Of a stretch of 64,000 nt of DNA, positions 1 through 64,000 are shown piece after piece. The stretch lies in assembly GCA_946616285.1 (NCBI GenBank), contig CAMOIT010000001.1, positions 32,530 to 96,529 of the forward strand. Reading direction: 5' to 3'. The notes under the pieces were generated by a model that was not told the DNA's origin, searched no databases, and worked only from the letters and a program-made list of their open reading frames with translations. Numbering within the stretch: the stretch's first letter is position 1; each line of letters starts with the position of its first letter. The position numbers were made by a program, and so were the translations under genes. Source of the DNA: an uncultured Bacteroidales bacterium (GTDB taxonomy: Bacteria; Bacteroidota; Bacteroidia; Bacteroidales; UBA932).

Positions 1-271
1 CGGCAATGGTGTCACAGACGTCCTGGAGGCCCATTATGTCGCAGTCGGCATCAATGATGGCATCTGCTACCGCCACGGCAGAATAGCGCCACATCCTCTG
101 CGGGGAGCAGTTTCCCTTTTCGGCCTGAACGCGGCGGTTGAAAGAATTGGAAATCTCATAGGACCCGACGCGTATCGGGGTCTTGGGAGCGGCGGCGAGA
201 TTCCCGTTCAAGCCGGGAATGACGGTCAGGTTGAAAATGACGAGTAATAGTATTGTAAGCGCTCGTTTCAT
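1..271 (-). CDS. EEP (endonuclease/exonuclease/phosphatase) family secreted protein, 5' part only; runs off the window
   Basis: Not in the ORF track. Translated by hand from ATG at 271: MKRALTILLLVIFNLTVIPGLNGNLAAAPKTPIRVGSYEISNS...QRMWRYSAVAVADAIIDADCDIMGLQDVCDTIA. Clear paralogue of the neighbouring EEP domains; ATGA overlap with the upstream stop. Confidence 0.85.
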   Translation of the reverse strand, partial: MKRALTILLLVIFNLTVIPGLNGNLAAAPKTPIRVGSYEISNSFNRRVQAEKGNCSPQRMWRYSAVAVADAIIDADCDIMGLQDVCDTIA

Positions 272-2025
272 AGCTCAAAATCTGCCCAGATGGGATAATG
301 GTCGGAGATGAAGTTGATATGGAGATACTTCCGGGTGTCCACTTTGTAGTTTGTACACTTCCTGAAGCCTTTGTAAAAGATATGGTCGATTACGCCTGTC
401 CAGGACTTGCCAAAGCCGTTGAATGTGTATTTGGTGTCGGAATAAACCGCAGTGGAACGGGCGTCTTTCATCTCTTTCTGAATCCTTGCGAGCGCCTCAT
501 TGTCCAGCATACTGTTAAGGTCTCCCACTATTGCAACCGGAAGCTTCCGCTGATTGATTTCGGCCAGCCTGTCCAGAATCAGGTCCATACCCTTGACACG
601 GGCTTCCTGCCCCCTGTGGTCCAGATGTGTAGTTAGGAAAATGAACTCTTTCCCACTATCTTTCATCTTCATCCTGGCCCATACCGCAGTGCGTTTGTAC
701 CTTGCGTCCCAGCCTATGGAGCAGGTGTCGGGCGTCTCGCTGAGCCAAAAACCACCCCATTCCACCAACTCAGTGGTCTGGGTATTATAGAATATGCTGG
801 GGCATTCCCCGGTGTTCCCTCCTTCTCTGAAAAGGCCTACGTGGGCATAGGTGGGGCACTCCCTGTCCATGTATTCCAACTGGTCGTGAGTAATTTCCTG
901 GGTTCCCACAACGTCGGGCTGTACGTCGTCGAGCATGGCCGGAATGGCGAACTTGCGATGATCCCAACCGTTCTCCCAGTCGGCATTGTTGTTTCGGTAG
1001 CGTACGTTGAAAGACATGGCGCGGACCGTCTTTTTCTTTTTGGCGGGAGCGGGAAGCCCGCTGGGGCTGTAGTCCCTGAATTCCATGTTGCAGGTGAGCG
1101 GCAGATGGTCGGAAGGGTAGTGGAGAGTCCCGTCGGCAGTGGGAAACTTGCTGCGGTCTATCACGTAGTCCAGCGGCCGGAACATGTTGAACATGATATG
1201 GTCAGGCCACCACTTGCTATAACCGCTTTCGTCCTTTTTGTCCTGGGTACCCCAGGTCTTAGCATCCGCGCTCAGTCTGTTCGCGTACTTGAAGTACAGC
1301 CTGGCATCCATGAAACGGGCCTGGGCAAGTGAAAGAAAGTGCTTGCCGGCATCATCTACGTTCATGTCTCCTACCAGGATGGACGGCATGTCGTCTGGGA
1401 TATTCTCATAGGCCCATTTGCGGAGCATTTGGGCGTTGTATTTGTTGCCTTCGTGGCTCCAGGACCCGTCCTCCTGTTTCTGGGATACAAGCAGGTGGGT
1501 GCTCAGGAAATAGAACTCACGACCAGACTCCCTGTGCCTGAAATGCCCCCATACGGTGGGACGCATGGAGCCCTTGGGCGCATCTTCAGCCATTTCGGGC
1601 TTGTCGTAAACGCCGGCCATCCAGAATATTCCGCTTTCAAGGCATTCAAAGACCGAAGGCTTGTATCCGATGGCGTCATCGTAGGAAATATGGCCGTGGG
1701 TAGTGTTGGGATACAGAATCCACTCATAGTCAAAGCCACGGTCTGCGACCAGCGCACGGATATTCTGCGGTCCGTTCCAGATGCTGTCGCACACTTCCTG
1801 CAGTCCCATGATGTCGCAGTCCAGATGCACTATCATGTCGGCTACGGCCCCTGCGCTATTGCACCACAGACGCTGCTCACTTACGGCGTCGCTGCCAGTG
1901 ACATTCTTCAGGCGTGAGTCGGAAGTGAAAATATTGTATGTCCCCACTTTGAACTTGGGCATGGGATTCTGCGCCGATGCCAGAAGGGACAGCAGAAGGG
2001 AAAGGAGTATGAGGGTTCGTTTCAT
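268..2025 (-). CDS. Secreted protein with two tandem EEP phosphoesterase domains
   Basis: Signal peptide MKRTLILLSLLLSLLASA (start moved to 2025). Two motif sets: TYNI/GLQE/GDMN/PSDH and SFNVR/GTQE/GDLN/IDHI/SDH. Confidence 0.9.
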   Translation of the reverse strand: MKRTLILLSLLLSLLASAQNPMPKFKVGTYNIFTSDSRLKNVTGSDAVSEQRLWCNSAGAVADMIVHLDCDIMGLQEVCDSIWNGPQNIRALVADRGFDYEWILYPNTTHGHISYDDAIGYKPSVFECLESGIFWMAGVYDKPEMAEDAPKGSMRPTVWGHFRHRESGREFYFLSTHLLVSQKQEDGSWSHEGNKYNAQMLRKWAYENIPDDMPSILVGDMNVDDAGKHFLSLAQARFMDARLYFKYANRLSADAKTWGTQDKKDESGYSKWWPDHIMFNMFRPLDYVIDRSKFPTADGTLHYPSDHLPLTCNMEFRDYSPSGLPAPAKKKKTVRAMSFNVRYRNNNADWENGWDHRKFAIPAMLDDVQPDVVGTQEITHDQLEYMDRECPTYAHVGLFREGGNTGECPSIFYNTQTTELVEWGGFWLSETPDTCSIGWDARYKRTAVWARMKMKDSGKEFIFLTTHLDHRGQEARVKGMDLILDRLAEINQRKLPVAIVGDLNSMLDNEALARIQKEMKDARSTAVYSDTKYTFNGFGKSWTGVIDHIFYKGFRKCTNYKVDTRKYLHINFISDHYPIWADFEL

Positions 2026-2026
2026 A

Positions 2027-4927
2027 TCAGTTATGGGGTACACTCGCTTCGCTCGGTATGACAATTCCGGCCCAGCCGCCGCCGGGGGCAAGCTTTATGG
2101 TAAAGGAACCGTCGGCGCTGAATAAGCGCTTTTGCCAGTCTGAAGCATTTTCAGATGCGTCAGGACCGTCTTCCCAGGCCTCAACGCTTGCAGAAGTCAG
2201 ACCAAGTGACGACAGGTCTACGGTGAATTCCCGGGCGCTCCAGTCAGTAAGTGCCCCGATGTACCAGGTATCTCCTTTCCGGCGGGCAGTTACGATATAC
2301 TCTCCTACGGAGCCTTCCAGCACACGGGTTTCGTCCCACACGGTAGGTACGCGATACAGGAAATCGGCGCATGCGGGGTCTGATTCGTATCGGGAAGGGG
2401 AGTCGCACAGCATCTGCAGCGGGCCGCGGAAGACCACGTATTCCGCAAGCTGACGGCAGCGAGTGCCCTGGCTCATGGGAGCAATCTTGCTGGGTGAGAA
2501 GCTTTCTTTAGTGCCGTTCATGAAGGCACCGGGCGTATAGTCGGCCGGCCCTGCCAGGAAGCGGATGAATGGAGCCGTAACGTCGAAGGTCACCATGTCA
2601 TAGAAGGGAAGCTCCCGTTTCCGCATCTGTTCCTGGCCGAAGATCCCCTCGTAGTTTAGCACGTTGGGAAAGCGCTTCTGGAGCCCCGTAGGAGGAGGGC
2701 AGCCGTGGAAGTCTACTACTAGATGGTATCGGGAGGCGGTTTCGGCCATCTTGAACATCGCTTCTTGGACAATCTGGTCGTTGCGGTCGAAAAAGTCTAT
2801 CTTGAAACCGGCAACACCCATTCCCGAATAGTGCCTGCATATATTCTCGATGTCCTTTGCAAAGGCGTTATATCCCGACCAGAGTATTATGCCGACGTTT
2901 TTCTTTTTCCCGTACCGGATTATTTCCTCAAGGTCCAATCCTGGGACTACAGCGAAAAGGTCGTTGGCGAACTTGACCGCCCAGCCTTCGTCCATCATGA
3001 CATACTCGATGCCGTGACGGGCTGCGAAATCAATGTAGGCCTTGTAGCTGTCAGTATTTACTCCGGGAGTGAAATCCACGCCGTCCAGGTAGAAGCCATT
3101 CCACCATTCCCATGTGGATTTGCCTGGCTTCACCCATGAGAAATCGCCTTCTGGGGCAGTTGCGAGTCGCGTGACCAGGTCGTTTGCTGCCATCTCCCTG
3201 TCGCTCCGGGCTATGCATATAACCCTCCATGGGAAGCAGCGCGGCTTCCCGTCGCAGGTGGCAATATAGTTCTCGCGGACAGTCACGATCATCTGCTGGC
3301 TCCGCTTGCCGCCCTGCTCCTCGCTGGCCGGATAAGCAGCGAAGCGGGATTCGAAGCCGCTACCGAAGGGCTTGAGGAACATGCCGGGGTAGGAAACCAC
3401 ATCCGATTCGGCAATGACCATCCTTACTGGGCCATCTTGCACAAGAGCTGGCAATACGGCCAGAGGCGGTTCCCCGTCCGTCAGGGGGAGTATAGCTTTG
3501 TCCTCGGGGCCCGGGGCCGTGTCAAGAAGAGCCTTACCGGCTGCCCAGATAGGAAGACCGGTTCGGGTGTACAGGTTCTCGAAGTCATCCTGGAAGGGAT
3601 CCGTGTTCTTGTGCGTGTATGAAAAAAGCGCCTGTGCACCGCCGTTGAAACGGAAGTCGGCCATTTCATCCATTACCTTGAAAGGCTGGCGTCTGGAGGT
3701 GAGCCATCGCCATGCAACGCCATCGTCAAATGCCCTTGCTTCCAGGGAATACCCCTTAAACTGCAGTACAAGGGAATTGTCGGCCTGCATTACCCTCAGT
3801 GGCTCGCTCTTGTCGAAAACCGTTCCGTCCGAGAGGGCCATGGAAATGGGCGAGGCGCTCACTACTTCCCGTCCGTCGCACAGCACTCGGTAGAAGATGC
3901 CCTGTTCCCAGGAAAGATCGATGCGGATGCTGCCGTCAGGAGATTCAGCGCCTTCCCATTTTATAGGAAGTGGCGCAAAGTCCACCGTCGCCGTAATGGG
4001 TAAGTGGTCCGAAGGATAGTGCAGCGTACCGTCGGCAGTAGGGAAGCGGCGGCGGTCGATCGAGAAGTCGCTGGCCGAAAAACCATTTATCATTATATGG
4101 TCCGGATACCACTTGCTATATCCCGATTCGTCCTTCATGTTCTGCGTGCCCCACGTGCGGTCTTCCGCACTCAGGCGGTCTTCAGTCTTGAATATCGTGT
4201 AGACATCCTCCCAGCGGCCTCTGGAAATGTTTATCCAGTCGGGCGAGTTATGTGCGACGTTGAGGTCTCCCACCAGTATGGACGGTGTGTCAAGGGGTAC
4301 CAGGGCTTCGCTAAGGCGGCGGATTTCCTGAAGGTTCAGGATGTTGCCGCGGTTCTTGGGCCATTCGTCGTCCTTATACTTGGTTGGCACTACCGTATGG
4401 GTAGACATGAAGTAGAATTCGCGCCCCGAAGCTTTGTGTATCAGTCGCGCCCACACAAGAGGCTTGCAGATGTGCTTGGGCTCACCCTTTCTTGTCTTTG
4501 GCTGGTCAGGGTGTCCGCCCGTCCAGAATATTCCCGTAGCCAGCGTGTCGAATACGGCCGGTTTGTAGGCGATGGCCACGTCGTAAGAAATGCCTTTAGA
4601 CGTGTTGGGATACAAAATCCAATCGTATGCATCCGTGTGCCTGGCCACCATATCGCGGATCCCCAGGTCACCCTTCACGCCCCAGATACTGTCGCACACT
4701 TCCTGTATGCCGATAATGTCGCAGTCCAGGGACACAATCATGTCGGCCACTGCGGTGGCGCTGTTGCACCAGTAGCGCTGAGGCCCGGCAATCACACCCG
4801 CCTTGCCCTTTTCCACGAATCTCCTGCGGGAGTCAGAAGTGCAAAGATTGAAGCTTCCTACTTTTATGGCCTGGCCGAATGCCGCCAGGGGAAGCAGCAA
4901 GCTAAGGATGAGTACGGTCTTTTTCAT
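2027..4927 (-). CDS. EEP phosphoesterase-GH97 fusion (retaining alpha-galactosidase-like clade)
   Basis: N-terminal ~320 aa is EEP (SFNL, GIQE, GDLN, PSDHLP). C-terminal part has GH97 motifs WVKPGKSTWEWW, YIDFAA, DEGW, GFKIDF, VDFHG, NYEG, DYTPG, VPTVWDET. Confidence 0.9.
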   Translation of the reverse strand: MKKTVLILSLLLPLAAFGQAIKVGSFNLCTSDSRRRFVEKGKAGVIAGPQRYWCNSATAVADMIVSLDCDIIGIQEVCDSIWGVKGDLGIRDMVARHTDAYDWILYPNTSKGISYDVAIAYKPAVFDTLATGIFWTGGHPDQPKTRKGEPKHICKPLVWARLIHKASGREFYFMSTHTVVPTKYKDDEWPKNRGNILNLQEIRRLSEALVPLDTPSILVGDLNVAHNSPDWINISRGRWEDVYTIFKTEDRLSAEDRTWGTQNMKDESGYSKWYPDHIMINGFSASDFSIDRRRFPTADGTLHYPSDHLPITATVDFAPLPIKWEGAESPDGSIRIDLSWEQGIFYRVLCDGREVVSASPISMALSDGTVFDKSEPLRVMQADNSLVLQFKGYSLEARAFDDGVAWRWLTSRRQPFKVMDEMADFRFNGGAQALFSYTHKNTDPFQDDFENLYTRTGLPIWAAGKALLDTAPGPEDKAILPLTDGEPPLAVLPALVQDGPVRMVIAESDVVSYPGMFLKPFGSGFESRFAAYPASEEQGGKRSQQMIVTVRENYIATCDGKPRCFPWRVICIARSDREMAANDLVTRLATAPEGDFSWVKPGKSTWEWWNGFYLDGVDFTPGVNTDSYKAYIDFAARHGIEYVMMDEGWAVKFANDLFAVVPGLDLEEIIRYGKKKNVGIILWSGYNAFAKDIENICRHYSGMGVAGFKIDFFDRNDQIVQEAMFKMAETASRYHLVVDFHGCPPPTGLQKRFPNVLNYEGIFGQEQMRKRELPFYDMVTFDVTAPFIRFLAGPADYTPGAFMNGTKESFSPSKIAPMSQGTRCRQLAEYVVFRGPLQMLCDSPSRYESDPACADFLYRVPTVWDETRVLEGSVGEYIVTARRKGDTWYIGALTDWSAREFTVDLSSLGLTSASVEAWEDGPDASENASDWQKRLFSADGSFTIKLAPGGGWAGIVIPSEASVPHN

Positions 4928-6810
4928 TAGTTCACTGTGATTACACCTTCGGCTGTATCGTTGCCTGTTTCAGTATTGGTTACGCCGTTATAAAGTCCGG
5001 TAAGGGGTTCTGCAAGGAGGGTCGAGTGAGTCGGAATGTCGATTGTAATGACTCCGTTGAACGTATTCCCGGAAAGGGTGATTGAGCTCACAGAATCATC
5101 GTCCTTGGAGTAGCCCAGGATGCCGCCGCAGCGCACTACTCCGGCCTTGGATCCGTCCATCAGGATGCTTCCTGAACTGATGCATGAGCTTACCTTGTCG
5201 GTAATTACACATCCGGCGATGCCGCCGATGTTATGGTCCTGGGTCGTGGCTGCGCTTTCGTGCAGGGTGCCGTAGTTCGCGCAGCCTTCCATGCGTCCGA
5301 GCGCCTTTCCGGCAATTCCGCCCATGGAAATTTCACCCGTAAGGCTTGTGCCGGAAGCAATGACTATGTCTCCGGAATTAACATCGGCCTTGAGCGTGCT
5401 GGTGTGCTTGGAATCCATCAGGCCGATTATGCCGCCGGCGTTAAGGCCCTTGACGGTGCCGCTTATGGAGATGGGACCTTCATTTGTGCAGTTTTCGATG
5501 TAGATTGCATCGGTGCTGGCGTAATTTCTGCCGATAATGCCGCCAACCTCGACTAGCGCGGAGCCGTCGCCCACTGCTGAAATCGCAGCCTTGTTAACGC
5601 ATCCCGTCAACGTTCCGCGGGGAGCATAGCCGGCAAATCCGCCAACGCGCAGTTCCTTGCCCCACTGGGTGTAGCTGATGCTGCCTTCCGTAACGCAGTT
5701 CTGCACGGTGGCATATGTGTAAAGTCTGTTGGCCAGTATGCCTGCCCAGAATATGCTTTCGTCACCGACGATGTCGTTCTTTGAGGAGATGCTGATATCG
5801 GAATTCAGGGTAAGGTTGCGCACGCAGCCGATGAGCTCGTTGCAGAAAGCCTTCCTAAGACCGGAAATAGTGTGCCCTGCGCCGTCGAAATCCCCCTTGA
5901 ATCCCTCCATGGGTGTCCAGGTGGCGTCTCCGACGATGTCGGCCGACAGCCTTGCCTTGAGAAGCAGTTCTCCGTCAGCCACTCTGGAAGCGAAGGCCTT
6001 CAATTCGCTGTAGTTTGATATGAGAGTGACGGGTTCGGCGTTTGCGACGAACTCTGTCGAAGGAATCTCGTATACTTTCCCCGCGCCCAGCTTTACCACG
6101 CCCTTAAGCGCCGTAATTACCATTACGGACCCGTCAGAGGCGGTTATTTCAAATACTACCCCTTTGGACTGATATGAGCGGGCAACGGCAAACATGAAGG
6201 TTTTGCCGCCCGACAGGCTCACGCCGCCGGAGGGCAGGCGAAGGTGAACGGAAGTCACTCCGCTTTCGGCCCTGAGAGCGCCGCTGGAAAAATCTACGGC
6301 GAAACTGCCGGCCAGGAGAGAACCGTCGGCCGAAGAAACGCTGATATCCTTTATGGTCTTGGAACCGGTGAGAGTAATGGAAATGATTGCCGTCAGGTGA
6401 TGCATGCTGAATGATGCGTCTCCGGAATACGAATACATCGGAACCGATCCGTCGGCGATGCCACCGTTCACGTATGTCTGCACAGAAGGTATTTCCACAG
6501 CATCGGTGCGGTTGTCAGCCGCTCCGTAGATAATCCTATATGGGGGCGTGATGCCTTCATTGAAACTGAAGGAAGCAGTGCTGCTGCCGCCTGTCTCAAG
6601 TGCTTCTGAGTCCACTCCGTTCACGCGAATCTTGTCCCCTGCGCGCCACAGTATCGGATAAGTGCTTCCGGATTTGGGCCCCAGCGAGGTCTTCGTGAGG
6701 GCTGGCGGCATGGAAGCCGTAAGCGTTGACTTTTCTGCGGGGAAAGGCTCCTTTGCACAGGATATGGCCGCAAAAACGGCGGCAACTAATGGTAAAATAC
6801 TTCTTCTCAT
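4927..6810 (-). CDS. Lipoprotein: fimbrillin/type V pilin-like N-domain plus GLUG-like repeat domain
   Basis: Lipobox AISC; TKT...W..GD.I.VNG motif; FDGAGHTISGL and repeated VGGIIG/C.N.G motifs. Confidence 0.75.
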   Translation of the reverse strand: MRRSILPLVAAVFAAISCAKEPFPAEKSTLTASMPPALTKTSLGPKSGSTYPILWRAGDKIRVNGVDSEALETGGSSTASFSFNEGITPPYRIIYGAADNRTDAVEIPSVQTYVNGGIADGSVPMYSYSGDASFSMHHLTAIISITLTGSKTIKDISVSSADGSLLAGSFAVDFSSGALRAESGVTSVHLRLPSGGVSLSGGKTFMFAVARSYQSKGVVFEITASDGSVMVITALKGVVKLGAGKVYEIPSTEFVANAEPVTLISNYSELKAFASRVADGELLLKARLSADIVGDATWTPMEGFKGDFDGAGHTISGLRKAFCNELIGCVRNLTLNSDISISSKNDIVGDESIFWAGILANRLYTYATVQNCVTEGSISYTQWGKELRVGGFAGYAPRGTLTGCVNKAAISAVGDGSALVEVGGIIGRNYASTDAIYIENCTNEGPISISGTVKGLNAGGIIGLMDSKHTSTLKADVNSGDIVIASGTSLTGEISMGGIAGKALGRMEGCANYGTLHESAATTQDHNIGGIAGCVITDKVSSCISSGSILMDGSKAGVVRCGGILGYSKDDDSVSSITLSGNTFNGVITIDIPTHSTLLAEPLTGLYNGVTNTETGNDTAEGVITVN

Positions 6811-6822
6811 AATGCCGCCCTC

Positions 6823-8685
6823 CTAGAAATTGATGATTGTCTTGATGGGGAAATGGTCCGACGGCCAATGCTCCGTACCGTCGGCAGTCTGGAACTTCTC
6901 GCGTGCTACCTTGTAGTAGGATACGGTGCATCCGTGGATAAGTATGTGGTCCGGCCGCCATGTGCCGATTGCAGTTTCGGCTTTGTCGGAGTTCATGGTG
7001 CCGGGGTAGCGTAGTTCCGTGAAATCCAGGGTGCCGTCGGCTTTCATGATGTCTCGGCAGTCTTTCCAACGGCCGGAGATGAGAATATTGTAATTGGCGG
7101 CGCCGGAGTCGCAGTTCATGTCGCCGCAGATGATGGAAGGAAGAGATTCGTCAGTATAAGTGGGAGCGAACCACTCTATCAGTTCCGTGGCATTGCGTCT
7201 CTGTGCGTACTCTTTGTCATCGCCAGGACCGCCGGCATTGGGAAGGTCCAGGTGCGTAGTTATGAAGTAGAACTGCTTCCCACTGGCCTTGTGGGTGAAC
7301 TTTGCCCAGTGGGCCGGGCGATTGGTACCGTAGCCGTCTCCGCTGTAGTCTTGGGGTGCTAGAGTGCGGCTGCCTCCAAGCCAGCAACGGCCGTGTGAAA
7401 CCAGCGTAAGGACGGATTTCTTGTAAATGATTGCATCGGTGCTTCCCAGTCCGCCGCCGGTGGTATTATCGGGGAACCACGAGTCGTATTCCGTATTGGC
7501 AGCGTTGTAGATTACCCATCCGTAGCCGGCAAGTTGGTCACTAAGGAAATGGTAGTTGCCGTCATAATCCTTCCCCTTCGTCCAGGTATTAGCGGTCTTA
7601 TAAACCATATTCGTCACCTCCTGGAGCCCCATTATGTCGCAGTCCAGCCACTCTATCATCTCGGCCACGGCAAGGTAGCTGTTAGCCCAGGAACGCTGCT
7701 CCGAAACACCGGGATAAGTATCTGGATTCTCAATCACGGATTTGCGTGCCGACGGAGCCCAGATATTGTATGTTCCGGCCTTTATGGGAACCGTTGTGCT
7801 GCCGCCTGTGGCCTGCATGCTGTCGGCTCCGGCGTTTTCCTCGAACTCCACGCCGTCAATCTTTTCGTAGGAATCTGTGGAAGAGAATACCACCTCGCTC
7901 CCGCCGACATAGTTTACGGGCGTGAAAGCGGCCGCATGCGAGGCCTGCAGGGTGGCGCCGCTCATGAACATCCTGAGAGTCATGGATGAGCCTCCGTTGT
8001 CGTGCAGCACGGCTTTAAGGCCCTTGGAGTAGTTCCCTGGAGGGACAGGGAAGAAAACCTTTACACCCTCGGAGCTCAGGCTGAGCCCGCTGCCGAAAGT
8101 GATGTCCATGTAAGGCGCAGCGCCTTCCGTAGGGGTAAGGCTGCCGTCAAGTGCTCCGGCGTCGTCTTTTCCTACGGTGAACTGTCCGTATATCTTTTCT
8201 CCTTCAACTGCCGACACTTCCATATGAGTGATAAGCGCCGAGCCCTTGAGCGTGAAAAGAACAACGGTGGCAGGGCTCCGCATGGTGGCTATATCGTCCA
8301 GGCTGCCGATATGTCCGTACAACGGAATTCTTTTACCGTCAAGGAACAGCTTGTTGTCCTGGGTCGATGCCGGATACAGAATATTGTATACCGATGCTTC
8401 CACCGGCGTGCTTTCGAAAGTGAAGGATGCCTGGGAATCGCCGGCTTCCTCGGTGGTAAGCGCAACGGATGCCACTCCGTTAACACTTATGGCGTCACCC
8501 TCGCTCCATCGCATGGGGTAGGAGCCGCCGCTTTGTTCTCCAATCTCGGTTTTCGTGTCTTCTACACCGGCACGGAGGATGAAACCTCCGTCCGGGGTCC
8601 TATTGCCGTTTCCAGGTTTGGAACAGGACGCCAGTACAAGAATTCCGGCCAGGGCCAGGCAGTATAATCTACGGTATGTATTCAT
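6823..8685 (-). CDS. Lipoprotein: pilin-like N-domain fused to a C-terminal EEP phosphoesterase
   Basis: Lipobox LASC; TKTEIG...WSEGDAISVNG; C-terminal TYNI, GLQE, GDMN, PSDHFP. Confidence 0.85.
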   Translation of the reverse strand: MNTYRRLYCLALAGILVLASCSKPGNGNRTPDGGFILRAGVEDTKTEIGEQSGGSYPMRWSEGDAISVNGVASVALTTEEAGDSQASFTFESTPVEASVYNILYPASTQDNKLFLDGKRIPLYGHIGSLDDIATMRSPATVVLFTLKGSALITHMEVSAVEGEKIYGQFTVGKDDAGALDGSLTPTEGAAPYMDITFGSGLSLSSEGVKVFFPVPPGNYSKGLKAVLHDNGGSSMTLRMFMSGATLQASHAAAFTPVNYVGGSEVVFSSTDSYEKIDGVEFEENAGADSMQATGGSTTVPIKAGTYNIWAPSARKSVIENPDTYPGVSEQRSWANSYLAVAEMIEWLDCDIMGLQEVTNMVYKTANTWTKGKDYDGNYHFLSDQLAGYGWVIYNAANTEYDSWFPDNTTGGGLGSTDAIIYKKSVLTLVSHGRCWLGGSRTLAPQDYSGDGYGTNRPAHWAKFTHKASGKQFYFITTHLDLPNAGGPGDDKEYAQRRNATELIEWFAPTYTDESLPSIICGDMNCDSGAANYNILISGRWKDCRDIMKADGTLDFTELRYPGTMNSDKAETAIGTWRPDHILIHGCTVSYYKVAREKFQTADGTEHWPSDHFPIKTIINF

Positions 8686-9505
8686 AGTCAATTTCGTCCA
8701 GAGGCTCCAGTATAGCGTTTTTGGGCCAGGTTTCCTGCGGTTCGACGGGTGATGAAGAGGAGAATGCTATCGTGGGGAGTACATATGCTTTCCCCCTTGA
8801 CATGGTAATTCCGGAAGATATATTCCAGCTCATGTTTTCGCCAGAAATACCGGAAAGCGTGAGGCGAAGCCCCTTGCTGAAAGTGCCGGGAGCAAAGGGG
8901 ATGAACACCTGCACAGGCGTTCCGGACAGTGCCAGCGGAGTGTCGTACCCGATAGCAATGCTTGAACTTGCCGAATCCGGCGTCAGGGAGCCGTCGGTGA
9001 AGGATACATTGAACCTGCCTCCGATCTTTTCCCCGCCGGGAGCCGACAGTGCGATGGCGCTGATGGGCTCGTCACCTGTAACCGAAAGCAGCACACCGCA
9101 CCCTGCCTGGTGGAATATGAACAGGGCGCCAAGGTCGTCGGAACTGGCGTACATCGGGGAAACCTTTCCGTCGAAGCTGAGCTTTCCGCTCACTCCCTGC
9201 TCACCGGGGTATAGCAGGTGATATGGCGCGGACAGGGATGGGGCATTAATGCGGAATTCGGCCTCTGATGCCCCTTCAAATGCGGCCGGAAGGGCATTTG
9301 ACAGCGCCCCGTTAAGCGATATTACATCTCCTTGTGCCCAAAGTACGGGGAAACTGCCGCCGGTCTCTGCGCCCACCTGATTCTTGGTCATGGGGGCGCA
9401 CGCGGCTGCTCTCACGGTGTATTCCGCCGGGCCCTTTTCTCCCTTTTGGCAGGAGAGAAGGACCGCGGCCGAAACAACGGTAAGGAGAATATACTTTCCT
9501 TTCAT
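8669..9505 (-). CDS. Stand-alone fimbrillin/pilin-like lipoprotein
   Basis: Lipobox LLSC; same N-module as its neighbours (TKNQVG...WAQGDVISLNG); acidic/aromatic tail EPLDEIDYEYIP. Confidence 0.75.
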   Translation of the reverse strand: MKGKYILLTVVSAAVLLSCQKGEKGPAEYTVRAAACAPMTKNQVGAETGGSFPVLWAQGDVISLNGALSNALPAAFEGASEAEFRINAPSLSAPYHLLYPGEQGVSGKLSFDGKVSPMYASSDDLGALFIFHQAGCGVLLSVTGDEPISAIALSAPGGEKIGGRFNVSFTDGSLTPDSASSSIAIGYDTPLALSGTPVQVFIPFAPGTFSKGLRLTLSGISGENMSWNISSGITMSRGKAYVLPTIAFSSSSPVEPQETWPKNAILEPLDEIDYEYIP

Positions 9506-9517
9506 GACAGGAAATTT

Positions 9518-11920
9518 CTACACTTCAAATTCGTACTGGTCTTCCGCGAGGTCCTCAATATCGACGGGCGTACCGGGGCTGGGAACCGTAACGTTACAGG
9601 TGGCGCTCTTGCCTCCTGCTTCGGCGGTAATCACGGCCTTGCCCGGGGCGATGGCCGTTACTACGCCTTCTGCACTGACGGTTGCCACGTTCTCATCGGA
9701 GGATGTCCAGGTGACAGTCTTGTCGTCGGCGTTTTCTGGATTCACAGTGGCGGTGAGAGTTTCGCTATCTCCGGCTTTAAGGGTGAGCGAAGTCTTGCTC
9801 AGAGTCACAGACTCGACAGGAACGTCCACGTGGGGCACGGTTACGGTACAGGTCGCGCTCTTATCCTCGGCGGTGGCGGTGATTATGGCCGTGCCTTCGG
9901 CGATGGCCGTCACTACGCCCTCGGAGGATACAGTGGCGACGCTTTCATCGGACGATGTCCATGTTACCTGAGGGTAGTCGGCATTATCGGGATTCACCGT
10001 GGCGGTCAGTTTCTCGGTGCTGCCGACAACTATCGTCGTTTCGGTCTTGTCCAGAGTGATGCTTTCCACAGGTACGTACACGTGGGGAACGGTTACCTTA
10101 CATTTGGCGCTCTTGCCTTCGGCTTTTGCCGTGATGGTGGCGGAGCCTTCGGCAATTGCTGTCACAACGCCGTCGGCGCTCACTGTCGCAACTTTCTCGT
10201 TGGACGAAGTCCATGTCACTTCCTGTACGTCGGCATTGGCGGGATTAATGGTTGCGACGAGAGTTTCGCTGGAGCCCACTTCAATAGTAGTTTCATTCTT
10301 GTTAAGGGTGACGCTCTCCACGGGGACGTACACGTGGGGGACGGTTACGGTGCAGGTCGCGCTCTTTGAACCGGACCTTGCAGTAATGGTGGCTGTGCCT
10401 TCAGCAATCGCTTTTACAAGACCGTCGGCGCTCACAGTTGCCACCGATTCGTCGGACGAGAACCAGCTCACGGAAGGATCGTCGGCGTCGGAAGGTGCCA
10501 CTGTGGCATTGAGTTTTTGGGTCTTGCCCACTTCCAGGGTTATTTCGGTCTTGTCCAGGGTGACGCTTTCCACGGGTACAGACACGTGCGGAACAGTTAC
10601 CGCGCAGGTGGCGCTCTTGTCCTCGGCGGTGGCGGTGATGGTGGCCGAACCTTCGGCAATAGCCGTCACGACGCCTTCAGACGACACCTTGGCGATGCTT
10701 TCGTCAGAAGAAGTCCAGGTGATCTGGGGATTATCTGCGTTGGCGGGATTGACGGTGGCATGGAGGGTTTCGCTTCCGCCGACCTCTATGGTGAGAGCAG
10801 TCTTATTAAGGGTAACGCTTTCCACGGGTACATATACGTGGGGCACGGTTACGGTGCAGCTTGCGCTCTTCCCGTCAGCGGTGGCGGTTATCACTGCAGT
10901 GCCTTCTGCTACTGCGGTAACGAGGCCGTCTTTGACTGTGGCCACAGCCTCGTCGGAAGAGGTCCAGGATACTTCCGGATTATCTGCGTCGGCGGGGTTC
11001 ACGGTGGCGGTGAGCTGCTCGGAATTACCAACCTCGATGGTCGTCTCAGTCTTGTCCAGTGTGACGCTCTCTACCGGTACGTATACGTGGGGCACGGTTA
11101 CGGTGCAGCTTGCGCTCTTGTCTCCTTCGGCAGTAGCGGTTATCACTGCCGTGCCTTCGGCGATTGCCGTTACGACGCCGTCCTTAACTGTGGCGACGCT
11201 CTCGTCGGAGCTGCTCCAGGTCACGGAAGGGTCGTCGGCGTTGGCGGGAAGCACGGTGGCAGTGAGTGTCTCGGAATTGCCCACAGCAATAGTCGTTTCC
11301 TTCTTGTTAAGGGTGATGCTCTCGACAGGTACCCATACATGGGGTACAGTGACGATACAGCTGGCACTCTTGTTTCCTGCTTTGGCGGTAATCACGGCCG
11401 TGCCTTCGGCAATTGCAGTTACAACTCCGTCCTTAACAGTGGCGATTGCCGCATCGGATGTGCTCCAGGTCACGGTCGGGTCATCGGCGTCGGCGGGGTT
11501 CACCGTTGCGGTAAGGGTTTCGGTATTGCCGACTTCTATGGTGGTTTCGGTCTTGTTCAGGCTTACGCTTTCCACAGGGATGGCTTTTCTTTTAACCGAC
11601 ACCGAGCATGTGGCCGATTTTTTACCGGCCTTGGCGGTGATTACGGCTGTACCTTCGGCGAGGCCGGTTACCTTGCCGCTATCGTCAACAGATGCTACTT
11701 CCGGCTTGGACGAAGACCATAGCGCCGTCTTGTCATTGGCGTTTTCAGGCCTCACCGATGCCTCCAGGGTATAGGTTTCGCCTATGTACAGGCCAATGAT
11801 GGAATTGTTCAGACTGACTGAAGTTACTTCAATTACAGGTGCGGGCTCCTCCTTTTTGCAGGAAACGGCAAGAATGGAAAGGGCTGCGCCAAGAATCAGG
11901 CCAAGTTTAACAGTTCTCAT
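9518..11920 (-). CDS. Lipoprotein with nine bacterial Ig-like (Big_2) repeats
   Basis: Lipobox AVSC; nine ~83-aa repeats VPVESVTL.KTE...TW.SSDE.VATV...G.VTAIAEG.A.ITA. Confidence 0.92.
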   Translation of the reverse strand: MRTVKLGLILGAALSILAVSCKKEEPAPVIEVTSVSLNNSIIGLYIGETYTLEASVRPENANDKTALWSSSKPEVASVDDSGKVTGLAEGTAVITAKAGKKSATCSVSVKRKAIPVESVSLNKTETTIEVGNTETLTATVNPADADDPTVTWSTSDAAIATVKDGVVTAIAEGTAVITAKAGNKSASCIVTVPHVWVPVESITLNKKETTIAVGNSETLTATVLPANADDPSVTWSSSDESVATVKDGVVTAIAEGTAVITATAEGDKSASCTVTVPHVYVPVESVTLDKTETTIEVGNSEQLTATVNPADADNPEVSWTSSDEAVATVKDGLVTAVAEGTAVITATADGKSASCTVTVPHVYVPVESVTLNKTALTIEVGGSETLHATVNPANADNPQITWTSSDESIAKVSSEGVVTAIAEGSATITATAEDKSATCAVTVPHVSVPVESVTLDKTEITLEVGKTQKLNATVAPSDADDPSVSWFSSDESVATVSADGLVKAIAEGTATITARSGSKSATCTVTVPHVYVPVESVTLNKNETTIEVGSSETLVATINPANADVQEVTWTSSNEKVATVSADGVVTAIAEGSATITAKAEGKSAKCKVTVPHVYVPVESITLDKTETTIVVGSTEKLTATVNPDNADYPQVTWTSSDESVATVSSEGVVTAIAEGTAIITATAEDKSATCTVTVPHVDVPVESVTLSKTSLTLKAGDSETLTATVNPENADDKTVTWTSSDENVATVSAEGVVTAIAPGKAVITAEAGGKSATCNVTVPSPGTPVDIEDLAEDQYEFEV

Positions 11921-11935
11921 ATCGCGTTGTTTTTA

Positions 11936-14305
11936 TTACCATGTGTACTGTACGGGGTTCAGGGGGTCGATGCTGCGGCCGCTGTCTCCTGTTGAGGGAC
12001 CTTCCGTCCTGTTGTATCGGAAACCTATGTAGTTCCATGCTGTGGGGAAGGAGCCGGAATCGGGATATATGATTGAAGGATCCAGATAGGCGCTCTGGGT
12101 GCCGGTCTGCAAGGCGGCATCGGGGATAAGGCGCACATAAACCTTTTCCTTTCCAAGCAGTTCTCCTGCAGGCAGGGCGATATTTATGGCCTTAAAGCCC
12201 GGGGTCTGCCAAAGCTGCGTTACAGGGCTGTCCTGGCATATTTCAGGAAGTGAATAGCGGGCAAGCTGCGTCCAGTTATTGCCGTCCAGAGAGTACTCAA
12301 CCCACCAGTAACGGGGGCCTTCAAGATATGTGGCTACGCCGTTGATCTTCTGTGTGGAAGAATAGAATCGATTCATGGACGATATCTGCATGCTCATGCT
12401 GCCTGACGATATCCCTTTAGTGGAGAACACGAAGGTCGTGTACTGGGGCTTTCCGTTACGGGCGGTGAGGTTCGTGGCCCATGCGCTTCCGGCGTCGGAG
12501 GGAACTTCTCCGTAGCCGTTTTTGTTCACGGAAGCAGCAAGGGAACTGCCTGCTCCGGTCCAGAAGGGACTCATCCAGTCGCTGCCGTCGGCAAGGATAA
12601 TTCCAAGGCCGTTTTCATTGCCCGTGGCATCGATGCCGGAGGGACCCAGATATGACCAGTCGGAGGCTGTGATTATAGGAAGTTTTCCAGCGCGACCGTC
12701 TTCGGAATAGGGTTTGGCGTCGGGATAAACAAAGCTGTAAGTGAAATAGGCTTTGGTGTCGCCGTCGGTGGCGTAATAACGCTCAAGGTTCTTAGCCGTG
12801 ATGTAACGCCATTCGCAGATAATCTCGGAGAAGGAGCCGCTCATTGTGGCTTTCATCCCGAAGTCCTCCCTTGAGGTGTGGCGCAGTTGATACCGGCCGA
12901 TATTTCCCCAGGTCTCGCTGTCGGCCGAAGAGCTGTCCATGTAGCAGAAGCGGGGGTAAAGCTCGTGTACAAGAACGCCGCTCATGGGACCGCTTCCCTG
13001 AGGGGCGGCCTTACCGTCTCGCCTGTAAGGGCATGTGACGTTGGTGTACACATACATGGAAGCGCCGGTTATGTCGCGTAACAGGATAGGGAATTTTGTT
13101 ATCTTGTTGGCGCCGGTTGCGCTGGTGTACTTCTCGCTGATTGGAGTGAGTGAGCCTTTGCGCACCGGAAGTTCGCAGTCAGGTATGGTGACATAGGTGA
13201 AAATATCGCGGTCCGACAGTTCTGCAATGCGTTTTTCCTTATGGGGGATGCCTTCCCTGCCAAGGTGTTCGCACTCTATTGCCATGTTGCCCTTCGCACC
13301 TGTGATGTAATAGTACACGGGATCGGTTTCGGGGTCGATTACGGCAGAACGGTACAGTGTGGCCCCGTTCAGGTTCATCTTCAGCTTGTCGCCCTGCAGG
13401 AAGCTGTTGTCCTGGGGCGTGCGCATCTGCACCCTTATGCCTGCGGAGCCGTCAAGGGCCTCAAGGTAAAGGGTGGACCATGCTACGTCGTAGTCGATGG
13501 ATGTAAGGCCGATCTGGCGGGGGTCGCCAGCGTTGCCTGAGGCTTTGTCGCTAACCACAATGCCCTCCACGGTAAGGTCCTCGGAAAGGTCGGCGCCCTC
13601 TTCCGTTGCCATTGCAAACAGCTGGGGGAAAGTTAGTTCCCGTCCTGCGGAATCGGAACTTGAAAGCTGGCTTATCTGGAAATCCTGCCTGTATGCGGTG
13701 CCGAATGCGTCGGTATAGCTCACGCTGGCCGAAGCCCGGCGCATCTGCTGCAGTGGATTGGCATTATAGCTGAAACTTATTGTGCCTGAAGACAGTTTCA
13801 CGTCGGTGATCCAGTCTTCGCCGCCTTCGCAGTACCAGTCAAGTACAAAGTCGGAATCCGGAATGTTGGTGTTCAGTTTCACCGATTGGCTTCCTCCCTT
13901 GGAACCGGGGAGCAACACCACGGGGGAATCCGCCCCCAGAGTGGGCTCCTTAACGCCCTTCTGCCTCAGGGTAAGGGTATCGCGATGGTTGGTTTCCTCG
14001 ATGGAAACCACCACCAGCCCCTTCCTGGGAAGGCCGTTGTTGGCTCCGTAAGAAAGGGAGAAACCTTCCTTGCCTTCAGCTCCCGTTTCGGGGACTCTTA
14101 CCCAGTCCGCCTCGGTGGATATGGCATAGCTACGGGTGGCTATTACTGCCACGTCAAGGCTGCCTGCGCCGCTTTCAAGGTCCACTGTCTTAACGGGATA
14201 CCCAAGGCCCGAGCCTTTGTAAATCGTGCGCTCGGAAGGATCCTTGATGCAGGACAGGGCTGCTGCTGCGGCTACTGCGTATAATATGATTCTTGCTGTC
14301 TTCAT
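11936..14305 (-). CDS. Lipoprotein with BACON domains and a DUF5689-like domain
   Basis: Lipobox ALSC; BACON-like W..N...R motifs; VEGIVVSD..SGN OB-fold-like segment typical of DUF5689 proteins beside SusC/D. Confidence 0.7.
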   Translation of the reverse strand: MKTARIILYAVAAAAALSCIKDPSERTIYKGSGLGYPVKTVDLESGAGSLDVAVIATRSYAISTEADWVRVPETGAEGKEGFSLSYGANNGLPRKGLVVVSIEETNHRDTLTLRQKGVKEPTLGADSPVVLLPGSKGGSQSVKLNTNIPDSDFVLDWYCEGGEDWITDVKLSSGTISFSYNANPLQQMRRASASVSYTDAFGTAYRQDFQISQLSSSDSAGRELTFPQLFAMATEEGADLSEDLTVEGIVVSDKASGNAGDPRQIGLTSIDYDVAWSTLYLEALDGSAGIRVQMRTPQDNSFLQGDKLKMNLNGATLYRSAVIDPETDPVYYYITGAKGNMAIECEHLGREGIPHKEKRIAELSDRDIFTYVTIPDCELPVRKGSLTPISEKYTSATGANKITKFPILLRDITGASMYVYTNVTCPYRRDGKAAPQGSGPMSGVLVHELYPRFCYMDSSSADSETWGNIGRYQLRHTSREDFGMKATMSGSFSEIICEWRYITAKNLERYYATDGDTKAYFTYSFVYPDAKPYSEDGRAGKLPIITASDWSYLGPSGIDATGNENGLGIILADGSDWMSPFWTGAGSSLAASVNKNGYGEVPSDAGSAWATNLTARNGKPQYTTFVFSTKGISSGSMSMQISSMNRFYSSTQKINGVATYLEGPRYWWVEYSLDGNNWTQLARYSLPEICQDSPVTQLWQTPGFKAINIALPAGELLGKEKVYVRLIPDAALQTGTQSAYLDPSIIYPDSGSFPTAWNYIGFRYNRTEGPSTGDSGRSIDPLNPVQYTW

Positions 14306-14310
14306 TTGCA

Positions 14311-16641
14311 CTACTGGATTTTAACGCATCTTACGGTTCCGCCCCAACGCCTCTGGCAATAGTCGCTTTCAAGGCCTCTGTTGCCCACTTTCGAATGAAT
14401 ATGGAAACGGTACGAGCCGCGGAATTCGTCTTTGTAAGCAACCGGAGTGGATGTCCACATGCAGCCTTCGGCCGTCGAGGCCATTTCAGTTGTGGCGTGG
14501 AGAGTCCTGCGGTACCAGCCGCCGATGGGGAAGAGCACCTGGGCGCCATTGTCGTCGGCAATGGTAATGCCCTGCTTGGAGACGAAGTCTGCGGCCTTGA
14601 TGCGGTCCACCATGGTCTCGTATGCCTCCTTGGGGGCAACAGTCCAGCCATAAGGGCAGGGATTGGCGTTGGAGCCGGCGCTCCAGCGGTTGTCATCCTG
14701 TACCAGAAGCCAGTCTTCCTTGCCGGACGCGGCTGAGCCCCAATAATGCGTGGTGGGGTTGGCGTCGGCATCCTCGGGAGCCACGCCGTCCTGCGCCGTC
14801 GCCATCTTTATGGGATCAGGATACACCTTCCCGTGATTGGCCGACGAGGCTACGTTCAGGTCTTCCACCGGCGGGAACGGGTCTTTCCTGCCCCACTGGT
14901 AGTGCATGCCAACGGATGCGCTTGACGGAGCTTTGGCTATAGCCTCGGAAGCGCCAAGGTTGCGGTCCATCATGGTGAATGATCCGAAACTTCGCTCCTG
15001 CACTGCTTCGGCGGGGGCCCAGATATGGTAACTCCAGCAAACCTTGCCTTCGGCGTCCTGCACGGCCACGTGGGCGTTTCCGCTAATGTCTTCGCTCTTC
15101 CGGAAGTAAAGACGTCCGGTTTCAGGCGATATACCAAGGTATGATATCACGCCGGGAGCTGTCTGCCAAAGAACCGAGCAGCGTGTGATTCCATCGGCGG
15201 GTACGCTTCCGTCCGGGCGTCGGATATCAATTCCGTACATCCTTTCGGTCTTGCCGTCGATGAGGAAGCAGTTGGCGTATTTGCCGCCGGCCGTGAGCAT
15301 TTCGGCGTCGGTGGGAACGGAGAGCGAAATCTCTTCCATCTGGGCTACAGTGTGCTGTGAGGCCGATATTTCGGCTTTCGTACTTATGCTGCCGCTCCAG
15401 GAAGAAGTGGTTGCGCCCACCATGATTTTCCCGAGTTCTCCGGATGCTACTGCAAGGTAGAAGCTTGCGGGAAGGTCAAGGCCGCCTTCGGGAATAAGCA
15501 GGCTTATGCGGTTTGTGGCGCTTTCACCGGGAACGTATACCGGGCGGGATGCCTTGAAGCTAATTTTCCCTTCGCCGGCGATGGGGGAGTCGGCGTCAAT
15601 AGTGAAGTCAAGCAGCTTTCCGCTTCCCTGAATCTCCACTTTCAGCAGCGAGCAGGCCGATTCGAAGGCCAGTGCACCGGAAGTGGCAGGAGCGCTCATC
15701 AGGCCAAGGGGTGCTGCCAGCGAAGGGCTGGGGATGGGCGCCTGTTCAGCGGGTAGCGTGACCGACGCTACGCCTCCAACGAAGCCGGAGACAAAGTCGT
15801 CCGGATAAACCGCGCCGGCTATGCTGCCTTCCAGTTCATCCTTACTGTAGATGAAGGAACTTCCTTCAACGTAATCTGCCGGAATGATGCCCGTACCCTC
15901 GGAGGGGATTATTGCAATGCGGTCTCCGGAGGCCCAGGCGATGGTTTTTCCGTCAATTGGAGTCACGTCGGCCGATATGTTGGCGGGCTCGGCGTTGGAC
16001 TGGGTGATGGTGAAGGAAGCGCTCACGGGAGTGTCCCATCTGGCCATGGGGAAGGCCAGTAGGATGCGTGCCGTACGGGATGCCCCGCTTTCGTTGGCAT
16101 CGTAGGAGAAGGTGACGGCATCTCGTCCAACGTTTATGTCGTGAATCCAGCCTTCGCCTTCTTCGTACTGAAGCTGGAGCTGGTATCCGCCAAGCGTTTC
16201 ATCGTCAAGATTGGTTCCGGCAAGTATGCGGGACTGTCCGGCGGTTTTCATCACTACCTGGTTTTGCTTCGCCAGTGAGTAGATGCCTCCGTCTTTGAGC
16301 CCGCTTTCCTGCGACACATACATCTCGCGGTAAATTCCGTCGCCTTCGATAATCAGGTAAACACCGCGGGAAACGCCCTCGTTGGGGCTGGCGGTTACCA
16401 TGATCTGCTGATTACCGCTGCCGTTTTCGCGGGACAGTTCCAGCCACGGTGCGTTCTTTTCGAAATGGGCGCTCCAGTCTCCGCGGCAATAGACCATTAC
16501 GTAGTAGGAGTCGCCGGCGCTTTTGAAGCGCATCTCCTCGCGATTCAGTACCAGAGGAAGGTTCAGCTCGTAACGCTGCGTGCAGGCGGCCGAAATCAGA
16601 AGGACTGCCAGCAATGCTATTTTCTTTATCTTACAGTCCAT
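14311..16641 (-). CDS. Lipoprotein: BACON + pilin-like + Fib_succ_major-like C-terminal domain
   Basis: ISAAC lipobox; motifs ANCFLI, WSYHIW, MMDRNLGA, YQWGRKDPF, NPCPYGW and terminal VRCVK. Confidence 0.75.
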   Translation of the reverse strand: MDCKIKKIALLAVLLISAACTQRYELNLPLVLNREEMRFKSAGDSYYVMVYCRGDWSAHFEKNAPWLELSRENGSGNQQIMVTASPNEGVSRGVYLIIEGDGIYREMYVSQESGLKDGGIYSLAKQNQVVMKTAGQSRILAGTNLDDETLGGYQLQLQYEEGEGWIHDINVGRDAVTFSYDANESGASRTARILLAFPMARWDTPVSASFTITQSNAEPANISADVTPIDGKTIAWASGDRIAIIPSEGTGIIPADYVEGSSFIYSKDELEGSIAGAVYPDDFVSGFVGGVASVTLPAEQAPIPSPSLAAPLGLMSAPATSGALAFESACSLLKVEIQGSGKLLDFTIDADSPIAGEGKISFKASRPVYVPGESATNRISLLIPEGGLDLPASFYLAVASGELGKIMVGATTSSWSGSISTKAEISASQHTVAQMEEISLSVPTDAEMLTAGGKYANCFLIDGKTERMYGIDIRRPDGSVPADGITRCSVLWQTAPGVISYLGISPETGRLYFRKSEDISGNAHVAVQDAEGKVCWSYHIWAPAEAVQERSFGSFTMMDRNLGASEAIAKAPSSASVGMHYQWGRKDPFPPVEDLNVASSANHGKVYPDPIKMATAQDGVAPEDADANPTTHYWGSAASGKEDWLLVQDDNRWSAGSNANPCPYGWTVAPKEAYETMVDRIKAADFVSKQGITIADDNGAQVLFPIGGWYRRTLHATTEMASTAEGCMWTSTPVAYKDEFRGSYRFHIHSKVGNRGLESDYCQRRWGGTVRCVKIQ

Positions 16642-18166
16642 ACTCGTTGTATTCTTTATTGTCAAGGGCATAGCCCGAATTCTTCACCTGCTCGATGGGG
16701 ATGGGCAGGTAACGGTGGCAGCGCTTTGCGTGCGTAAGGTAGCCGAAGCTGTCCATTTCCGGCTGCCAGTATTCCTTGATGGCATCGTACCAGATTCCCC
16801 AGCGCACAAGGTCGAACTTTCTCTGGAACTCGCCGAAGAGCTCGCGGGCCCTTTCGTCACGGACTTCCTGCACAGCCTTTTCCCAGTTGCCTACGCTATA
16901 TGCCGGGAGTCCGGCGCGGGAGCGCACTGCGTTAAGGTTTTTCTCGAAATTCTCCTTGTCCTGTTTCGCGGCATAGCATTCAGCCAGCATAAGCAGGGCG
17001 TCTGCGTAGCGGAAAACGGGATAGTCATTGGAGTCGTTGGTGGTCTTCATCTCCGGGCACCAGAACTTGGGACCCATCCAGGGGCGGGAGATGCCGTTCG
17101 TGAAGGCTTTCCCTTCCCAGCGGCGGCCCTGGTTCACGTCCACGCGAAGGTCGGTGCCGTTATCGGGCTGTAGTGCTGCGTAGAAATAGGCCGTGGGGCG
17201 GTTGCAGGTGCCTACCTTGGCTTCCGTTCCCAGCCAGGGGATGGAAAGGCCGTCGTACAGGTTGGTGCTTGCCTTGTATGAAGGCATGCAGTTCTGCGCC
17301 AGGGTTCCGGCATAGGAAAGCTGGCCCTGGATGTAGGTATGACGCACTGCAAAAATGCGCTCAGGAGTGTCCTTTTCGCTGAACCAGAGGTCTTTCAGGG
17401 AGTACTTGGACAGGTCTCCGTATACAGGGACAAGCTGTTCCAGCGCGTCAATCGCTATCTGGAACCAGTCGATATCGTCCTTCGGATCCATGTAGGCGTT
17501 CCAAAGAGCGAGCTTTCCCACCAGCATCTGTCCCATGGCCCATCCGGCGCGGCCTTTATCTGCAATGTCAGAGGCCTTAATCTTTGGAAGGGCGTCAAGG
17601 CAGCCGTGCAGCTGGGCGATCAGGTCGGCCCTGGTGGCTACGGCATCCATACGCCCAAGGGACGCAATGCGGTCCATGGTCTCCTGGTCCACGATGTCGT
17701 CCAGATAGTATGGAACGTCGCCGAAGCAGGAGGTAAGAAGGTAGTACCAGAAGGCGCGCATTATCTTGGCTTCGGCAATAAGCTGCGCCTGGACCTCCGG
17801 GGCGATGGTTTCGCTGTTCTCAATTCCGGAAATTGCCGCGTTGCAGTACATAACGCTCTTGTAGGCCGTGCTCCAGACGGTCTTGGAGATATTGCACTGG
17901 CTGGGATTGATGTCCAGTATGGCGTTCACGTCCGAGAAGGACGGCACCATGGCGATATCCGTCACGCCCTCCAGATGGGTGAACAGCTGGGTGGAATATA
18001 CGGCCCTCAGCCCCTCGTAGCAGGAATTCACGGCCGTTACGCACTGGGCTTCGGTCTTGTAGTAGTTGTCGCGGTCCACGAATGAAGTGGGGTTCTCCTT
18101 CAGGAAACTGCAGGAGGAAGAAACTACAGCCGCTATGGCAAAGGATATTATCGTCAATCTTTTCAT
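16631..18166 (-). CDS. susD: RagB/SusD family outer-membrane lipoprotein
   Basis: Lipobox SSSC; EAKIMRAFWYY..FGDVPY, FRYADALLMLAE, LNAVRSRAGL, ERARELFGEFQRKFDLVRWG; directly downstream of susC. Confidence 0.95.
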   Translation of the reverse strand: MKRLTIISFAIAAVVSSSCSFLKENPTSFVDRDNYYKTEAQCVTAVNSCYEGLRAVYSTQLFTHLEGVTDIAMVPSFSDVNAILDINPSQCNISKTVWSTAYKSVMYCNAAISGIENSETIAPEVQAQLIAEAKIMRAFWYYLLTSCFGDVPYYLDDIVDQETMDRIASLGRMDAVATRADLIAQLHGCLDALPKIKASDIADKGRAGWAMGQMLVGKLALWNAYMDPKDDIDWFQIAIDALEQLVPVYGDLSKYSLKDLWFSEKDTPERIFAVRHTYIQGQLSYAGTLAQNCMPSYKASTNLYDGLSIPWLGTEAKVGTCNRPTAYFYAALQPDNGTDLRVDVNQGRRWEGKAFTNGISRPWMGPKFWCPEMKTTNDSNDYPVFRYADALLMLAECYAAKQDKENFEKNLNAVRSRAGLPAYSVGNWEKAVQEVRDERARELFGEFQRKFDLVRWGIWYDAIKEYWQPEMDSFGYLTHAKRCHRYLPIPIEQVKNSGYALDNKEYNEYGL

Positions 18167-18172
18167 AGGGCC

Positions 18173-21100
18173 TTAGAATTTAATTTGAATCAAGCCCACG
18201 ATCTTCCGTGGACGGGGATATGCGCCAATATCGGCCCTTCGGATGGTGGATTCCTGGTCTTCTACCTTAGAGGAAACGTCAGGGTCGAAGCCGTTGTAGC
18301 CGGTCCAGAGGTAAATGTTGTCGGCGCTGATGCCGAGCCTTATGGACTGCATCCATTTCACCTTTTTCATTTCAAAGGTGTAGGAAAGGCTGACGGTCTT
18401 CAGGCGGAGGAAGGAAGCGTCGTGCACCATGAAGTTGCTGGGGAGCATGCTGTAACCGCTGGCGCCAGCAGCCGGGATGTCCGAATTGGGATTACGGTAG
18501 GGATGCCAGCCGTTAAGCATGTAACGGTACTGGTTGGAGCAGTATGTTCCGGCCATGAAGAACTCCGAATAGTTGTAGATGCTTCCGCCCACAGAGTAGG
18601 AGAAGAACACGCCAAGGTCGAAGCCGAATATGTGGAAGTTGTTCTGGAGGCCGCCGTAAACTATGGGGTCGGCGTCTCCAAGGAAAACAAGGTCCTGGTT
18701 GTCCAGGATGCCGTTATGGTCCTGGTCAACGTAGCGGGGACGTCCGGCCTTGTAGGGCTTGGCGTAGAAGTCCACGTACTGGTGGGTGATATCGTTCTCC
18801 TCGACCTCCTCGGTGTTATGCCACACGCCGCCGTACTGGAAGCCCCAGAGGGAGTTCAGGGGATAGCCGGCGCGGTAGCCGTAAATCATGTAGCCCTTGT
18901 TTGGGTCGTTCATGGCAACGACTTCGCTTTCTCCGCCTATGTCTTCCACCATCTGTTTATTATGGGAAATAGTGAAGTCGGTGGTCCAGGAGAAGTTCTT
19001 GGTCACGATGTTCTTTGTGGAGAGCGAGAATTCCACGCCCTTGTTGGAAGTGCGTCCTAGGTTCTGAGTGTAGCGGCTGTAACCAGTCTGCTGGGCTTTC
19101 TGCACGTCCAGAAGGAGGTCATGGGTGTTCGCAAGGTATCCTTCCAGGGTGAATTTCAGACGGCCTTTCAAAACAGCAACGTCAAGGGCGGCGTTGTAAA
19201 GGTCGGTCTTTTCCCAGGTCAGGTTAGGGCTGTCCAGGCGGGATGGGTAGTAGTAGGTGGCCTGCCCGTCGCCAAGAAGGTAACCAGAGGTGGATGCGGA
19301 AAGCTGCTGCAGGGATTTGTAGGGAGACAGGGCGTCGTTACCGGTGCGTCCGGCGGAAAGGCGCAGTGCCAGTTCCTGGAAAACCCTCGTACGCTTTATC
19401 CAGGGCTCGTTTCCGGCGTTCCACTTGAAAGCGGCCGAAGGGAAGAAGCCCCACTTGTTGTTGGCTGCGAAGTTGGAGGAGCCGTCGGCCCTGCCGGTGA
19501 AGGTGAGGTAATAGCGTTTCTTATAGTTGTAGTTAACCCTGCCCATGAACGACATGCGCTTTACCTCGCTTTCAGAGGATGTGATGGTGTAGTTGTCCTT
19601 GTCTCCTATGGCGCTAAGGTTGTTCCAGGTTAGGTCGTCCACCAGCATGCCTTTACCCACAATCTGGTGCACTTCGTAACCCTTATAGTAAACAGACATG
19701 CCGCCCATAACGTCCAGATGGTGGTTCTTGCCAAAGTCGGTCTTGTAGGTTATGGTGTTGTCGGAGTTAAGCTGGGTGATGGCCGATGTGTTTCTGGTCA
19801 CTTCGCCTCCGGACGCAGCCAGGCGCCTTGCCGGCAGTGTTCCGGGCAGGTATTTGTAAAGGTCAGAATTGTATTGGTACCAGGTGTTGCGGCTCTTGAT
19901 GACAAGGCCTTTTATCGGTGTGAGTTCCAGCGCTATGGTGTGGGTATTGGATACGGTCTTTCTCTGGTTCGTGCTCTGGACGATGGAGAGGTAGGGGTTG
20001 TTGAAAGGCTGGCCCTGACCGTAGTTGTACAGGTCGTTTACCTCGCTGTCGGTTCCCAGGAGAGGGGAAATGTACACCGCCCCGCTCCAGATGCTTGAGC
20101 CGCCGATATTGGCTTTGTTATTGTTGGCTATGCGGTAAAGGGCCGATACGTTGTACTCCAGCTTGATCCAGTCGGCGAAGCGGTGGCTCAGGTTCAGGCG
20201 GCCGGTAAAGCGCCTGTTGCCGGAATCCAGCACGATGCCTTCGTCGTCGGCGTAGGAAACGGAGCCGAAGTAGTTGGTCTTCTTGTTGTTCCCGGCCACT
20301 GAAAGGGCATATTCCATGAAGGGGGCCACGCGGGTGATTGCTTTCACCCAGTCGGTGCCTTCGCCCAGGGCTTCCGGGTCGGCGTACTTGGATGTATAGC
20401 TGGGAGTTGCCGGATACACCATGCCGGTCGAGGACTTGGAGAAGTCTATTCGGTCGTTGTTGTATGTGGCGAACTCCTGCGCGTTCATCACGTCCAGGCT
20501 GCGGGCGAGGGATGAGAAGCCCAGTTTTGCCGTTGCGGTAACCGTGGCTTTAGTCTGCACCGTAGAACCCGCTTTGGTGGTGACGATGATTACTCCATTC
20601 GCGCCCTGAGCACCGTAGATGGCGGTTGAGGATGCGTCTTTAAGGACGGAGATGGACTCGATATCGGCCGAGTTCAGTTCTCCCAGGTCCTGGACTGCGT
20701 TCATCACTCCGTCCACCACTATCAGGGGTTCGTTGCCTGCGGTGATGGAGCGTGCGCCGCGGATGCGGATTGAGGTGCCTTCGTTGGGGTCGCCTGATAC
20801 GCTCACGATGTCGGCGCCTGCCACGCGGCCCTGCATGGCCTGGTCGACGGCCAGGGTAGGGGCGTTTTCAACGTCGGTCATCTTTACCGTTGCCACCGAG
20901 CCTGTGAGGTCGGTTTTCTTTTGCTCGCCGAAGCCTATCACCACTACTTCGTCCAGGAAGGTGGTGTCTTCTTCCAGGACTATCTCGAAGCGGCGCTGCT
21001 TGCCCACTTTCATCTTGACGGTCTTGTAGCCCATGGAGTCGAAGATGAGGACGGCGTCTTCGGACGGAACTTTCAGTGTGAAGTTACCGTCTCCTCCGCT

Positions 21101-21259
21101 GATGGTGCCGGTGGTGGTCCCTTCCACCTGTACGGCTGCGCCGGGAACCGGCGCGCCGCCTTCGTCCACTATGCGGCCACTCACGTTCACGGGGCCCTGG
21201 GCCATGGCCGTGAGACTCACCGCCATGGCCGCCAGTGCCGATATTAGCCTTTTAAACAT
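18173..21259 (-). CDS. susC: SusC/RagA TonB-dependent transporter
   Basis: LDEVVVIGFG, DLTGSV, IRIRG, DIESISVLKDASSTAIYG, RADGSSNF, LTWEKT, YPRPR; C-terminal Phe. Confidence 0.97.
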   Translation of the reverse strand: MFKRLISALAAMAVSLTAMAQGPVNVSGRIVDEGGAPVPGAAVQVEGTTTGTISGGDGNFTLKVPSEDAVLIFDSMGYKTVKMKVGKQRRFEIVLEEDTTFLDEVVVIGFGEQKKTDLTGSVATVKMTDVENAPTLAVDQAMQGRVAGADIVSVSGDPNEGTSIRIRGARSITAGNEPLIVVDGVMNAVQDLGELNSADIESISVLKDASSTAIYGAQGANGVIIVTTKAGSTVQTKATVTATAKLGFSSLARSLDVMNAQEFATYNNDRIDFSKSSTGMVYPATPSYTSKYADPEALGEGTDWVKAITRVAPFMEYALSVAGNNKKTNYFGSVSYADDEGIVLDSGNRRFTGRLNLSHRFADWIKLEYNVSALYRIANNNKANIGGSSIWSGAVYISPLLGTDSEVNDLYNYGQGQPFNNPYLSIVQSTNQRKTVSNTHTIALELTPIKGLVIKSRNTWYQYNSDLYKYLPGTLPARRLAASGGEVTRNTSAITQLNSDNTITYKTDFGKNHHLDVMGGMSVYYKGYEVHQIVGKGMLVDDLTWNNLSAIGDKDNYTITSSESEVKRMSFMGRVNYNYKKRYYLTFTGRADGSSNFAANNKWGFFPSAAFKWNAGNEPWIKRTRVFQELALRLSAGRTGNDALSPYKSLQQLSASTSGYLLGDGQATYYYPSRLDSPNLTWEKTDLYNAALDVAVLKGRLKFTLEGYLANTHDLLLDVQKAQQTGYSRYTQNLGRTSNKGVEFSLSTKNIVTKNFSWTTDFTISHNKQMVEDIGGESEVVAMNDPNKGYMIYGYRAGYPLNSLWGFQYGGVWHNTEEVEENDITHQYVDFYAKPYKAGRPRYVDQDHNGILDNQDLVFLGDADPIVYGGLQNNFHIFGFDLGVFFSYSVGGSIYNYSEFFMAGTYCSNQYRYMLNGWHPYRNPNSDIPAAGASGYSMLPSNFMVHDASFLRLKTVSLSYTFEMKKVKWMQSIRLGISADNIYLWTGYNGFDPDVSSKVEDQESTIRRADIGAYPRPRKIVGLIQIKF

Positions 21260-21282
21260 TTGATTTGTTTTGAGTTAGTTAC

Positions 21283-24200
21283 TCAGTTCCCCACATAGGC
21301 ACCCATTATGGTGCCGTTGCGGTCATTACCCTTCTGGTCAATGGTCAGAAAACTTGTATCAACGGTCTGGGTCGGAGTGTACCTGAGGGTAAGGCCGGAA
21401 AGCTCCTCGCTAGTCATGCCGCAGGAAATTGCAGGGTTGTCAGCCACAGTCGTGACAGCGTGTACGCCGTCCGAAAGAGAGGACAACATAGTATTAATAT
21501 CGAATGCAGAAGGATTGGAAAGGACAGATTTCCTCCAGACGAAGTTTCCTGCACCGGTATTGTTCACCCTGTCGGCAGAGGTATAAGATGTTGCGACAAC
21601 TATGGATTTGTCTACATGATAGAGCAGACGATCGTTACGGACATCGTCATTGGTGCTGGTACCCGTGTTGCCGGAGATGATGCTATTGTAAACATCCACA
21701 ACCTGACTGAAAGTCTCCTTGTAAATGCCACCGGTGCCGGCCGATGCGGTGTTCCCGGTAACTGTGCAACTAATCATAGCCAGACGTGTGATGTTCGCTT
21801 TATAGGTGTCATTATCCTGCCTTGTTACATAAATGCCGCCAGCATTGGTCCCGTTGTTGCCTGACACGGTGCAGTTGACCATGATAAGGTCATTCTTTCC
21901 CTTGGAGTAGACACCTCCGGCACCGCCTGTAGCGGTGTTACCGGTGATAGCCGTATTATAAATGGTAACCGGGACGTAATTGGCCGTGGTTTGGGTTATG
22001 TTGATTCCGCCACCGCTACCACTGGCCGTATTATTGCTAATATCGCACCCAGTGAGCGTTAGAGCCCCACTAGTATAAATAGCTCCACCATTTGCGGCAC
22101 TGTTATTTGAAATAGTGGTGCCATCAATACTGAGATTACTAGAACTGTTGTGAATAGCTCCGCCGCTACCACTGGCCGTATTATAGCTAATATCGCACCC
22201 GGTGAACGTTAGAGCCTCACTAGTATAAATAGCTCCACCATTTGCGGCACTGTTATTTGAAATAGTGGTGCCATCAATACTGAGATTACTAGAACTGTTG
22301 TGAATAGCTCCGCCGCTACCATTACCTGCGCTATTGTAAAGAAAAGTAGTTTCATCACTGATGGTAGCGGCACAGCTGGCTTGAATCTGCATTGCACCGC
22401 CCGTTCCGGTCCCTGTATTATACTCAAACATACTTTTAGAGATGCTTAGAGTTGTGGCTCCGTCAGTACGGATTGCTCCGGCGTTTGTGGCCGAATTGCG
22501 TTTGAATGTGGCGTTCGTTATTGTAACATCTGCTCCGGCTTCAAGGTGAATTGCGCCACCATTTGAACCGTTATTCAGGCGGAAAGACGCCTTGTCAATA
22601 ATAAGAGTTCCCTTTGTGAGTATTGCTCCCCCACGTTTAGATGTAGCAACATTGCTCACGAACTTCGTGCTGTCCTGGCCAAAAGAAATGTCCATTGTCC
22701 CGTCATGCTGATAAATAGCACCTCCATTCGCAATGCTGGTGGAATTCTGTATTGTCCCTCCCTTGATGTAAATAGTGCCTGCTCTCTGAGCGATGTAACC
22801 ACCTTGACCATTGCTTGAAGTTACATCATTATTGTCAGCTATGCAGTTCTCAATCGTAACGACGGTATCGTCCCCGACTTCCATCACAATGGCTCCACCG
22901 TAACCAGCGTTTGCGCCGCTAGCGATATTGTCGCTGAATGTGCAACCGTCAAATTTCACATTCAGTTCACCTGTCGCGTTGAAATCTATAGCGGCACCAC
23001 CTAGTGTGCTAGAACTGTTCAAATTGCAGAAAATGCAGTCTTTGAAGGTGACGTTGCCAGCTGCTGTTGAATTAAAGAAGAATGCGATACCGCGGGTGTT
23101 GATGGCGGTCGAAGGGGCTGATTGCGTAAAAGTGATGCTATCAAATGTCCAGCCGTTCATCGTGGCACCGTTTAAGTAGAAGATACGGTCGGTTTCGGTG
23201 TCGTTGCTAACCCACTTTGTGGCATGATTCACGGCGTGCTTACCTTCAAGAGAGGTACCTGTATTGCTGGAAGGATATCCACCATCAATGATAAGGTTAA
23301 TATTAGCAAGCGGTTTTTCCGCACCGGTGTCCCATGCACCGGATTGGAAGGTCAGCGTTCCTCCGTTTGCGGCTTGAATGTTATATGTTCCTTCGGCAAA
23401 GTGGATCTTGGCATTGTGAAGACGCCAGGTGCTATTGACGCCATTGTCATTGGTTTTGTTCTTGATAAGCTTGAGGAAAAGGGAGAGATCACCGGCGTTG
23501 TTCCAAGAAGAACCATCGCCTTTACCGTCTGCTGTCGTCTTTATGAACCAGTCGGCGTGAATCATAGGGTCAATGTCTCCGAGATCAGTAACATGGCTGC
23601 GGGTGGTGGTGATGGCTCTCTTGCTCAGTGCTCCCAACTCGAGATCGCCCGAATTACTCTTCCTGGCCTTAACTCCGAAACCGGTGTCAAAATCCGCACC
23701 GGGTCCAACGGCAAAGTAGTAATCCTTGGCAGTGTTGGTCGCAATTGAGTTTAGGTTTGCATATTTGGTATTGTCATAGCCGGTAATTACGGCGGTCCTT
23801 GCGCCTACAGTGACATTCTGTTCTTCGTCAAATGTTACACCGTATGTGTTGGCTATAACCTTAGCAAGCCCATTGGATGTGAACTCAAAACGGTTATAGG
23901 GGTTTGCTGCCGTTGTGTGGAACTTGATGATGTGCGTCAGGTTCTTGAAGGCGAAGCTTGCGGCTTCTTTGGTGGTGCGTGCGGCCATCATATTGGCCGA
24001 CTTAAAGGTTCCGTTCTGATACCGGGGAATACCGAAGTCGATGGTGCCGCCTTCGCGAAGGGCAAACGCTCCCGTGGTAGGATACACAGCATAGAGTGTC
24101 TCGGCGGAGGCGGAAACATTAGCGGTAACTGTGTAATGACCTTCTCCGTCATCCTCAACTTTTGCGTCTACATAATCGCTTTCGCCTGTACCCCAGATAA

Positions 24201-24480
24201 TGCGGATCTCGTCGTTTTCGTCCCAAAGGATGTCAGCTTCGTTGTTAGGGTCTTTATCGCCCAAGTGAGTCTTTGTTTTGGCATCCTTTTCTGAAGACAC
24301 TGTGAACGTAAGGCTTATCATTCCCTCGGGAACTGTAGGATTAGTCTCATCTGGGTCGTTATTTTCTGGATCGACCACCTCAGGATCATCCTTGGCGGGG
24401 TTCTCGGGGACTACGGGATCAAGCTCCTGCGTGCAGGAGAATATCGCTGCAAGAGCGAACAAGGTAAATATCTTTTTCAT
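21283..24480 (-). CDS. Lipoprotein: pilin-like N-domain plus right-handed beta-helix (GGAI/FxxN, Pmp-like repeats)
   Basis: Lipobox IFSC; TKT..W...D.IRIIW; GDGSSW; many GGAI/NxA repeats; paralogue of 24651-27905. Confidence 0.85.
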   Translation of the reverse strand: MKKIFTLFALAAIFSCTQELDPVVPENPAKDDPEVVDPENNDPDETNPTVPEGMISLTFTVSSEKDAKTKTHLGDKDPNNEADILWDENDEIRIIWGTGESDYVDAKVEDDGEGHYTVTANVSASAETLYAVYPTTGAFALREGGTIDFGIPRYQNGTFKSANMMAARTTKEAASFAFKNLTHIIKFHTTAANPYNRFEFTSNGLAKVIANTYGVTFDEEQNVTVGARTAVITGYDNTKYANLNSIATNTAKDYYFAVGPGADFDTGFGVKARKSNSGDLELGALSKRAITTTRSHVTDLGDIDPMIHADWFIKTTADGKGDGSSWNNAGDLSLFLKLIKNKTNDNGVNSTWRLHNAKIHFAEGTYNIQAANGGTLTFQSGAWDTGAEKPLANINLIIDGGYPSSNTGTSLEGKHAVNHATKWVSNDTETDRIFYLNGATMNGWTFDSITFTQSAPSTAINTRGIAFFFNSTAAGNVTFKDCIFCNLNSSSTLGGAAIDFNATGELNVKFDGCTFSDNIASGANAGYGGAIVMEVGDDTVVTIENCIADNNDVTSSNGQGGYIAQRAGTIYIKGGTIQNSTSIANGGAIYQHDGTMDISFGQDSTKFVSNVATSKRGGAILTKGTLIIDKASFRLNNGSNGGAIHLEAGADVTITNATFKRNSATNAGAIRTDGATTLSISKSMFEYNTGTGTGGAMQIQASCAATISDETTFLYNSAGNGSGGAIHNSSSNLSIDGTTISNNSAANGGAIYTSEALTFTGCDISYNTASGSGGAIHNSSSNLSIDGTTISNNSAANGGAIYTSGALTLTGCDISNNTASGSGGGINITQTTANYVPVTIYNTAITGNTATGGAGGVYSKGKNDLIMVNCTVSGNNGTNAGGIYVTRQDNDTYKANITRLAMISCTVTGNTASAGTGGIYKETFSQVVDVYNSIISGNTGTSTNDDVRNDRLLYHVDKSIVVATSYTSADRVNNTGAGNFVWRKSVLSNPSAFDINTMLSSLSDGVHAVTTVADNPAISCGMTSEELSGLTLRYTPTQTVDTSFLTIDQKGNDRNGTIMGAYVGN
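22013..22321. repeat. Near-perfect 150-bp in-frame tandem duplication (two copies)
   Basis: ccgctacca recurs at 22013, 22163 and 22313, with nearly identical sequence between. Confidence 0.9.
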
Positions 24481-24492
24481 AATCATTCCGTT

Positions 24493-24633
24493 TTAAAGTT
24501 CCCAGTCGCCGTATTCATCGATGGTGGCTTTTTCGGTGCTTACGTCCCTCGTTTGCGATGTCATTATCGGCTTTGTCGCTCTAGTTTCCACTATCTCAAC
24601 AGTGGGGGGGGGATATTTTTGTAATTTTTTCAT
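24493..24633 (-). CDS. Unannotated 46-aa YxxP-type peptide
   Basis: MKKLQKYPPPTVEIVETRATKPIMTSQTRDVSTEKATIDEYGDWEL*. Fills the gap between two co-oriented lipoprotein genes; below the ORF-track cutoff. Confidence 0.8.
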   Translation of the reverse strand: MKKLQKYPPPTVEIVETRATKPIMTSQTRDVSTEKATIDEYGDWEL

Positions 24634-24650
24634 ACCTTGTTTTGTTTATG

Positions 24651-27600
24651 TTAGTTTCCAACATATGCGCCCATTACGGTGCCGGTGCGGTTGTTGCCCT
24701 TCTGGTCAACGGTCAGGAAACTCGCATCCAGAGTCTGGGTCGGAGTGTACCTGAGGGTAAGGCCGGAAAGCTCCTCGCTAGTCATGCCGCAGGAAATTGC
24801 AGGGTTGTCAGCCACAGTCGTGACAGCGTGTACGCCGTCCGAAAGAGAGGACAACATAGTATTAATATCGAATGCAGAAGGATCGGAAAGGACAGATTCC
24901 CTCCAGACGAAGTTCCCTGCATCGGTATTGTTCACCCTGTCGGCGGAAGTGTAAGAAGTTGCTGCAACAATGGACTTGTCCACATGATAGAGCAGACGAT
25001 CATTACGGGCATCGTCATTGGTTTCGGTACCTGTGTTGCCGGAAATGATGCAATTGTAAACATCAACCACCTGGCCGAAGGTCTCCTTGAATATGCCGCC
25101 GGTGCCGTTGGAAGCCGTGTTGCCCGTTACGGTGCAGCTTACCATAGACAGACGTGTAATGTTGGCCTTATTGGTGTCACTATCCTGCCTGGTTACGAAA
25201 ACGCCGCCGCAATTGGTACCGGTGTTGCCGGACACGGTGCAGTTGACCATAATAAGGTCATTCTTACCCCTGGAATACACGCCTCCGGCACCGCCTGTGG
25301 CAGTGTTACCGGTGATAGCCGTATTGTAAATGGTAAGCGGAACGTAATTGGCCGTGGTCTGAGTCACGTTAATTCCGCCACCGATTTTTGCGGTATTGCC
25401 GGCAATGGAAGAATTCTTCACGACAATGCTGGTGGCAACACCATTGATATTGATACCACCACCATTACCGCCTGAAGCTGAATTGCCGGTGATATCGCAA
25501 CTGTCCACCGTGAGGGTACAGGCTCCGTCCGTGCGGATTGCACCCCCGTTGGTCGCAGGGTTGGCGGAGAAGTATGAGTTGCTTATGGTGACGTTGGCGC
25601 CTGCTTCCAGATGGATGGCAGCGCCGTTATTGGCTACGTTCTGCTGGAACACTGCACCGTCGATGCTCATAGCGGCTTTTGCGAGGATGGCGCCCGCACG
25701 CTTGCCGGGAGCCTTGTTGCCGATAAAGTAAGTATGGTCGCTCTCATTGTCCATAATGGTAACCGTGCCGGCTGCCTGATAGATGGCGCCGCCGTGGGAG
25801 TCGCCATTGCTGCCGGCATTGCTCTCGTTGCCATTGAAAACAGTACCCATGATGATTGCTTCGCCATCAACTACGTGCAGTCCGCCGCCGGTGGTAGTGG
25901 CTTTGTTCTCCTTAATGATTCCACCTGTCAGGTTAAGCGTTCCGCCACTGAGGTGGATGGCGCCGCCGGTAGTGCCCGACATGTTGTTGTGGATGTTGCA
26001 ACTATTGACATTAAGTGTGCCGTCCGTGCCATTGACATTGATTGCGCCACCCTGGGACGATGTCTTGCAGTTGAATATTTCCAGGCCGTCCTGCAGTGTG
26101 AGACTGCCGCTGCCGTAATAGATGGCACCACCGTTTGCTGTTTTGCAGTTGCTTACAGAACCTCCGCTGATGCTTACGCTTGCACCGTCAACGTAAACGG
26201 CGCCGCCCTGCTGGGCTGTATTAACATCTCCGTCCTCGATGCCAAGGCCGGTGAAAGTGCAGTTGGTTATGTTTACGTTACCGCCGCGGGCGCGGATGGA
26301 ACCGCCGTTGCTGGCTTTGTTCCCGGTAAATGTGCAGTCGGTGAACTTGACAGTGGCGTTGGAGGCATAGACATAGGCTGCGCCGCCCACATTGCACTGG
26401 TTGCCGCTGAAGGTGCAGCCGGTGAAATTGATTTCTGCAGTTACGCCGCCGTGGATATAGACAGGGCCGCCGTTGACAGTGCCGGTCTGGACAAAGTCCT
26501 TGAAATAGCAGTTATTAAAGGTAATTGTGCCGGAAGTTGTACCGTCAAAGTGGAGCACGTCTCCGGGCAGGATGTGGTCTCCATTGGCTTCGAAGGTGAT
26601 GCCGTCGAAGGTCCAGCCGCTCATACGGCAACCCTTGGCCTCGAATACGCGGAATGTATCGTCGGTCTGGGCGGTCTGCCACTTGGTGGGATGGTTCACG
26701 GGATCCTTGCCCGTGAGTGCGGTGCCGGTAAGGCTGTTAGGGTAGCCACCGTCGATGGTGAGATTGAGGTTTGTGAGCTGGTATTTCGAATCGGCCTCCA
26801 TATCCCAGGCTTTATCGTCAAAGCTCAACGTTCCTTCGTTTGCCGCATATATATCATAGGTACCTTCGGCAAAGTGGATCCTTGCGTTGTGCAGGCGCCA
26901 GGTACTATTGATGCCCTTGTCATTGGTTTGGAATTTAATGAGGTTAAGGAATAAAGCAAGGCCGCCTGCGTCTTCCCATGAAGAACCGTTGCCGGTGCCG
27001 CCGGGCTTGATGAACCAGTCGGGATGGATCATGGCGTCAATGTCGCCAAGGTTGGTAACACGGCTGCGGTCTGTGGAGATAGCCTTTTTGCTAAGTGCAC
27101 CGTACTCGTAGTCGTCTCCTTTGCTGCTCATGCGTGCCTTTACGCCGAAACCGCTTGAGAAATCGGTCTCGGGACCAACTGCGAAGTAGTAATCACTGTT
27201 CGTCGTTACAGTATTGAGGTCGGCGTATTTGGTGTTGTTATAGCCGTCAATCGTCGCGGTCTTTGCACCGATGGTCACATTCTGATTGCTGTCGAAAGTT
27301 ACGCCGTACGTGTTGGCGATAACTCTTGCATTTTCATTTGATGTGAACTCGAAGCGGTTGTATGGGTTGGTTGCCGTTGTGTGGAACTTGATAATGTGCG
27401 TCAGGTTCTTGAAGGCGAAGCTTGCTGCCTCCTTTGATGTGCGTGCCGCCATCATGTTGGCCGATGCGAAGGTCCCGTCCTGATACCTGGGAATGCCGAA
27501 GTCGATGGTGCCGCCGTCGCGAAGGGCGAATGCGCCGTCCGCGGGATATACGGCGTAGTAAGTCTCAGCATCAGCTACGTCGGCGCTTACCGAGCCGTTT

Positions 27601-27905
27601 ACGACGGTTGCATTGGCGTAATCAGCGGCGCCGGTGCCCCAGATGATTCTTACCTGGTCGCCGTCGGTCCAGGTGTGGTGGACGCCGTCCCAGTCAGTCT
27701 TGGTGTCTTCTGATGACACGGTGAATGTGAGACGGATCATGCCTTCGGGAACGGGTTTGTCGTCCGGATTGACTTCGCCGGGCTTGTCTGTCTGCTCCTG
27801 TCCGTTATCCGGCCTGTTCTCTTCGGGAATAGGTATCTCCTTTGAGCAGGAGAAACTGAAGGTGGCTATCGCGCAGATTGCCAGAAAAGAATAAAACTTT
27901 TTCAT
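24651..27905 (-). CDS. Lipoprotein: pilin-like N-domain plus right-handed beta-helix (paralogue)
   Basis: Lipobox SFSC; TKTDW...WTDGDQVRIIW; GNGSSW; GGAI repeats; C-terminus nearly identical to that of 21283-24480. Confidence 0.85.
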   Translation of the reverse strand: MKKFYSFLAICAIATFSFSCSKEIPIPEENRPDNGQEQTDKPGEVNPDDKPVPEGMIRLTFTVSSEDTKTDWDGVHHTWTDGDQVRIIWGTGAADYANATVVNGSVSADVADAETYYAVYPADGAFALRDGGTIDFGIPRYQDGTFASANMMAARTSKEAASFAFKNLTHIIKFHTTATNPYNRFEFTSNENARVIANTYGVTFDSNQNVTIGAKTATIDGYNNTKYADLNTVTTNSDYYFAVGPETDFSSGFGVKARMSSKGDDYEYGALSKKAISTDRSRVTNLGDIDAMIHPDWFIKPGGTGNGSSWEDAGGLALFLNLIKFQTNDKGINSTWRLHNARIHFAEGTYDIYAANEGTLSFDDKAWDMEADSKYQLTNLNLTIDGGYPNSLTGTALTGKDPVNHPTKWQTAQTDDTFRVFEAKGCRMSGWTFDGITFEANGDHILPGDVLHFDGTTSGTITFNNCYFKDFVQTGTVNGGPVYIHGGVTAEINFTGCTFSGNQCNVGGAAYVYASNATVKFTDCTFTGNKASNGGSIRARGGNVNITNCTFTGLGIEDGDVNTAQQGGAVYVDGASVSISGGSVSNCKTANGGAIYYGSGSLTLQDGLEIFNCKTSSQGGAINVNGTDGTLNVNSCNIHNNMSGTTGGAIHLSGGTLNLTGGIIKENKATTTGGGLHVVDGEAIIMGTVFNGNESNAGSNGDSHGGAIYQAAGTVTIMDNESDHTYFIGNKAPGKRAGAILAKAAMSIDGAVFQQNVANNGAAIHLEAGANVTISNSYFSANPATNGGAIRTDGACTLTVDSCDITGNSASGGNGGGININGVATSIVVKNSSIAGNTAKIGGGINVTQTTANYVPLTIYNTAITGNTATGGAGGVYSRGKNDLIMVNCTVSGNTGTNCGGVFVTRQDSDTNKANITRLSMVSCTVTGNTASNGTGGIFKETFGQVVDVYNCIISGNTGTETNDDARNDRLLYHVDKSIVAATSYTSADRVNNTDAGNFVWRESVLSDPSAFDINTMLSSLSDGVHAVTTVADNPAISCGMTSEELSGLTLRYTPTQTLDASFLTVDQKGNNRTGTVMGAYVGN

Positions 27906-27917
27906 ATCTCGAACTTT

Positions 27918-28076
27918 TTATATTTCCCATTCGTAATCGTCCTCTTCGGGGTCGTAGATGAGACCCTCGACGGATGCTCCAAAATTTTTACTTTCGCACA
28001 GAAAGCCTTCTGGCCAAAGAGTGCGGTACCTGGCTTCAGGAGCCTTGTACTCCGGTTTTTTCTGGAATAGTTTCAT
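27918..28076 (-). CDS. Unannotated 52-aa YxxP-type peptide, probable first gene of the operon
   Basis: MKLFQKKPEYKAPEARYRTLWPEGFLCESKNFGASVEGLIYDPEEDDYEWEI*. A-rich upstream region; ends 12 nt before the next ATG. Confidence 0.85.
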   Translation of the reverse strand: MKLFQKKPEYKAPEARYRTLWPEGFLCESKNFGASVEGLIYDPEEDDYEWEI

Positions 28077-28142
28077 ATGGTTTTTGATTTGTTTGTTATT
28101 GTTTTAGTTCAGTGAACAGTTCCGCGTACGCCGCGTTCATCA

Positions 28143-28150
28143 CAAAATTA
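28143..28150 (-). promoter_or_regulatory. Bacteroidetes -7 promoter box for the PUL-like operon
   Basis: TAATTTTG (TAnnTTTG) on the minus strand ~65 nt upstream of the peptide ATG; no canonically spaced -33 box. Confidence 0.55.
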
Positions 28151-28228
28151 GTAATCTTAGCGCGCAAAAAATACGGCTGTAGAAAAAATCAAAGTGAAAA
28201 TATGCCCGAATTTAGAGCTTAATAATAT

Positions 28229-28265
28229 TAAAAAAGTGCCATCCGCGCACGCGGAAGGCACTTTT
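28229..28265 (-). terminator. Rho-independent terminator after the DUF6377 gene
   Basis: Hairpin aaaagtgccttccgcg-tg-cgcggatggcactttt followed by a U tract on the minus strand. Confidence 0.8.
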
Positions 28266-28322
28266 GTCTTTCCTGGGCTTACCCCTGAAATCTAAGTCAT
28301 TCTATAAGTTTTGTCTAACTGT

Positions 28323-29885
28323 TTACAGGGCTTTTACCATCTCTTCGAACTCGTCCTTTGGACAGATAGCCTGGTTGCGCATGCGGGCGCGATAGGTGTA
28401 CACAGTGGAGAGAGAGCACTTGAGGAACGAGGCAATGCGCGGGCTGTCCCCGATGCCAAGTTTGATGGTGGCGAGTATGCGGAGCTCGGTGGGGAGAGCA
28501 GCCTGTGCGGCGGTTTCGTCGAAACGCGCTTCTTCCTTGAGAAGTGAATTAACGTCTTTTACGAAATTCGGGAAAATACCAAGGAAAGTCTGGTCGAATA
28601 TACGGTAGAATTCCTTGTAGTCGGAATAGTCAGTGGGGGCGCGGAGTATTTTGAGCAGGGCTTCCTCACCTTTGTTTTTGGCGATCTGCCTGTACTCGCG
28701 GCGGTGTTCTTCGGCCTTGTCAAGGTATTTGATGCTCAGGTCCATGTAGCGGAACACGTAGTTCTCTTTGATTCTGTTAGCCTCGACCAGTGCTGTGTTC
28801 ACTTTTTCCAGTTCGGACAGGGCTTCGGCTCTTTTCCTGGACTGTCGGTGGGCGAACACCCACAGCATGAAAATGACGAATAGAAGTATCGAAGTGATGG
28901 CTATACCACTCGTGAGCGCCACTCGTGCGCGTCTTTCGGCCCTGAGTGACGCATCAACAATAATATTGTATGCGCGCGATGACCACAGCATCTTGGGCCT
29001 GAACCCGCCGGCGAAAACTTCTTCGAAGTGCAATTGGATGTATCTGGCGGCCCGCCGGTGCCTACCTTCACGGTAAAGCGCCAGCGCAAGCTCGTATAAG
29101 GACAGTAGGTCTCTGTTGGGAGCGTGCATATCGGCTACGCCGCTGTGCGCAAGGCAAATTTTCTGTTTTTCATTATCCCCGAGTTTGGCGTAGAGGACGC
29201 TGCAGTTGTACTCGATTGAGGTGAGCTCATGCCAGTCACCTTTGGCGTCCGGAAGGCATGAAAGGAATACATCCAGGGACTCCTGGTACTGTCCTCTTGC
29301 GCGCAGAAGCTGCGCATAGATTTTCTTGCCTTCATAGGAAAGCGTGTCGATTCCCGTGAGCGCTTCCCTGAATCTTGCAAGTGTGTCGGCGAAACTCTCC
29401 TCCCCGAAATAGGGTGACGAAAAGCGGGCGCAGTTCTGATATATGTTCACGCCAAGCTTCAGGTAGGCCGGTTTAAAGCCCATTGACTTCATTCCCGTTG
29501 TATCCAGCTCCCGGAACATAGACAGCGCCTGAGAGGGGTTGCTCATCCATTCCATCACTTCCACTTGTGCGAAACTGGTGCGGAGTTTCTGTTCCGGGAG
29601 CAAGGCATGAGCCATCATCCGGGACACATAAAGCGCCGTCGAATCAATACTGTAGTGCTTGTACCGCGAGTAAAGCTCCCGTTCCCGTTCCCATTTCAGG
29701 CTGTCTGTCCCGGCCTCCATCAGCCTTGCACGAAGGGAGTCATTTCCCCGCTCAAATGCTGCCTGATATTCGGCCCGGTGCGCAATTGCGACGTCCAACT
29801 CATGATAGGCCTCCTGCAGCGGAGTCCTCTTGCAGGCCGTCAGGCATAAGACAGCCACCAGCGCCGGAACGATTCTTTTGAACAT
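28323..29885 (-). CDS. DUF6377/SusR-like inner-membrane transcriptional regulator
   Basis: TPR-like N-region, one TM helix, EANRIKENY, FDQTFL.IFPNFV, TELRILATIKLGIGDS..IA.FL..S.STVYTYR. Confidence 0.9.
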   Translation of the reverse strand: MFKRIVPALVAVLCLTACKRTPLQEAYHELDVAIAHRAEYQAAFERGNDSLRARLMEAGTDSLKWERERELYSRYKHYSIDSTALYVSRMMAHALLPEQKLRTSFAQVEVMEWMSNPSQALSMFRELDTTGMKSMGFKPAYLKLGVNIYQNCARFSSPYFGEESFADTLARFREALTGIDTLSYEGKKIYAQLLRARGQYQESLDVFLSCLPDAKGDWHELTSIEYNCSVLYAKLGDNEKQKICLAHSGVADMHAPNRDLLSLYELALALYREGRHRRAARYIQLHFEEVFAGGFRPKMLWSSRAYNIIVDASLRAERRARVALTSGIAITSILLFVIFMLWVFAHRQSRKRAEALSELEKVNTALVEANRIKENYVFRYMDLSIKYLDKAEEHRREYRQIAKNKGEEALLKILRAPTDYSDYKEFYRIFDQTFLGIFPNFVKDVNSLLKEEARFDETAAQAALPTELRILATIKLGIGDSPRIASFLKCSLSTVYTYRARMRNQAICPKDEFEEMVKAL

Positions 29886-29925
29886 GATGCCAAAATTAAC
29901 AAAATAATGGCAGAAGAAAAAGAAT

Positions 29926-31146
29926 TTACGCGATATCCTTTTGAACTGTCACGAAGCGGGCCATGGCTACGCAGCCGCCGCCAAGTAGGGCGAAAATGGC
30001 AAGGGAAGCGAAGGCGAGGCGGATGGAGAAGGCGTCACTAAGCAGTCCCATTACTACGGGGCCAAGCGCGCCAACTATGCAGCCGCCGCAACCGAAGATG
30101 CCGGTGGCCATGGCCCTGTATTTGGGATCTATCACTTCCAGCATGGCCGCGTAAAGATTGGAATCGTAAACGCCTGTGGCAAAGCCGAACATGGCTAGCG
30201 ATGCGATCATTACTGAAAGTTCGGAAGTTCCAGCTATCATCAGGATGAAGGGAATACAAAGGAGGATTCCTGCAAGTTCAACCTCGAAGCGTATGTAGGG
30301 ACGTTTGGGCTTGAACTTGTCTGACAGCCTTCCGCTGATGGTCGCACCTATAAAGGCGCCAAGATAGAACCAGAACACTCCGTGAAAAACGGCAGTTGAG
30401 GGGGCCATGTCGGGGAAGGCCCTCATCATGAACACCGGAGTCCAGATCTTTACCCCGTATGTGGCAAAGAAGTAACATCCAAGGGCCGCCATCATCCACA
30501 GTGCAGTCGGCTTGGTGAAAAATGCCTTCAGAGCATCTCCGACCGATGTTTCGCCCTTCTTGCCAACGTTAGGCGTATCCTTAAGGAGCAGTAGCAGGAC
30601 CAGCGTCCACAACATCCCGATTGCGCCGAAAATCCAGAAAGCCCTGCGCCATCCGTCCGGATGTCCGGCCGCCATCTTGCTGGCGATGACAGAGCATACC
30701 ACTATGCCAAGGTAAATGGCTCCCTGATACACGGAAAATGCCGTCCCACGTGTGTCTGTGTGGAATTCACTTATAAGCGAAGTGTTGCATGGCGGCATAA
30801 GTGACTGGCCTATTCCGTTCATAAGGCCATAGGCTATGAAGAGCATGCCTATCCCGGAAGCGAAACCGGAAAGGAAGATGCCGGCGGAGAAAAGGAGGCT
30901 TCCCGCCAATAGTATCCACTTGCGGCGGAAAAAATCAGCCGCCATACCGGCGAAGGGAATCACAATGCCGAAGGCTAGCGTAAAGGCACTGCCTACAAGG
31001 CCAAGGCTGGCGTCGGAGATTTCGCCTCCGAAAACCGCCTTGATGTCCGGCAATACGGCGGCATAAATCTGCCTTGTTCCCTGCGCCAGGAAGTACGCCA
31101 CGGAAACCAGGGCCAGCATCACCCATTTATAGTCAATCTTCTTCAT
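29926..31146 (-). CDS. MFS transporter
   Basis: About 12 hydrophobic segments; motif A-like GMAADFFRRK and GRLSDK. Confidence 0.9.
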   Translation of the reverse strand: MKKIDYKWVMLALVSVAYFLAQGTRQIYAAVLPDIKAVFGGEISDASLGLVGSAFTLAFGIVIPFAGMAADFFRRKWILLAGSLLFSAGIFLSGFASGIGMLFIAYGLMNGIGQSLMPPCNTSLISEFHTDTRGTAFSVYQGAIYLGIVVCSVIASKMAAGHPDGWRRAFWIFGAIGMLWTLVLLLLLKDTPNVGKKGETSVGDALKAFFTKPTALWMMAALGCYFFATYGVKIWTPVFMMRAFPDMAPSTAVFHGVFWFYLGAFIGATISGRLSDKFKPKRPYIRFEVELAGILLCIPFILMIAGTSELSVMIASLAMFGFATGVYDSNLYAAMLEVIDPKYRAMATGIFGCGGCIVGALGPVVMGLLSDAFSIRLAFASLAIFALLGGGCVAMARFVTVQKDIA

Positions 31147-32029
31147 AGGCCTGAACAAATACCGGTTTTTCAATCTGGATTATTTCTTCGGTAGGGGAGA
31201 GAAGCCCGGTATCCGGGTTGCGGTCATAATACTCGATACGGTCTGAATCCCTGCATGCGACTAGCAGTTTGCCTCCATCCGGGCTCATGCAGAAGTGCCT
31301 TGGATGGGCGCCGGTGGTCTGATAGCCGGCTTTTTCAAGCAGCCCGTTCTCCTTTATGGCGAATACCCCTATTCCGTCATTCTTAAGGCGGGATGAGGCA
31401 TAGAGGTATTTGCCGTCGGGGCTTAAAAGTATGTGCCCACCGCCGCCGGGCAGCTGGTCGTTGACGGTTATCCGCTGCCTAAGTTCCATCGATGGCCAGT
31501 CCAGGACAAAGACTTCGTCCGAAAGCTCGGTGGCAACGTACAGCTTGTGCCGGCCGAAGGCGCAGTGCCTTGGCCCGCAGCCCTCTGGCATGGGAAAAGC
31601 CTCGATACCGTCCATTGAAAGCGTGCCGCCCGAGACTTGGAATCTGTAAAGCTTGTCGGCGCCAAGGTCCACCACCACAAGTGCACCTCTATCCGGAGAC
31701 AGCCAGCTGGAGTGGATGTGCGGGCCTTCCTGCCGTCCGGTCACTGGGCCGCTGCCTCCAAAGTGAAGTAGCCTTGGCTCTCCGGAGGGGATACCATCTG
31801 CCCCAAGGGGATAGATGGAGAGCGTGCCGGATGTGTAATCGGCCACTACCGCCTCTTTGGGAAGCAGGGTGATGTGGCAGGAATGCTCCCCGGGGGTTGG
31901 GTATTCTTTTCCGTCCACGCATAGAAAAGAGCCGCCGGCGAGGCTCCGGAGGGAATAAACCTTGCCGAAGCCCCGCGCGAGCCATGTGTGGCCGCATTCG
32001 AGCGTCCAGGAACCGGTAATAAGTTTCAC
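31133..32029 (-). CDS. Lactonase, 6-phosphogluconolactonase-like beta-propeller
   Basis: RQEGPHIH, DLGAD, GCGPRH, LSPDGKYLYASSR, HPRHF. Confidence 0.88.
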   Translation of the reverse strand: MKLITGSWTLECGHTWLARGFGKVYSLRSLAGGSFLCVDGKEYPTPGEHSCHITLLPKEAVVADYTSGTLSIYPLGADGIPSGEPRLLHFGGSGPVTGRQEGPHIHSSWLSPDRGALVVVDLGADKLYRFQVSGGTLSMDGIEAFPMPEGCGPRHCAFGRHKLYVATELSDEVFVLDWPSMELRQRITVNDQLPGGGGHILLSPDGKYLYASSRLKNDGIGVFAIKENGLLEKAGYQTTGAHPRHFCMSPDGGKLLVACRDSDRIEYYDRNPDTGLLSPTEEIIQIEKPVFVQAYEED

Positions 32030-32772
32030 TAAAAATATCCTCCCTTGTCTTTTATTTCCTGTATGGTCTCGCCTTTGTGAACCCAGGAGAAGATTTTTTT
32101 CTCGTTTTCACGGATTTCTTCGGCACGGAGTAGTACTTCGTATGCTATCTCACGTGGAACCACCAGCACGCCGTCGATATCTCCCAGCACAACGTCCCCA
32201 GGCTTGATGGTTACGTTGCCTATTACGATTGGAATCTGGTAATGTGTGATAAGGCATCGGCCCAGGCTGCCGTTGGAAATACGGTATTCGTAGAAGATGG
32301 GAAAATCGGCCTCCAGTATCTGATGGGTGTCGCGGATGCCGCCGTCGATGCATGCGGCCTTGATTTTCTTGCCCTTTGCGGTAGCGGTCATTACGCCGCC
32401 CCAAAGGGTGGCCTCCTGGTCACGAGACGTATCCCATACCACAAAATGGTCCTCGCCAAGTGAATCCAGCATCTGGGTGCGGAATTCCATTTCTCCGGTA
32501 ATCTTGGCGTTGGGAGCGCTTTTTACGGTGAAGGCAAAACCGGATACCGTGCGATATTCGCGAAGGGGCTTGATGCGGTTTGGAAGCGCCTGGTGCAGTA
32601 GGCAGAACTCCCTCAGGACGTCGTTGACTGCGCCCAGGTAAAGCTGTTCGAAGCGATGCAGAAGTTCTTTGTCCGGAATGGGGAAGGGCTCGGTTGAGAT
32701 ACCCTCTCGGGCCTGAATGAGCTTTTCCAGTTTCATCATGCCCACTTCTTTTTTGTACTGTTCTACGCTCAT
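32029..32772 (-). CDS. RraA family / HMG-CHA-type class II pyruvate aldolase
   Basis: GFAFTV, LWGGVM, IDGGIRD, VTIKPGDVVLGDIDGVLVVP. Confidence 0.88.
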   Translation of the reverse strand: MSVEQYKKEVGMMKLEKLIQAREGISTEPFPIPDKELLHRFEQLYLGAVNDVLREFCLLHQALPNRIKPLREYRTVSGFAFTVKSAPNAKITGEMEFRTQMLDSLGEDHFVVWDTSRDQEATLWGGVMTATAKGKKIKAACIDGGIRDTHQILEADFPIFYEYRISNGSLGRCLITHYQIPIVIGNVTIKPGDVVLGDIDGVLVVPREIAYEVLLRAEEIRENEKKIFSWVHKGETIQEIKDKGGYF

Positions 32773-33548
32773 TTTCCTTTAGTAAATGGTATAGACATGC
32801 CGCCGTCGATGGGAATGTCGGCGCCGGTGATATATCGGCCTTCATCAGAAACGAGGAGGAGGACGGTGGGGGCGATGTCTTCGCTCTGGCCCACGAAGCC
32901 CACGGGGATGGAGTTCTCGATCATCCTGCGGTAGTCGGGATCGGCCAGGACTTTTTCATTTCTGACTGTCTCGATGGCGCCGGGTGCTATATTATTAATG
33001 GTGATGCCGTCTCCTGCAAGCTGGCCACAAAGGGTCATGCAAAGGTTGTTTTGGGCGGCCTTGGTGGCTGCGTACACTGCCATCGCGGTGTTGGGTCTGC
33101 TTTGCTGGACGCTGCCCACAGTGACGATACGGCCCCATTTCCTGGCGCGCATGCCGGGAACGCATGCCTGGATGAGCTGCAGTGATGCGCGGAAATTGGT
33201 GTGCATCTGTTTGTCGAACTCTTCGTTCGTGATGCTTTCCCAGTCGTTCCGGATCTGGACCGATGCGTTCAGGACCAGGATGTCAACGGTGATGCCGTTT
33301 TCTGCCATAAAGGCTTCGAAGTCTTCCCTAAGGCTGTCCCTGGAGATGTCGTATTTCCATGCCAGATACTCTCCGCCGACGGATTTGACGGCGTCCATGG
33401 TTATTGCTGCTTTTGCGTCGTTGGAATTCCAGTTGATGATTACCTTTGCTCCGTGTTTTGCAAGAAGCACGGCGGTTGCACGGCCTATGCCCTGGCCGCT
33501 GCCGGTTACGAGGGCGGTTTTGCCCCTGAGGTCAAATTCTAGCTCCAT
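32769..33548 (-). CDS. SDR family oxidoreductase
   Basis: TGSGQGIG Rossmann motif, YAATK catalytic motif, NNIAPG, YITG...DGG. Confidence 0.93.
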   Translation of the reverse strand: MELEFDLRGKTALVTGSGQGIGRATAVLLAKHGAKVIINWNSNDAKAAITMDAVKSVGGEYLAWKYDISRDSLREDFEAFMAENGITVDILVLNASVQIRNDWESITNEEFDKQMHTNFRASLQLIQACVPGMRARKWGRIVTVGSVQQSRPNTAMAVYAATKAAQNNLCMTLCGQLAGDGITINNIAPGAIETVRNEKVLADPDYRRMIENSIPVGFVGQSEDIAPTVLLLVSDEGRYITGADIPIDGGMSIPFTKGK

Positions 33549-34879
33549 ATTCTGTCGTTTGAAAATTCCTGGTTCCATTCATCCGTGGGCTCCCATAAGC
33601 CGGGGATGTTTTTGTTTATGTGTTTTGCGATAAGTGCTTCGTTCAGGGATTCTATGCCGAGGCCGGGCGTATTGGGCACGGTGATGTATCCGTCCTTTAC
33701 AAGAGGGTCCGGGAGACCGTTCACAAGGTCTTTCCACCATGGGATGTCCACGGAATGAAGCTCCATGGCAAGCACGTTGTGCATTGCTGCGGCCGTGTGC
33801 ACTGCGGCCATTGCGGCGATGGGGCTTTCGGCCATGTGGATGGCGACGGCGACGCCTTCTTCATCGGCCATGTCGGCAATCTTCTTCAGTTCAAGGGCGC
33901 CGCCGCAGGTGAGAATATCGGGGTGGATGACGCTCACTGCATGGCCTTTTACCAGCGGTTCGAAGCCTTCCTTAAGGTAAATGTCTTCGCCGGTGCAGAC
34001 GGGGATGGTGGTGGATGCGCGCATCAGTTTGTACTGGTCCGTGTACATCCAGGGCACCATGTCTTCCATCCAGGCGATGTTGTATTTTTCTACGCGGCGG
34101 GCGAAGCGGATGCAATCCTCCACGCACACGTGTCCGAAGTGGTCAATGGCAAGTGGCACTTCGTAGCCTATCACGTCGCGAACGTCCCTGACATACTTTT
34201 CGAGGATGTCCAGGCCGTGTTCAGTGAGGTGGATGCCGGTGAAAGGGTGGGCTGTTGTGACGATGTCGTAGCTCTTTTGCTTCCGGACCATTTCGGCCGT
34301 GACGCTGCCGCCCTGTACGTTCAGGATGTGCGGAGCGTAGGTTTTCATGTCCTCGATCAGGCCGAGCGGCGCGTTGATGGCGCCAGGCTCATTCATGAGA
34401 AGGCCTATGCCAAGGTCCATCTTCAGGAATGTGAAGCCCATTTCCATGCGCTTTTTCAGGGCCAGTCCCATCGCGTGGCCGTCGTTGTCTTTGCCGTCGG
34501 CGTCGGTGTCGCAGTATACGCGTATTCTGTCACGGTATTTGCCGCCGAGAAGCTGCCATACGGGTACGCCCCATGCTTTCCCAGCAAGGTCCCAGAGAGC
34601 GATTTCTATGCCGGAGACGCCGCCTCCCTGTCTGGACGGTCCGCCGAACTGCTTGATCTTATGGAACAGCCTGTCCACATTGCATGGGTTTTCGCCCAAA
34701 ATGCGGCTCTTGAGCATAAGGGCGTAGGTCTTGGAAGAGGCGTCGCGCACTTCCCCGTAACCTATCAGTCCCTGATTGGTATAAATCTTCAGAAGCGTGC
34801 ATCGCTTTGGGGCGCTGTCGATATCGGCGAAGCGCATGTCCGTAATCTTGAGACTTGAGGGGTCTATTTTTGGATTCAT
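33539..34879 (-). CDS. Mandelate racemase/enolase superfamily acid-sugar dehydratase
   Basis: SGIEIALWDLAGK..GVPVWQLLGG, KMD, WMED, TGED, HPD, PNTPGLG. Confidence 0.9.
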   Translation of the reverse strand: MNPKIDPSSLKITDMRFADIDSAPKRCTLLKIYTNQGLIGYGEVRDASSKTYALMLKSRILGENPCNVDRLFHKIKQFGGPSRQGGGVSGIEIALWDLAGKAWGVPVWQLLGGKYRDRIRVYCDTDADGKDNDGHAMGLALKKRMEMGFTFLKMDLGIGLLMNEPGAINAPLGLIEDMKTYAPHILNVQGGSVTAEMVRKQKSYDIVTTAHPFTGIHLTEHGLDILEKYVRDVRDVIGYEVPLAIDHFGHVCVEDCIRFARRVEKYNIAWMEDMVPWMYTDQYKLMRASTTIPVCTGEDIYLKEGFEPLVKGHAVSVIHPDILTCGGALELKKIADMADEEGVAVAIHMAESPIAAMAAVHTAAAMHNVLAMELHSVDIPWWKDLVNGLPDPLVKDGYITVPNTPGLGIESLNEALIAKHINKNIPGLWEPTDEWNQEFSNDRIWS

Positions 34880-34993
34880 TTTTATAATGTAAAAATAGAT
34901 TATTATTGCCTTTTATTGCTTGTAAAGATATCTATTATTGTTGCATAAGAAAAGAATTATTGTAATATTTGCATAAACTTTTACAATATAAAA
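34880..34993. promoter_or_regulatory. Pair of 15-bp palindromes, candidate IclR operators
   Basis: ttttataatgtaaaa (34880-34894) and ttttacaatataaaa (34979-34993) each abut the ATG of one of the divergent genes. Confidence 0.55.
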
Positions 34994-35743
34994 ATGATTC
35001 GCTCCGTCGGAAAGGCTCTCGATATTTTGGAATTGCTCTCGGCAAACGAGAGCAGGGAGGTAAGTCTCACCGAAATAGCTTCGGCCCTTTCCATGGATGT
35101 CGGTACTTGTGCAAATCTCATAAAAACGCTGAGACTCAGAGGGTATGTGGACCAGTCTGCTCCCCGGAGCGGATATCGAATCGGGTATAGGCTGTACCAT
35201 CTGAGCGGTCGAACAATCGAGAACGATTTCCTGACGAAAATAGCCCGCACGGACATAGAAGCCCTGGGGGAGAGCCTCAATGAATGTGCCCTTCTGTCCG
35301 TTATACGCAATGACCGCAGGATTGTTCTTATGAGTACGACACCGGACCGGGAAATAATTGTGAGAACGACTTTCGACAAATCTGTCTATAAGGCATGCAC
35401 CGGAAGAATGATTCTTTCCTGCTATACCCAGGAGCATTTGGGGCAGTTTGTCAACCGTGTCGGCTTGCCGTCCGGGGAAGAATGGCCCGGCGTCGGGGAT
35501 TCGCCCAATCCGGAAAGCGAGCTTATGAACGCGCTTGTGGAGATAAAGCGGAAGGGGTACGCCAGTGACAGGGACTCGCACGGCATCGCCGGCTTTGCCG
35601 CACCGCTCTTCAAGGATGGACATGTCTGCGGTTCAGTTGGCGTGTACCTCCCCGTGGAACGGCTTAAAGACCCGGCCATCGTGCTGGAAAGGGTCCTTTC
35701 CTGTGCCAGCGATATCAATGAAAAACTGAAAAAGAAATATTGA
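34994..35743 (+). CDS. IclR family transcriptional regulator
   Basis: IRSVGKALDILE, SLTEIA HTH, TL...GYV, ACTGR, GYA.D; divergent from the catabolic operon. Confidence 0.93.
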   Translation: MIRSVGKALDILELLSANESREVSLTEIASALSMDVGTCANLIKTLRLRGYVDQSAPRSGYRIGYRLYHLSGRTIENDFLTKIARTDIEALGESLNECALLSVIRNDRRIVLMSTTPDREIIVRTTFDKSVYKACTGRMILSCYTQEHLGQFVNRVGLPSGEEWPGVGDSPNPESELMNALVEIKRKGYASDRDSHGIAGFAAPLFKDGHVCGSVGVYLPVERLKDPAIVLERVLSCASDINEKLKKKY

Positions 35744-35750
35744 ATAAGCT

Positions 35751-37832
35751 ATGAAACAACTGATGACCATTGCCTTCCTGCTGCTTGGCGTATCCGCTCT
35801 GTCGGCGCAGCCACGTATTGACCAAAAGGCTCGTGAGCGGGCCGCCGAGCTGGTTTCACAGATGACGCTGGAGGAAAAGTGCACCTTGATCCACGGCGTC
35901 AAGGATGGAGATGCTGTGTATGAGGACGGCTTCCATATCCAGCCCGTTCTACGGCTTGGGATTCCCGCCATCCGTATGGCGGACGGTCCGCAGGGCGTGC
36001 GCAACAAGACCAACAGCACCTATTATCCCTGCGGCATTTCGCTGGCGGCTTCGTGGAACCGTGAGGTGGCCGGCAAGGTGGGCGAGGGGATCGGCCTGGA
36101 TGCCCGTGCGCGTGGTGTGGCCATCATGCTCTGCCCCGGCGTAAATATCTACCGCACGGCTTTGTGCGGCCGAAATTTCGAGTATTACGGCGAGGATCCG
36201 TACCTTGCCTCGGAGACGGCCCTGCATTATATCGAAGGCATCCAGGACAAGGGCGTAATGGCCACTATCAAGCACTTCGCCCTGAATAATCAGGAGTTCG
36301 ACCGTCATGGCGTCAGCTCCAATGCCGACGAACGCACAATCAACGAAATTTACTTCCCGGCTTTCCGGAAGGCGGTGGAGGAAGGGGACGTCGCCTGCGT
36401 GATGACCAGCTACAATCTCGTTAATGGCACCCACGCTTCGGAGAATCCCTGGCTTATCAGGGACAACCTTCGCGCCTGGGGCTTCGAGGGCATCGTCATG
36501 AGCGACTGGACGTCGACCTATAGCGCCATCGGCTGTTTCGGCAGCGGGCTGGACATCGAAATGCCGCGCGGCTACGCGATGAACTACGAGAACGCCAAGG
36601 TGCTCCTGGAAAGCGGTGTGATTGAGGAAAGCTGGATCGACGAGAAATGCCGCCATATCCTGCAGACGGTGATTGCCTACGGCTTCCTGGACAATCCGGT
36701 GAAGGACGAATCCATTCCTGAGGACTGCGACATTTCCCGCGCCAATGCCCTGGCTGCGGCGCTGGAGGGGCCGGTTATGCTCAAGAACGAAGGCTTGCTG
36801 CCGCTGAAAAAGTCCCGCAAGTCCATCATCGTCCTTGGCCCCAATGCCGATATCGTCCCTTATGGCGGCGGCAGCGGCAGGATGGACCCGATCGAAGGCC
36901 GGAACGTTACGCTTTATGCCGGCCTTTCGCGCCTGGGGAAGGGATACAAAGTGGAGCTGATGGACTGGAAAGCGCCTGATTATGAGAAGATTCGAAAGGC
37001 CGGCGCGGTGATCATCGCCGTCGGTTTCAATCACGATACCGAACTTGAAAATGCCGACCGGACCTACTCGCTGCCCGACGGCCAGGACGCCCTTATCGCT
37101 TCCGTGGCCGAGGCCAATCCCCATACCGCTGTCGTGGTTTATTCCGGCGGTGAGGTGGACGTTCGGCCCTGGATTGACAAGGTCGAAGCCCTGGTCATGG
37201 CCTGGTACTCCGGCCAGGAGGGCGGTACTGCTCTGGCGCAGATACTTTCGGGGAAAGTTTCTCCTTCGGGCCGCCTCCCGTTTACCTTCTGGGGCTCGCT
37301 GGAGGCTAATCCCGCATATCCCAACTACTTCATTTCCAAGCCCTATGGCCAGCGTACGGCAAAGCGTTACAGCCAGTATCCGTTTGTCGAATACAACGAG
37401 GGCATCTTCCTGGGTTACAGGGGAATGGAGCATTTTGGCGTAAAGCCCATGTTCCCCCTGGGTTACGGTCTCACCTACACGGATTTTGCCTATTCCGATC
37501 TGTCCGTCAAGGCCTTAGACGGTGGTTATGAGCTGAGTTTCGTCATTACCAATACCGGCAAGGTGACGACTTCCGAAGTGGCGCAGGTTTACATCACCGC
37601 CCTGGATTCCGCAGTCATCAAGGCCGATATGGAATTGAAGGGCTACGAGAAAGTCACCGTAGCTCCCGGAAAGTCGGAGACTGTTTCGGTATTCCTGCCT
37701 GCATCGGCCTTCTCACATTACGACGTGTCCTCCCACGCCTGGGTTAACGATGCCGGAAAGTATCGTGTCAACGTTGGCGCTTCCGCCCTGGACATCAGAC
37801 TGTTCCGGGAGATAAGTCACGGCGAGGAGTAG
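35751..37832 (+). CDS. GH3 beta-glucosidase
   Basis: MTLEEK, ADGPQGVR, GRNFEYYGEDP, KHFALN, VMSDW nucleophile motif, AWYSGQEGG, C-terminal Fn3-like domain. Confidence 0.95.
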   Translation: MKQLMTIAFLLLGVSALSAQPRIDQKARERAAELVSQMTLEEKCTLIHGVKDGDAVYEDGFHIQPVLRLGIPAIRMADGPQGVRNKTNSTYYPCGISLAASWNREVAGKVGEGIGLDARARGVAIMLCPGVNIYRTALCGRNFEYYGEDPYLASETALHYIEGIQDKGVMATIKHFALNNQEFDRHGVSSNADERTINEIYFPAFRKAVEEGDVACVMTSYNLVNGTHASENPWLIRDNLRAWGFEGIVMSDWTSTYSAIGCFGSGLDIEMPRGYAMNYENAKVLLESGVIEESWIDEKCRHILQTVIAYGFLDNPVKDESIPEDCDISRANALAAALEGPVMLKNEGLLPLKKSRKSIIVLGPNADIVPYGGGSGRMDPIEGRNVTLYAGLSRLGKGYKVELMDWKAPDYEKIRKAGAVIIAVGFNHDTELENADRTYSLPDGQDALIASVAEANPHTAVVVYSGGEVDVRPWIDKVEALVMAWYSGQEGGTALAQILSGKVSPSGRLPFTFWGSLEANPAYPNYFISKPYGQRTAKRYSQYPFVEYNEGIFLGYRGMEHFGVKPMFPLGYGLTYTDFAYSDLSVKALDGGYELSFVITNTGKVTTSEVAQVYITALDSAVIKADMELKGYEKVTVAPGKSETVSVFLPASAFSHYDVSSHAWVNDAGKYRVNVGASALDIRLFREISHGEE

Positions 37833-37834
37833 AA

Positions 37835-39205
37835 TCATTTAGCCGACTCGTATTCCCGCAGGGCCTGTATGGCCTTGGGACAGAGGAGCAGTATGGCGAT
37901 GACGGTGAACCATGCCATAAGGCCAACGCCGATGTCGCCCAACTGCCAGATGAGGTCGGCCTCTTTGACCGCGCCGAAAATCACGGCTCCCAGCATCAGC
38001 GCCTGGAAGATGCGGATGGTAAGTTTTTCGCGTTTTCCTTCGCGGCCTTGGAAGAGGTAGATGATGCTGGTTTCGGCATAGAAATAATAGGCCATGATGG
38101 TGGTGAAGACGAAGAACACCATGGCTATGGACACGAACTCGCTGCCAAAGCCGGTAAAGACGCTGTCCACGGCGCTTTGCGTGTAGCCTACGTAGTTGTT
38201 GGCCAGTTCCGGCGCGCCGGCGTACAACAGCTGTCCGTCGCTGCCAAGGATATTGAAGGTGCCGGAGCTAAGTATCATCAGGGCAGTGGCGGTACACACC
38301 AGGAGGGTATCTACGTAGACCGAAAACGCCTGAGCCAGACCTTGCTGCGCAGGGTGGGGAACATCCGTCGCGGCCGATACGATTGCGCCTGTGCCTTGTC
38401 CTGCTTCGTTCGAGAAAATTCCCCGCTTTACACCCATGGCGATGGTAGAGCCTATGATGCCGCCGCAAAGGGGATTTATGCCGAAAGCGTTCTTGAATAT
38501 CAGGCCGAAGACCGCCGGCACGTCATGGATGTGGTAGCCGACGACCACCAGCGACATGACGATATAGCCCAGCGCCATGAAAGGCGTGACCACTGTCGCG
38601 ACTTGGGCGATGCGCTTGACTCCGCCCATTATCACCAGGCCCAGTATCGCTGCCAGGACTATCCCGGAAACCAGCGGCGACACCGGGAAAGCGTTTTTCA
38701 CTGCGGAGGAAACGCCGTTGGCCTGCACTGTTGGCAGGAAAACGCCGCAGGCAAGGATGGTAATGACGGCGAAGACGATACCCAGCCAGCGCTTGCCAAG
38801 GCCATGTTCGATAAAGCTGAAAGGCCCGCCGCGGTATCCCGTACGGTGCGGGAACTTGTAAATCTGCGCCAGCGTGGATTCCACAAAAGCCGTCGATGCG
38901 CCGAAAAAGGCCACCAACCACATCCAGAACACGGCCCCGGGCCCGCCGAAAGCGATGGCAGTAGCCACGCCCACGATATTACCCGTACCCACGCGTCCGG
39001 AAAGCGCTATGCAGAACGCCTCGAATGACGAAATCCCGTTATCCCCCTCCTTCTTGCTGAACAGGGAACGGATCATCGTCGAAAACTTACGCACCTGCAC
39101 AAAGCGCGTCCTAACCGAGAAATACAGTCCGGCCGCAATCAGCAGCACCACCAGCGCCGGATTCCATACAAAGTCGTTAACTTGGGAGACAATCTTTTCG
39201 AGCAT
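37835..39205 (-). CDS. Alanine/glycine:cation symporter (AGCS)
   Basis: RVGTGNIVGVATAI..GGPGAVFWMW, RGIFSNEAGQG, HPAQQG, VDTLLVCT. Confidence 0.95.
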   Translation of the reverse strand: MLEKIVSQVNDFVWNPALVVLLIAAGLYFSVRTRFVQVRKFSTMIRSLFSKKEGDNGISSFEAFCIALSGRVGTGNIVGVATAIAFGGPGAVFWMWLVAFFGASTAFVESTLAQIYKFPHRTGYRGGPFSFIEHGLGKRWLGIVFAVITILACGVFLPTVQANGVSSAVKNAFPVSPLVSGIVLAAILGLVIMGGVKRIAQVATVVTPFMALGYIVMSLVVVGYHIHDVPAVFGLIFKNAFGINPLCGGIIGSTIAMGVKRGIFSNEAGQGTGAIVSAATDVPHPAQQGLAQAFSVYVDTLLVCTATALMILSSGTFNILGSDGQLLYAGAPELANNYVGYTQSAVDSVFTGFGSEFVSIAMVFFVFTTIMAYYFYAETSIIYLFQGREGKREKLTIRIFQALMLGAVIFGAVKEADLIWQLGDIGVGLMAWFTVIAILLLCPKAIQALREYESAK

Positions 39206-39210
39206 GACTC

Positions 39211-39238
39211 CAAAGATACGAAAAAAGTTGTATCTTTG
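39211..39238. promoter_or_regulatory. Back-to-back divergent -7 promoter boxes
   Basis: caaagata (39211-39218, TATCTTTG on minus) and tatctttg (39231-39238) between divergent genes. Confidence 0.7.
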
Positions 39239-39264
39239 CACTCGAAAACTAAACGAATCATAAC

Positions 39265-39549
39265 ATGACGTTAAGAGACATTAAGAAAGACATCCAGTAT
39301 GTTATCGGTGCATTTGTGGACGACTGCACCCTCTTCCTGAACCTTAATCCCGGTAAGAATGCAGATGCTATCGCAGATCTGATTGACAAAGCCGTGGATC
39401 TTTATAACGAACTCAGGGACAAGGTGGTTGCCGCTCCCAAGGAAGGCACCAGGGCCTATTTCCGCGGCGTAAGCCAGGAGCTTCTGGAAAAGACCGACGG
39501 CCTGTACGACGAGCTTTCCGCAGCCGTAAAAGCAGGTCTGGGCAAGTAG
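39265..39549 (+). CDS. Small helical hypothetical protein
   Basis: 94 aa; N-terminus resembles a small Bacteroidales family (recalled, not searched); has its own promoter and terminator. Confidence 0.75.
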   Translation: MTLRDIKKDIQYVIGAFVDDCTLFLNLNPGKNADAIADLIDKAVDLYNELRDKVVAAPKEGTRAYFRGVSQELLEKTDGLYDELSAAVKAGLGK

Positions 39550-39566
39550 CTTCGGACACATATAAT

Positions 39567-39611
39567 AATATAAGAGACCGAAATCAGCAGATTCCGGTCT
39601 CTTATATTTTT
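39567..39611. terminator. Bidirectional terminator
   Basis: Long hairpin aatataagagaccg...cggtctcttatatt between convergent genes. Confidence 0.85.
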
Positions 39612-39622
39612 GTAGGATGTTC

Positions 39623-39895
39623 TTACTTCTGGAGAGCTTCCTTTGCAGCTTCGGAGGCGTTGTCGATAGCTTCGGCGGCGGCGTCCTTAGCAGCCTCGGT
39701 TACTTCCTCGGTGGCGTTTTCAATGGTCTCTTTCAGGTCCTTGCCTTCTTTGCAGCAATCTTCCTTAGCTTCGCAGCATTCTTTGTTAGCCTCGCAGCAG
39801 TTTTCTTCTGCCTTCTGTGCATCGCTGTTGCACTTGCAGGACACGGCAGCGGCCATGAGGGCGATAACTGCCATAGACATAAATACTTTCTTCAT
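39623..39895 (-). CDS. Small lipoprotein with three Cys-Cys heptads
   Basis: Lipobox AVSC; NCCEANKECCEAKEDCCK; TACCTTTG promoter box at 39928-39935. Confidence 0.8.
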   Translation of the reverse strand: MKKVFMSMAVIALMAAAVSCKCNSDAQKAEENCCEANKECCEAKEDCCKEGKDLKETIENATEEVTEAAKDAAAEAIDNASEAAKEALQK

Positions 39896-39966
39896 AACTT
39901 TAAAGAATTAATACGTTTATTTGGCCACAAAGGTATATAAAAATTTTAAAAAATGAAAGAAGTTCT

Positions 39967-40746
39967 TTAAAAATCAAACACATAGGATATTCCAAGGCTG
40001 GTCCGGAACACGTCCGTGTAAGCCGCGCTTTTGAATTTTCCCTTCTTGGTAGTGTCGATTTCGTACTCGGTAATGTAGTCCAGAAGGACGTAAGGAGTGA
40101 GCGTATGGTGCTTCCCGAGTTTGATGTCGGCTTCCAGATTAACGCGGTAGCGGTCGTTGTATATGTGATTGTAGCCTTCCAGGACGAATTTGTTGTCGCT
40201 CACGCTGCCCCAGGCGCCGTTGAGGCATGTCCTGAGTTCAAATGCCGCCGACGGTTCTACGGCCCTCCAGCCCTTATATTTTACAGTAAACCGGCTTTTA
40301 AGCTGTACCAGATTCCTTGGCGCCTGGTAAGTGTTCATGTTGGAATCCCCGTTATGCGTCATCTGAACCTTCTCCTTAAGGCTTAACTGCACGTATCCCA
40401 GCCGGATGTTTCCGGCGACATCGGCCGATAAACGGTGCTTGGGGGCCCAGAAGCCAGTATACAAAGTGCCGTCGCTCAGCTCTTTATCCACCTTCCAGGG
40501 TTCGATAAAGGTATATCCAAGGCCGAATTTCACGAACTTGACGGGCTTGTAGGAGAGCGAAACGGTGGTTCTGAGGCTTCCAATTCCAGAAAAACTGTCG
40601 TTTGTGCGGAATTCCTGTTCGGCCCCTAAGTGGAAGCCTTTGAATACCTTATAATCCACGCCGACGGAAGCCCTGCCGGCAAACTCCTGGGCGCCGGCCA
40701 CAAAAGGCAGTATAAGCACTGCCAGGGAAATGAAAAACCTTTTCAT
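39967..40746 (-). CDS. DUF2490-like outer-membrane beta-barrel
   Basis: Signal peptide, amphipathic strands, terminal YVFDF; context with DUF4956 and VTC. Confidence 0.7.
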   Translation of the reverse strand: MKRFFISLAVLILPFVAGAQEFAGRASVGVDYKVFKGFHLGAEQEFRTNDSFSGIGSLRTTVSLSYKPVKFVKFGLGYTFIEPWKVDKELSDGTLYTGFWAPKHRLSADVAGNIRLGYVQLSLKEKVQMTHNGDSNMNTYQAPRNLVQLKSRFTVKYKGWRAVEPSAAFELRTCLNGAWGSVSDNKFVLEGYNHIYNDRYRVNLEADIKLGKHHTLTPYVLLDYITEYEIDTTKKGKFKSAAYTDVFRTSLGISYVFDF

Positions 40747-40748
40747 GG

Positions 40749-41543
40749 CTATTCCACGTAGTCTTTTGCCCTGGTAATGGTGTTCACGGAGTTGCTCTCG
40801 CCTTTGGGCAGGTTGTAGTACACTTTGATAAAGGCCGCATCCTTCAGGAAATCGACATGCCCGACTTCCACGTTCTCCACCTTCACGCCGAGCCGTTTTT
40901 CCAGGTCGGCAATGAGTTCGGCCCGCTTTTCGGGGACGATGAGCTCGATCCTGTCATAAAGCACAAGCTTTGTGGTTACATGCTTAACCAGGCTTTCGCT
41001 TTCCAATATCCACACCAGGCCAACAATCAGGAAGTTGACCAGCGCCATCACGCCCACGCTGCCCCAGCTTAAAGCATAATGGGGTGCCGTTGACAGGTCC
41101 ACGATATGATAAACCGGTGCCAGGCCGTTAGCCGCCGCAAGCGCGATAATCACGAACAGATAGGTCATCTCTCGGATGGGAACGGTCTCGGTGCGGTAGC
41201 GTATAACGCCGAAAATGGCAAACAGGCCCAGCGTAAGCCCTACTCCCACTTCCACGTTCCCCATGATGTACAGCAGCGTAAGCATGGCCGACGAGAAAAT
41301 CATGAAAGTGAAATAGTAATCCCTGCGCCTGCTCTTCCGGTAGTAGAAGCAGTGCACCAGAATCCAGCAGACCAGAAGGTTCAGGGCGAAGCGGATGCCA
41401 AGTTCGGCCACCTTCTGGGAGGTCGTCATCATGGCGTCGGTGATGGTCTGGACGTCAAGGAGCACGTCGTCATTCAGCTCCATGTCGCCGAAGGAGGCAA
41501 GTGCGTCGTCCTGGACGAATCGGCTCAAAAAGTTCGGTATCAT
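40749..41543 (-). CDS. DUF4956 membrane protein
   Basis: GLFAIFGVIRYRT..PIREMTYLF; YDRIELI.PE. Confidence 0.9.
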   Translation of the reverse strand: MIPNFLSRFVQDDALASFGDMELNDDVLLDVQTITDAMMTTSQKVAELGIRFALNLLVCWILVHCFYYRKSRRRDYYFTFMIFSSAMLTLLYIMGNVEVGVGLTLGLFAIFGVIRYRTETVPIREMTYLFVIIALAAANGLAPVYHIVDLSTAPHYALSWGSVGVMALVNFLIVGLVWILESESLVKHVTTKLVLYDRIELIVPEKRAELIADLEKRLGVKVENVEVGHVDFLKDAAFIKVYYNLPKGESNSVNTITRAKDYVE

Positions 41544-42337
41544 AGTACGGTCAATTTGTTTCCAATGGTTTTTTCGATGGTCCGGACCTTCGGTTTGAAG
41601 CGCCCGCTCCGGGCCGAAGGATCAGTAAGCGTAAGCGCTATGCAGTATTTGCTTACGCGGACGGGCTTTACGCGGCGGTTCAGGAGGATGTTCCTCATCT
41701 GGCTAAAGGCCCTTCCGTCCTGCTTCAGCTCTATTATCACCGCATTCTGGAGGGAAGTGGAGTGCCCCGTCCGGAAGTTTGTGAAATTCAGATCGGTGTC
41801 GATGGTAATCCTTTCGGTCATGGACGGGTTCACCAGCGTGATGCGGCGAAAGCGGGTGTCCAGAACCGGCGAAAGCTCCGGAGCGCTGAACCATGAATGC
41901 GAGGCCAGATATTCGCAGGCGGCGTTATCCGCTCCAAAGTCCATCAATTCCCCTGACGGTATCCCCATGCGCTTTTTCTTAGTGCGGCCGTGGTTGTTCT
42001 TGCGCTTGATTTCCAGGAAAGTGTCGCCGGAGTTCACGTAAACGCGGGTACGCACCTTCTGCCGCACCAGCCGGCGGTTGTGATGGTCATAGAACATCCG
42101 GAGGCCGGGAGTGTCGTAATAAACAGAGGCATAAGGGCTTATGCGCATCCCTTCGGTCACCAGCACCCTGTATCCAGCCGAAGCCGCGTCGGCCAGGATT
42201 TCCAGAAGCGTGGCTTCGTCGGTGAGGTACTTGGAGTCGATGCGGTTCATCAGCTTTATGCCGTCCATTTCGGCCAAAGTGATGGGCGCAAGCGCCTCCA
42301 GGGGCCCTTCAAATGCTATATGTTTATTGTCCGGCAT
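41540..42337 (-). CDS. VTC/polyphosphate polymerase (tunnel metalloenzyme) domain protein
   Basis: LMNRIDSKY, YYDT, KVRTRVY, FLEIK, ERITID, IIELK, SKYC; start reassigned to MPDNK. Confidence 0.9.
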   Translation of the reverse strand: MPDNKHIAFEGPLEALAPITLAEMDGIKLMNRIDSKYLTDEATLLEILADAASAGYRVLVTEGMRISPYASVYYDTPGLRMFYDHHNRRLVRQKVRTRVYVNSGDTFLEIKRKNNHGRTKKKRMGIPSGELMDFGADNAACEYLASHSWFSAPELSPVLDTRFRRITLVNPSMTERITIDTDLNFTNFRTGHSTSLQNAVIIELKQDGRAFSQMRNILLNRRVKPVRVSKYCIALTLTDPSARSGRFKPKVRTIEKTIGNKLTVL

Positions 42338-42740
42338 CCTGTGAGACGTACTCGAACTGCTTGATGCCCAGAAGCTTGCCCTTCGCGCTGTAGGTGTACT
42401 GCACCTTCTTGCGCTGGAATTCGTTATACTCGAAGGTCTTGTAGGTCTGAAGGCGGTTGTATTCGTCGTATACAAGTTCTTTGGAAACCTTGCCGTCTGG
42501 GCCGTATTCGAAGCGCTTGCGCCACTTCTGCCCTGAACTGCCGTACTCGATTTCCTCAATCTTCTTGCCTTCGGCGTTGAAGGTGGTAACATGGTCCAGG
42601 ACCTTGTTCATGCCCTTGGGATCCGTGTTCCACTCCTTGATTACAAGGTTCTTCTTGTTTATTTTGGGCGTCTCCTGCGCCCCTGCAATCCCGAAGGAAA
42701 GCAGGGCGGCAGCAGCAATTATGAGCAGTCGTCTCATCAT
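42324..42740 (-). CDS. Secreted hypothetical protein with YD/RHS-like turns
   Basis: Signal peptide; repeated (F/Y)EY..dGk hairpins; overlaps the galE stop and the VTC start. Confidence 0.7.
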   Translation of the reverse strand: MMRRLLIIAAAALLSFGIAGAQETPKINKKNLVIKEWNTDPKGMNKVLDHVTTFNAEGKKIEEIEYGSSGQKWRKRFEYGPDGKVSKELVYDEYNRLQTYKTFEYNEFQRKKVQYTYSAKGKLLGIKQFEYVSQDAGQ

Positions 42741-43765
42741 TTCCCGGCGATGTGCTTCTCCCAGGCCCACGCGGCCTTGAGGGTTTCCTCTACGGTGCGG
42801 GTGGCCTTCCAGCCCATCTCGGTGTTAGCCTTGGTGGGATCGGCCCAGATCGCGGTTACGTCACCTGGTCTGCGTGCGGCGAATTTGTAGTTGAGTTTCA
42901 GGTTGTTGACCTTTTCGAAGGCATTTACCAGCTCCAGCACGCTAACTGGACGGCCGGTGCCCACGTTGAACACTTCGCAAGGCTCTTTCATTTTGCCTTC
43001 AATCATGCGCGTTACGGCAAAAACGTGCGCCTTTGCCAGGTCCACGATGTCGATATAGTCCCTCTGGCAGGTTCCGTCGGGGGTGGGATAGTCGTTGCCG
43101 AAAATGCTCAGGCATTCCCTCTTGCCGATGGCCGTCTGGGTGATGAAGGGCACCAGGTTGTTGGGCACTCCGCGGGGGAGTTCGCCGATAAGGGCGCTGG
43201 GGTGCGCGCCGATAGGATTGAAATAGCGCAGCAGGATGCCCTTAATGAGCCCGTCTGAGGCCTTTACGGTGTCCTGGAGGATGTCCTCGCACATGGTCTT
43301 GGTGTTGCCGTAGGGCGACATCGCAGGCTGACGGGGCGTATCTTCGGTCACTGGAACGGACTTGGGCTCGCCGTAAACAGTTGCCGACGAAGAGAACAGT
43401 ACATTGCATCCTCCGTGCTTCTGGGCGGCCTCAAGCACGTTCATGAAGCTCAAAAGGTTGTTTTTGTAGTACATCAGCGGCTTTGCCACGGACTCGCCCA
43501 CAGCTTTGAAGGCAGCGAAGTGAATCACCGCGTCGATGTGATATTTGCCAAAGAGCTTGTCCACGGCTTCGGCGTCGCAGAAGTCCATTTCCTCGAAGGG
43601 GATGTCGTCACGTCCAGTGATTTTTTTCACGCCCTCGAAGCAGGTACGGTCGCAGTTGGAGAAGTTGTCGGCCACGACCACCTCGTAGCCGGCTTCGATA
43701 AGTTCCACGGTTACATGGCTGCCGATGAATCCGGCGCCTCCGGATACCAGTACTGTCTTTTTCAT
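42737..43765 (-). CDS. galE: UDP-glucose 4-epimerase
   Basis: GGAGFIGSH, HFAAFKAVGES, FSSSATVYG, PYGNTK, LRYFNPIGAH. Confidence 0.96.
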   Translation of the reverse strand: MKKTVLVSGGAGFIGSHVTVELIEAGYEVVVADNFSNCDRTCFEGVKKITGRDDIPFEEMDFCDAEAVDKLFGKYHIDAVIHFAAFKAVGESVAKPLMYYKNNLLSFMNVLEAAQKHGGCNVLFSSSATVYGEPKSVPVTEDTPRQPAMSPYGNTKTMCEDILQDTVKASDGLIKGILLRYFNPIGAHPSALIGELPRGVPNNLVPFITQTAIGKRECLSIFGNDYPTPDGTCQRDYIDIVDLAKAHVFAVTRMIEGKMKEPCEVFNVGTGRPVSVLELVNAFEKVNNLKLNYKFAARRPGDVTAIWADPTKANTEMGWKATRTVEETLKAAWAWEKHIAGK

Positions 43766-43769
43766 ATCG

Positions 43770-46598
43770 TTATTGTTTAGTGTTTTTCTGCTTTTGTCTC
43801 AGGGCCCGTTTCTGCTCCTGGCGGAGGTATCTCTCGTAGCGTTTGCGGTCCCTCTGGGCGCGGCGCTCCAGCTTTTTCAGGGCTTTAAGCTTTTTGGCGC
43901 GCTCCCTGTCCAGTTTCTTCTGGGCTTTCGCGGCCAGTTTTTCTTCGTAAATGCGGTCTTCCTCGGCCCATTTGGCCTCAAGGGCGGCCTGCTTTTCGGC
44001 TTTGCGCTTCTCTTTTTCGGCTTTCTTCCGCTCTTTCTCGCGTGCCTTCTCCCTTTCGCGCTTTGCTTTCTCCGCGGCCTTTATCTCCTCCGGGGTAAGC
44101 TCTATCTTTGTCTTCGGGGTCGATACTTTCAAGCTGTCCGAAGTCGATTTGAGACTGTCGGCGGGGGCTTTCAGGCTGTCCGAAGGCGCCTTCAGGCTGT
44201 CTTTCGGAACCAGGAGGCTGTCGGTGAGGGCAAGCAGGGTGTCGCGCCTTGAGATGAGCGAGTCAAGTGGTGGCAGGCCCAGGCTGTCGGCCTTTGCCCG
44301 GTCGACGGAATCCCTGATCCTCTGGCGCTCGAGGTCGCGCACCACCTGCAGGGAGTCGCGGATGGCTATATCGCGGTACACTTTGTTGATGTAGCCGGGG
44401 AAGTAGGTGTTTGTCTGCTTGAAAGCGGCGTGCGGCCTTGCGAGGTACGAGGTCCTCTGGCTGCGCCTTGGCACGAGTGATGTGACGTCCCGGGGCGACG
44501 AAGGCTTCCTCTCCGGCTCCCAGCGGAAGCCCTTCAGCGTGCGCTCCTCGTCGGGCAGCTGCACGGATGGATAACCGTCATTCTTGGGGTTGTCGTAATA
44601 GTACATCCGCTGCACCTGGCCTTTCTCGAAGATGGAGTATATCATCTTGGCCTCCACCTTGTTAACGGTTGCCAGGGCGCCGTTTTCCTCCAGGAAGAAC
44701 AGGGCCGATGCTCCTCCGAGGGCGTCGAAGCGCTCCAGTGCGCTGGTTGAGTCGAAGTAGGCTACCATTTCGGTGCCTCGCACCTGGTCGTAGCTGTGTT
44801 CGTCTTCCTGGAAAGTGATGAAGGCGTTGGAAAGCAGATGTGCTTTTTCGGCCCTTTGGTTATGGATAACCATGAAAATGCTGTCCGACGCGTACTGCTT
44901 GTTGCCTTCGTTGAAGAATATGGGCTCCTTGAACAGGCGCACGAGCGAATCCAGGTCGCAGTAGGCCAGGGAGTCGGAGGCCATCTGGATGTCTCTCTTG
45001 AACAGGCGCACGTGCTTCGAACCCCAGATAAAGTTAACCTTGGTGGTGTCCAGAGGCGCTTTCAGCGTATCTGCAGGGGCTTTGAGGGTGTCCGCCGGAG
45101 CCTGCAGGGCTTCCGGTGCTTCGACCTTTTCGGGAGCTTTCAACTCTTCCGGGGCCTCGAGCTTTTCCATGATTGGCGGCACCGCGAGGCTGTCCGCGCC
45201 TGCACGGAGGCTGTCCAGCGGTGGCATGGCCAGGCTGTCGAGAGGCGGCATTGCCAGACTGTCGAGAGACGGAAGCGTAAGGCTGTCTGAAGGGGGAGTG
45301 GGGAGGTTATCCTTCTTTTCTGCCGGAGCTTCCGGTTTACCGCCGTCGGGTTTGCCTTCCGGCTTGCCGCCTTTCCTCCCTTTGGGCTTTCCGGCAGCGT
45401 CCTTGCCATCATCGCCCTGCGCCGCATCGGTCTTACCGGCGCCCTTCCCGGCGATTTCCGGCGGACGGTTGGGGTCGTTCTTGGCGGCTTCTTCGGCTGC
45501 TTTCGCGGCAGCTTCGGCCGCTTTCTTGCGGTACTCCATCACAGGGTCGCCGGCCAGATCCTTCAGCCTCTTTTCGCTGTCTTTTATCCACGCTTCGGGG
45601 ATGTCGCAGCGGCGTATGGCGCGGAGGGTAAGCACATCGGCCCCGAGGTAAAGCGTGTCCTTCCGGCCTTTGTCTTCGTCGATGGACATCACTGCAGGCT
45701 CGCGGGTCATCCTCAGGCGGGATGTGGAATCAGTGTATTCCAGGCGGCCGGCCAGGGCGTAGACGTTGCGCGTGGTGTCCATGACCTCTACGTTGCCAAG
45801 CAGTTCCACGTTATTCAGCGCCCTTTCGTAGTACAGCGAGTCGGACCAGGTTTCCTGGCTTTCGGTGAGCGTGTGCACGTTCCGGCGGAACAGGAAAAGC
45901 TCCCTGGAACGGTTGTACCAGCCGTCGTTGGCGCTTAGCATCTTGTCGTCCTGCCACATGTCGGTCCCATAGCCGAAATACGCTGTGGAAAGGTCGCTCC
46001 TGTACTCCAGACGCGATGTTTTCACGAAGGTGGTGTCCATGTACATGTTCACCTGGTCATTGAAGATGAAGAGGTGGGCCTTGGAGTCGTAGGTGCCGTA
46101 AAGGCTTTCGATTACCTGGCCGTCCTTGTCCTTCATGGCGGCGCCGTCCTGGAAAACCGCCACCGAATCCTTGGTGTTGTAGTCCAGGTAGCGGGTGCGG
46201 AGGGTGTTTTTGTCCTTGTCTTCAAGCTGGACCAGGTCGCCGCGGAACTTGGCCATATTTTCGTCCACTATGTACTGGAGTGATGCGCTGGAAAGCTTGG
46301 TGCGGTCCTGGATGATGCGCACGTGCCCCATCGCGTCAATCACGTTGGTGTTGACGTTCCAGAGCGCAGTGTCGCATAGAAGATAGGTGTTGTTGTGGAA
46401 GAACTTGGCTGGGCCGATTACTTTCCTGTAATTCTGCCCGTTATCCTCTATGAGCTGGGCCGACTTGGCGCTGATAAGAAGTACCTTGTCGTCCTCTTTC
46501 TTCTTCTGGGAATGCAGCGGAAAAGCCGTTGCAAGAAGCAACAGCGCTGCAGCTGCGGTATGAAGGCCCCTTCGGCTCACTATTTTCTCTTGTTCCAC
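43770..46598 (-). CDS. OstA-like envelope protein with low-complexity DSL repeats
   Basis: LLCDTA..GHVRIIQ OstA-like repeats; located beside the surA-like gene as in other Bacteroidetes. Confidence 0.75.
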   Translation of the reverse strand: MEQEKIVSRRGLHTAAAALLLLATAFPLHSQKKKEDDKVLLISAKSAQLIEDNGQNYRKVIGPAKFFHNNTYLLCDTALWNVNTNVIDAMGHVRIIQDRTKLSSASLQYIVDENMAKFRGDLVQLEDKDKNTLRTRYLDYNTKDSVAVFQDGAAMKDKDGQVIESLYGTYDSKAHLFIFNDQVNMYMDTTFVKTSRLEYRSDLSTAYFGYGTDMWQDDKMLSANDGWYNRSRELFLFRRNVHTLTESQETWSDSLYYERALNNVELLGNVEVMDTTRNVYALAGRLEYTDSTSRLRMTREPAVMSIDEDKGRKDTLYLGADVLTLRAIRRCDIPEAWIKDSEKRLKDLAGDPVMEYRKKAAEAAAKAAEEAAKNDPNRPPEIAGKGAGKTDAAQGDDGKDAAGKPKGRKGGKPEGKPDGGKPEAPAEKKDNLPTPPSDSLTLPSLDSLAMPPLDSLAMPPLDSLRAGADSLAVPPIMEKLEAPEELKAPEKVEAPEALQAPADTLKAPADTLKAPLDTTKVNFIWGSKHVRLFKRDIQMASDSLAYCDLDSLVRLFKEPIFFNEGNKQYASDSIFMVIHNQRAEKAHLLSNAFITFQEDEHSYDQVRGTEMVAYFDSTSALERFDALGGASALFFLEENGALATVNKVEAKMIYSIFEKGQVQRMYYYDNPKNDGYPSVQLPDEERTLKGFRWEPERKPSSPRDVTSLVPRRSQRTSYLARPHAAFKQTNTYFPGYINKVYRDIAIRDSLQVVRDLERQRIRDSVDRAKADSLGLPPLDSLISRRDTLLALTDSLLVPKDSLKAPSDSLKAPADSLKSTSDSLKVSTPKTKIELTPEEIKAAEKAKREREKAREKERKKAEKEKRKAEKQAALEAKWAEEDRIYEEKLAAKAQKKLDRERAKKLKALKKLERRAQRDRKRYERYLRQEQKRALRQKQKNTKQ

Positions 46599-47950
46599 TC
46601 TTCGCGGGAGAATTCACACTCCGCGAACATGGGGTCGATTACGATGTATGTGGACTTGATTTTTTCGGCCAGGAAGGCGTCCACGGCCTCCATCTGCTTG
46701 CTCTCCTGCACCTTTTCCAGGATCTGGGTGTAGTCGTTCTCGAAGGTGGCGGTGTGGGCGGGGAGTATCTTGTCCACGCGGATAATCTTGTACACCAGGT
46801 TGCCGCTCCGGCCCTGAAGGTAGCCCTCGTTGTCCAGGGACTCCACTGGTTCGGAGATTTCGCCGGGCTTCAGGTCTTTTACGGCGTTGTAGTCGGCCGG
46901 TTTCATCTGGTCTATCTCGAAATATGCCGAACCGGTTGAAGGATCGGCCATCTGGCCGCCGTTGGTGCGGGTGGCGTTGTCCTCCGAGTAGAATCGGGCG
47001 GCAAGTTCGAAGGTTATTTCGCCTTCTTGAATCTTGGTTTTAAGGCTGTCCAGCTTGCCGAAAGCCTTTTCGCGGTCTTCGGCCGTGTACTGGGGCTTTA
47101 TCAGGATGTGGCGGGCGTTGAACATGTCGCCGCGCTTGTCGATGACTTCGATGATGTGGAAGCCGTCAGGCGTCTCCACTATCTGGGAGATGGTGCCGGG
47201 CTTCAAGGCCATGGCTGCGTCGGAGAATGCCGGCCAGAAGATGGACTTGGATGCAAGGCCCAGTTCGCCGCCTCTCTTGGCACTGCCGGGGTCTTCGGAA
47301 TAGATTCGGGCCAGGGTGCTGAACTTTTCGCCGTTCATAATGCGCTCGCGAAGGCTCAGGAGCTTTTCTTTAACCGCCACAGCTGCAGCTTCCCTGTCCG
47401 GATAGATGCAGATCTGGCTCATCTGGTACTTTACCGGAACCACGGGGAGGTCTTCGGGGTCGGTGGCGTCTATGTACTTCTGTACGTCATAGGGGGTGAC
47501 GGTGGGGGCTTTTTCGGCCACCTGGTAGCGCTCCTGTTCGGTCAGGCTCTGCTCTTCAAGGGCTTTCTTCCATTCCTGACGCAGTTTGTAAAGTGGCTTG
47601 CCGAAGTATTTTTCCAGCTCTTCGTCGCCGCCAAGCTGGGTGCGGAACCAGTCGATGCGCTGGGTGAGGTTGCCTTCCACCATGTCGTTGTTGATGGTGA
47701 GGGAGTCCACCCTGGCCTGCATCAGGAACAGTTTGGTTTCCATGATGCTTTCCAGGATTTCGCAGCGCATGTCCTTGTCGCTTGAGGCACCACTTGCGCG
47801 CATCTGCTGGACTTCGGCCTCGATGTCGCTAAGGAGGATGGTTTCGCCGCCTACCACAGCCACGCTCTTGTCCACTATGCCGTTGTATTTCTGGGCGCTA
47901 AGGCCGATGCAGCAGAGGAGGCTTGCGAAAATAATGACTATCTTTTTCAT
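46580..47950 (-). CDS. surA: SurA-like parvulin peptidyl-prolyl isomerase
   Basis: VDKSVAVVG..ILLSD; two rotamase domains (FSTLARIYSEDPGS..GGELG, ARHILIKP). Confidence 0.88.
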   Translation of the reverse strand: MKKIVIIFASLLCCIGLSAQKYNGIVDKSVAVVGGETILLSDIEAEVQQMRASGASSDKDMRCEILESIMETKLFLMQARVDSLTINNDMVEGNLTQRIDWFRTQLGGDEELEKYFGKPLYKLRQEWKKALEEQSLTEQERYQVAEKAPTVTPYDVQKYIDATDPEDLPVVPVKYQMSQICIYPDREAAAVAVKEKLLSLRERIMNGEKFSTLARIYSEDPGSAKRGGELGLASKSIFWPAFSDAAMALKPGTISQIVETPDGFHIIEVIDKRGDMFNARHILIKPQYTAEDREKAFGKLDSLKTKIQEGEITFELAARFYSEDNATRTNGGQMADPSTGSAYFEIDQMKPADYNAVKDLKPGEISEPVESLDNEGYLQGRSGNLVYKIIRVDKILPAHTATFENDYTQILEKVQESKQMEAVDAFLAEKIKSTYIVIDPMFAECEFSREEWNKRK

Positions 47951-47952
47951 TT

Positions 47953-48825
47953 TCAGTAAATTACAAACTTATTGTTACGCACTGCGTCTTCCAGGAGGTT
48001 CTTTTCAAGCTCCACTTCCACCTGGTGCTTGCGCTCGCTCAGGATAAGGTCCCTGACTTTCTTTCTGCAGTATTCCAGCGGGGCTGTCTTGCCTTCCGGA
48101 ACCATCTCCGCGATATAGGCTATGTGCAGGTTGTCGCTGTCGTCTTTCCATTCCGCAAACTGCTGTTTTATTGAGCTTTGCAGGCTGCGGTATTCCGTTC
48201 CGAGCTCCTGGGCCAGGGTTATAATATCCATCCAGCTGTCCGATGCGTCCACGTACTTCAGGGCCACTTTCGAGGCCAGGGAATCGGCCTTGGCGTTTTC
48301 TTCGATATCGTCCGAGGCCATCTGCTTCTTAAGCTGCTTGATGCTTTTGCTGCCGGCGGGGATAATCATGTAGCGGGCTTTTACCACGGGGCGGTCCAGG
48401 CGGAAACGGGCGGGATTGTCGTTGTAGTACTTTTCCGTTTCCTCGTCTGTAATCAGGGTGTCCAGCCTCTGGTCCACGTACAGCTGCTCGTAGCGGTATT
48501 TCAGGAGGGTTTCGCGGTAGCGCTCGAGCTCTTCGGTCACGTCTTTTTCCTGGTCCGAGAGCTGTTCTTCGGCCATGTCCAGGAGGAGGAGGTTTTCGGC
48601 CCAGGCGTTTATCCACTGGCGGGCAAGGGCGGCGCTGTCGGCGGGGGAGGCCCCGGCCGGGATGTAGTTTTCCAGCTGGCTGCGGAAGAGTTTATGGTCG
48701 CCCACTTTCGCCACTACTTCGCCGCTGAAAAGCTCAGTGGCGGTGTCCTGGATCTGGCTCACCATCTTGCAGGAGGCGGCCGATGCAAGGACTATTGCGG
48801 TAAGTATGATTGCGCGCGCGTTCAT
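47953..48825 (-). CDS. PPIase-associated conserved lipoprotein
   Basis: Lipobox AASC; VVAKVG..L; upstream of surA; TATATTTG promoter box at 48835-48842. Confidence 0.7.
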   Translation of the reverse strand: MNARAIILTAIVLASAASCKMVSQIQDTATELFSGEVVAKVGDHKLFRSQLENYIPAGASPADSAALARQWINAWAENLLLLDMAEEQLSDQEKDVTEELERYRETLLKYRYEQLYVDQRLDTLITDEETEKYYNDNPARFRLDRPVVKARYMIIPAGSKSIKQLKKQMASDDIEENAKADSLASKVALKYVDASDSWMDIITLAQELGTEYRSLQSSIKQQFAEWKDDSDNLHIAYIAEMVPEGKTAPLEYCRKKVRDLILSERKHQVEVELEKNLLEDAVRNNKFVIY

Positions 48826-48848
48826 ATATTCTTGCAAATATAGCAATT

Positions 48849-50480
48849 TTATTCGGTAAGTATGCCGATAAGTTCCATCATGGCTTGTCGCAGCTGCGAC
48901 GGGCTTGCTACTGCGCCGTTTACGAGGAAGGAAAAGGTGATGTCCGGCAGGCCGTCATCGCCAAGGATGTAGCCCGAATAGCAGAGGACGCCGGTCATGG
49001 AGCCGCTTTTCATCCTTATTTTATCGGCATTTTTGACTTTTACCGCCCAGAGGGTGCCTTCCCCGGGCATGGGGATTGTTTCAAGGAAGTCTTTGAAGGC
49101 GGAGCTGCCTTTCATTGCGTCCAGGAAGTCCGCCATCCATTCGGGGGAGACCCGGTTCATGGCCGAAAGGCCGCTGCCGTCGTAGTGGGCGATCTTTTCT
49201 GTGTTCAGGCCAAGTGCCTTCAGGACAACGTCTTGCGCTACCAGACAAGAGTCGTAGACGGCCATTTCCGTTGCGGCTTCGCCCATTGCGCGGAGCATTG
49301 CTTCGGCATAGAAATTATCGCTCCGGAAGTTGGTGATTTTTGCAATTTCTTTGAGGGCGGGGGACTGCGTGGTGCCTATGAGGGTGGGTTTTCCGGCTTT
49401 TTCGCGGGGGATGAAGTCGGCTTCTCGGATGTAGCCGTTGCGGTCTATGTCGGCGTATTGTCCGCTTACTTCCCAGCCGGTTGTTTTCAGATTGCGCCAG
49501 AAATAGTAGGCGCAGGTCAGGGCGCCGTATTTGTTGGCGAAGTGCTCGGTTTTGGGCTTCCGGTCAGTGGCGAAGGAGCCTCTGAGCTCGGAGTAGGGGG
49601 CCAGGTCCGTGGTGAAAAGGTACAGGCTGTTGCCGGTGCCTGCAGGGCCGGTTATGCTCTGGTTGGCGAAGTGCATCCAGGGCGTCTCGGGGTAGGTCTG
49701 GTGCGCATTTACTGGTTGGCCTTCCTCGGCGGCGCTCACTTCCAGGTCGATGGCGTTCTGGTAGAAGCAAAGGGCGTTCGATCCGGTGCCGTAGTAGGTT
49801 CCCATGTCGTCGTACTGCCATGATGCGTGCTCCAGATGGCCCTCCCAGGCGCTTCCGTCGCCGATTATCCGGCCGTTTATCCTATCGATGCCGGCGCTTT
49901 TCAGCAGCTGCTTCCATTTCCAGAACAGGGCATCGGCCTTGTAAGCGATCGAATCCTTTGCGCCGATGGTCGGATCCCCGCCGCCGATGATGTAAACATC
50001 GCCCTCCAGCGTGCCCTCGCTGATGGTTCCGGTGTAGCCGATGCCCGTTTCGAAGCGGTAGTCCGGGTTGAAAGCATGCAGCGCTGTGCCGGTTGTGACC
50101 AGCTTGAGGTTTGACGCCGGCACCAACCTCTGCCCGCCGTTATGGCTCAAAATCACCTTACCGTCCCTGTCCCGTGCCACCACGCCCCATGCGCACCCCT
50201 CCAGCGGGCCCTTCTGCTGTGCTTTTTCAATCCAGGCTTTCGCCCGCAGGGTTTTGGTGGGCTGTGTTTCGGCCTGGGGTTTTGTCTGAGCCGTCGCCCG
50301 CTTCTGCTTTTCTGCCGGCTGCTGCTGTTCCTGAGCTTGCGCAGCCGCTGGCTGTGCTCCCGGCGCTTCAGTTGCCATCTTTGCCGCCGGCTGTTCAACT
50401 GGTTTTCCTTCCACTGCTGGCTGAGCTTCGGCCATCTGTACGGCAAAAAATATAGAAATAACAGTAAAAATACGTTTCAT
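48849..50480 (-). CDS. dacB: D-Ala-D-Ala carboxypeptidase/endopeptidase PBP4 (peptidase S13)
   Basis: PASNLK (SxxK), GGGDPT, SDNFYAE (SxN), DGSGLS..N, KSGSM. Confidence 0.93.
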   Translation of the reverse strand: MKRIFTVISIFFAVQMAEAQPAVEGKPVEQPAAKMATEAPGAQPAAAQAQEQQQPAEKQKRATAQTKPQAETQPTKTLRAKAWIEKAQQKGPLEGCAWGVVARDRDGKVILSHNGGQRLVPASNLKLVTTGTALHAFNPDYRFETGIGYTGTISEGTLEGDVYIIGGGDPTIGAKDSIAYKADALFWKWKQLLKSAGIDRINGRIIGDGSAWEGHLEHASWQYDDMGTYYGTGSNALCFYQNAIDLEVSAAEEGQPVNAHQTYPETPWMHFANQSITGPAGTGNSLYLFTTDLAPYSELRGSFATDRKPKTEHFANKYGALTCAYYFWRNLKTTGWEVSGQYADIDRNGYIREADFIPREKAGKPTLIGTTQSPALKEIAKITNFRSDNFYAEAMLRAMGEAATEMAVYDSCLVAQDVVLKALGLNTEKIAHYDGSGLSAMNRVSPEWMADFLDAMKGSSAFKDFLETIPMPGEGTLWAVKVKNADKIRMKSGSMTGVLCYSGYILGDDGLPDITFSFLVNGAVASPSQLRQAMMELIGILTE

Positions 50481-50529
50481 ACCTGCAAAAATACGCCTTT
50501 TTTCAGCATAAATAGTGCCATACACCCCT

Positions 50530-50660
50530 TATGTCTGCACCTTTTGCCCTGGCGCCAAATCGTAAGTGCCTGAGTATGAACTCAATGCTATATTCATGTC
50601 TGCTCCATTTGCGCAGACATGAAACCAGGAAGTTGCTGATAATTAGGCAATTGCGGTGTG
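50530..50660. repeat. Palindromic repeat family A (ATGTCTGC-N9-GCAGACAT plus arms), with a half copy at 50531
   Basis: Core at 50596-50620; other cores at 51178, 52866, 55670 and 56457. Confidence 0.85.
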
Positions 50661-50680
50661 AATATCTACCTCACGCGTGC

Positions 50681-50790
50681 TGCCTAAAGCACATTCATCG
50701 ACATTATTTCCACAATTTGTGCTTTATCTAGCTATGATGCTCTGCCTAAAGCACACTTTTTTGCATTATTTCAGCTTTCTGCGCTTTACC
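50681..50790. repeat. Repeat family D: two 62-bp units of TAAAGCACA-N24-TGYGCTTTA
   Basis: Motif pairs at 50685/50718 and 50747/50780. Confidence 0.8.
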
Positions 50791-50894
50791 CTACTTCGTG
50801 GAGGGGGGGTAAAGAACACCGACTTGGGTCTGGTGGCACATTTTGAGCTTTAGTGGCTGGCAAAGGGAAGGCTTCCCCCCAAAGGTCGCTTTTA

Positions 50895-51087
50895 AAATGG
50901 GCCGATGCTCCCTTGGGGGGAATCCCTCCCTTTGCCGCTACGAGAAGCATCTTGGCCGCGTTTGCATATAATCGCCATTATATGCGTTGTGGCTGCAGAC
51001 GCGGCAAGGTTTTCGGCGATTTTGGTCGTTTTTTCTGCCGCGTTTGCAAAAAAACTGGTACTGACGCATTCTGTTTGCAGACGCGGC
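50895..51087 (+). repeat. Repeat family B, copy 1
   Basis: GCCGCGTTTGCA and TGCAGACGCGGC at 50955, 50994, 51037 and 51076; spacers 27/31/27 nt. Confidence 0.9.
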
Positions 51088-51143
51088 CTCGTGCCCGTGC
51101 CGAAGAAGAACCGCAACAGAGTCAACGAAGCACACGCTTTGTG

Positions 51144-51228
51144 GTAAGTTCTTGATAATGAGTCCATTGCTGGATTCATGTCTGCGCAAATGGAGCAGAC
51201 ATGAATCTGGGAAGTCGCTGTACGTCAG
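51144..51228. repeat. Repeat family A copy
   Basis: 51175-51206 is the exact reverse complement of 50592-50623. Confidence 0.85.
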
Positions 51229-51243
51229 ATAGATAGCGTATAC

Positions 51244-51624
51244 CTACGCCAGGTCGCCGAGGTCGCTGTCGGTGGCGGAGGGGAACCATTCGGCCAGCTT
51301 GGCGCGGGCTTTGGCCTTGATTTCGGGAGTGATGGCAGTGGCGACGTAGGCGACGGCGGCGATGAGGGCGGCCCAGTCGTCGACCATGCCTCCGAAGGGT
51401 ATGAAATCGGGGATAAGGTCCAGAGGCAGAATCATATAGCCCAGGGCGCCGGCGATGACGGCTTTGTATTTGGCGGGGGTGAGGGGATCGACCAGGGTGT
51501 AATACAGGACCAGCGCGTAATATACCAGCTTCGCGCCAACTTTGACCGCTATGGCCGATAGCTTTTTCCAGAAATCGCCATCGTTGAAATGGCCTTTGTA
51601 CTTTTGTAACTCGTTGCTGTTCAT
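51244..51624 (-). CDS. YkvA/DUF1232 membrane protein
   Basis: ALGYMILPLDLIPDFIPFGGMVDD. Confidence 0.92.
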   Translation of the reverse strand: MNSNELQKYKGHFNDGDFWKKLSAIAVKVGAKLVYYALVLYYTLVDPLTPAKYKAVIAGALGYMILPLDLIPDFIPFGGMVDDWAALIAAVAYVATAITPEIKAKARAKLAEWFPSATDSDLGDLA

Positions 51625-52775
51625 TTCTTTGAGATTTTATCGACAATAAGTGCTATGGCGCCGTCGCCGGTGACGTTGCAGGCCGTGCCGAAGCTGTCCA
51701 TGGCAATGTATAGGGTGATCATCAGAGCCTGCTGTGTGGGGTCGAAGCTGAGGATGCCGGACAAGACGCCGAGTGCCGCCATGATGGCTCCGCCAGGGAC
51801 GCCGGGTGCCGCAACCATCGTCACGCCGAGCATTAGGATGAAGCCAAAAACTGTGCCGAAGTCGAAGGGCATGCCCAGCATAAACATCAATGCAATGGCG
51901 CAAGACGTGATTTTCAGGGTGCTGCCGGACAGGTGGATGGTGGCGCAAAGAGGCACGGTGAAGCCGGCGACGCCTTCGCTGACGCCGTTGGAAATGGTGC
52001 TTTTAAGCGTGACAGGTATCGTCGCGGCCGATGAAGACGTTCCAAGAGCGGTGAGATATGCCGGGAGCATTTTCGAAAGCAGTTTAAACGGGTTCCGGCC
52101 GGTGACAAGACCTGCGACGCAGTACTGCAGGACCAGCAGCACCAGTGTCATTGCGAAAATGATGGCAACTATTGCGATGAACGACCCAAGCACGGGTCCC
52201 ACTTTCCCCGCTGCCGCCATGTCCATAAACAGGCCGAAAATATAGAAAGGCAGGAGCGGAATTAGCACTTTTTCGATACTAAGAACGACAATCCGCTTAA
52301 GCTCGCCGAAGCCTTTCATCAGGGCATCGGCTTTGGAAAAAGCGATTCCAAGGCCCAGCATGAACGACAGCACCAGCGCCGTCATGACGTCCATCAGAGG
52401 CGGTATCGCGATGGTGAAATACGCGGGGAACTCCTTCCCGGCCTCCTCCAGGGCGGCTATCGACCCTTTGCTTACCATCGACGGGAAAAGTTCGACGCTA
52501 AACAGATAGGCGAAAAGTCCTGACAGAACGGTGAAGCCATACGCCAGCGCAACCGTAATGATTAGCATTTTTCCGGCCTTGCGCCCCACTTCGGCAATGG
52601 CAGGCGTCACGAGTCCCACGATAATCAGCGGAATGAAGAACCTCAGCAGCTGGTCGAAAACTCCGGTAAAAGTGTTGCCTGCCCGCACTACCCATCCCGG
52701 CACGAACTGCCCCACCGCCACGCCTACAACGATGGCAATGAGCACCTTGACAACAAGCGGTAATTTCTTTTTCAT
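51621..52775 (-). CDS. Dicarboxylate/amino acid:cation symporter (DAACS)
   Basis: GTSSSAATIP, PLCATIHLSG, APGVPGG, DSFGTACNVTGD. Confidence 0.93.
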   Translation of the reverse strand: MKKKLPLVVKVLIAIVVGVAVGQFVPGWVVRAGNTFTGVFDQLLRFFIPLIIVGLVTPAIAEVGRKAGKMLIITVALAYGFTVLSGLFAYLFSVELFPSMVSKGSIAALEEAGKEFPAYFTIAIPPLMDVMTALVLSFMLGLGIAFSKADALMKGFGELKRIVVLSIEKVLIPLLPFYIFGLFMDMAAAGKVGPVLGSFIAIVAIIFAMTLVLLVLQYCVAGLVTGRNPFKLLSKMLPAYLTALGTSSSAATIPVTLKSTISNGVSEGVAGFTVPLCATIHLSGSTLKITSCAIALMFMLGMPFDFGTVFGFILMLGVTMVAAPGVPGGAIMAALGVLSGILSFDPTQQALMITLYIAMDSFGTACNVTGDGAIALIVDKISKK

Positions 52776-52831
52776 AGGCTGTTACAAATATAGCAATTTT
52801 ATGCGATTCTTTATCGGTGTGGGTGCGGAAT

Positions 52832-52916
52832 GTATTTAGCTCTGTATCAGCTATTTCCTGGATTTATGTCTGCTCCGCCAGCGCAGACATGAATTTGGGA
52901 AGTTGCTGATTATCAT
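52832..52916. repeat. Repeat family A copy in the divergent DAACS/nhaC intergenic region
   Basis: atcagctatttcctggatttatgtctgc-N9-gcagacatgaatttgggaagttgctgat. Confidence 0.85.
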
Positions 52917-52924
52917 TATCTTTG
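52894..52924 (+). promoter_or_regulatory. Consensus Bacteroidetes promoter of the NhaC-family gene
   Basis: TTTG(52894)-N19-TATCTTTG(52917). Confidence 0.7.
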
Positions 52925-52929
52925 CAACC

Positions 52930-54213
52930 ATGAAAAAGATGAACGGATTGCTGGCGCTGAGTCCGCTGCTGGTTTTTATGGTAGTTTACGTGGCCGGGTC
53001 GATACTGGCCAGGGATTTCTATAAGGTGCCGGTGGCGGCGGCGTTCATTATAGCATCGGCCTACGCCATGCTCATCACGCGCAGCGTGGACAAGACAGAT
53101 GACAAGATTGCCATATTTTCTGCGGGAGCGGGCAATAAGAACGTCCTTCTGATGATATGGATTTTCGTGCTGGCTGGGGCGTTTGCGGCTACGGCCAAGG
53201 ACATCGGCGCAATTGATGCAACCGTTCACGCAACGCTGAACATCCTCCCCGGGAAGTTGTTGTACGCTGGCCTGTTCCTGGCATCGTGCTTCGTGTCGAT
53301 GGCCGTGGGAACCTCCGTGGGTACGATTGTGGCGCTGGTTCCGATTGCTTCCGGCATTGCGGCGGGGATAGGGTCCAGTGTGCCGCTCATCACTGGAATC
53401 ATAGTAGGCGGTGCATTCTTCGGCGACAATCTCTCGTTCATATCGGACACAACTGTTGCGGCGACCAAAACGCAGGGCTGTTCCATGCCGGACAAGTTCA
53501 AGGTGAATCTATGGATTGCCGCCCCAGCAGCGCTGATTATCACATTAGTGTACGTACTTATGGGTTTAAAGGTCGAAGCAACCCCGCAAGTCCCTGCCGG
53601 AGACTGGGTTCTGATGCTCCCGTACCTGATGGTTATAGTGCTGGCTATAATGGGGGTAAATGTTGTTACCGTGCTGGCGCTCGGCATCGGCGTTAATGGT
53701 ATAATCGGCTGGTGTACAGGCGCTTATGATTTCGTGGGATGGTTGTCGGCAATTGGTGCGGGCATAGGCGGAATGGGCGAGCTCATCATTGTGTCCCTGC
53801 TGGCCGGCGGTATGCTGGAGCTTATACGGTATAACGGCGGGCTGGATTTCATTATAGGCCGATTGACACGCCGAATCAGAGGTCCGCGCGGGGCCAGTGC
53901 GTCCATTGCGGCGCTGGTGTCCCTGGTGAACGTGTGCACCGCCAACAATACCATTGCGATCATTACGGTCGGACCGCTTGCCAAGGATATATCGGCACGG
54001 TTCAATCTGGATCCGCGCAAGACAGCATCCATTCTGGATACCTTTTCATGCCTGGTTCAGGGGGTGCTGCCATACGGCGCGCAGATGCTCATGGCCGCCG
54101 GCCTGTCCGGTGTTTCTGCTCTGTCTATTATCGGCAACCTGTACTACCCCTTCGCCCTGGGCCTCATGGCCGTCCTGTCCATCATCTTCCGCTTTCCCAG
54201 GCTCCGTACGTGA
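52930..54213 (+). CDS. NhaC family (Na+/H+ antiporter-like) transporter
   Basis: SMAVGTSVGT, GGAFFGDNLSFISDTT, DKFK.N, ANNTIAI, PYGAQ. Confidence 0.9.
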   Translation: MKKMNGLLALSPLLVFMVVYVAGSILARDFYKVPVAAAFIIASAYAMLITRSVDKTDDKIAIFSAGAGNKNVLLMIWIFVLAGAFAATAKDIGAIDATVHATLNILPGKLLYAGLFLASCFVSMAVGTSVGTIVALVPIASGIAAGIGSSVPLITGIIVGGAFFGDNLSFISDTTVAATKTQGCSMPDKFKVNLWIAAPAALIITLVYVLMGLKVEATPQVPAGDWVLMLPYLMVIVLAIMGVNVVTVLALGIGVNGIIGWCTGAYDFVGWLSAIGAGIGGMGELIIVSLLAGGMLELIRYNGGLDFIIGRLTRRIRGPRGASASIAALVSLVNVCTANNTIAIITVGPLAKDISARFNLDPRKTASILDTFSCLVQGVLPYGAQMLMAAGLSGVSALSIIGNLYYPFALGLMAVLSIIFRFPRLRT

Positions 54214-54222
54214 TGTCTCTGA

Positions 54223-55545
54223 TCAGCGCGCTTCGTCAACTGGTAGCCATTCAATATTTGGAAAGCCCTCCGACAAGGCGTCGAGTTCGTCTTTGTCATA
54301 CCAGACCACGTTCGTGTGGTGACGGGAGCGGAACGATTGGATGACTTTGTCTTCGGTCCCGGCATTGTTGTATACGGTCCAAACGGCGGTAGGAGGACAG
54401 GTGTAATCCACCAGGCCCGCCCTCAAGTACAGTTTCCCGCGAAACATCCCGGCCAGAAGGGCGCCGTCGTAGTACGGAAGAATCTTCCGGCCTTGTTTTG
54501 ATGCCGGAACGTTTTGGCGCCGGGTCGAAAAAGGCCATCCTCCATAGCGGTTCAGCAGGATACCGCCGTGGTCGCATAGCGCGGGCTCATCGGCATAGAC
54601 ATGCGTAATCCTGGGGTCGATACCGCCCAGCGCCAGCGCCTGCCCTCCGCCCTGGCTGTGTCCAGCCACCATGATATTCCGGCCATCCCATTGAGGGAGC
54701 GTTACAAGATAGTCTACAAGCCTTACCAGCCGAAGGTACATCAGGCGGAAATACCACGACTCGCGGTCCTTCAGGGGCTGGTCGGAATAATCTTTCAAAA
54801 GGCCATCGGCCAGTTCCTGGTAGTATTCTTCGGGCGCGCCGTCTTCCATGCCGTGAGCATTGATGTCGACGCCTATAGTGCCGCTCAAGGCCGTTCGGCA
54901 GGCCGTTTTCAACTGGCTCTGCGTTCGGTTTTCGGTAATTTCCGTGGCACCGTGCGTCTGGATGCGGATGGGAAGAGTGCGGACATCGGCCCCAAGGGGC
55001 ATACACACATAGGCATTGACAGGAAATCCTTCGTGCATCGACAACTGAACGTGCCAGCAAGTCACCTGGCCGATGTATTTTTCCGGCGCCTTGACGCTGT
55101 CAATCTTCACCGTCATGGCATTCTTCCGCATCCGGGATATTTCCTTTTTCCAGAATTGCTTCAAATTGCACGGAGCCTTGTAGCCGGGCCGAAAGGATTC
55201 AGGATTTACCAGCCAGCCGATGTCGATCTGCCGGTCGTCCCTGGTATTTACGATGACGGCCACCCATTTGGCGGAATCGCAGACTTCGGCATATATTTCC
55301 TTGTAATCGGCCGAACCCGGGCAGACGCTTCTTTTTTCGCGCGTCTTGCCTCCAACCCGGATTTCCATTTCCAGCGAATCCGGAGAATCGGGACAGCAAG
55401 CTAATACGCGGACAGTGTCTCCCTTCGAATAAAGCCCGTCCGGACGGTTGAGTTTAAGCCGTACATCCTGCCCATTGGCATGGAACAGGCTCAGGATGAA
55501 GAAAAGGAGCACCGCGGCGGCGCATTGCTTGCTTATCAGTTGCAT
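54223..55545 (-). CDS. Acetyl xylan esterase-like (AXE1/CE7) alpha/beta hydrolase
   Basis: GHSQGG nucleophile elbow, INAHG, GLVDYTCPP; TTTG-N20-TAATTTTG promoter at 55571-55602 (minus). Confidence 0.85.
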   Translation of the reverse strand: MQLISKQCAAAVLLFFILSLFHANGQDVRLKLNRPDGLYSKGDTVRVLACCPDSPDSLEMEIRVGGKTREKRSVCPGSADYKEIYAEVCDSAKWVAVIVNTRDDRQIDIGWLVNPESFRPGYKAPCNLKQFWKKEISRMRKNAMTVKIDSVKAPEKYIGQVTCWHVQLSMHEGFPVNAYVCMPLGADVRTLPIRIQTHGATEITENRTQSQLKTACRTALSGTIGVDINAHGMEDGAPEEYYQELADGLLKDYSDQPLKDRESWYFRLMYLRLVRLVDYLVTLPQWDGRNIMVAGHSQGGGQALALGGIDPRITHVYADEPALCDHGGILLNRYGGWPFSTRRQNVPASKQGRKILPYYDGALLAGMFRGKLYLRAGLVDYTCPPTAVWTVYNNAGTEDKVIQSFRSRHHTNVVWYDKDELDALSEGFPNIEWLPVDEAR

Positions 55546-55635
55546 GGTTATGTAGAAGTAATGCTAGCTACAAAATTAGTCCAAATCCCGGGCAAATACA
55601 AATTGGAGCGGTTTTTTGGGTGGGGCCTGCTTGGC

Positions 55636-55720
55636 GTATGTGGTTTATTATAAGGCGCTTCCCGGGTTTATGTCTGCGCTGATGGAGCAGACATGTTTTT
55701 GGTAAGTGTCTGATTATGAG
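55636..55720. repeat. Repeat family A copy
   Basis: Core atgtctgcgctgatggagcagacat at 55670-55694. Confidence 0.85.
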
Positions 55721-55792
55721 GCTGGTAAAAGTATGGCCATCCGCCGAAGGACGATTATGAGAGGGTCGATGTGCCCTTCGGGGGATGCCATA

Positions 55793-56321
55793 CTTTTGCT
55801 TCGCGCTAAATCTCTTTTGCCGCGTTTGCACGGAATCGCTATTATGTGGCTTACAAATGCAGACGCGGCAATGAAAACGGCCAATATTGCGAAAAACCGT
55901 GCCGCGTTTGCACTCAGATTGCACCAGGAGCGGAATTTTTGCAAACGCGGCGAAGTAATAGGGAGGGCTCCTAAGTCAGAGGTATTTCCTCGTTCCCATT
56001 GTTCTGGAAGTCAGGAAATATCTGGCCTGCAGCAAGGAAAAGAAGAGTTCTTCAACGACTTTAACAGGGACGAAGAAGACGTGTAGCCCCTAGCATTCAA
56101 CACTTTTCCAACCAGCTACGGTCATGTTCTTGTCCTGCTACTATTTACCACCGTGCCCGGTCTGCGTAGAAAGGGTCGCGGGTCTGCTTGCTAACGTCGC
56201 GGGTCCGTTAAAAACCTGCAGACCGGGGACGCCGGAATGCATATAATGGGGTTTTGTGTCGCGGGTCTGAGCCATTTTTACAGACCAGGGACGCGAGGGC
56301 TACGGACCTGGCACACGGCCT
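55793..56321 (+). repeat. ~530-bp direct repeat, copy 1 (family B + linker + family C)
   Basis: Aligns without gaps to 60149-60677 (offset 4356); the central ~400 bp appear identical. Confidence 0.95.
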
Positions 56322-56391
56322 TCCGTACGGCACGCAGATGCTCATGGCCGCACTGTCAATCATCTTCCGATTCCCTAGGCTACGTACTTGA
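56320..56391 (+). pseudogene. Remnant of the 3' end of an nhaC allele
   Basis: Translates LPYGTQMLMAALSIIFRFPRLRT*, matching the C-terminus of 52930-54213 with a 75-bp internal deletion. Confidence 0.9.
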
Positions 56392-56422
56392 GGGGCAGGC
56401 TATTTTTTCGGTTGGTTTTTTG

Positions 56423-56540
56423 ATAAAGTGCTGGTTGTCAGTGAATTCCTTGATTTATGTCTGTTCTGTTTGCGCAGACATGAATTCGATAATAGCCTCA
56501 TTAGCAGTCACTTCCCGGAAAGATGTCTGCGCCGATAGCG
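56423..56540. repeat. Repeat family A copy plus a half copy
   Basis: atgtctgttctgtttgcgcagacat at 56457-56481; atgtctgc at 56523. Confidence 0.75.
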
Positions 56541-56693
56541 GGATTATTTGCATTTAATTGTGATAATATAGGTTTAATCCCTATATTTAAAGTGTCGATT
56601 ACAGTGGCCCTCACGCCGCATTACAAAACAATTTGAGAGAATGGCTTAGAGAATAGTGTTGATCGAGAATTATACGAATAAGTTTCATTAGAA

Positions 56694-57581
56694 ATGAAGT
56701 ACGCCACAACAATAGAGGAACAGATTAAAATACTGAGAGACAGAGGTCTGATTATCTCGGATGAGGAGAAGGCTAGGGAAGTGCTGCTGGACATAGGCTA
56801 CTACCGCTTGGGCTCGTATTTGTTTCCGTATGAGTTGACCTATCCCTGTAAAAAGAATAGGACGCATAAGTTCAAAAGTAGTACTCGTTTTGAGGATGCT
56901 TTGGATTTGTACTATTTCGATTCGGATCTGAGGATGCTGCTACTGAGATATCTTACCCGTATTGAAATCAACCTAAGAACCCACATTATCTATTATGTGT
57001 CAAACATTTACGAAGATAATCCCTGTTGGTTTATAGATGATGAAGTGATGGATGTTAAATTTGTCGACTCATTCGATATTGATATTTACACCGAGCAGTT
57101 CAAAAAGCATCCTGTCATTGCCGACCATCACAAGAAGTATCCCGAAGACAAGTACGCCCCGGCCTGGAAGACGATTGAGCATATGACCTTTGGCGCAGTT
57201 TATCAATTATTCTTTAGCATAAAAGACAAAAATGTTCAGTCTGCCATATCAAAACACTACGACGTTGACAAACTAACCATCTTCACAAGTTATTTTAACG
57301 CCATCCGTTATTTGAGAAATCAGTGTGCACATGGAGATGTTCTGTTCGACATGAAATTGGCCACCCCTTTGAAGTCCGGTCCTGCAGGACAGCTCAACTC
57401 ATTCACTAACAGCAACATAATTGGTGCAATCGAAGTTGTTAAATACTTTTTGAAACAGATATCGCGGCATCGGTATCAAGACTTTTGTAAACAACTCGAA
57501 GCCCTTCTGGATAGCGTTGAGAATGATGTGGTTGCCGAAGTCCTTAACGACATATCGGGTTTCGACATGAAGTTTTCATAA
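56694..57581 (+). CDS. Abi_2 (AbiD/AbiF-like) HEPN ribonuclease toxin
   Basis: TIEEQI..L..RGL, IGYYRL, YYFD..LR, IE..LR, PAW..IE..TFG and HEPN RNQCAH (RX4H); AT-rich. Confidence 0.9.
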   Translation: MKYATTIEEQIKILRDRGLIISDEEKAREVLLDIGYYRLGSYLFPYELTYPCKKNRTHKFKSSTRFEDALDLYYFDSDLRMLLLRYLTRIEINLRTHIIYYVSNIYEDNPCWFIDDEVMDVKFVDSFDIDIYTEQFKKHPVIADHHKKYPEDKYAPAWKTIEHMTFGAVYQLFFSIKDKNVQSAISKHYDVDKLTIFTSYFNAIRYLRNQCAHGDVLFDMKLATPLKSGPAGQLNSFTNSNIIGAIEVVKYFLKQISRHRYQDFCKQLEALLDSVENDVVAEVLNDISGFDMKFS

Positions 57582-57583
57582 TA

Positions 57584-57615
57584 TTTGTATGAAATCAAAA
57601 TAAATCCTATATTTG
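57584..57615 (+). promoter_or_regulatory. Consensus promoter immediately after the Abi stop codon
   Basis: TTTG(57584)-N20-TATATTTG(57608), with no ORF downstream. Confidence 0.8.
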
Positions 57616-57619
57616 CACC

Positions 57620-57702
57620 GAAGTGCGCATATTGTCTACCATCGCTGTATGTGGCACTATAAAAAAGGAAGTCGGCCTCCGGAGAGATTCGGAGGCTTTT
57701 TT
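57620..57702 (+). ncRNA. Candidate AbiF-associated antitoxin small RNA (~80 nt)
   Basis: Own promoter; hairpin AGUGC-GCAUA/UAUGU-G-GCACU (57622-57658); A-rich linker; terminator hairpin. Confidence 0.7.
57675..57702 (+). terminator. Rho-independent terminator
   Basis: gcctccgga-GAGA-ttcggaggc followed by T6. Confidence 0.9.
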
Positions 57703-57725
57703 CTATTATGATTCAAAGGGATTAT

Positions 57726-57954
57726 AAATGGGCCGATGCTCCTTTCGGGGGATGCCATACTTTTGCTTCGCGCTAAATCTCTTTTGCCGCGTTTGCAGGA
57801 AATCACCATTCTGTGGCCTGCAAATGCAGACGCGGCAACGAAAACGGCCAATATCGCGAAAAACCGTGCCGCGTTTGCAGCTACAGTGCGCTGGAAGGCC
57901 GTTTTTTTGCAGACGCGGCGAAGCAATAGGGAGGACTCCTAAGTCAGAGGTATT
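57726..57954 (+). repeat. Repeat family B, copy 3
   Basis: Motifs at 57786, 57825, 57868 and 57908; spacers 27/31/28 nt; shares head and tail with other copies. Confidence 0.9.
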
Positions 57955-58037
57955 CACATTGGCAGTTTGGTGAGGACCACCTGCCTCCCCAGGGCCGCTA
58001 AAATCCGGTAGAAAGTGGATACGGTGGGTACCGTACG
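57954..58037 (-). pseudogene. Remnant of the 3' end of an HTH antitoxin gene
   Basis: RTVPTVSTFYRILAALGRQVVLTKLPM* versus RTVPTVSTFYRIVAALGMQVVLTKLPPII* of 59414-59704. Confidence 0.9.
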
Positions 58038-58311
58038 GTAAGTTGTTCAGTTTCCATTCAAACCTCAGCTGGACGCAGCGATACAATACATACGGGACTA
58101 TTAAAAAACAGTGCTGGAAACTCTATAGGGCTATGCCCGCATTATACGAATATACGATTGCTTTCTTAAGGACGTATTTGGCACGGGGCGTATCTTCTGG
58201 CGATAGGGGCGGAAATAATCGAGAAGACCTTTCTACCTTTCAAAAATTTGCACCCGCCGCTCTTTTGAATTATCTTTGTACAATGGCACAAAAGTCCGAC
58301 ACGGCCGTTCA

Positions 58312-59340
58312 ATGCTTATGACAAAGATGATCGTCATGCCCCTCGGGGAATCCGACTACAACGAATTACTGCGACAAGCTGTCGCAGTAATCGACCAGGC
58401 CAGAGCATCCATCGCGCTCCACGCCAATAGTACCATATCCACCGCCCATTGGAATCTTGGGCAGCTTCTGCATGAGCGAAAGCTGGAAAGCAGGCACGGC
58501 AGCGGTGTGGTGAATCGTCTCTCATCGGATCTGAAGCAGCGGTTCCCGGATATGGGCGTTTCTCCCAGGAATCTATGGGACATGAAACGTTTTTACTTGC
58601 GGTATGTCAATGCCGATGAAAATCTGCGACAGGCTGTCGCAGTTTTACCATGGGGGCATAACTTGCTGATCTTGAATAAGGACTTGTCTGATGACCAAGT
58701 TTTATTCTATGCAATAGAAGTACTATCCAAAGGCTGGTCCCGTGACATGTTGCTCCACGCCGTGAAGGGTGACTACTACCGCAACCTGATGGCCACTCCT
58801 CAATCCAACAACTTCAATAAGACACTACCGGCACCTATTGCCGATTATGCCAATGAAGTGTTCCGTAGTCGTTACAATCTTGGCTTCCTTGGTGCTCGGG
58901 AACCCATGAAGGAACTAAAGCTGGAGCATCGCTTGGTGAAAAAGATAACCCGTTTCATCATGGAATTGGGCAAAGGCTTCACATTCATAGGGAATCAGTA
59001 TATCCTACCATTCAACGGAAAGGACTACAAGGTGGACATGCTTTTCTTCCATCGAGGCTTGCACCGGATGATAGCCATTGATTTAAAGGTTGGCGAGTTC
59101 AAGCCTGAATATGTTGGCAAGATGAACTTCTACCTCACGCTCTTGGACCGCATGGAAAAAGCCCCGGACGAGGAAGCGTCCATTGGCCTCATCCTCTGTG
59201 CCGAGAAAGACCATCTGGACGTCCAGGTTGCACTGCAGGATGTCAATAAGCCGATAGGTGTGGCCGAATACCAATACCTTCTTCCCAAGGAACAGATTCT
59301 CCAAATCGTCTCCTCCGAATTGAAGAAATCCGACAAGTAG
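58312..59340 (+). CDS. YhcG/DUF1016 family PD-(D/E)XK nuclease
   Basis: LPWGHN, GWSR, FIMELGKGFTFIGNQY, DMLFFH, IDLK.GEFKPEY.GKMNFYL, IGLILC. Promoter TTTG-N20-TATCTTTG at 58247-58278. Start codon uncertain. Confidence 0.92.
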   Translation: MLMTKMIVMPLGESDYNELLRQAVAVIDQARASIALHANSTISTAHWNLGQLLHERKLESRHGSGVVNRLSSDLKQRFPDMGVSPRNLWDMKRFYLRYVNADENLRQAVAVLPWGHNLLILNKDLSDDQVLFYAIEVLSKGWSRDMLLHAVKGDYYRNLMATPQSNNFNKTLPAPIADYANEVFRSRYNLGFLGAREPMKELKLEHRLVKKITRFIMELGKGFTFIGNQYILPFNGKDYKVDMLFFHRGLHRMIAIDLKVGEFKPEYVGKMNFYLTLLDRMEKAPDEEASIGLILCAEKDHLDVQVALQDVNKPIGVAEYQYLLPKEQILQIVSSELKKSDK

Positions 59341-59413
59341 GCCGACATTTCCATACCCTCTCTGTGGTCGCGCTCCACTCATTCAGCACCATATGGCGCG
59401 GGCAGGATACGAA

Positions 59414-59704
59414 TCAAATGATTGGAGGCAGTTTGGTCAGGACCACCTGCATCCCCAAGGCCGCAACAATCCGGTAGAAAGTGGAAACGGTGGGCACGGT
59501 GCGGCCATGCTCCACTTTGGAGACGTATGCCTTATCGGCCCCGATACGCTTGGCCAGCTCGGACTGCGTGAGTCCGGCTTCCTTCCTTGCTTCCCGAAGG
59601 ATATCGGTATTGTATTCTTCCCATGCCCTATCCTCTTCGGCCTTCCAGGTTTCAGATCCAATCGGGCCGAACTTTTCGACAAGGTGAGCGGTTATGTCGT
59701 ACAT
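59414..59704 (-). CDS. XRE/HigA-like HTH protein (orphan antitoxin)
   Basis: LREARKEAGLTQSELAKRIGADKAYVSKVE.G..PTVSTF. Confidence 0.88.
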   Translation of the reverse strand: MYDITAHLVEKFGPIGSETWKAEEDRAWEEYNTDILREARKEAGLTQSELAKRIGADKAYVSKVEHGRTVPTVSTFYRIVAALGMQVVLTKLPPII

Positions 59705-59747
59705 ATTTTTGGGGGATACTATCGATGTCCCTTCTACTATCGGCTTT

Positions 59748-59915
59748 CGTGCCAGGCCAGCGGGGGAGATGTCGCAGGTCTGCAGGAGAATGACGCAGGT
59801 CCGCTGAAACCCTGCAGAGCTGGGACGCTGTAGCGCACAGAATTAGGTTTCATGTCCCAGGTCTGGCGTGTTTTTTCAGACCTGCGACGTTATGGCTAGA
59901 GACCTGGCACACGGC
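59748..59915 (+). repeat. Repeat family C copy (GTCGCRGGTC-type motifs)
   Basis: Same seven-motif order as 56151-56320 and 60507-60676, with diverged spacers. Confidence 0.85.
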
Positions 59916-60148
59916 AGGCTATGAATCAGTGCCTTTTTGGAAGTGCCAGCCTTGCTAACGCTATTGATTTATTTTTTAATGTTTCGCCAGACCAGTTCAT
60001 ATTTGCGGGCGATAGGGACCAAATTATCCCCAGACCACATTGCATCGGCAATGGATCACGGAGGACAGACAGCGTGCTTAAAAGACGGTTCAGGCATCCT
60101 TGTACGAATCTGAGGGCTTCATCTTTTTTTTCATGAGTTCCTCATGGG

Positions 60149-60677
60149 CTTTTGCTCCGCGCTAAATCTCTTTTGCCGCGTTTGCACGGAATCGCCATTC
60201 TGCGGCCTGCAAATGCAGACGCGGCAATGAAAACGGCCAATATTGCGAAAAACCGTGCCGCGTTTGCACTCAGATTGCACCAGGAGCGGAATTTTTGCAA
60301 ACGCGGCGAAGTAATAGGGAGGGCTCCTAAGTCAGAGGTATTTCCTCGTTCCCATTGTTCTGGAAGTCAGGAAATATCTGGCCTGCAGCAAGGAAAAGAA
60401 GAGTTCTTCAACGACTTTAACAGGGACGAAGAAGACGTGTAGCCCCTAGCATTCAACACTTTTCCAACCAGCTACGGTCATGTTCTTGTCCTGCTACTAT
60501 TTACCACCGTGCCCGGTCTGCGTAGAAAGGGTCGCGGGTCTGCTTGCTAACGTCGCGGGTCCGTTAAAAACCTGCAGACCGGGGACGCCGGAATGCATAT
60601 AATGGGGTTTTGTGTCGCGGGGCTGAGCCATTTTTACAGACCAGGGACAAAATGACTACAGACCTGATACACGGCCT
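60149..60677 (+). repeat. ~530-bp direct repeat, copy 2
   Basis: Matches 55793-56321. Confidence 0.95.
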
Positions 60678-60762
60678 GCTGATACTGGTGAAGAAAACAG
60701 CCTAATACGAGCCCAAGACCGAAAGTCATGTTCGAAAAATAGATCACCGGGCTCGTTCTTGC

Positions 60763-61308
60763 TCAAAAAGTAGTAGTAGCAATGCCGTCAGGATGATGGC
60801 GTAGGCGACTTAGCGCCCCAGGAGTGACAGGGAAGAGAACAGAATAATCGGTACGATTCATTTGAAATGGCCCGTACTCAAGATGAGTAAGGTAAATGAT
60901 ATCATTCTTCCAGGAGTGCAGCAGGACATTCTCCACGAACTCGGGGTCGTCGTAAATTTCGCTCACCGCTTCGGGAATCTCAGTTATATTGTCGATGATG
61001 ACGATGGGCTTGGGCTCCTTTGGATACATGGAAAGACTATACATAGAGCCGATAGCATCGTTTTTCCGGAACGTTTTCGCATCCCATCGGATAATGGGTC
61101 GACCTTGTTGTTTCTTGAGGAATGTCGATTCTACACCATTGCCAAGAATCTGGTAGGTCGGATGAACAATTTCTTCAAGCTTTTTCATTACAATAACGGG
61201 GTCGGATGCTTCTATTATACATGCCCCTTGTGTGATGAATCCGGCGATTCTATTCTGAATAGATTCGTCAAGTTCGAGCACATGCTCTTTGATAGACTTA
61301 TTAAACAT
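60763..61308 (-). CDS. Hypothetical protein (181 aa)
   Basis: Clean ORF, co-oriented with and 9 nt from the upstream gene; Walker B-like PIVIIDN. Confidence 0.75.
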   Translation of the reverse strand: MFNKSIKEHVLELDESIQNRIAGFITQGACIIEASDPVIVMKKLEEIVHPTYQILGNGVESTFLKKQQGRPIIRWDAKTFRKNDAIGSMYSLSMYPKEPKPIVIIDNITEIPEAVSEIYDDPEFVENVLLHSWKNDIIYLTHLEYGPFQMNRTDYSVLFPVTPGALSRLRHHPDGIATTTF

Positions 61309-61317
61309 ATTATTACG

Positions 61318-61836
61318 TTAACAACAATGACAACTCAGTACGATGGTAATGGCAATAGAAATTATCGCTAAAAGGATGGAGATAATCCCTAGTTTTGTTG
61401 AAATACGGGTGGCGTGGAAGGGATGCTTCCAGAAGTAACAGAGCACACATCCACGACTCACTATTACATCACTTCCAACAATTGTTTCGTTGTCTCCTAA
61501 TTCTCTTATTGAGGAGGGATGCAACGCAAGATTCTTTTCGGTTATTCCGGAATAGTCTTGGCAAAAGACATATTTTCTGTAGATTGACCGGCGGGTTAGT
61601 GGTGAGGTGATTTTGACGACAGCAAGGCGGCGCCTACTGCCAGTATCGTCTGACCGCTTTTTATTAAAAATCGCTTTGTAAGATAATGGAGACATGTATA
61701 CGGAGTCTTCCAGAGACTCTTCTCGAATACGCTCTACATAAAGATTCTTCCCGCCATCTTGAACCTCATTGAGTTTGACACCCCCTGTTTTAGGTGGCAT
61801 GTTCAGTGAAACAACTTTTCTGGTTTCCTTGTTCAT
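61318..61836 (-). CDS. Hypothetical protein with C-terminal TM helix (172 aa)
   Basis: Clean ORF; hydrophobic tail LGIISILLAIISIAITIVL. Confidence 0.75.
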   Translation of the reverse strand: MNKETRKVVSLNMPPKTGGVKLNEVQDGGKNLYVERIREESLEDSVYMSPLSYKAIFNKKRSDDTGSRRRLAVVKITSPLTRRSIYRKYVFCQDYSGITEKNLALHPSSIRELGDNETIVGSDVIVSRGCVLCYFWKHPFHATRISTKLGIISILLAIISIAITIVLSCHCC

Positions 61837-61879
61837 GTTAGAACTATTTTAAAGCATATAGTTAGACGTTGTTGAAAGG

Positions 61880-64000
61880 TTATTCGGGTATTGGTTGATA
61901 CCTGTCGGCATAGTCGATCCAGTAGAAGCCGTCCTGGTAATCCTCTAAAGATTCGGCGGGAACGTAAATGGGACAATTATTGGTGTTGGAGAACATCCCA
62001 TTTGCACCTGAGGGAGGATTCGTGGGAAGTATGGTAATTTTGGTAAGATTTGAGCAGTTACAAAAAGCGTCTCCACCTATACTGGTTACATTTTTGGGAA
62101 TAGTCAAAGATGTTAATCCGGAATTCGCAAAAGCATAGTCATCAATAAGGCTAACGTTTTTGGGGATATCAATACTTGTCAAACTAGAACACCCTTCAAA
62201 TCCACGATGACCAATGCTTGTGATACTATTCGGTAGAGTAATCGATGATAAAGTGGAACAATTGTAAAACGTAAACAAATCAATTGCAGTTATACCACCT
62301 TCGATAATAACAGACGTCAATCCTGTGCAATCTTCAAATACGGACCCGTCCAAAGAAGTGACATTATTAGGTATAGTTATAGATGATAAAGCCGTACATC
62401 CCCTAAATGCGCCACTGCCAATGCTTTTAATGTTAGAAGGAATGATAATGGATTTTAGCCCAGTCCACTCGTAAAAAGCCTTTCTTCCAATACTGTTTAA
62501 CTTTGACGGAAGGGTAATTGTTGTCAATTTTGTGCAGCCTGCGAACACTCTTTCTCCAAGGCTAGTTATGCTGTCAGGTAGCTTAATAGATGTCAATTCC
62601 CAGCCGGCAAACATCTCATTGGGGATAGTAGTAATGCCGGTGAAGTATTGGAACTCATCAAATGACTGATATGTCTTAACGCCGCCAAATGCGGTTTTGA
62701 GATCGTCGCCCGAGGTGACGCTTGCGGCCTCAGCATAGGAAAGTTCGCCATCACCATCGGTGTCAAATTTTCTTACCAGCTTTTTCTTTACGTTTTCATC
62801 GGCGAATGCAATGATGCCACCGGGTTCTGGACCGGGCTCGCCGCCGGTTTCACCGTTAAGGCTGTAAAGGTAACCGCCGTTGGATACGGTCTCAGGAATA
62901 TTGCCGCGGTAGTTCATCAGTTCGGCATGGATGATCACTTCATCGCCGACTTTGATATCGGTACCGGAAGTGTACTTCTGGTTGCCAAGGTACAGGATGC
63001 GGTAGGCGGCGAAGGAGGCTTCAAAGCCTTCGTCCACTATGTCGAATGTAGCGTTGCCGTATTCTCCACTCTCGGCGTAGGTGCCCTTGTTGGCAATCTT
63101 GCTGATCTTACCCTTTACATAGTAGGGACCTACTTTCTGATAATCCGTGTTGCTGGTCCAGGTGAGGTCCTTCACGACAGAGCGGGCTGCGGCCACGTTG
63201 AAGGGGTTATCCAGGGAGCCGTCACCGGTGGGATCGCCTTCTTCAGGGTCGGGGCCGGGACCGGGTTCTTCGGGTATCGCTTGATACCGGTCGGCATAGT
63301 CGATCCAGTAGAATCCGTCCTGATAATCCTCCAAAGAGTCGGCTGGGACGTAAATGGGACAATTATTCGTATTGTTGAACATATTGCTACTTCCATTTGG
63401 AGGAGTGGTAGCAAGAATTGTAATTCTGGTTAGACTTGAACAGTTTTCGAATGCCGATTCGTTAATGACTTTAACGCTTTCAGGAATAGTTAGTTCAGTG
63501 ACACTCATGCAACCACTAAAAGCGCGCGAGTCAATCGTGGAGACGCTAATAGGAAGAATTATTTGATTAAGTTTTGTACAATTATAGAAAGCTCTATTTC
63601 CTATGAAAGTAACACTTTGAGGGATTTCAATAGAAACCAAGTTGGCACAACAATAAAACATCCCTTCACTTAAGGCTTGTGTGCCGGACGGAATAGAAAT
63701 TGAAGTAAGACTATTACATTGTTCAAAAGCAAACTCATCGTACTGGGTGGCTTTATTAGGAAGGATGATATATTGAATTCCAGAGCAACATTTGAATGCT
63801 TCTCGACCAATGTAGGTTACACTGTCTGGAATAATAATAGACGTAAGGTTTGAACAACCATGAAAAGCCTGGTATCCAATACTTTTCACGTTTGAAGGAA
63901 TGATGATAGATTGCAACCCTGTCCATCCGTCAAACATCTGATCGGGGATAGTAGTTATGCCGGTGAAGTATTGAAACTCATTAAACGACTTATAGGTCTT
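61880..64000 (-). CDS. BspA-like leucine-rich repeat (LRR_5) surface protein; 5' end outside the window
   Basis: Many L.SI.IP.SVT.IG..AF..C repeats. The frame stays open to the window edge (KTYKSFNEFQYFTGITTIP). The LRR module is duplicated around an OB-fold-like insert. Confidence 0.93.
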   Translation of the reverse strand, partial: KTYKSFNEFQYFTGITTIPDQMFDGWTGLQSIIIPSNVKSIGYQAFHGCSNLTSIIIPDSVTYIGREAFKCCSGIQYIILPNKATQYDEFAFEQCNSLTSISIPSGTQALSEGMFYCCANLVSIEIPQSVTFIGNRAFYNCTKLNQIILPISVSTIDSRAFSGCMSVTELTIPESVKVINESAFENCSSLTRITILATTPPNGSSNMFNNTNNCPIYVPADSLEDYQDGFYWIDYADRYQAIPEEPGPGPDPEEGDPTGDGSLDNPFNVAAARSVVKDLTWTSNTDYQKVGPYYVKGKISKIANKGTYAESGEYGNATFDIVDEGFEASFAAYRILYLGNQKYTSGTDIKVGDEVIIHAELMNYRGNIPETVSNGGYLYSLNGETGGEPGPEPGGIIAFADENVKKKLVRKFDTDGDGELSYAEAASVTSGDDLKTAFGGVKTYQSFDEFQYFTGITTIPNEMFAGWELTSIKLPDSITSLGERVFAGCTKLTTITLPSKLNSIGRKAFYEWTGLKSIIIPSNIKSIGSGAFRGCTALSSITIPNNVTSLDGSVFEDCTGLTSVIIEGGITAIDLFTFYNCSTLSSITLPNSITSIGHRGFEGCSSLTSIDIPKNVSLIDDYAFANSGLTSLTIPKNVTSIGGDAFCNCSNLTKITILPTNPPSGANGMFSNTNNCPIYVPAESLEDYQDGFYWIDYADRYQPIPE

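Follow-up and report, generated by a model that had tools for sequence, protein, structure and literature searches.

Two small open reading frames within a 64,000-nucleotide stretch of DNA (hereafter, the window) from a rumen Bacteroidales metagenome-assembled genome (MAG, 70.6% complete) belong to a large, unnamed family of ribosomal peptides of 40-55 residues, built in two parts. We propose that these are leader peptides that supply donor strands in trans to the pilin-like lipoproteins encoded just downstream, by means of a processing and export cassette, a reading to which we give slightly less than an even chance. Fusions of pilin-like lipoproteins to enzymes or binding domains abound in Bacteroidales of the gut and rumen, and we know of no account of how they are held at the surface, assembled or released.

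Peptide genes and operon context

Peptide 1 (27918-28076, 52 aa) and peptide 2 (24493-24633, 46 aa) are encoded on the minus strand, as are the other genes described here. As the initial annotation had stated, with identical sequences, both YxxP-containing frames lie directly 5' of genes for beta-helix lipoproteins: 12 nt separate the end of peptide 1 from the ATG of a 1084-aa lipoprotein (24651-27905), and 6 nt separate peptide 2 from that of a 1067-aa lipoprotein (21283-24486). Pfam Beta_helix was matched in both partners. The former comprises a pilin-like module (residues 1-300, 27006-27905, with a conserved TK at residues 68-69) followed by a right-handed beta-helix, and the latter combines a pilin-like module (23539-24486) with a beta-helix. 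In peptide 1, the head (residues 1-29, 27990-28076) reads MK..K-Y10-xx-P13 ... E23 ... L26-C27-x-S29 and is a putative leader, and the core and tail (residues 30-52, KNFGASVEGLIYDPEEDDYEWEI, 27921-27989) form the putative in-trans donor strand. The head of peptide 2 (residues 1-26, 24556-24633; Y7..P10..I23-M24-T25-S26) is followed by the core and tail QTRDVSTEKATIDEYGDWEL (24496-24555).

Upstream of peptide 1, and after the gene of a SusR-type regulator (28323-29885; DUF6377 = SusR_C), lie a TAATTTTG box (28143-28150) and a hairpin with its T-run. A SusC-like (18173-21259) and SusD-like (16631-18166) pair, spanning 16631-21259, identifies the operon as a polysaccharide utilisation locus (PUL). 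It further encodes a 786-aa BACON lipoprotein with an internal pilin-like module at about residues 208-468 (14311-16671), a 791-aa BACON/DUF5689 lipoprotein without such a module (11936-14311), an 800-aa lipoprotein with nine Big_2 repeats (9518-11920), a minimal type V pilin-like lipoprotein of 278 aa with the conserved TK (8669-9505), and two lipoproteins in which a pilin-like module is joined to an endonuclease/exonuclease/phosphatase domain (622 aa, 6823-8691) or to a GLUG-repeat domain (627 aa, 4927-6810).

An unnamed peptide family

The same peptide layout was found in at least 11 copies in the MAG, each directly upstream of a lipoprotein, and in 64 of the 201 genomes of the host's taxonomic family, with up to 16 copies per genome whose cores all differ and whose lipoprotein neighbours differ likewise. 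A total of 86 cluster representatives was found among 1.84 billion proteins. The small peptides had no match in Pfam, NCBIfam or solved structures, and their ESM Atlas neighbours were unnamed clusters. The register Y0-P3-E13-[IL]16-[CL]17-S19 is held in 135 family members, with YxxP invariant, and the residue preceding the conserved serine is most often T (23%), Q (20%) or A (20%). The median net charge of the family is -6, and glutamates alternate along the head. The small peptides bear no Sec or lipoprotein signal peptide (median longest uncharged run, 7 residues), and the proposed export therefore depends entirely on the cassette described below.

Linkage to lipoprotein genes extends to relatives, where a same-strand gene was located within 300 nt of the peptide in 49 cases out of 52; at least 40 of these neighbours are lipoproteins and 29 of the 49 match the pilin-module HMM. 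The distance to the downstream start is very short, mostly 3-19 nt, and the operon promoter is followed by peptide 1 as its first cistron, as might be expected of regulatory upstream cistrons coupling or controlling lipoprotein translation, with a functionless peptide product. Such a role is nevertheless highly improbable in our view, in light of an amino-acid sequence held in fixed register over the 135 members, of tails that are identical or nearly identical among orthologues, of a reading frame shared with the downstream gene in 13 of 40 cases only, i.e., at chance level, and of the co-occurrence of a dedicated PqqD/peptidase/exporter cassette.

A shared acidic tail

The acidic, aromatic tail of the peptides recurs as a built-in C-terminus in three lipoproteins of the operon, namely the 791-aa (SIDPLNPVQYTW, 11939-11974), 800-aa (DIEDLAEDQYEFEV, 9521-9562) and 278-aa (ILEPLDEIDYEYIP, 8672-8713) proteins, and a tail-like motif, STDSYEKIDGVEFE (7840-7881), is carried at the domain junction of the 622-aa protein. 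These four agree with the initial annotation. Upstream of the three genes with such cis tails, the gaps (15 nt at most) leave no space for a peptide gene. Conversely, the two peptide partners end in GAYVGN, without an acidic tail, and all 118 homologues of the 1084-aa protein end in MGAYV.., none having a tail. In line with the anti-correlation between upstream peptide and cis tail that had been put forward for checking, relatives had a tail in 0 of 47 complete partners and in 6 of 70 other lipoproteins. The 627-aa and 786-aa proteins have neither tail nor peptide, an exception that had already been pointed out.

When the tail of peptide 1 was compared with 1329 gene C-termini of the genome, rank 1 went to the operon's own 800-aa lipoprotein (score 34; DPEEDDYEWEI vs LAEDQYEFEV). 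For the tail of peptide 2 alone, searched against the same 1329 C-termini, similarity to the cis tails was weak and not above chance. In a relative (L037), the peptide tail LEDMTENDYTFTF is almost the same as LEDMTEDDVTFEL, the cis tail found in the 278-aa family (P0092), with a score of 37 for a null maximum of 24. The tail is conserved down to 42% overall identity within the 278-aa family (alignment A3) and is conserved also in the orthologous PUL (L035/L092), where the orthologue of the 791-aa protein ends in IDPMNPIDYIW. The likeness between peptides and lipoproteins could in principle be a compositional coincidence, as short ends that are acidic and disordered and include an aromatic residue may resemble one another. 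The result for peptide 2 fits this explanation, as does the proportion of family peptides (10-25%) that score above the 99th percentile when compared with any acidic cis tail, which suggests a composition effect; the tail criterion, satisfied by 18 of 199 lipoproteins vs 34 of 1130 non-lipoproteins (3%), is itself partly compositional. The position-specific matches of peptide 1 and of the L037 peptide, together with the conservation of tails within divergent families, nonetheless make coincidence very unlikely.

The enrichment of tails in lipoproteins, their presence on Big_2 or BACON proteins that are not pilins, and uneven numbers of donors and acceptors would also suit a signal for sorting or recognition that a third component reads (e.g., in surface exposure, loading into vesicles, or SusC/SusD or BAM docking) and that is not inserted as a strand. 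Donors and acceptors balance in some operons (3:3 in C7, 1:1 in C3), and the orthologous PUL has 3 donors vs 5-6 modules. We hold a sorting signal to be unlikely, as the nine clearest tails of the MAG all lie in operons having pilin-like lipoproteins or a family peptide, as the core co-varies with the partner module, and as the complex model presented below locates the part bearing the tail at the pilin module, with high confidence relative to its controls.

Pilin-like modules and modelled docking

The pilin-like proteins have lipobox cysteines (..FSFSC, ..IFSC, ..LLSC, ..LASC and ..AISC in the 1084-, 1067-, 622-, 627- and 278-aa proteins, respectively). The AF2 model of the 278-aa protein (pLDDT 72) shows a type V pilin fold with two transthyretin-like beta-sandwich domains, the protein's own tail being positioned with low confidence in this monomer model. 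The top Foldseek PDB matches were 4k4k, 3t2l, 3sy6, 5nf4 (Mfa3) and 6jzk (FimA), with E values from 1e-8 to 1e-4, and the type V pilin matches include BF1858 and BF1861. The remaining modules are homologous to the 278-aa protein by HMM (E values from 1e-63 to 1e-85). T40 and K41 are invariant across the 278-aa family, and this TK is kept in the beta-helix family.

Insertion of the peptide into the groove of its partner had been suggested as a check, and the corresponding complex model, in which the receptor was the partner pilin module deliberately truncated after TK, did place the tail-bearing part of peptide 1 in the groove. In this model, residues 26-45 and 47-52 form the predicted interface, and the YxxP head lies outside it. 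The ipSAE reached 0.83 vs 0.18 for the best control, the controls being unrelated small proteins and not non-cognate peptides of the family; 58 of 80 solved complexes attained that mark, as did 2 of 110 mismatched pairs. Three docking runs had at least 92% of contacts in common, with a partner pLDDT of at least 61. Over 47 peptide-partner pairs, similarity of the cores was correlated with that of the partner modules (rho 0.35, Mantel p 0.0005), and similarity of the heads was not (rho 0.006). These in silico data support a head that behaves as a generic leader and a remainder that behaves as a partner-specific core.

A candidate processing and export cassette

The initial annotation had found no processing enzyme in the window, and a candidate is now apparent in relatives. 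There, a cassette comprises an HprK-like protein, an S24/S26-like peptidase (KGxSMLP), a PqqD protein (PF05402, 8e-15) and an ABC exporter, and adjoins peptide-lipoprotein pairs in three loci (L046, L079/L049 and L080/L051). The four cassette HMMs match side by side in six further genomes, and in two more with one gene undetected. Over the 201 genomes, cassette and peptides co-occur (both, peptide only, cassette only, neither: 56/8/25/112) with an odds ratio of 31, a statistic that ignores phylogeny; a completeness of at least 90% is listed for five of the 8 genomes with peptide only, and the 25 are genomes having the HprK-like gene without a detected peptide. The cassette, PqqD included, was not found in the present 70.6%-complete genome.

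The stand-alone PqqD has as nearest NCBIfam models the lasso PqqD chaperones, below their cut-offs. A lasso system was rejected, however, because no cyclase was found in the cassette, whose only genes are the HprK-like, S24-like, PqqD and ABC ones, without any ring-forming enzyme, and because the B2-type leader protease (PF13471) was not found in this genome. The earlier proposal, in which the tail is a docking strand and the peptides are leader-processed free strands, stands in part: the docking model, the leader/core split and the candidate enzymes of relatives speak for it, and the cassette not found in this genome and the donor/acceptor imbalance of the orthologous PUL weigh against it.

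The leader-core design and the cassette make-up do resemble RRE-dependent clusters for ribosomally made natural products (RiPPs), and lasso precursors are phosphorylated by HPr-kinase homologues (PMC7533575). The peptides might then be precursors of a secreted RiPP-type product, a signal or an antimicrobial, matured by the cassette, with the lipoprotein as receptor, carrier or immunity factor. This seems improbable to us, given up to 16 differing cores per genome, each linked to a different lipoprotein gene, core similarity that tracks the partner module, a tail that is also the built-in C-terminus of Sec-exported lipoproteins, and a cassette devoid of cyclase.

Proposed mechanism and known systems

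From a mechanistic point of view, in-trans strand donation could proceed as follows. The constant head MKK-Y-x-x-P-E-x-E-V-V-E-L-x-x-E-G-x-[IL]-[CL]-x-S would act as leader, and the variable acidic core, ending in an aromatic residue, would fit the pilin-like module that the lipoprotein directly downstream carries. The YxxP head would be bound by the PqqD-type recognition protein and removed by the S24/S26-like serine peptidase, probably after the C-x-S motif; the peptide may be modified by the HprK-like kinase, and the core would be carried to the periplasm by the ABC exporter. There, it would serve as donor strand in the groove of the type V pilin-like module, replacing the lipidated anchor strand that the partner itself has after its signal peptide and that terminates at the conserved TK. 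The 278-, 800- and 791-aa lipoproteins would have the same kind of strand built in at their C-terminus, and cargo-bearing pilin-like proteins with an enzyme domain at the C-terminus would receive it in trans. As an outcome, the partner may be capped, stabilised or released from its lipid anchor. More tentatively, and with perhaps one chance in three, this may be an undescribed surface-assembly system of Bacteroidales, in which free strands, recognised by PqqD, trimmed by a signal-peptidase-like enzyme and exported by the ABC transporter, complete, cap or release individual pilin-like lipoproteins that carry enzymes, and the strand as a C-terminal tag docks other proteins onto pilin modules, yielding modular surface enzyme assemblies.

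In type V pili, the place of the anchor strand is taken by two C-terminal donor strands, which tip and adaptor pilins do not possess (PMC13655056). The proposed system shares with these pili, which assemble by protease-mediated donor-strand exchange (FimA/Mfa1 of Porphyromonas gingivalis and Bacteroides homologues), the lipoprotein precursors, the two-beta-sandwich pilin fold, the conserved basic residue after the N-terminal anchor strand (here TK, a putative cleavage site), C-terminal strands that would fill the groove of another subunit (here modelled for a peptide-module pair), and cargo-bearing, tip-like subunits without their own donor strand (PMC13655056). It differs in that the proposed donor is a separate peptide of 20-25 residues with its own gene, or a non-pilin C-terminus (Big_2, BACON/DUF5689), and in that the genes lie in a PUL with enzyme-like cargo, where polymerisation is not expected. 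The paeninodin and pseudomycoidin lasso clusters (precursor A, PqqD-like B1, HPr-kinase homologue and ABC exporter) likewise have a YxxP leader (putative here) and a stand-alone PqqD, and group an HprK-like P-loop protein with an ABC exporter in a single cassette (here that of relatives). By contrast, an S24/S26-like serine peptidase is found here in place of the cyclase and the B2 transglutaminase-type protease, the penultimate leader position lacks a conserved Thr, and many precursors are dispersed per genome, each beside a lipoprotein gene, instead of one precursor within the cluster. Chaperone-usher pilins have been complemented in vitro by free synthetic peptides, e.g., FimH by the FimG donor-strand peptide, which fills the groove of the incomplete immunoglobulin-like pilin domain and stabilises it. 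A free peptide filling a pilin groove is thus common to both, but the former is a laboratory tool acting on an unrelated pilin fold, whereas in the present case the cell itself would encode the peptide as a natural partner. If true, strand donation in trans would constitute a new use of RiPP-type machinery, to build protein instead of a natural product, and would vary type V pilus strand exchange in a new way. Thousands of small genes without annotation would acquire a role, and peptide, tail and cassette would offer a direct handle on the display or release of glycan-degrading enzymes.

Conservation in the orthologous locus

Comparison with the orthologue in L091 revealed 13/5/17 differences by codon position in the head of peptide 1, and a tail that is identical (P0009/L091) and is retained in L035. 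DNA identity between the window and L091 rises to 100% from the tail codons onward into the lipoprotein gene, and the TAATTTTG box is also kept in L091.

A Family of Small Peptides Encoded Upstream of Lipoproteins

The locus is a polysaccharide utilisation locus (PUL) on the minus strand of the window, in which a SusR-type regulator (DUF6377/SusR_C, 28323-29885) is followed by peptide 1 (52 aa, 27918-28076), a 1084-aa lipoprotein, peptide 2 (46 aa, 24493-24633), a 1067-aa lipoprotein, SusC and SusD, lipoproteins of 786, 791, 800, 278, 622 and 627 aa, in that order, and finally a 966-aa phosphatase-GH97 fusion (EEP-GH97). The stop codons of peptides 1 and 2 lie 12 and 6 nt, respectively, before the start codons of their partners, the two large lipoproteins. 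The initial annotation had observed that these two small ORFs share one layout; this was confirmed, and all the peptide and tail sequences that it quoted proved correct when re-read from the window. In the whole MAG (1.6 Mb, 70.6% complete), a scan recovered no fewer than 11 ORFs with this layout, and every one of them immediately precedes a lipoprotein gene.

Detection of the family required a family profile rather than single sequences, searches with peptide 1 or peptide 2 returning almost no matches. A search of 1.84 billion proteins with a profile built from nine copies retrieved 86 representative clusters, almost all of 40-56 residues, and a wider profile detected members in 64 of the 201 genomes of this taxonomic family, a single genome holding as many as 16. 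In 135 members, the N-terminal head follows a fixed register (K-3, Y0, P3, E13 in 75%, I/L16 in 90%, C17 in 65%, replaced mostly by L, and S19 in 73%), and the stretch after S19, the core, is variable and D/E-rich with an aromatic residue (W, F or Y) towards the C-terminus; peptides 1 and 2 both keep this register. No match to the family or its members was found among Pfam, NCBIfam or PDB sequences, nor any known family via the ESM Atlas, and we found no literature description of the peptide family, of the peptide-lipoprotein pairing or of the cassette described below. A 1642-aa protein (P0008), ten stretches of which match profile positions 11-31, is probably a repeat-driven false positive. 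In genome G000, a family-like ORF (..KNNYTPPFTEVVRLQIEQTVAISYD..DDDEYL, C9:833-991) upstream of a 596-aa lipoprotein has no in-frame ATG, which could mean a different start codon or a decaying gene.

The pairing was also found in relatives. Across 42 loci, a same-strand gene lies within 300 nt of 49 of the 52 peptides; no fewer than 40 of these 49 neighbours encode lipoproteins, and 29 match the HMM of the pilin-like module described below. Peptide 1 differs from its orthologue in the syntenic locus L091 at 13, 5 and 17 first, second and third codon positions, a pattern that fits coding constraint. RNA-library contigs from three studies of ruminant gut samples cover parts of the 1084-aa gene, and one contig of a relative links the start of the lipoprotein gene to the final 32 nt of peptide 1, such contigs being no proof of transcription or translation; peptide 2 has no such cover, which is uninformative either way. 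A reading frame shared between peptide and lipoprotein was considered and rejected: six of seven gaps were divisible by 3 in the window genome, but 13 of 40 in relatives, which is chance level.

Pilin-Like Modules and Their Tails

A single homologous module makes up the N-terminus (230-320 residues) of five proteins (1084, 1067, 622, 627 and 278 aa) and recurs inside a sixth, the 786-aa BACON lipoprotein (14311-16671), where it occupies about residues 208-468. The 278-aa protein is hardly more than this module and a tail; its profile matched no PDB sequence, and its AF2 model (pLDDT 72) matches type V pilins (4k4k, BF1858, BF1861, Mfa3, FimA, Mfa4 and Mfa2), its own tail being placed without confidence in the monomer.

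Sequence comparison indicates that the tail is conserved, and not low-complexity noise. The tail of the 278-aa family (..LE.[LM].E....[FY]E[LY]..) is retained down to 42% identity, and IDPMNPIDYIW is retained in an orthologue of the 791-aa protein. The proposal that peptides and lipoproteins have this tail in common held for peptide 1, whose best match among the 1329 gene C-termini of the genome was the 800-aa lipoprotein of the same operon, but the tail of peptide 2 alone did not exceed chance. In another organism, a peptide upstream of a beta-helix homologue ends in VTLEDMTENDYTFTF, almost identical to the cis tail LLEDMTEDDVTFEL found in a member of the 278-aa family (score 37, against a null maximum of 24, mean -1, SD 5.7). 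The nine clearest tails of the genome all lie in operons with pilin-like lipoproteins or a family peptide.

An upstream peptide was also expected to anti-correlate with a tail built into the lipoprotein itself. This was indeed observed, as a cis tail occurs in none of 47 complete partners versus 6 of 70 other lipoproteins in relatives, and all 118 beta-helix partner homologues end in MGAYV.. without an acidic tail, but the test has little power because few lipoproteins (about 9%) have a tail at all. The balance between donors and acceptors was dropped as evidence: it holds in some operons (3:3 in C7, 1:1 in C3, 1:1 in C29, 5 to 5-6 in the window operon) but fails in the orthologous PUL, with 3 donors versus 5-6 modules. 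The anchor strand native to the module is probably retained in many cases.

Head and core differ in their relation to the partner. Over 47 peptide-partner pairs, partner modules tended to be more alike the more alike the cores were (Spearman 0.35, Mantel p 0.0005), whereas head similarity showed no such correlation (Spearman 0.006, p 0.47). At the DNA level, comparison of the window (27921-28076) with L091 (4666-4824) gave about 75% identity over the regulator end, promoter and peptide head, versus 100% over the tail codons and onwards to about 130 nt into the lipoprotein gene; the tail therefore travels with the partner, and the transition looks like a recombination boundary within the 159-nt ORF.

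Predicted Docking of Peptide 1

A complex was modelled between peptide 1 (alignment of 4) and the module of the 1084-aa lipoprotein, cut after the conserved TK that follows its anchor strand (residues 70-300, alignment of 48). With the groove thus opened by truncation, the docking score (ipSAE) reached 0.83, against 0.18 for the best control, the controls being unrelated small proteins rather than family peptides; of 80 solved complexes 58 reach that mark, as do 2 of 110 mismatched pairs, and likeness to solved type V polymers may have aided the model. Contact agreement between runs was at least 92%, and partner pLDDT at least 61. The docking expected between peptide and truncated module was thus predicted, as a modelled complex only, and it involves the tail-bearing part (residues 26-45 and 47-52), the head remaining outside the interface. 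The closest contacts place N31-V36 against two neighbouring strands of the module, whose contacts as a whole extend over both its N-terminal sandwich and its C-terminal end. Subunits of type V pili have the anchor strand and one strand of the C-terminal domain replaced by two donor strands (PMC13655056), a geometry which the modelled contacts would fit. The initial reading of the tail as a docking strand, and of the peptides as free strands, is partly supported.

A Candidate Maturation and Export Cassette in Relatives

The strongest argument against a role outside the cytoplasm had been that the peptides carry no signal peptide. Relatives from two genera have three loci in which a four-gene cassette directly adjoins peptide-lipoprotein pairs; it encodes an HprK-like P-loop protein (about 293 aa), an S24/S26-like serine peptidase (149 aa, motif KGxSMLP), a PqqD protein (88 aa, PF05402, E 8e-15) and an ABC exporter (546 aa). 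The cassette lies at 2791-5999 in L046, 6444-9696 in L079 and 6449-9704 in L080, and also occurs in L081 and L085-L089. The four HMMs match side by side in six further genomes, one with a different gene order, and two more genomes have the cassette with one gene undetected by HMM; it is usually single-copy.

Among 201 genomes, 56 have both the peptide family and the HprK-like gene, 8 the peptide only, 25 the gene only and 112 neither (odds ratio 31, Fisher p 2e-21, uncorrected for phylogeny); the corresponding genus-level split, counted from the listed tallies, is 12/1/4/13. Three of the 8 peptide-only genomes are at most 73% complete, the window MAG among them, and the HprK-like gene is present in 11 of 13 genomes of its genus. 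In two loci of this genus (L082 in G079, L084 in G149), an HprK-like gene (347-360 aa form) has no peptidase, PqqD or exporter neighbours, and both genomes hold several family peptides. The initial caveat that the window contains no processing enzyme is eased by a candidate in relatives, but the cassette was not found in the window MAG (70.6% complete).

The YxxP head had been likened to a lasso leader. The nearest NCBIfam models of the PqqD protein are indeed lasso PqqD chaperones, matched below their cut-offs, but the cassette contains neither a lasso cyclase nor a B2 protease, and a search of the window MAG for PF13471 found none; a lasso system was therefore rejected. None of the cassette genes reaches a curated family cut-off, the nearest NCBIfam models being lasso PqqD chaperones and SynChlorMet ScmC/ScmD.

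The donor-strand interpretation is strengthened by this candidate cassette. The conserved C-x-S of the peptides, with small residues at -3 and -1, appears to resemble a signal-peptidase-type site, and a cut there would release almost exactly the part docked in the model. Export, cleavage, any phosphorylation and binding of the peptides are all inferred.

Operon Start and Surroundings

A hairpin with a T-run and a TAATTTTG box lie 3' of the regulator gene, and the box is conserved in the orthologous locus L091. The Bacteroidetes -7 consensus is TAnnTTTG, which the box fits; peptide 1 is therefore the first cistron of the operon. A promoter and terminator scan yielded nothing useful, its sigma-70 model being ill-suited to Bacteroidota. 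The DUF6377 protein corresponds, in newer Pfam naming, to a SusR-type regulator (TPR_SusR plus SusR_C), and its position directly upstream of the peptide is kept in L035 and L091, two syntenic loci.

Endonuclease/exonuclease/phosphatase domains are unusually numerous at 2027-8691 of the window and at C1:31790-34554 of the genome, just past the window's low end; they are carried by the 622-aa protein, the EEP-GH97 fusion and two more proteins downstream in the contig. Orthologous PULs (L037, L092) are likewise rich in these domains, and such richness hints at a phosphorylated or phosphodiester-linked glycan as the substrate of the PUL. DNA nearly identical to 24400-28300 of the window occurs in gut metagenomes of sheep, goats and cattle (13 studies), and the organism is therefore a ruminant gut Bacteroidales; the source of one homologue is named Candidatus Cryptobacteroides.

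Follow-up and report, generated by a model that had tools for sequence, protein, structure and literature searches.

The DNA analyzed here, a 64,000-nt stretch that we call the window, comes from a 1.62-Mb MAG (70% complete) of a rumen Bacteroidales bacterium, and its genes lie on both strands. Between 50.5 and 60.7 kb these are short, separately transcribed genes that form a small AbiD/PDC-S02/HTH defence islet together with transporters. The islet includes an AbiD-type abortive-infection gene (56694–57581, + strand), which is context and not a repeat component, and a strain-variable block (58039–59915) that holds a yhcG/PDC-S02 gene (58276–59340, + strand), an HTH gene, HTH' (59414–59704, − strand), and a repeat, C' (59730–59915). 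No Rfam family matches the region. A preliminary description had singled out four families of palindromic repeats here, A to D, and read them as integron-like recombination or insertion sites that drive cassette turnover. All four are real, with the positions and geometry first given and no matches in shuffled controls, though a fifth family, F, had been overlooked. Their absence from the first 50 kb was also confirmed: none of the five families has an element at positions 1–50000 of the window, where just two lone 8-mers occur.

Family A was first described as an N9-spaced motif, ATGTCTGC-N9-GCAGACAT, which occurs five times in the window and not once in 100 shuffles. The spacing and positions stand, but the full unit is longer, a nearly perfect palindrome of about 95 nt in the consensus of the copies. 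Copy 1 (50561–50654; core 50596–50620, loop TCCATTTGC, fold z −3.8) lies near a half-core at 50531–50538, copy 2 (51144–51236; core 51178–51202) has the opposite loop orientation, and copy 3 (52832–52924; core 52866–52890) is a perfect long hairpin whose right arm enters the nhaC start region. Copy 4 occupies 55636–55728 (core 55670–55694), and copy 5 (56423–56536; core 56457–56481) ends in a half copy (56500–56536, motif at 56523). Family F consists of two tandem hairpin units (50680–50790, + strand) with the motif GCCTAAAGCACA-N24-TGTGCTTTA. The family D hairpin (50859–50936, z −4.8), immediately upstream of B, has 27-nt arms (50859–50885 and 50910–50936, 89% complementary) around a 24-nt loop. 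In family B, a 133-nt double hairpin, successive copies of the 12-mer GCCGCGTTTGCA point in opposite directions and are spaced 27/31/27(28) nt apart in the layout >27<31>27<, an arrangement never seen in shuffles; its window sites start at 50955 (copy 1, 50955–51087, + strand), 55819, 57786 and 60175. Family C has three copies (56134–56319; 59730–59915, 71% identical; 60490–60675, 95% identical), each of which contains hairpins with loops of 10–12 nt. Stable folding is predicted for every repeat unit (z between −3 and −5).

Several of these units are joined into larger modules. Composite module 1 (55729–56319, + strand; 97% identical to 60149–60677) comprises a D' hairpin (55729–55795), B copy 2 (55819–55951), a 35-nt tail with linker (55952–56133) and C1 (56134–56319). 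Half a D', B copy 3 (57786–57919) and the 35-nt tail follow at 57720–57954 (+ strand), a group that adjoins the stop-codon end of an HTH gene in strain L063, and the second part of the variable block (59916–60677, + strand) consists of 193 nt, a partial D', B copy 4 (60175–60307), the linker and C2 (60490–60677). Because D' and the 35-nt tail, common to B copies 2, 3 and 4, are found nowhere else in the genome, these copies arose by local segmental duplication and not by separate insertions; the D+B pairing itself recurs on C18, C42 and C7. Gene remnants had been reported to begin exactly at repeat edges, and this is so for an nhaC 3'-end remnant (56320–56391, + strand; 84–91% identical to 54067–54213), which starts right at the C1 end and is also present in strain L063. 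The second case does not hold: the junction between B and the 3' remnant of an HTH gene (57961–58038, − strand; 88% identical to 59427–59504) is not a breakpoint, since a complete HTH gene occupies the site in another strain, and the strain breakpoint lies at 58038/58039.

Genome-wide, the association with defence or variable genes on which the cassette reading depends was not borne out: A and B occur throughout the genome with housekeeping genes at their flanks, and by repeat density the locus is only 43rd among 850 ten-kb windows. The elements accumulate locally at several sites in the genome, of which the stretch from 50.5 to 60.7 kb is one, and tandem arrays and half copies occur among them. 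At least 10 hairpin repeat families are present in the genome, among them 44 copies of A, 45 hairpin matches of F and 37 B hairpins at 18–19 loci, with all B gaps at 27/31/27 ± 1 and B spacers of a few types (alpha, beta, gamma, delta) in either orientation. B lies mostly next to housekeeping genes, and on C37 and C46 clusters of three B copies lie between genes for UvrA, V-ATPase subunits, ThiF, pseudouridine synthase and cytidine deaminase. The repeats are intergenic and favour the 3' ends of genes: convergent intergenic regions, 17% of all intergenic regions, hold 20 of the 38 classifiable A copies. Repeat matches apparently inside ORFs are merely in small spurious ORFs or N-terminal over-extensions. 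Family A is absent from 60 congeners, a comparison with 24 congeners and 16 genomes from other families of the order likewise yielded no copy, and in 185,579 species it has just two matches, which is the chance expectation.

As first reported, there is no recombinase among the window ORFs examined. The earlier suggestion to look for an HUH transposase proved fruitful outside the window, where seven paralogues of a RAYT-like Y1/HUH transposase are encoded, each no more than 210 nt from a different hairpin family. The C23 paralogue gene has family A copies on either side (45 nt and 761 nt), B is 12 nt from the C37 paralogue, a five-unit F array is 128 nt from the C4 paralogue, and C-like hairpins, from which the window C1 and C2 hairpins differ by one or two bases per arm, are 5 and 67 nt from the C40 paralogue. 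The remaining genes, C16, C26 and C17, adjoin families E, G and H, respectively; as E, G, H and the C-like hairpins were defined from the gene flanks, these pairings are post hoc and the independent tests are A, B and F only. No paired enzyme was identified for family D. The proteins are about 300 residues long, with an N-terminal TnpA-REP fold, a HuH motif, a predicted catalytic Tyr and an HTH-like tail, and they lack a W[QE] motif between HuH and Tyr. Residues H58, H60, Y118 and N122 are invariant among 15 homologues, and N121 is nearly so. Matches to Pfam Y1_Tnp (24 bits, cut-off 23) and NCBIfam REP_Tyr_transpos (E 2.6e-10) were obtained, with scores of 40.4 and 30.6 bits against the equivalog cut-off of 80 bits for NF047646 (REP_Tyr_transpos); the proteins are RAYT-like and not equivalogs. 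An AlphaFold2 model, made for the C23 paralogue only (pLDDT 92.5), has as its top PDB match 4ER8_A, the REP-associated tyrosine transposase in complex with a REP hairpin (E 3.6e-5; TM 0.68 on the target; rmsd 2.5 across 137 columns); the TnpA proteins of IS608 and ISDra2 rank next.

In sister species orthologous transposase genes are accompanied by orthologous hairpins, which retain their loop and geometry but have exchanged the stem sequence through compensated changes; genes flanked by their own repeats were seen in at least eight congeners. The A-type orthologue of G010, at 55% identity, has AATCCTCGGC-N9-GCCGAGGATT at its flanks, a motif with 66 copies in G010 and none in four other genomes. 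The stem of this G010 family differs from that of family A, but its loop set and its outer CTGATAATCAG and TAA..TTA modules are shared with A; it bears terminal GCTGG..CCAGC repeats and has no cross-matches with family A. Next to B-type orthologues (65–68% identity), hairpins with a 12-bp stem and a 27–28-nt loop lie about 34–200 nt from the stop codon, with compensated stem changes in G010, G070 and G050, and C-type orthologues are accompanied by hairpin doublets, GTCGCAGG..CCTGCGAC or GCAGGTGG..CCACCTGC.

We consider it likely that A, B, C and F, together with D as the companion hairpin of B, are atypical REP/REPIN/BIME-type elements cognate to the RAYT-like paralogues. On this reading the repeats belong to a familiar class of selfish DNA, of which they form an unremarkable if exceptionally rich example. 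That they are protein-recognized sites, as first proposed, is very probably correct. Several features that define REP/REPIN–RAYT systems are present: short extragenic hairpins in many copies (A 44, B 37 and F 45 in 1.62 Mb), a low-copy Y1 transposase with HuH, Tyr and the TnpA-REP fold, its gene flanked by cognate repeats (C23, C37, C40, C4 and the congener orthologues), and species-specific repeat lineages that co-diverge with their RAYT lineages. B also shows, at its 18–19 loci, the alternating units with fixed-length linkers of few types that characterize a BIME. We call these REPs atypical because neither the A consensus nor the B copies have the GTAG (or CGTC) tag at the foot of the hairpin; CGTC occurs in B solely within the GACGCGGC arm variant.

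REP/RAYT biology has so far come almost solely from Proteobacteria. Like E. coli REP/BIME elements and their TnpA-REP (RAYT; 4ER8), the repeats described here are extragenic hairpins in tens of copies, B has alternating units with fixed-length linkers, and a low-copy Y1/HUH gene lies between its own repeats and encodes an N-terminal domain that best matches 4ER8. Unlike the E. coli system, the hairpin foot lacks the GTAG tag, B pairs two neighbouring non-palindromic 12-mers over a 27-nt loop, and the proteins, at about 300 aa with an HTH-like tail, fall below the NCBIfam RAYT cut-off. The Pseudomonas REPIN–RAYT systems (Bertels & Rainey 2011, PMC3116915) offer parallels in their long symmetric hairpin units (A is about 95 nt), species-specific families, several per genome and each with its own RAYT, and clusters and tandem copies, whereas A is a single central conserved hairpin in a longer palindrome with CTGATAATCAG side modules and not two inverted 25-mers, and seven paralogue/family pairs share a Bacteroidales genome of about 2 Mb. 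REPs are known to lie mostly between convergent and co-directional ORFs, and one genome can hold several transposase/repeat pairs (PMC3733652). Within the same phylum, TnpA-REP subclasses 2.6 and 2.4 of Bacteroidetes (Quentin 2018, PMC6006769; Di Nocera 2013, PMC3733652) also have 'atypical secondary structures' on the flanks of the gene, with further copies across the genome, and a Tyr motif of the YxxNNP type seen in the C23 lineage, though subclass 2.6 proteins (~179 aa) are shorter than ours. The HTH-like C-terminal extension recalls that of subclass 2.1.2 in the HTH-tailed subclass 2.1/TIRYT; REP-like sequences were not found near subclass 2.1 genes (Quentin 2018, PMC6006769), whereas every paralogue here has REP-like hairpins nearby. 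What looked like a locus-specific cassette system becomes a genome-wide picture in which one small rumen Bacteroidales genome holds seven or more RAYT-like genes with a hairpin family for each. Its hairpins are without the GTAG tag, retain their loops during stem turnover and include a BIME-like unit with 27-nt loops, and the orthologous pairs in sister species are ready material for studying how recognition evolves.

In this explanation each family would be the cognate of one RAYT-like paralogue, and its hairpin units would have multiplied in the intergenic DNA of this single species. By analogy with E. coli TnpA-REP and the IS200/IS605 paradigm, the enzyme may bind the hairpin in the single-stranded DNA of the replication fork, cut at the hairpin foot and then rejoin, thereby copying or moving units, often beside existing ones, into nests such as that at 50.5–51.2 kb. 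Insertions would be tolerated between 50.5 and 60.7 kb because the genes there are short and separately transcribed. Existing copies would then serve as passive recombination substrates for loop flips, deletion or duplication of modules and inversion of segments, which would explain why gene remnants and strain differences touch repeat edges.

Comparison of strains at about 99% identity revealed several such differences. The D loop is inverted in strain L064, B copy 1 shows a 102-nt indel (50963–51064 are missing from three other strains), one A array varies in copy number, and at C3 an inversion adjoining or bounded by A spans two genes and a tRNA, with one A copy gained or lost and the 8-mer GATATAAC/GTTATATC at both new junctions. 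A mosaic copy, C*, is consistent with a C'×C2 deletion, and the L063 arrangement is explained by two presumptive deletions of the ordinary kind between direct repeats. The yhcG-containing block is the one block variable between strains; its left end lies within the HTH gene and not at a repeat. C termini recur as exact junctions (56319/56320, 59915/59916 and 60677/60678), which passive recombination does not fully explain. No clean pair of empty and filled sites for A, B or C was seen in about 170 kb of a second strain, and the two A copies that face each other across nhaC and the esterase gene are collinear in all strains seen, unlike a Bacteroidales inverton, in which an invertase encoded nearby flips a promoter between inverted repeats so that a population shows both orientations. 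The idea that the repeats drive turnover is upheld as to their involvement in strain rearrangements and the C termini as junctions, but no integron-like cassette exchange was seen.

Were the motifs integron-like sites for the insertion and excision of defence/TA cassettes by a site-specific recombinase, one would understand why short gene units of a small defence islet (AbiD, PDC-S02/YhcG, HTH) have repeats on either side, why the nhaC remnant begins exactly at the C1 end, why the additional segment 59916–60677 spans one C terminus to the next and why the yhcG block is variable; integron attC sites, too, are imperfect palindromes that separate short gene units and whose structure is better conserved than their sequence. 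We nevertheless regard this as extremely unlikely. There are no R/L core sites, attI or Pc here, no IntI was seen among the window ORFs examined, and the region's genes run in both directions in a window without a recombinase gene, the sole repeat-linked enzymes being Y1/HUH proteins. A and B are dispersed elsewhere between housekeeping genes, and strain differences are not cassette swaps: the variable block ends on the left inside the HTH gene, the L063 arrangement appears to be two ordinary direct-repeat deletions, and other differences fall inside single repeats and not at cassette borders. The counter-case named in the preliminary description, no special link to breakpoints or membership of a known class of small mobile elements, largely applies.

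Membership of the classical MITEs, deletion derivatives of a DDE-transposase IS moved in trans via terminal inverted repeats with target-site duplications, is very improbable as well. ERIC, Correia (NEMIS) and RUP MITEs are likewise palindromic intergenic elements of about 100 nt, probably co-transcribed with their neighbours, and A, a near-perfect palindrome of about 95 nt, has about the length of ERIC or Correia elements; in G010 the corresponding family carries GCTGG..CCAGC at its termini, and the GATATAAC/GTTATATC 8-mer at both C3 inversion junctions with an extra A copy fits intramolecular replicative transposition. Yet those elements depend on DDE transposases, terminal inverted repeats and target duplications, whereas the genes regularly adjoining the present repeats, on both sides for A, are Y1/HUH only, no target duplication was established, and no IS with matching ends was seen in this 70%-complete genome. 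B consists of alternating 12-mers at fixed spacing without MITE-type terminal repeats, and stems that are compensated while loops stay constant between species point to recognition of a hairpin and not of duplex terminal repeats. Selection for a host function, as terminators, mRNA stabilizers or sites for a global regulator or nucleoid protein, without transposition, would fit the strong enrichment of A between convergent genes, the stable folds (z −3 to −5) and the strictly fixed B spacing, and E. coli REP/BIME elements are known to have such secondary roles (PMC2817692). As the main explanation it is very improbable: total stem turnover between sister species and absence from most congeners misfit a conserved regulon, tandem arrays, half copies and strain indels are traits of selfish DNA, and Rfam offers no match to the region. 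A host function is compatible with the REP/RAYT explanation as a secondary role.

Under that REP/RAYT explanation, the RAYT-like enzymes might also cut at hairpin feet and so mobilize entire modules with their genes, or generate the termini of such modules, and might flip the B and D loops, though we think this very unlikely. Examples would be the modules whose ends at 56319, 59915 and 60677 coincide exactly with a C terminus. If true, hairpin-bounded single-strand 'peel-and-paste' would be a route of defence-gene turnover in Bacteroidales and a previously undescribed, cargo-carrying use of REP/RAYT. In practical terms, the repeats break up MAG assemblies and give rise to spurious ORFs, and they mark differences between strains, including the candidate defence gene yhcG/PDC-S02.

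The palindromic repeats between window positions 50530 and 60677, which the preliminary description read as integron-like or BIME-like cassette sites in a defence/TA region, very probably represent atypical REP/BIME-type families kept up by RAYT-like Y1/HUH paralogues, with this stretch being one of several zones in which such repeats accumulate. All four families described earlier (A to D) were found in place in the window, which corresponds to C1:32530-96529 of the MAG (1.62 Mb in 112 contigs, 70.6% complete, 53.6% GC), as were the nhaC and HTH remnants, and window positions 1-50000 indeed hold none of these motifs. Family A (ATGTCTGC-N9-GCAGACAT) has five full copies (window 50596, 51178, 52866, 55670 and 56457; zero in shuffles), and its true unit, corrected here, is a palindrome of about 95 nt whose centre is an 11-bp stem closed by a 9-nt loop, and which also has TAA..TTA at its outer ends, CTGATAATCAG as side modules and a TTCCCGG sub-stem. 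In family B four 12-mers alternate in orientation, 27, 31 and 27 nt apart (window 50955, 55819, 57786 and 60175); family D has 27-nt arms around a 24-nt loop, and family C has three copies of about 186 nt apiece (C1, 56134-56319; C', 59730-59915; C2, 60490-60677), inside which lie GC-rich hairpins with 10-12-nt loops. A fifth family, F, absent from the preliminary description, occupies 50680-50790. As B copies 2-4 exclusively share an adjoining hairpin (D') and a 35-nt tail, found at no other B copy, they arose by duplication within the locus. Direct repeats of ~530 bp in this stretch were confirmed as well.

A chance origin of the repeats was rejected because shuffled sequence gave 0 matches, and an assembly artefact because the identical arrangement recurs in independent assemblies. 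An Rfam search (E ≤ 1) over 48-64 kb returned chance miRNA-like matches on hairpin D and nothing else. Tested as a possible decayed HTH gene, the linker at 55952-56133 showed no similarity. A 126-aa ORF at 55706-56086 (a 117-aa gene in another assembly) covers D', B and the linker and is most likely spurious, made by the repeats; its C-terminal part (…EEFFNDFNRDEEDV) is nevertheless protein-like. A copy 3 extends by its right arm (52890-52932) into a TATCTTTG box, of the Bacteroidetes -7 type TAnnTTTG, a few bases upstream of the nhaC ATG, and may therefore provide the nhaC promoter or overlap with it.

The repeats are not a property of this locus. Family A has 44 copies across the MAG, with six units in tandem at a period of 95 nt on contig 45 (C45:2201-2700); family B occupies 18-19 loci with constant spacing, and k-mer counting revealed at least 10 interspersed palindromic families. 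Contigs C37 and C46 each carry three B copies within 4-5 kb, parting genes for acyl-CoA ligase-type, DUF4251, YbaK, RidA and UvrA proteins, V-ATPase subunits, ThiF, pseudouridine synthase and cytidine deaminase. By repeat density the 50.5-60.7 kb stretch ranks 43rd among 850 ten-kb windows, several regions being richer. More than half of the classifiable A copies (20/38) lie between convergent genes, an arrangement that makes up 17% of intergenic regions. The ORF proxy used over-calls genes (92% coding), and counts of B inside ORFs are artefacts, since those ORFs are created by the repeats themselves.

The preliminary description proposed a check for an HUH transposase, which was positive, with seven Y1/HUH paralogues encoded elsewhere in the genome. 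A Pfam Y1_Tnp search returned two genes, one on C23 (302 aa) with an A copy on either side, 45 nt and 761 nt away, and one on C16 flanked by family E, not A. Across a 15-sequence alignment, H58, H60 and Y118 are invariant within DH[LIV]H and YxxNNPVE motifs. The AlphaFold2 model of the C23 protein (pLDDT 92.5) best matched 4ER8_A (E 3.6e-5, target TM 0.68), the E. coli REP-associated tyrosine transposase with bound REP hairpin, followed by IS608 and ISDra2 TnpA; this match came from fold comparison, the sequence matches to PDB chains being marginal (E ~1). A profile of the same alignment recovered the seven paralogues, all with the HuH motif, the Tyr motif and a similar HTH-like tail, and all at most 210 nt from a hairpin family, each a different one: A for the paralogue on C23, E on C16, B on C37, a C-like family on C40, F on C4, G on C26 and H on C17. 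Families A, B and F had been derived from the window prior to the discovery of these genes, which makes their pairings independent tests; those for E, C-like, G and H are post hoc. By analogy with the TnpA-REP and IS200/IS605 paradigm, catalysis and mobilisation would be carried out by these RAYT-like proteins. A 216-aa minus-strand ORF without a family match (C23:19937-20587, equivalent to L001:1979-2629) separates the A-cognate gene from the second of its flanking A copies; this ORF could be a partner gene or a mere neighbor.

Family A is also species-specific. At up to two mismatches it has 41 matches in its own genome and, across 24 other congeneric species, a single 2-mismatch match (in G003), which is chance level; at the same threshold it is absent from 16 genomes belonging to the order's other families. 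Across 185,579 species genomes the exact pattern turned up twice, once in a Streptomyces and once in a gammaproteobacterial MAG, roughly as often as chance predicts. Almost all A-type orthologues in congeners have species-specific hairpins of their own on either side. That of sister species G010 (55% identity) is accompanied by AATCCTCGGC-N9-GCCGAGGATT, with 66 copies in G010 and 0 in four other genomes; its consensus (20 copies) retains the loops of A (TCCATTTGC, TCTTTTTGC and others) together with its CTGATAATCAG modules and TAA..TTA ends, the central stem alone being replaced. In sister species G010, G070 and G050, the orthologous genes to that on C37 (65-68% identity) are followed, ~34-200 nt beyond the stop codon, by hairpins with a stem of 12 bp and a loop of 27-28 nt, and G070 has the complete two-hairpin B layout; the stems read GCCGCGATTGCA, GCCGCGTTGACA and GCCACGTTGACA, changes in one arm being compensated in the other. 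These variants number only 3-5 hairpins in the sister species, so B has expanded in its own species. Orthologues of the C40 gene stand beside C-type hairpins in doublets, which in G050 are GTCGCAGG..CCTGCGAC and in G070 GCAGGTGG..CCACCTGC. Such co-divergence of gene and hairpin is accepted as the hallmark of REP-RAYT pairs. The "atypical secondary structures" surrounding Bacteroidetes TnpA-REP genes have been described in general terms (PMC6006769), and several transposase/repeat pairs per genome are known in Pseudomonas, Stenotrophomonas and Rhodopirellula (PMC3733652).

Changes between strains at A, B, C and D indicate that the repeats are dynamic and recombinogenic. We compared the MAG with a second strain, Ga0310697 (metagenome contigs ~99% identical), and with further strains obtained by exact-protein look-ups, among which the esterase look-up matched a near-identical copy of the window and nothing else, and the DUF975 look-ups gave no match. 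Strain L063, which aligns collinearly (98.9% identity) to window 41250-58038, lacks yhcG and the second B-linker copy. The 3'-terminal 78 nt of its HTH gene are ~99% identical to the window "remnant" and the rest ~96-97% identical to HTH' (59414-59704), and its C copy is mosaic, with C' as its left part and C1/C2 as its right part. This arrangement is explained by a window-like ancestor that underwent two direct-repeat deletions (HTH remnant x HTH'; C' x C2), and the opposite order of events could also have produced it. Comparison with L063 also shows that the junction of B with the HTH remnant, where the preliminary description had a gene remnant beginning at the repeat edge, is not a breakpoint. 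Three strains from independent samples (L064, L065 and L066) miss 102 nt inside B copy 1 (50963-51064), leaving a short palindrome, GCCGCGTT-CTGTT-TGCAGACGCGGC, that could be a deletion footprint or the pre-expansion state. The 24-nt D loop (50886-50909) is reversed in L064:1177-1253 between collinear flanks, a strain-level loop inversion. The three B spacers are individually inverted, occurring in either orientation independently among the copies compared (window 50955-51087 and 55819-55951; C18:11681, C42:200 and C98:3277): the window copies read alpha+ beta- gamma- and those on C18 and C42 alpha+ beta+ gamma+, with matches of 22/27 and 23/31 confined to the reverse complement. The pattern is consistent with flip-flop of whatever segment lies between inverted 12-mers.

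Away from this locus, a segment of 1.7 kb adjoining A copies (DUF975, LemA, tRNA-Leu; C3:7640-9440, L069 3641-5440) is inverted in Ga0310697 (L053:8129-9808) and oriented as in the MAG in a third sample. The MAG has two inverted A copies here, with the 8-mer GATATAAC/GTTATATC at both new junctions, and Ga0310697 has one; the pattern resembles inversion plus duplication by intramolecular replicative transposition, yet the arms misfit a simple copy. The C45 array has fewer units in the second strain (L049), and all remaining A copies are conserved across ~170 kb of shared sequence.

Cassette exchange at fixed sites, as first proposed, is not what the strains show; they show repeat-internal change and ordinary inter-repeat recombination instead, and an integron-like system is highly improbable. 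Between species, breakpoint mapping failed because, in six congeners, no other locus gene is conserved around nhaC. Classical MITEs are a very unlikely identity for the repeats. A mainly host-functional role is quite unlikely, and as a secondary role it is compatible with the REP/BIME reading. The main point that the REP/BIME reading leaves unexplained is the exact coincidence of module ends with C termini at three places, which gives some small weight to the unlikely alternative that the hairpins have a more active role, moving gene-carrying modules.

Finally, the commonest family, GTCATACCGAGCGAAGCGAGCGTATCTCC (~66 copies), and its partners GGAGATTCTCTCGGCC and GCCTCGGAATGACA vary between strains by presence or absence of 76-103 nt (C5:8318-8422, C28:~4100-4260 and L051:468-543). 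They apparently lie within open reading frames and may be in-frame intragenic repeats.
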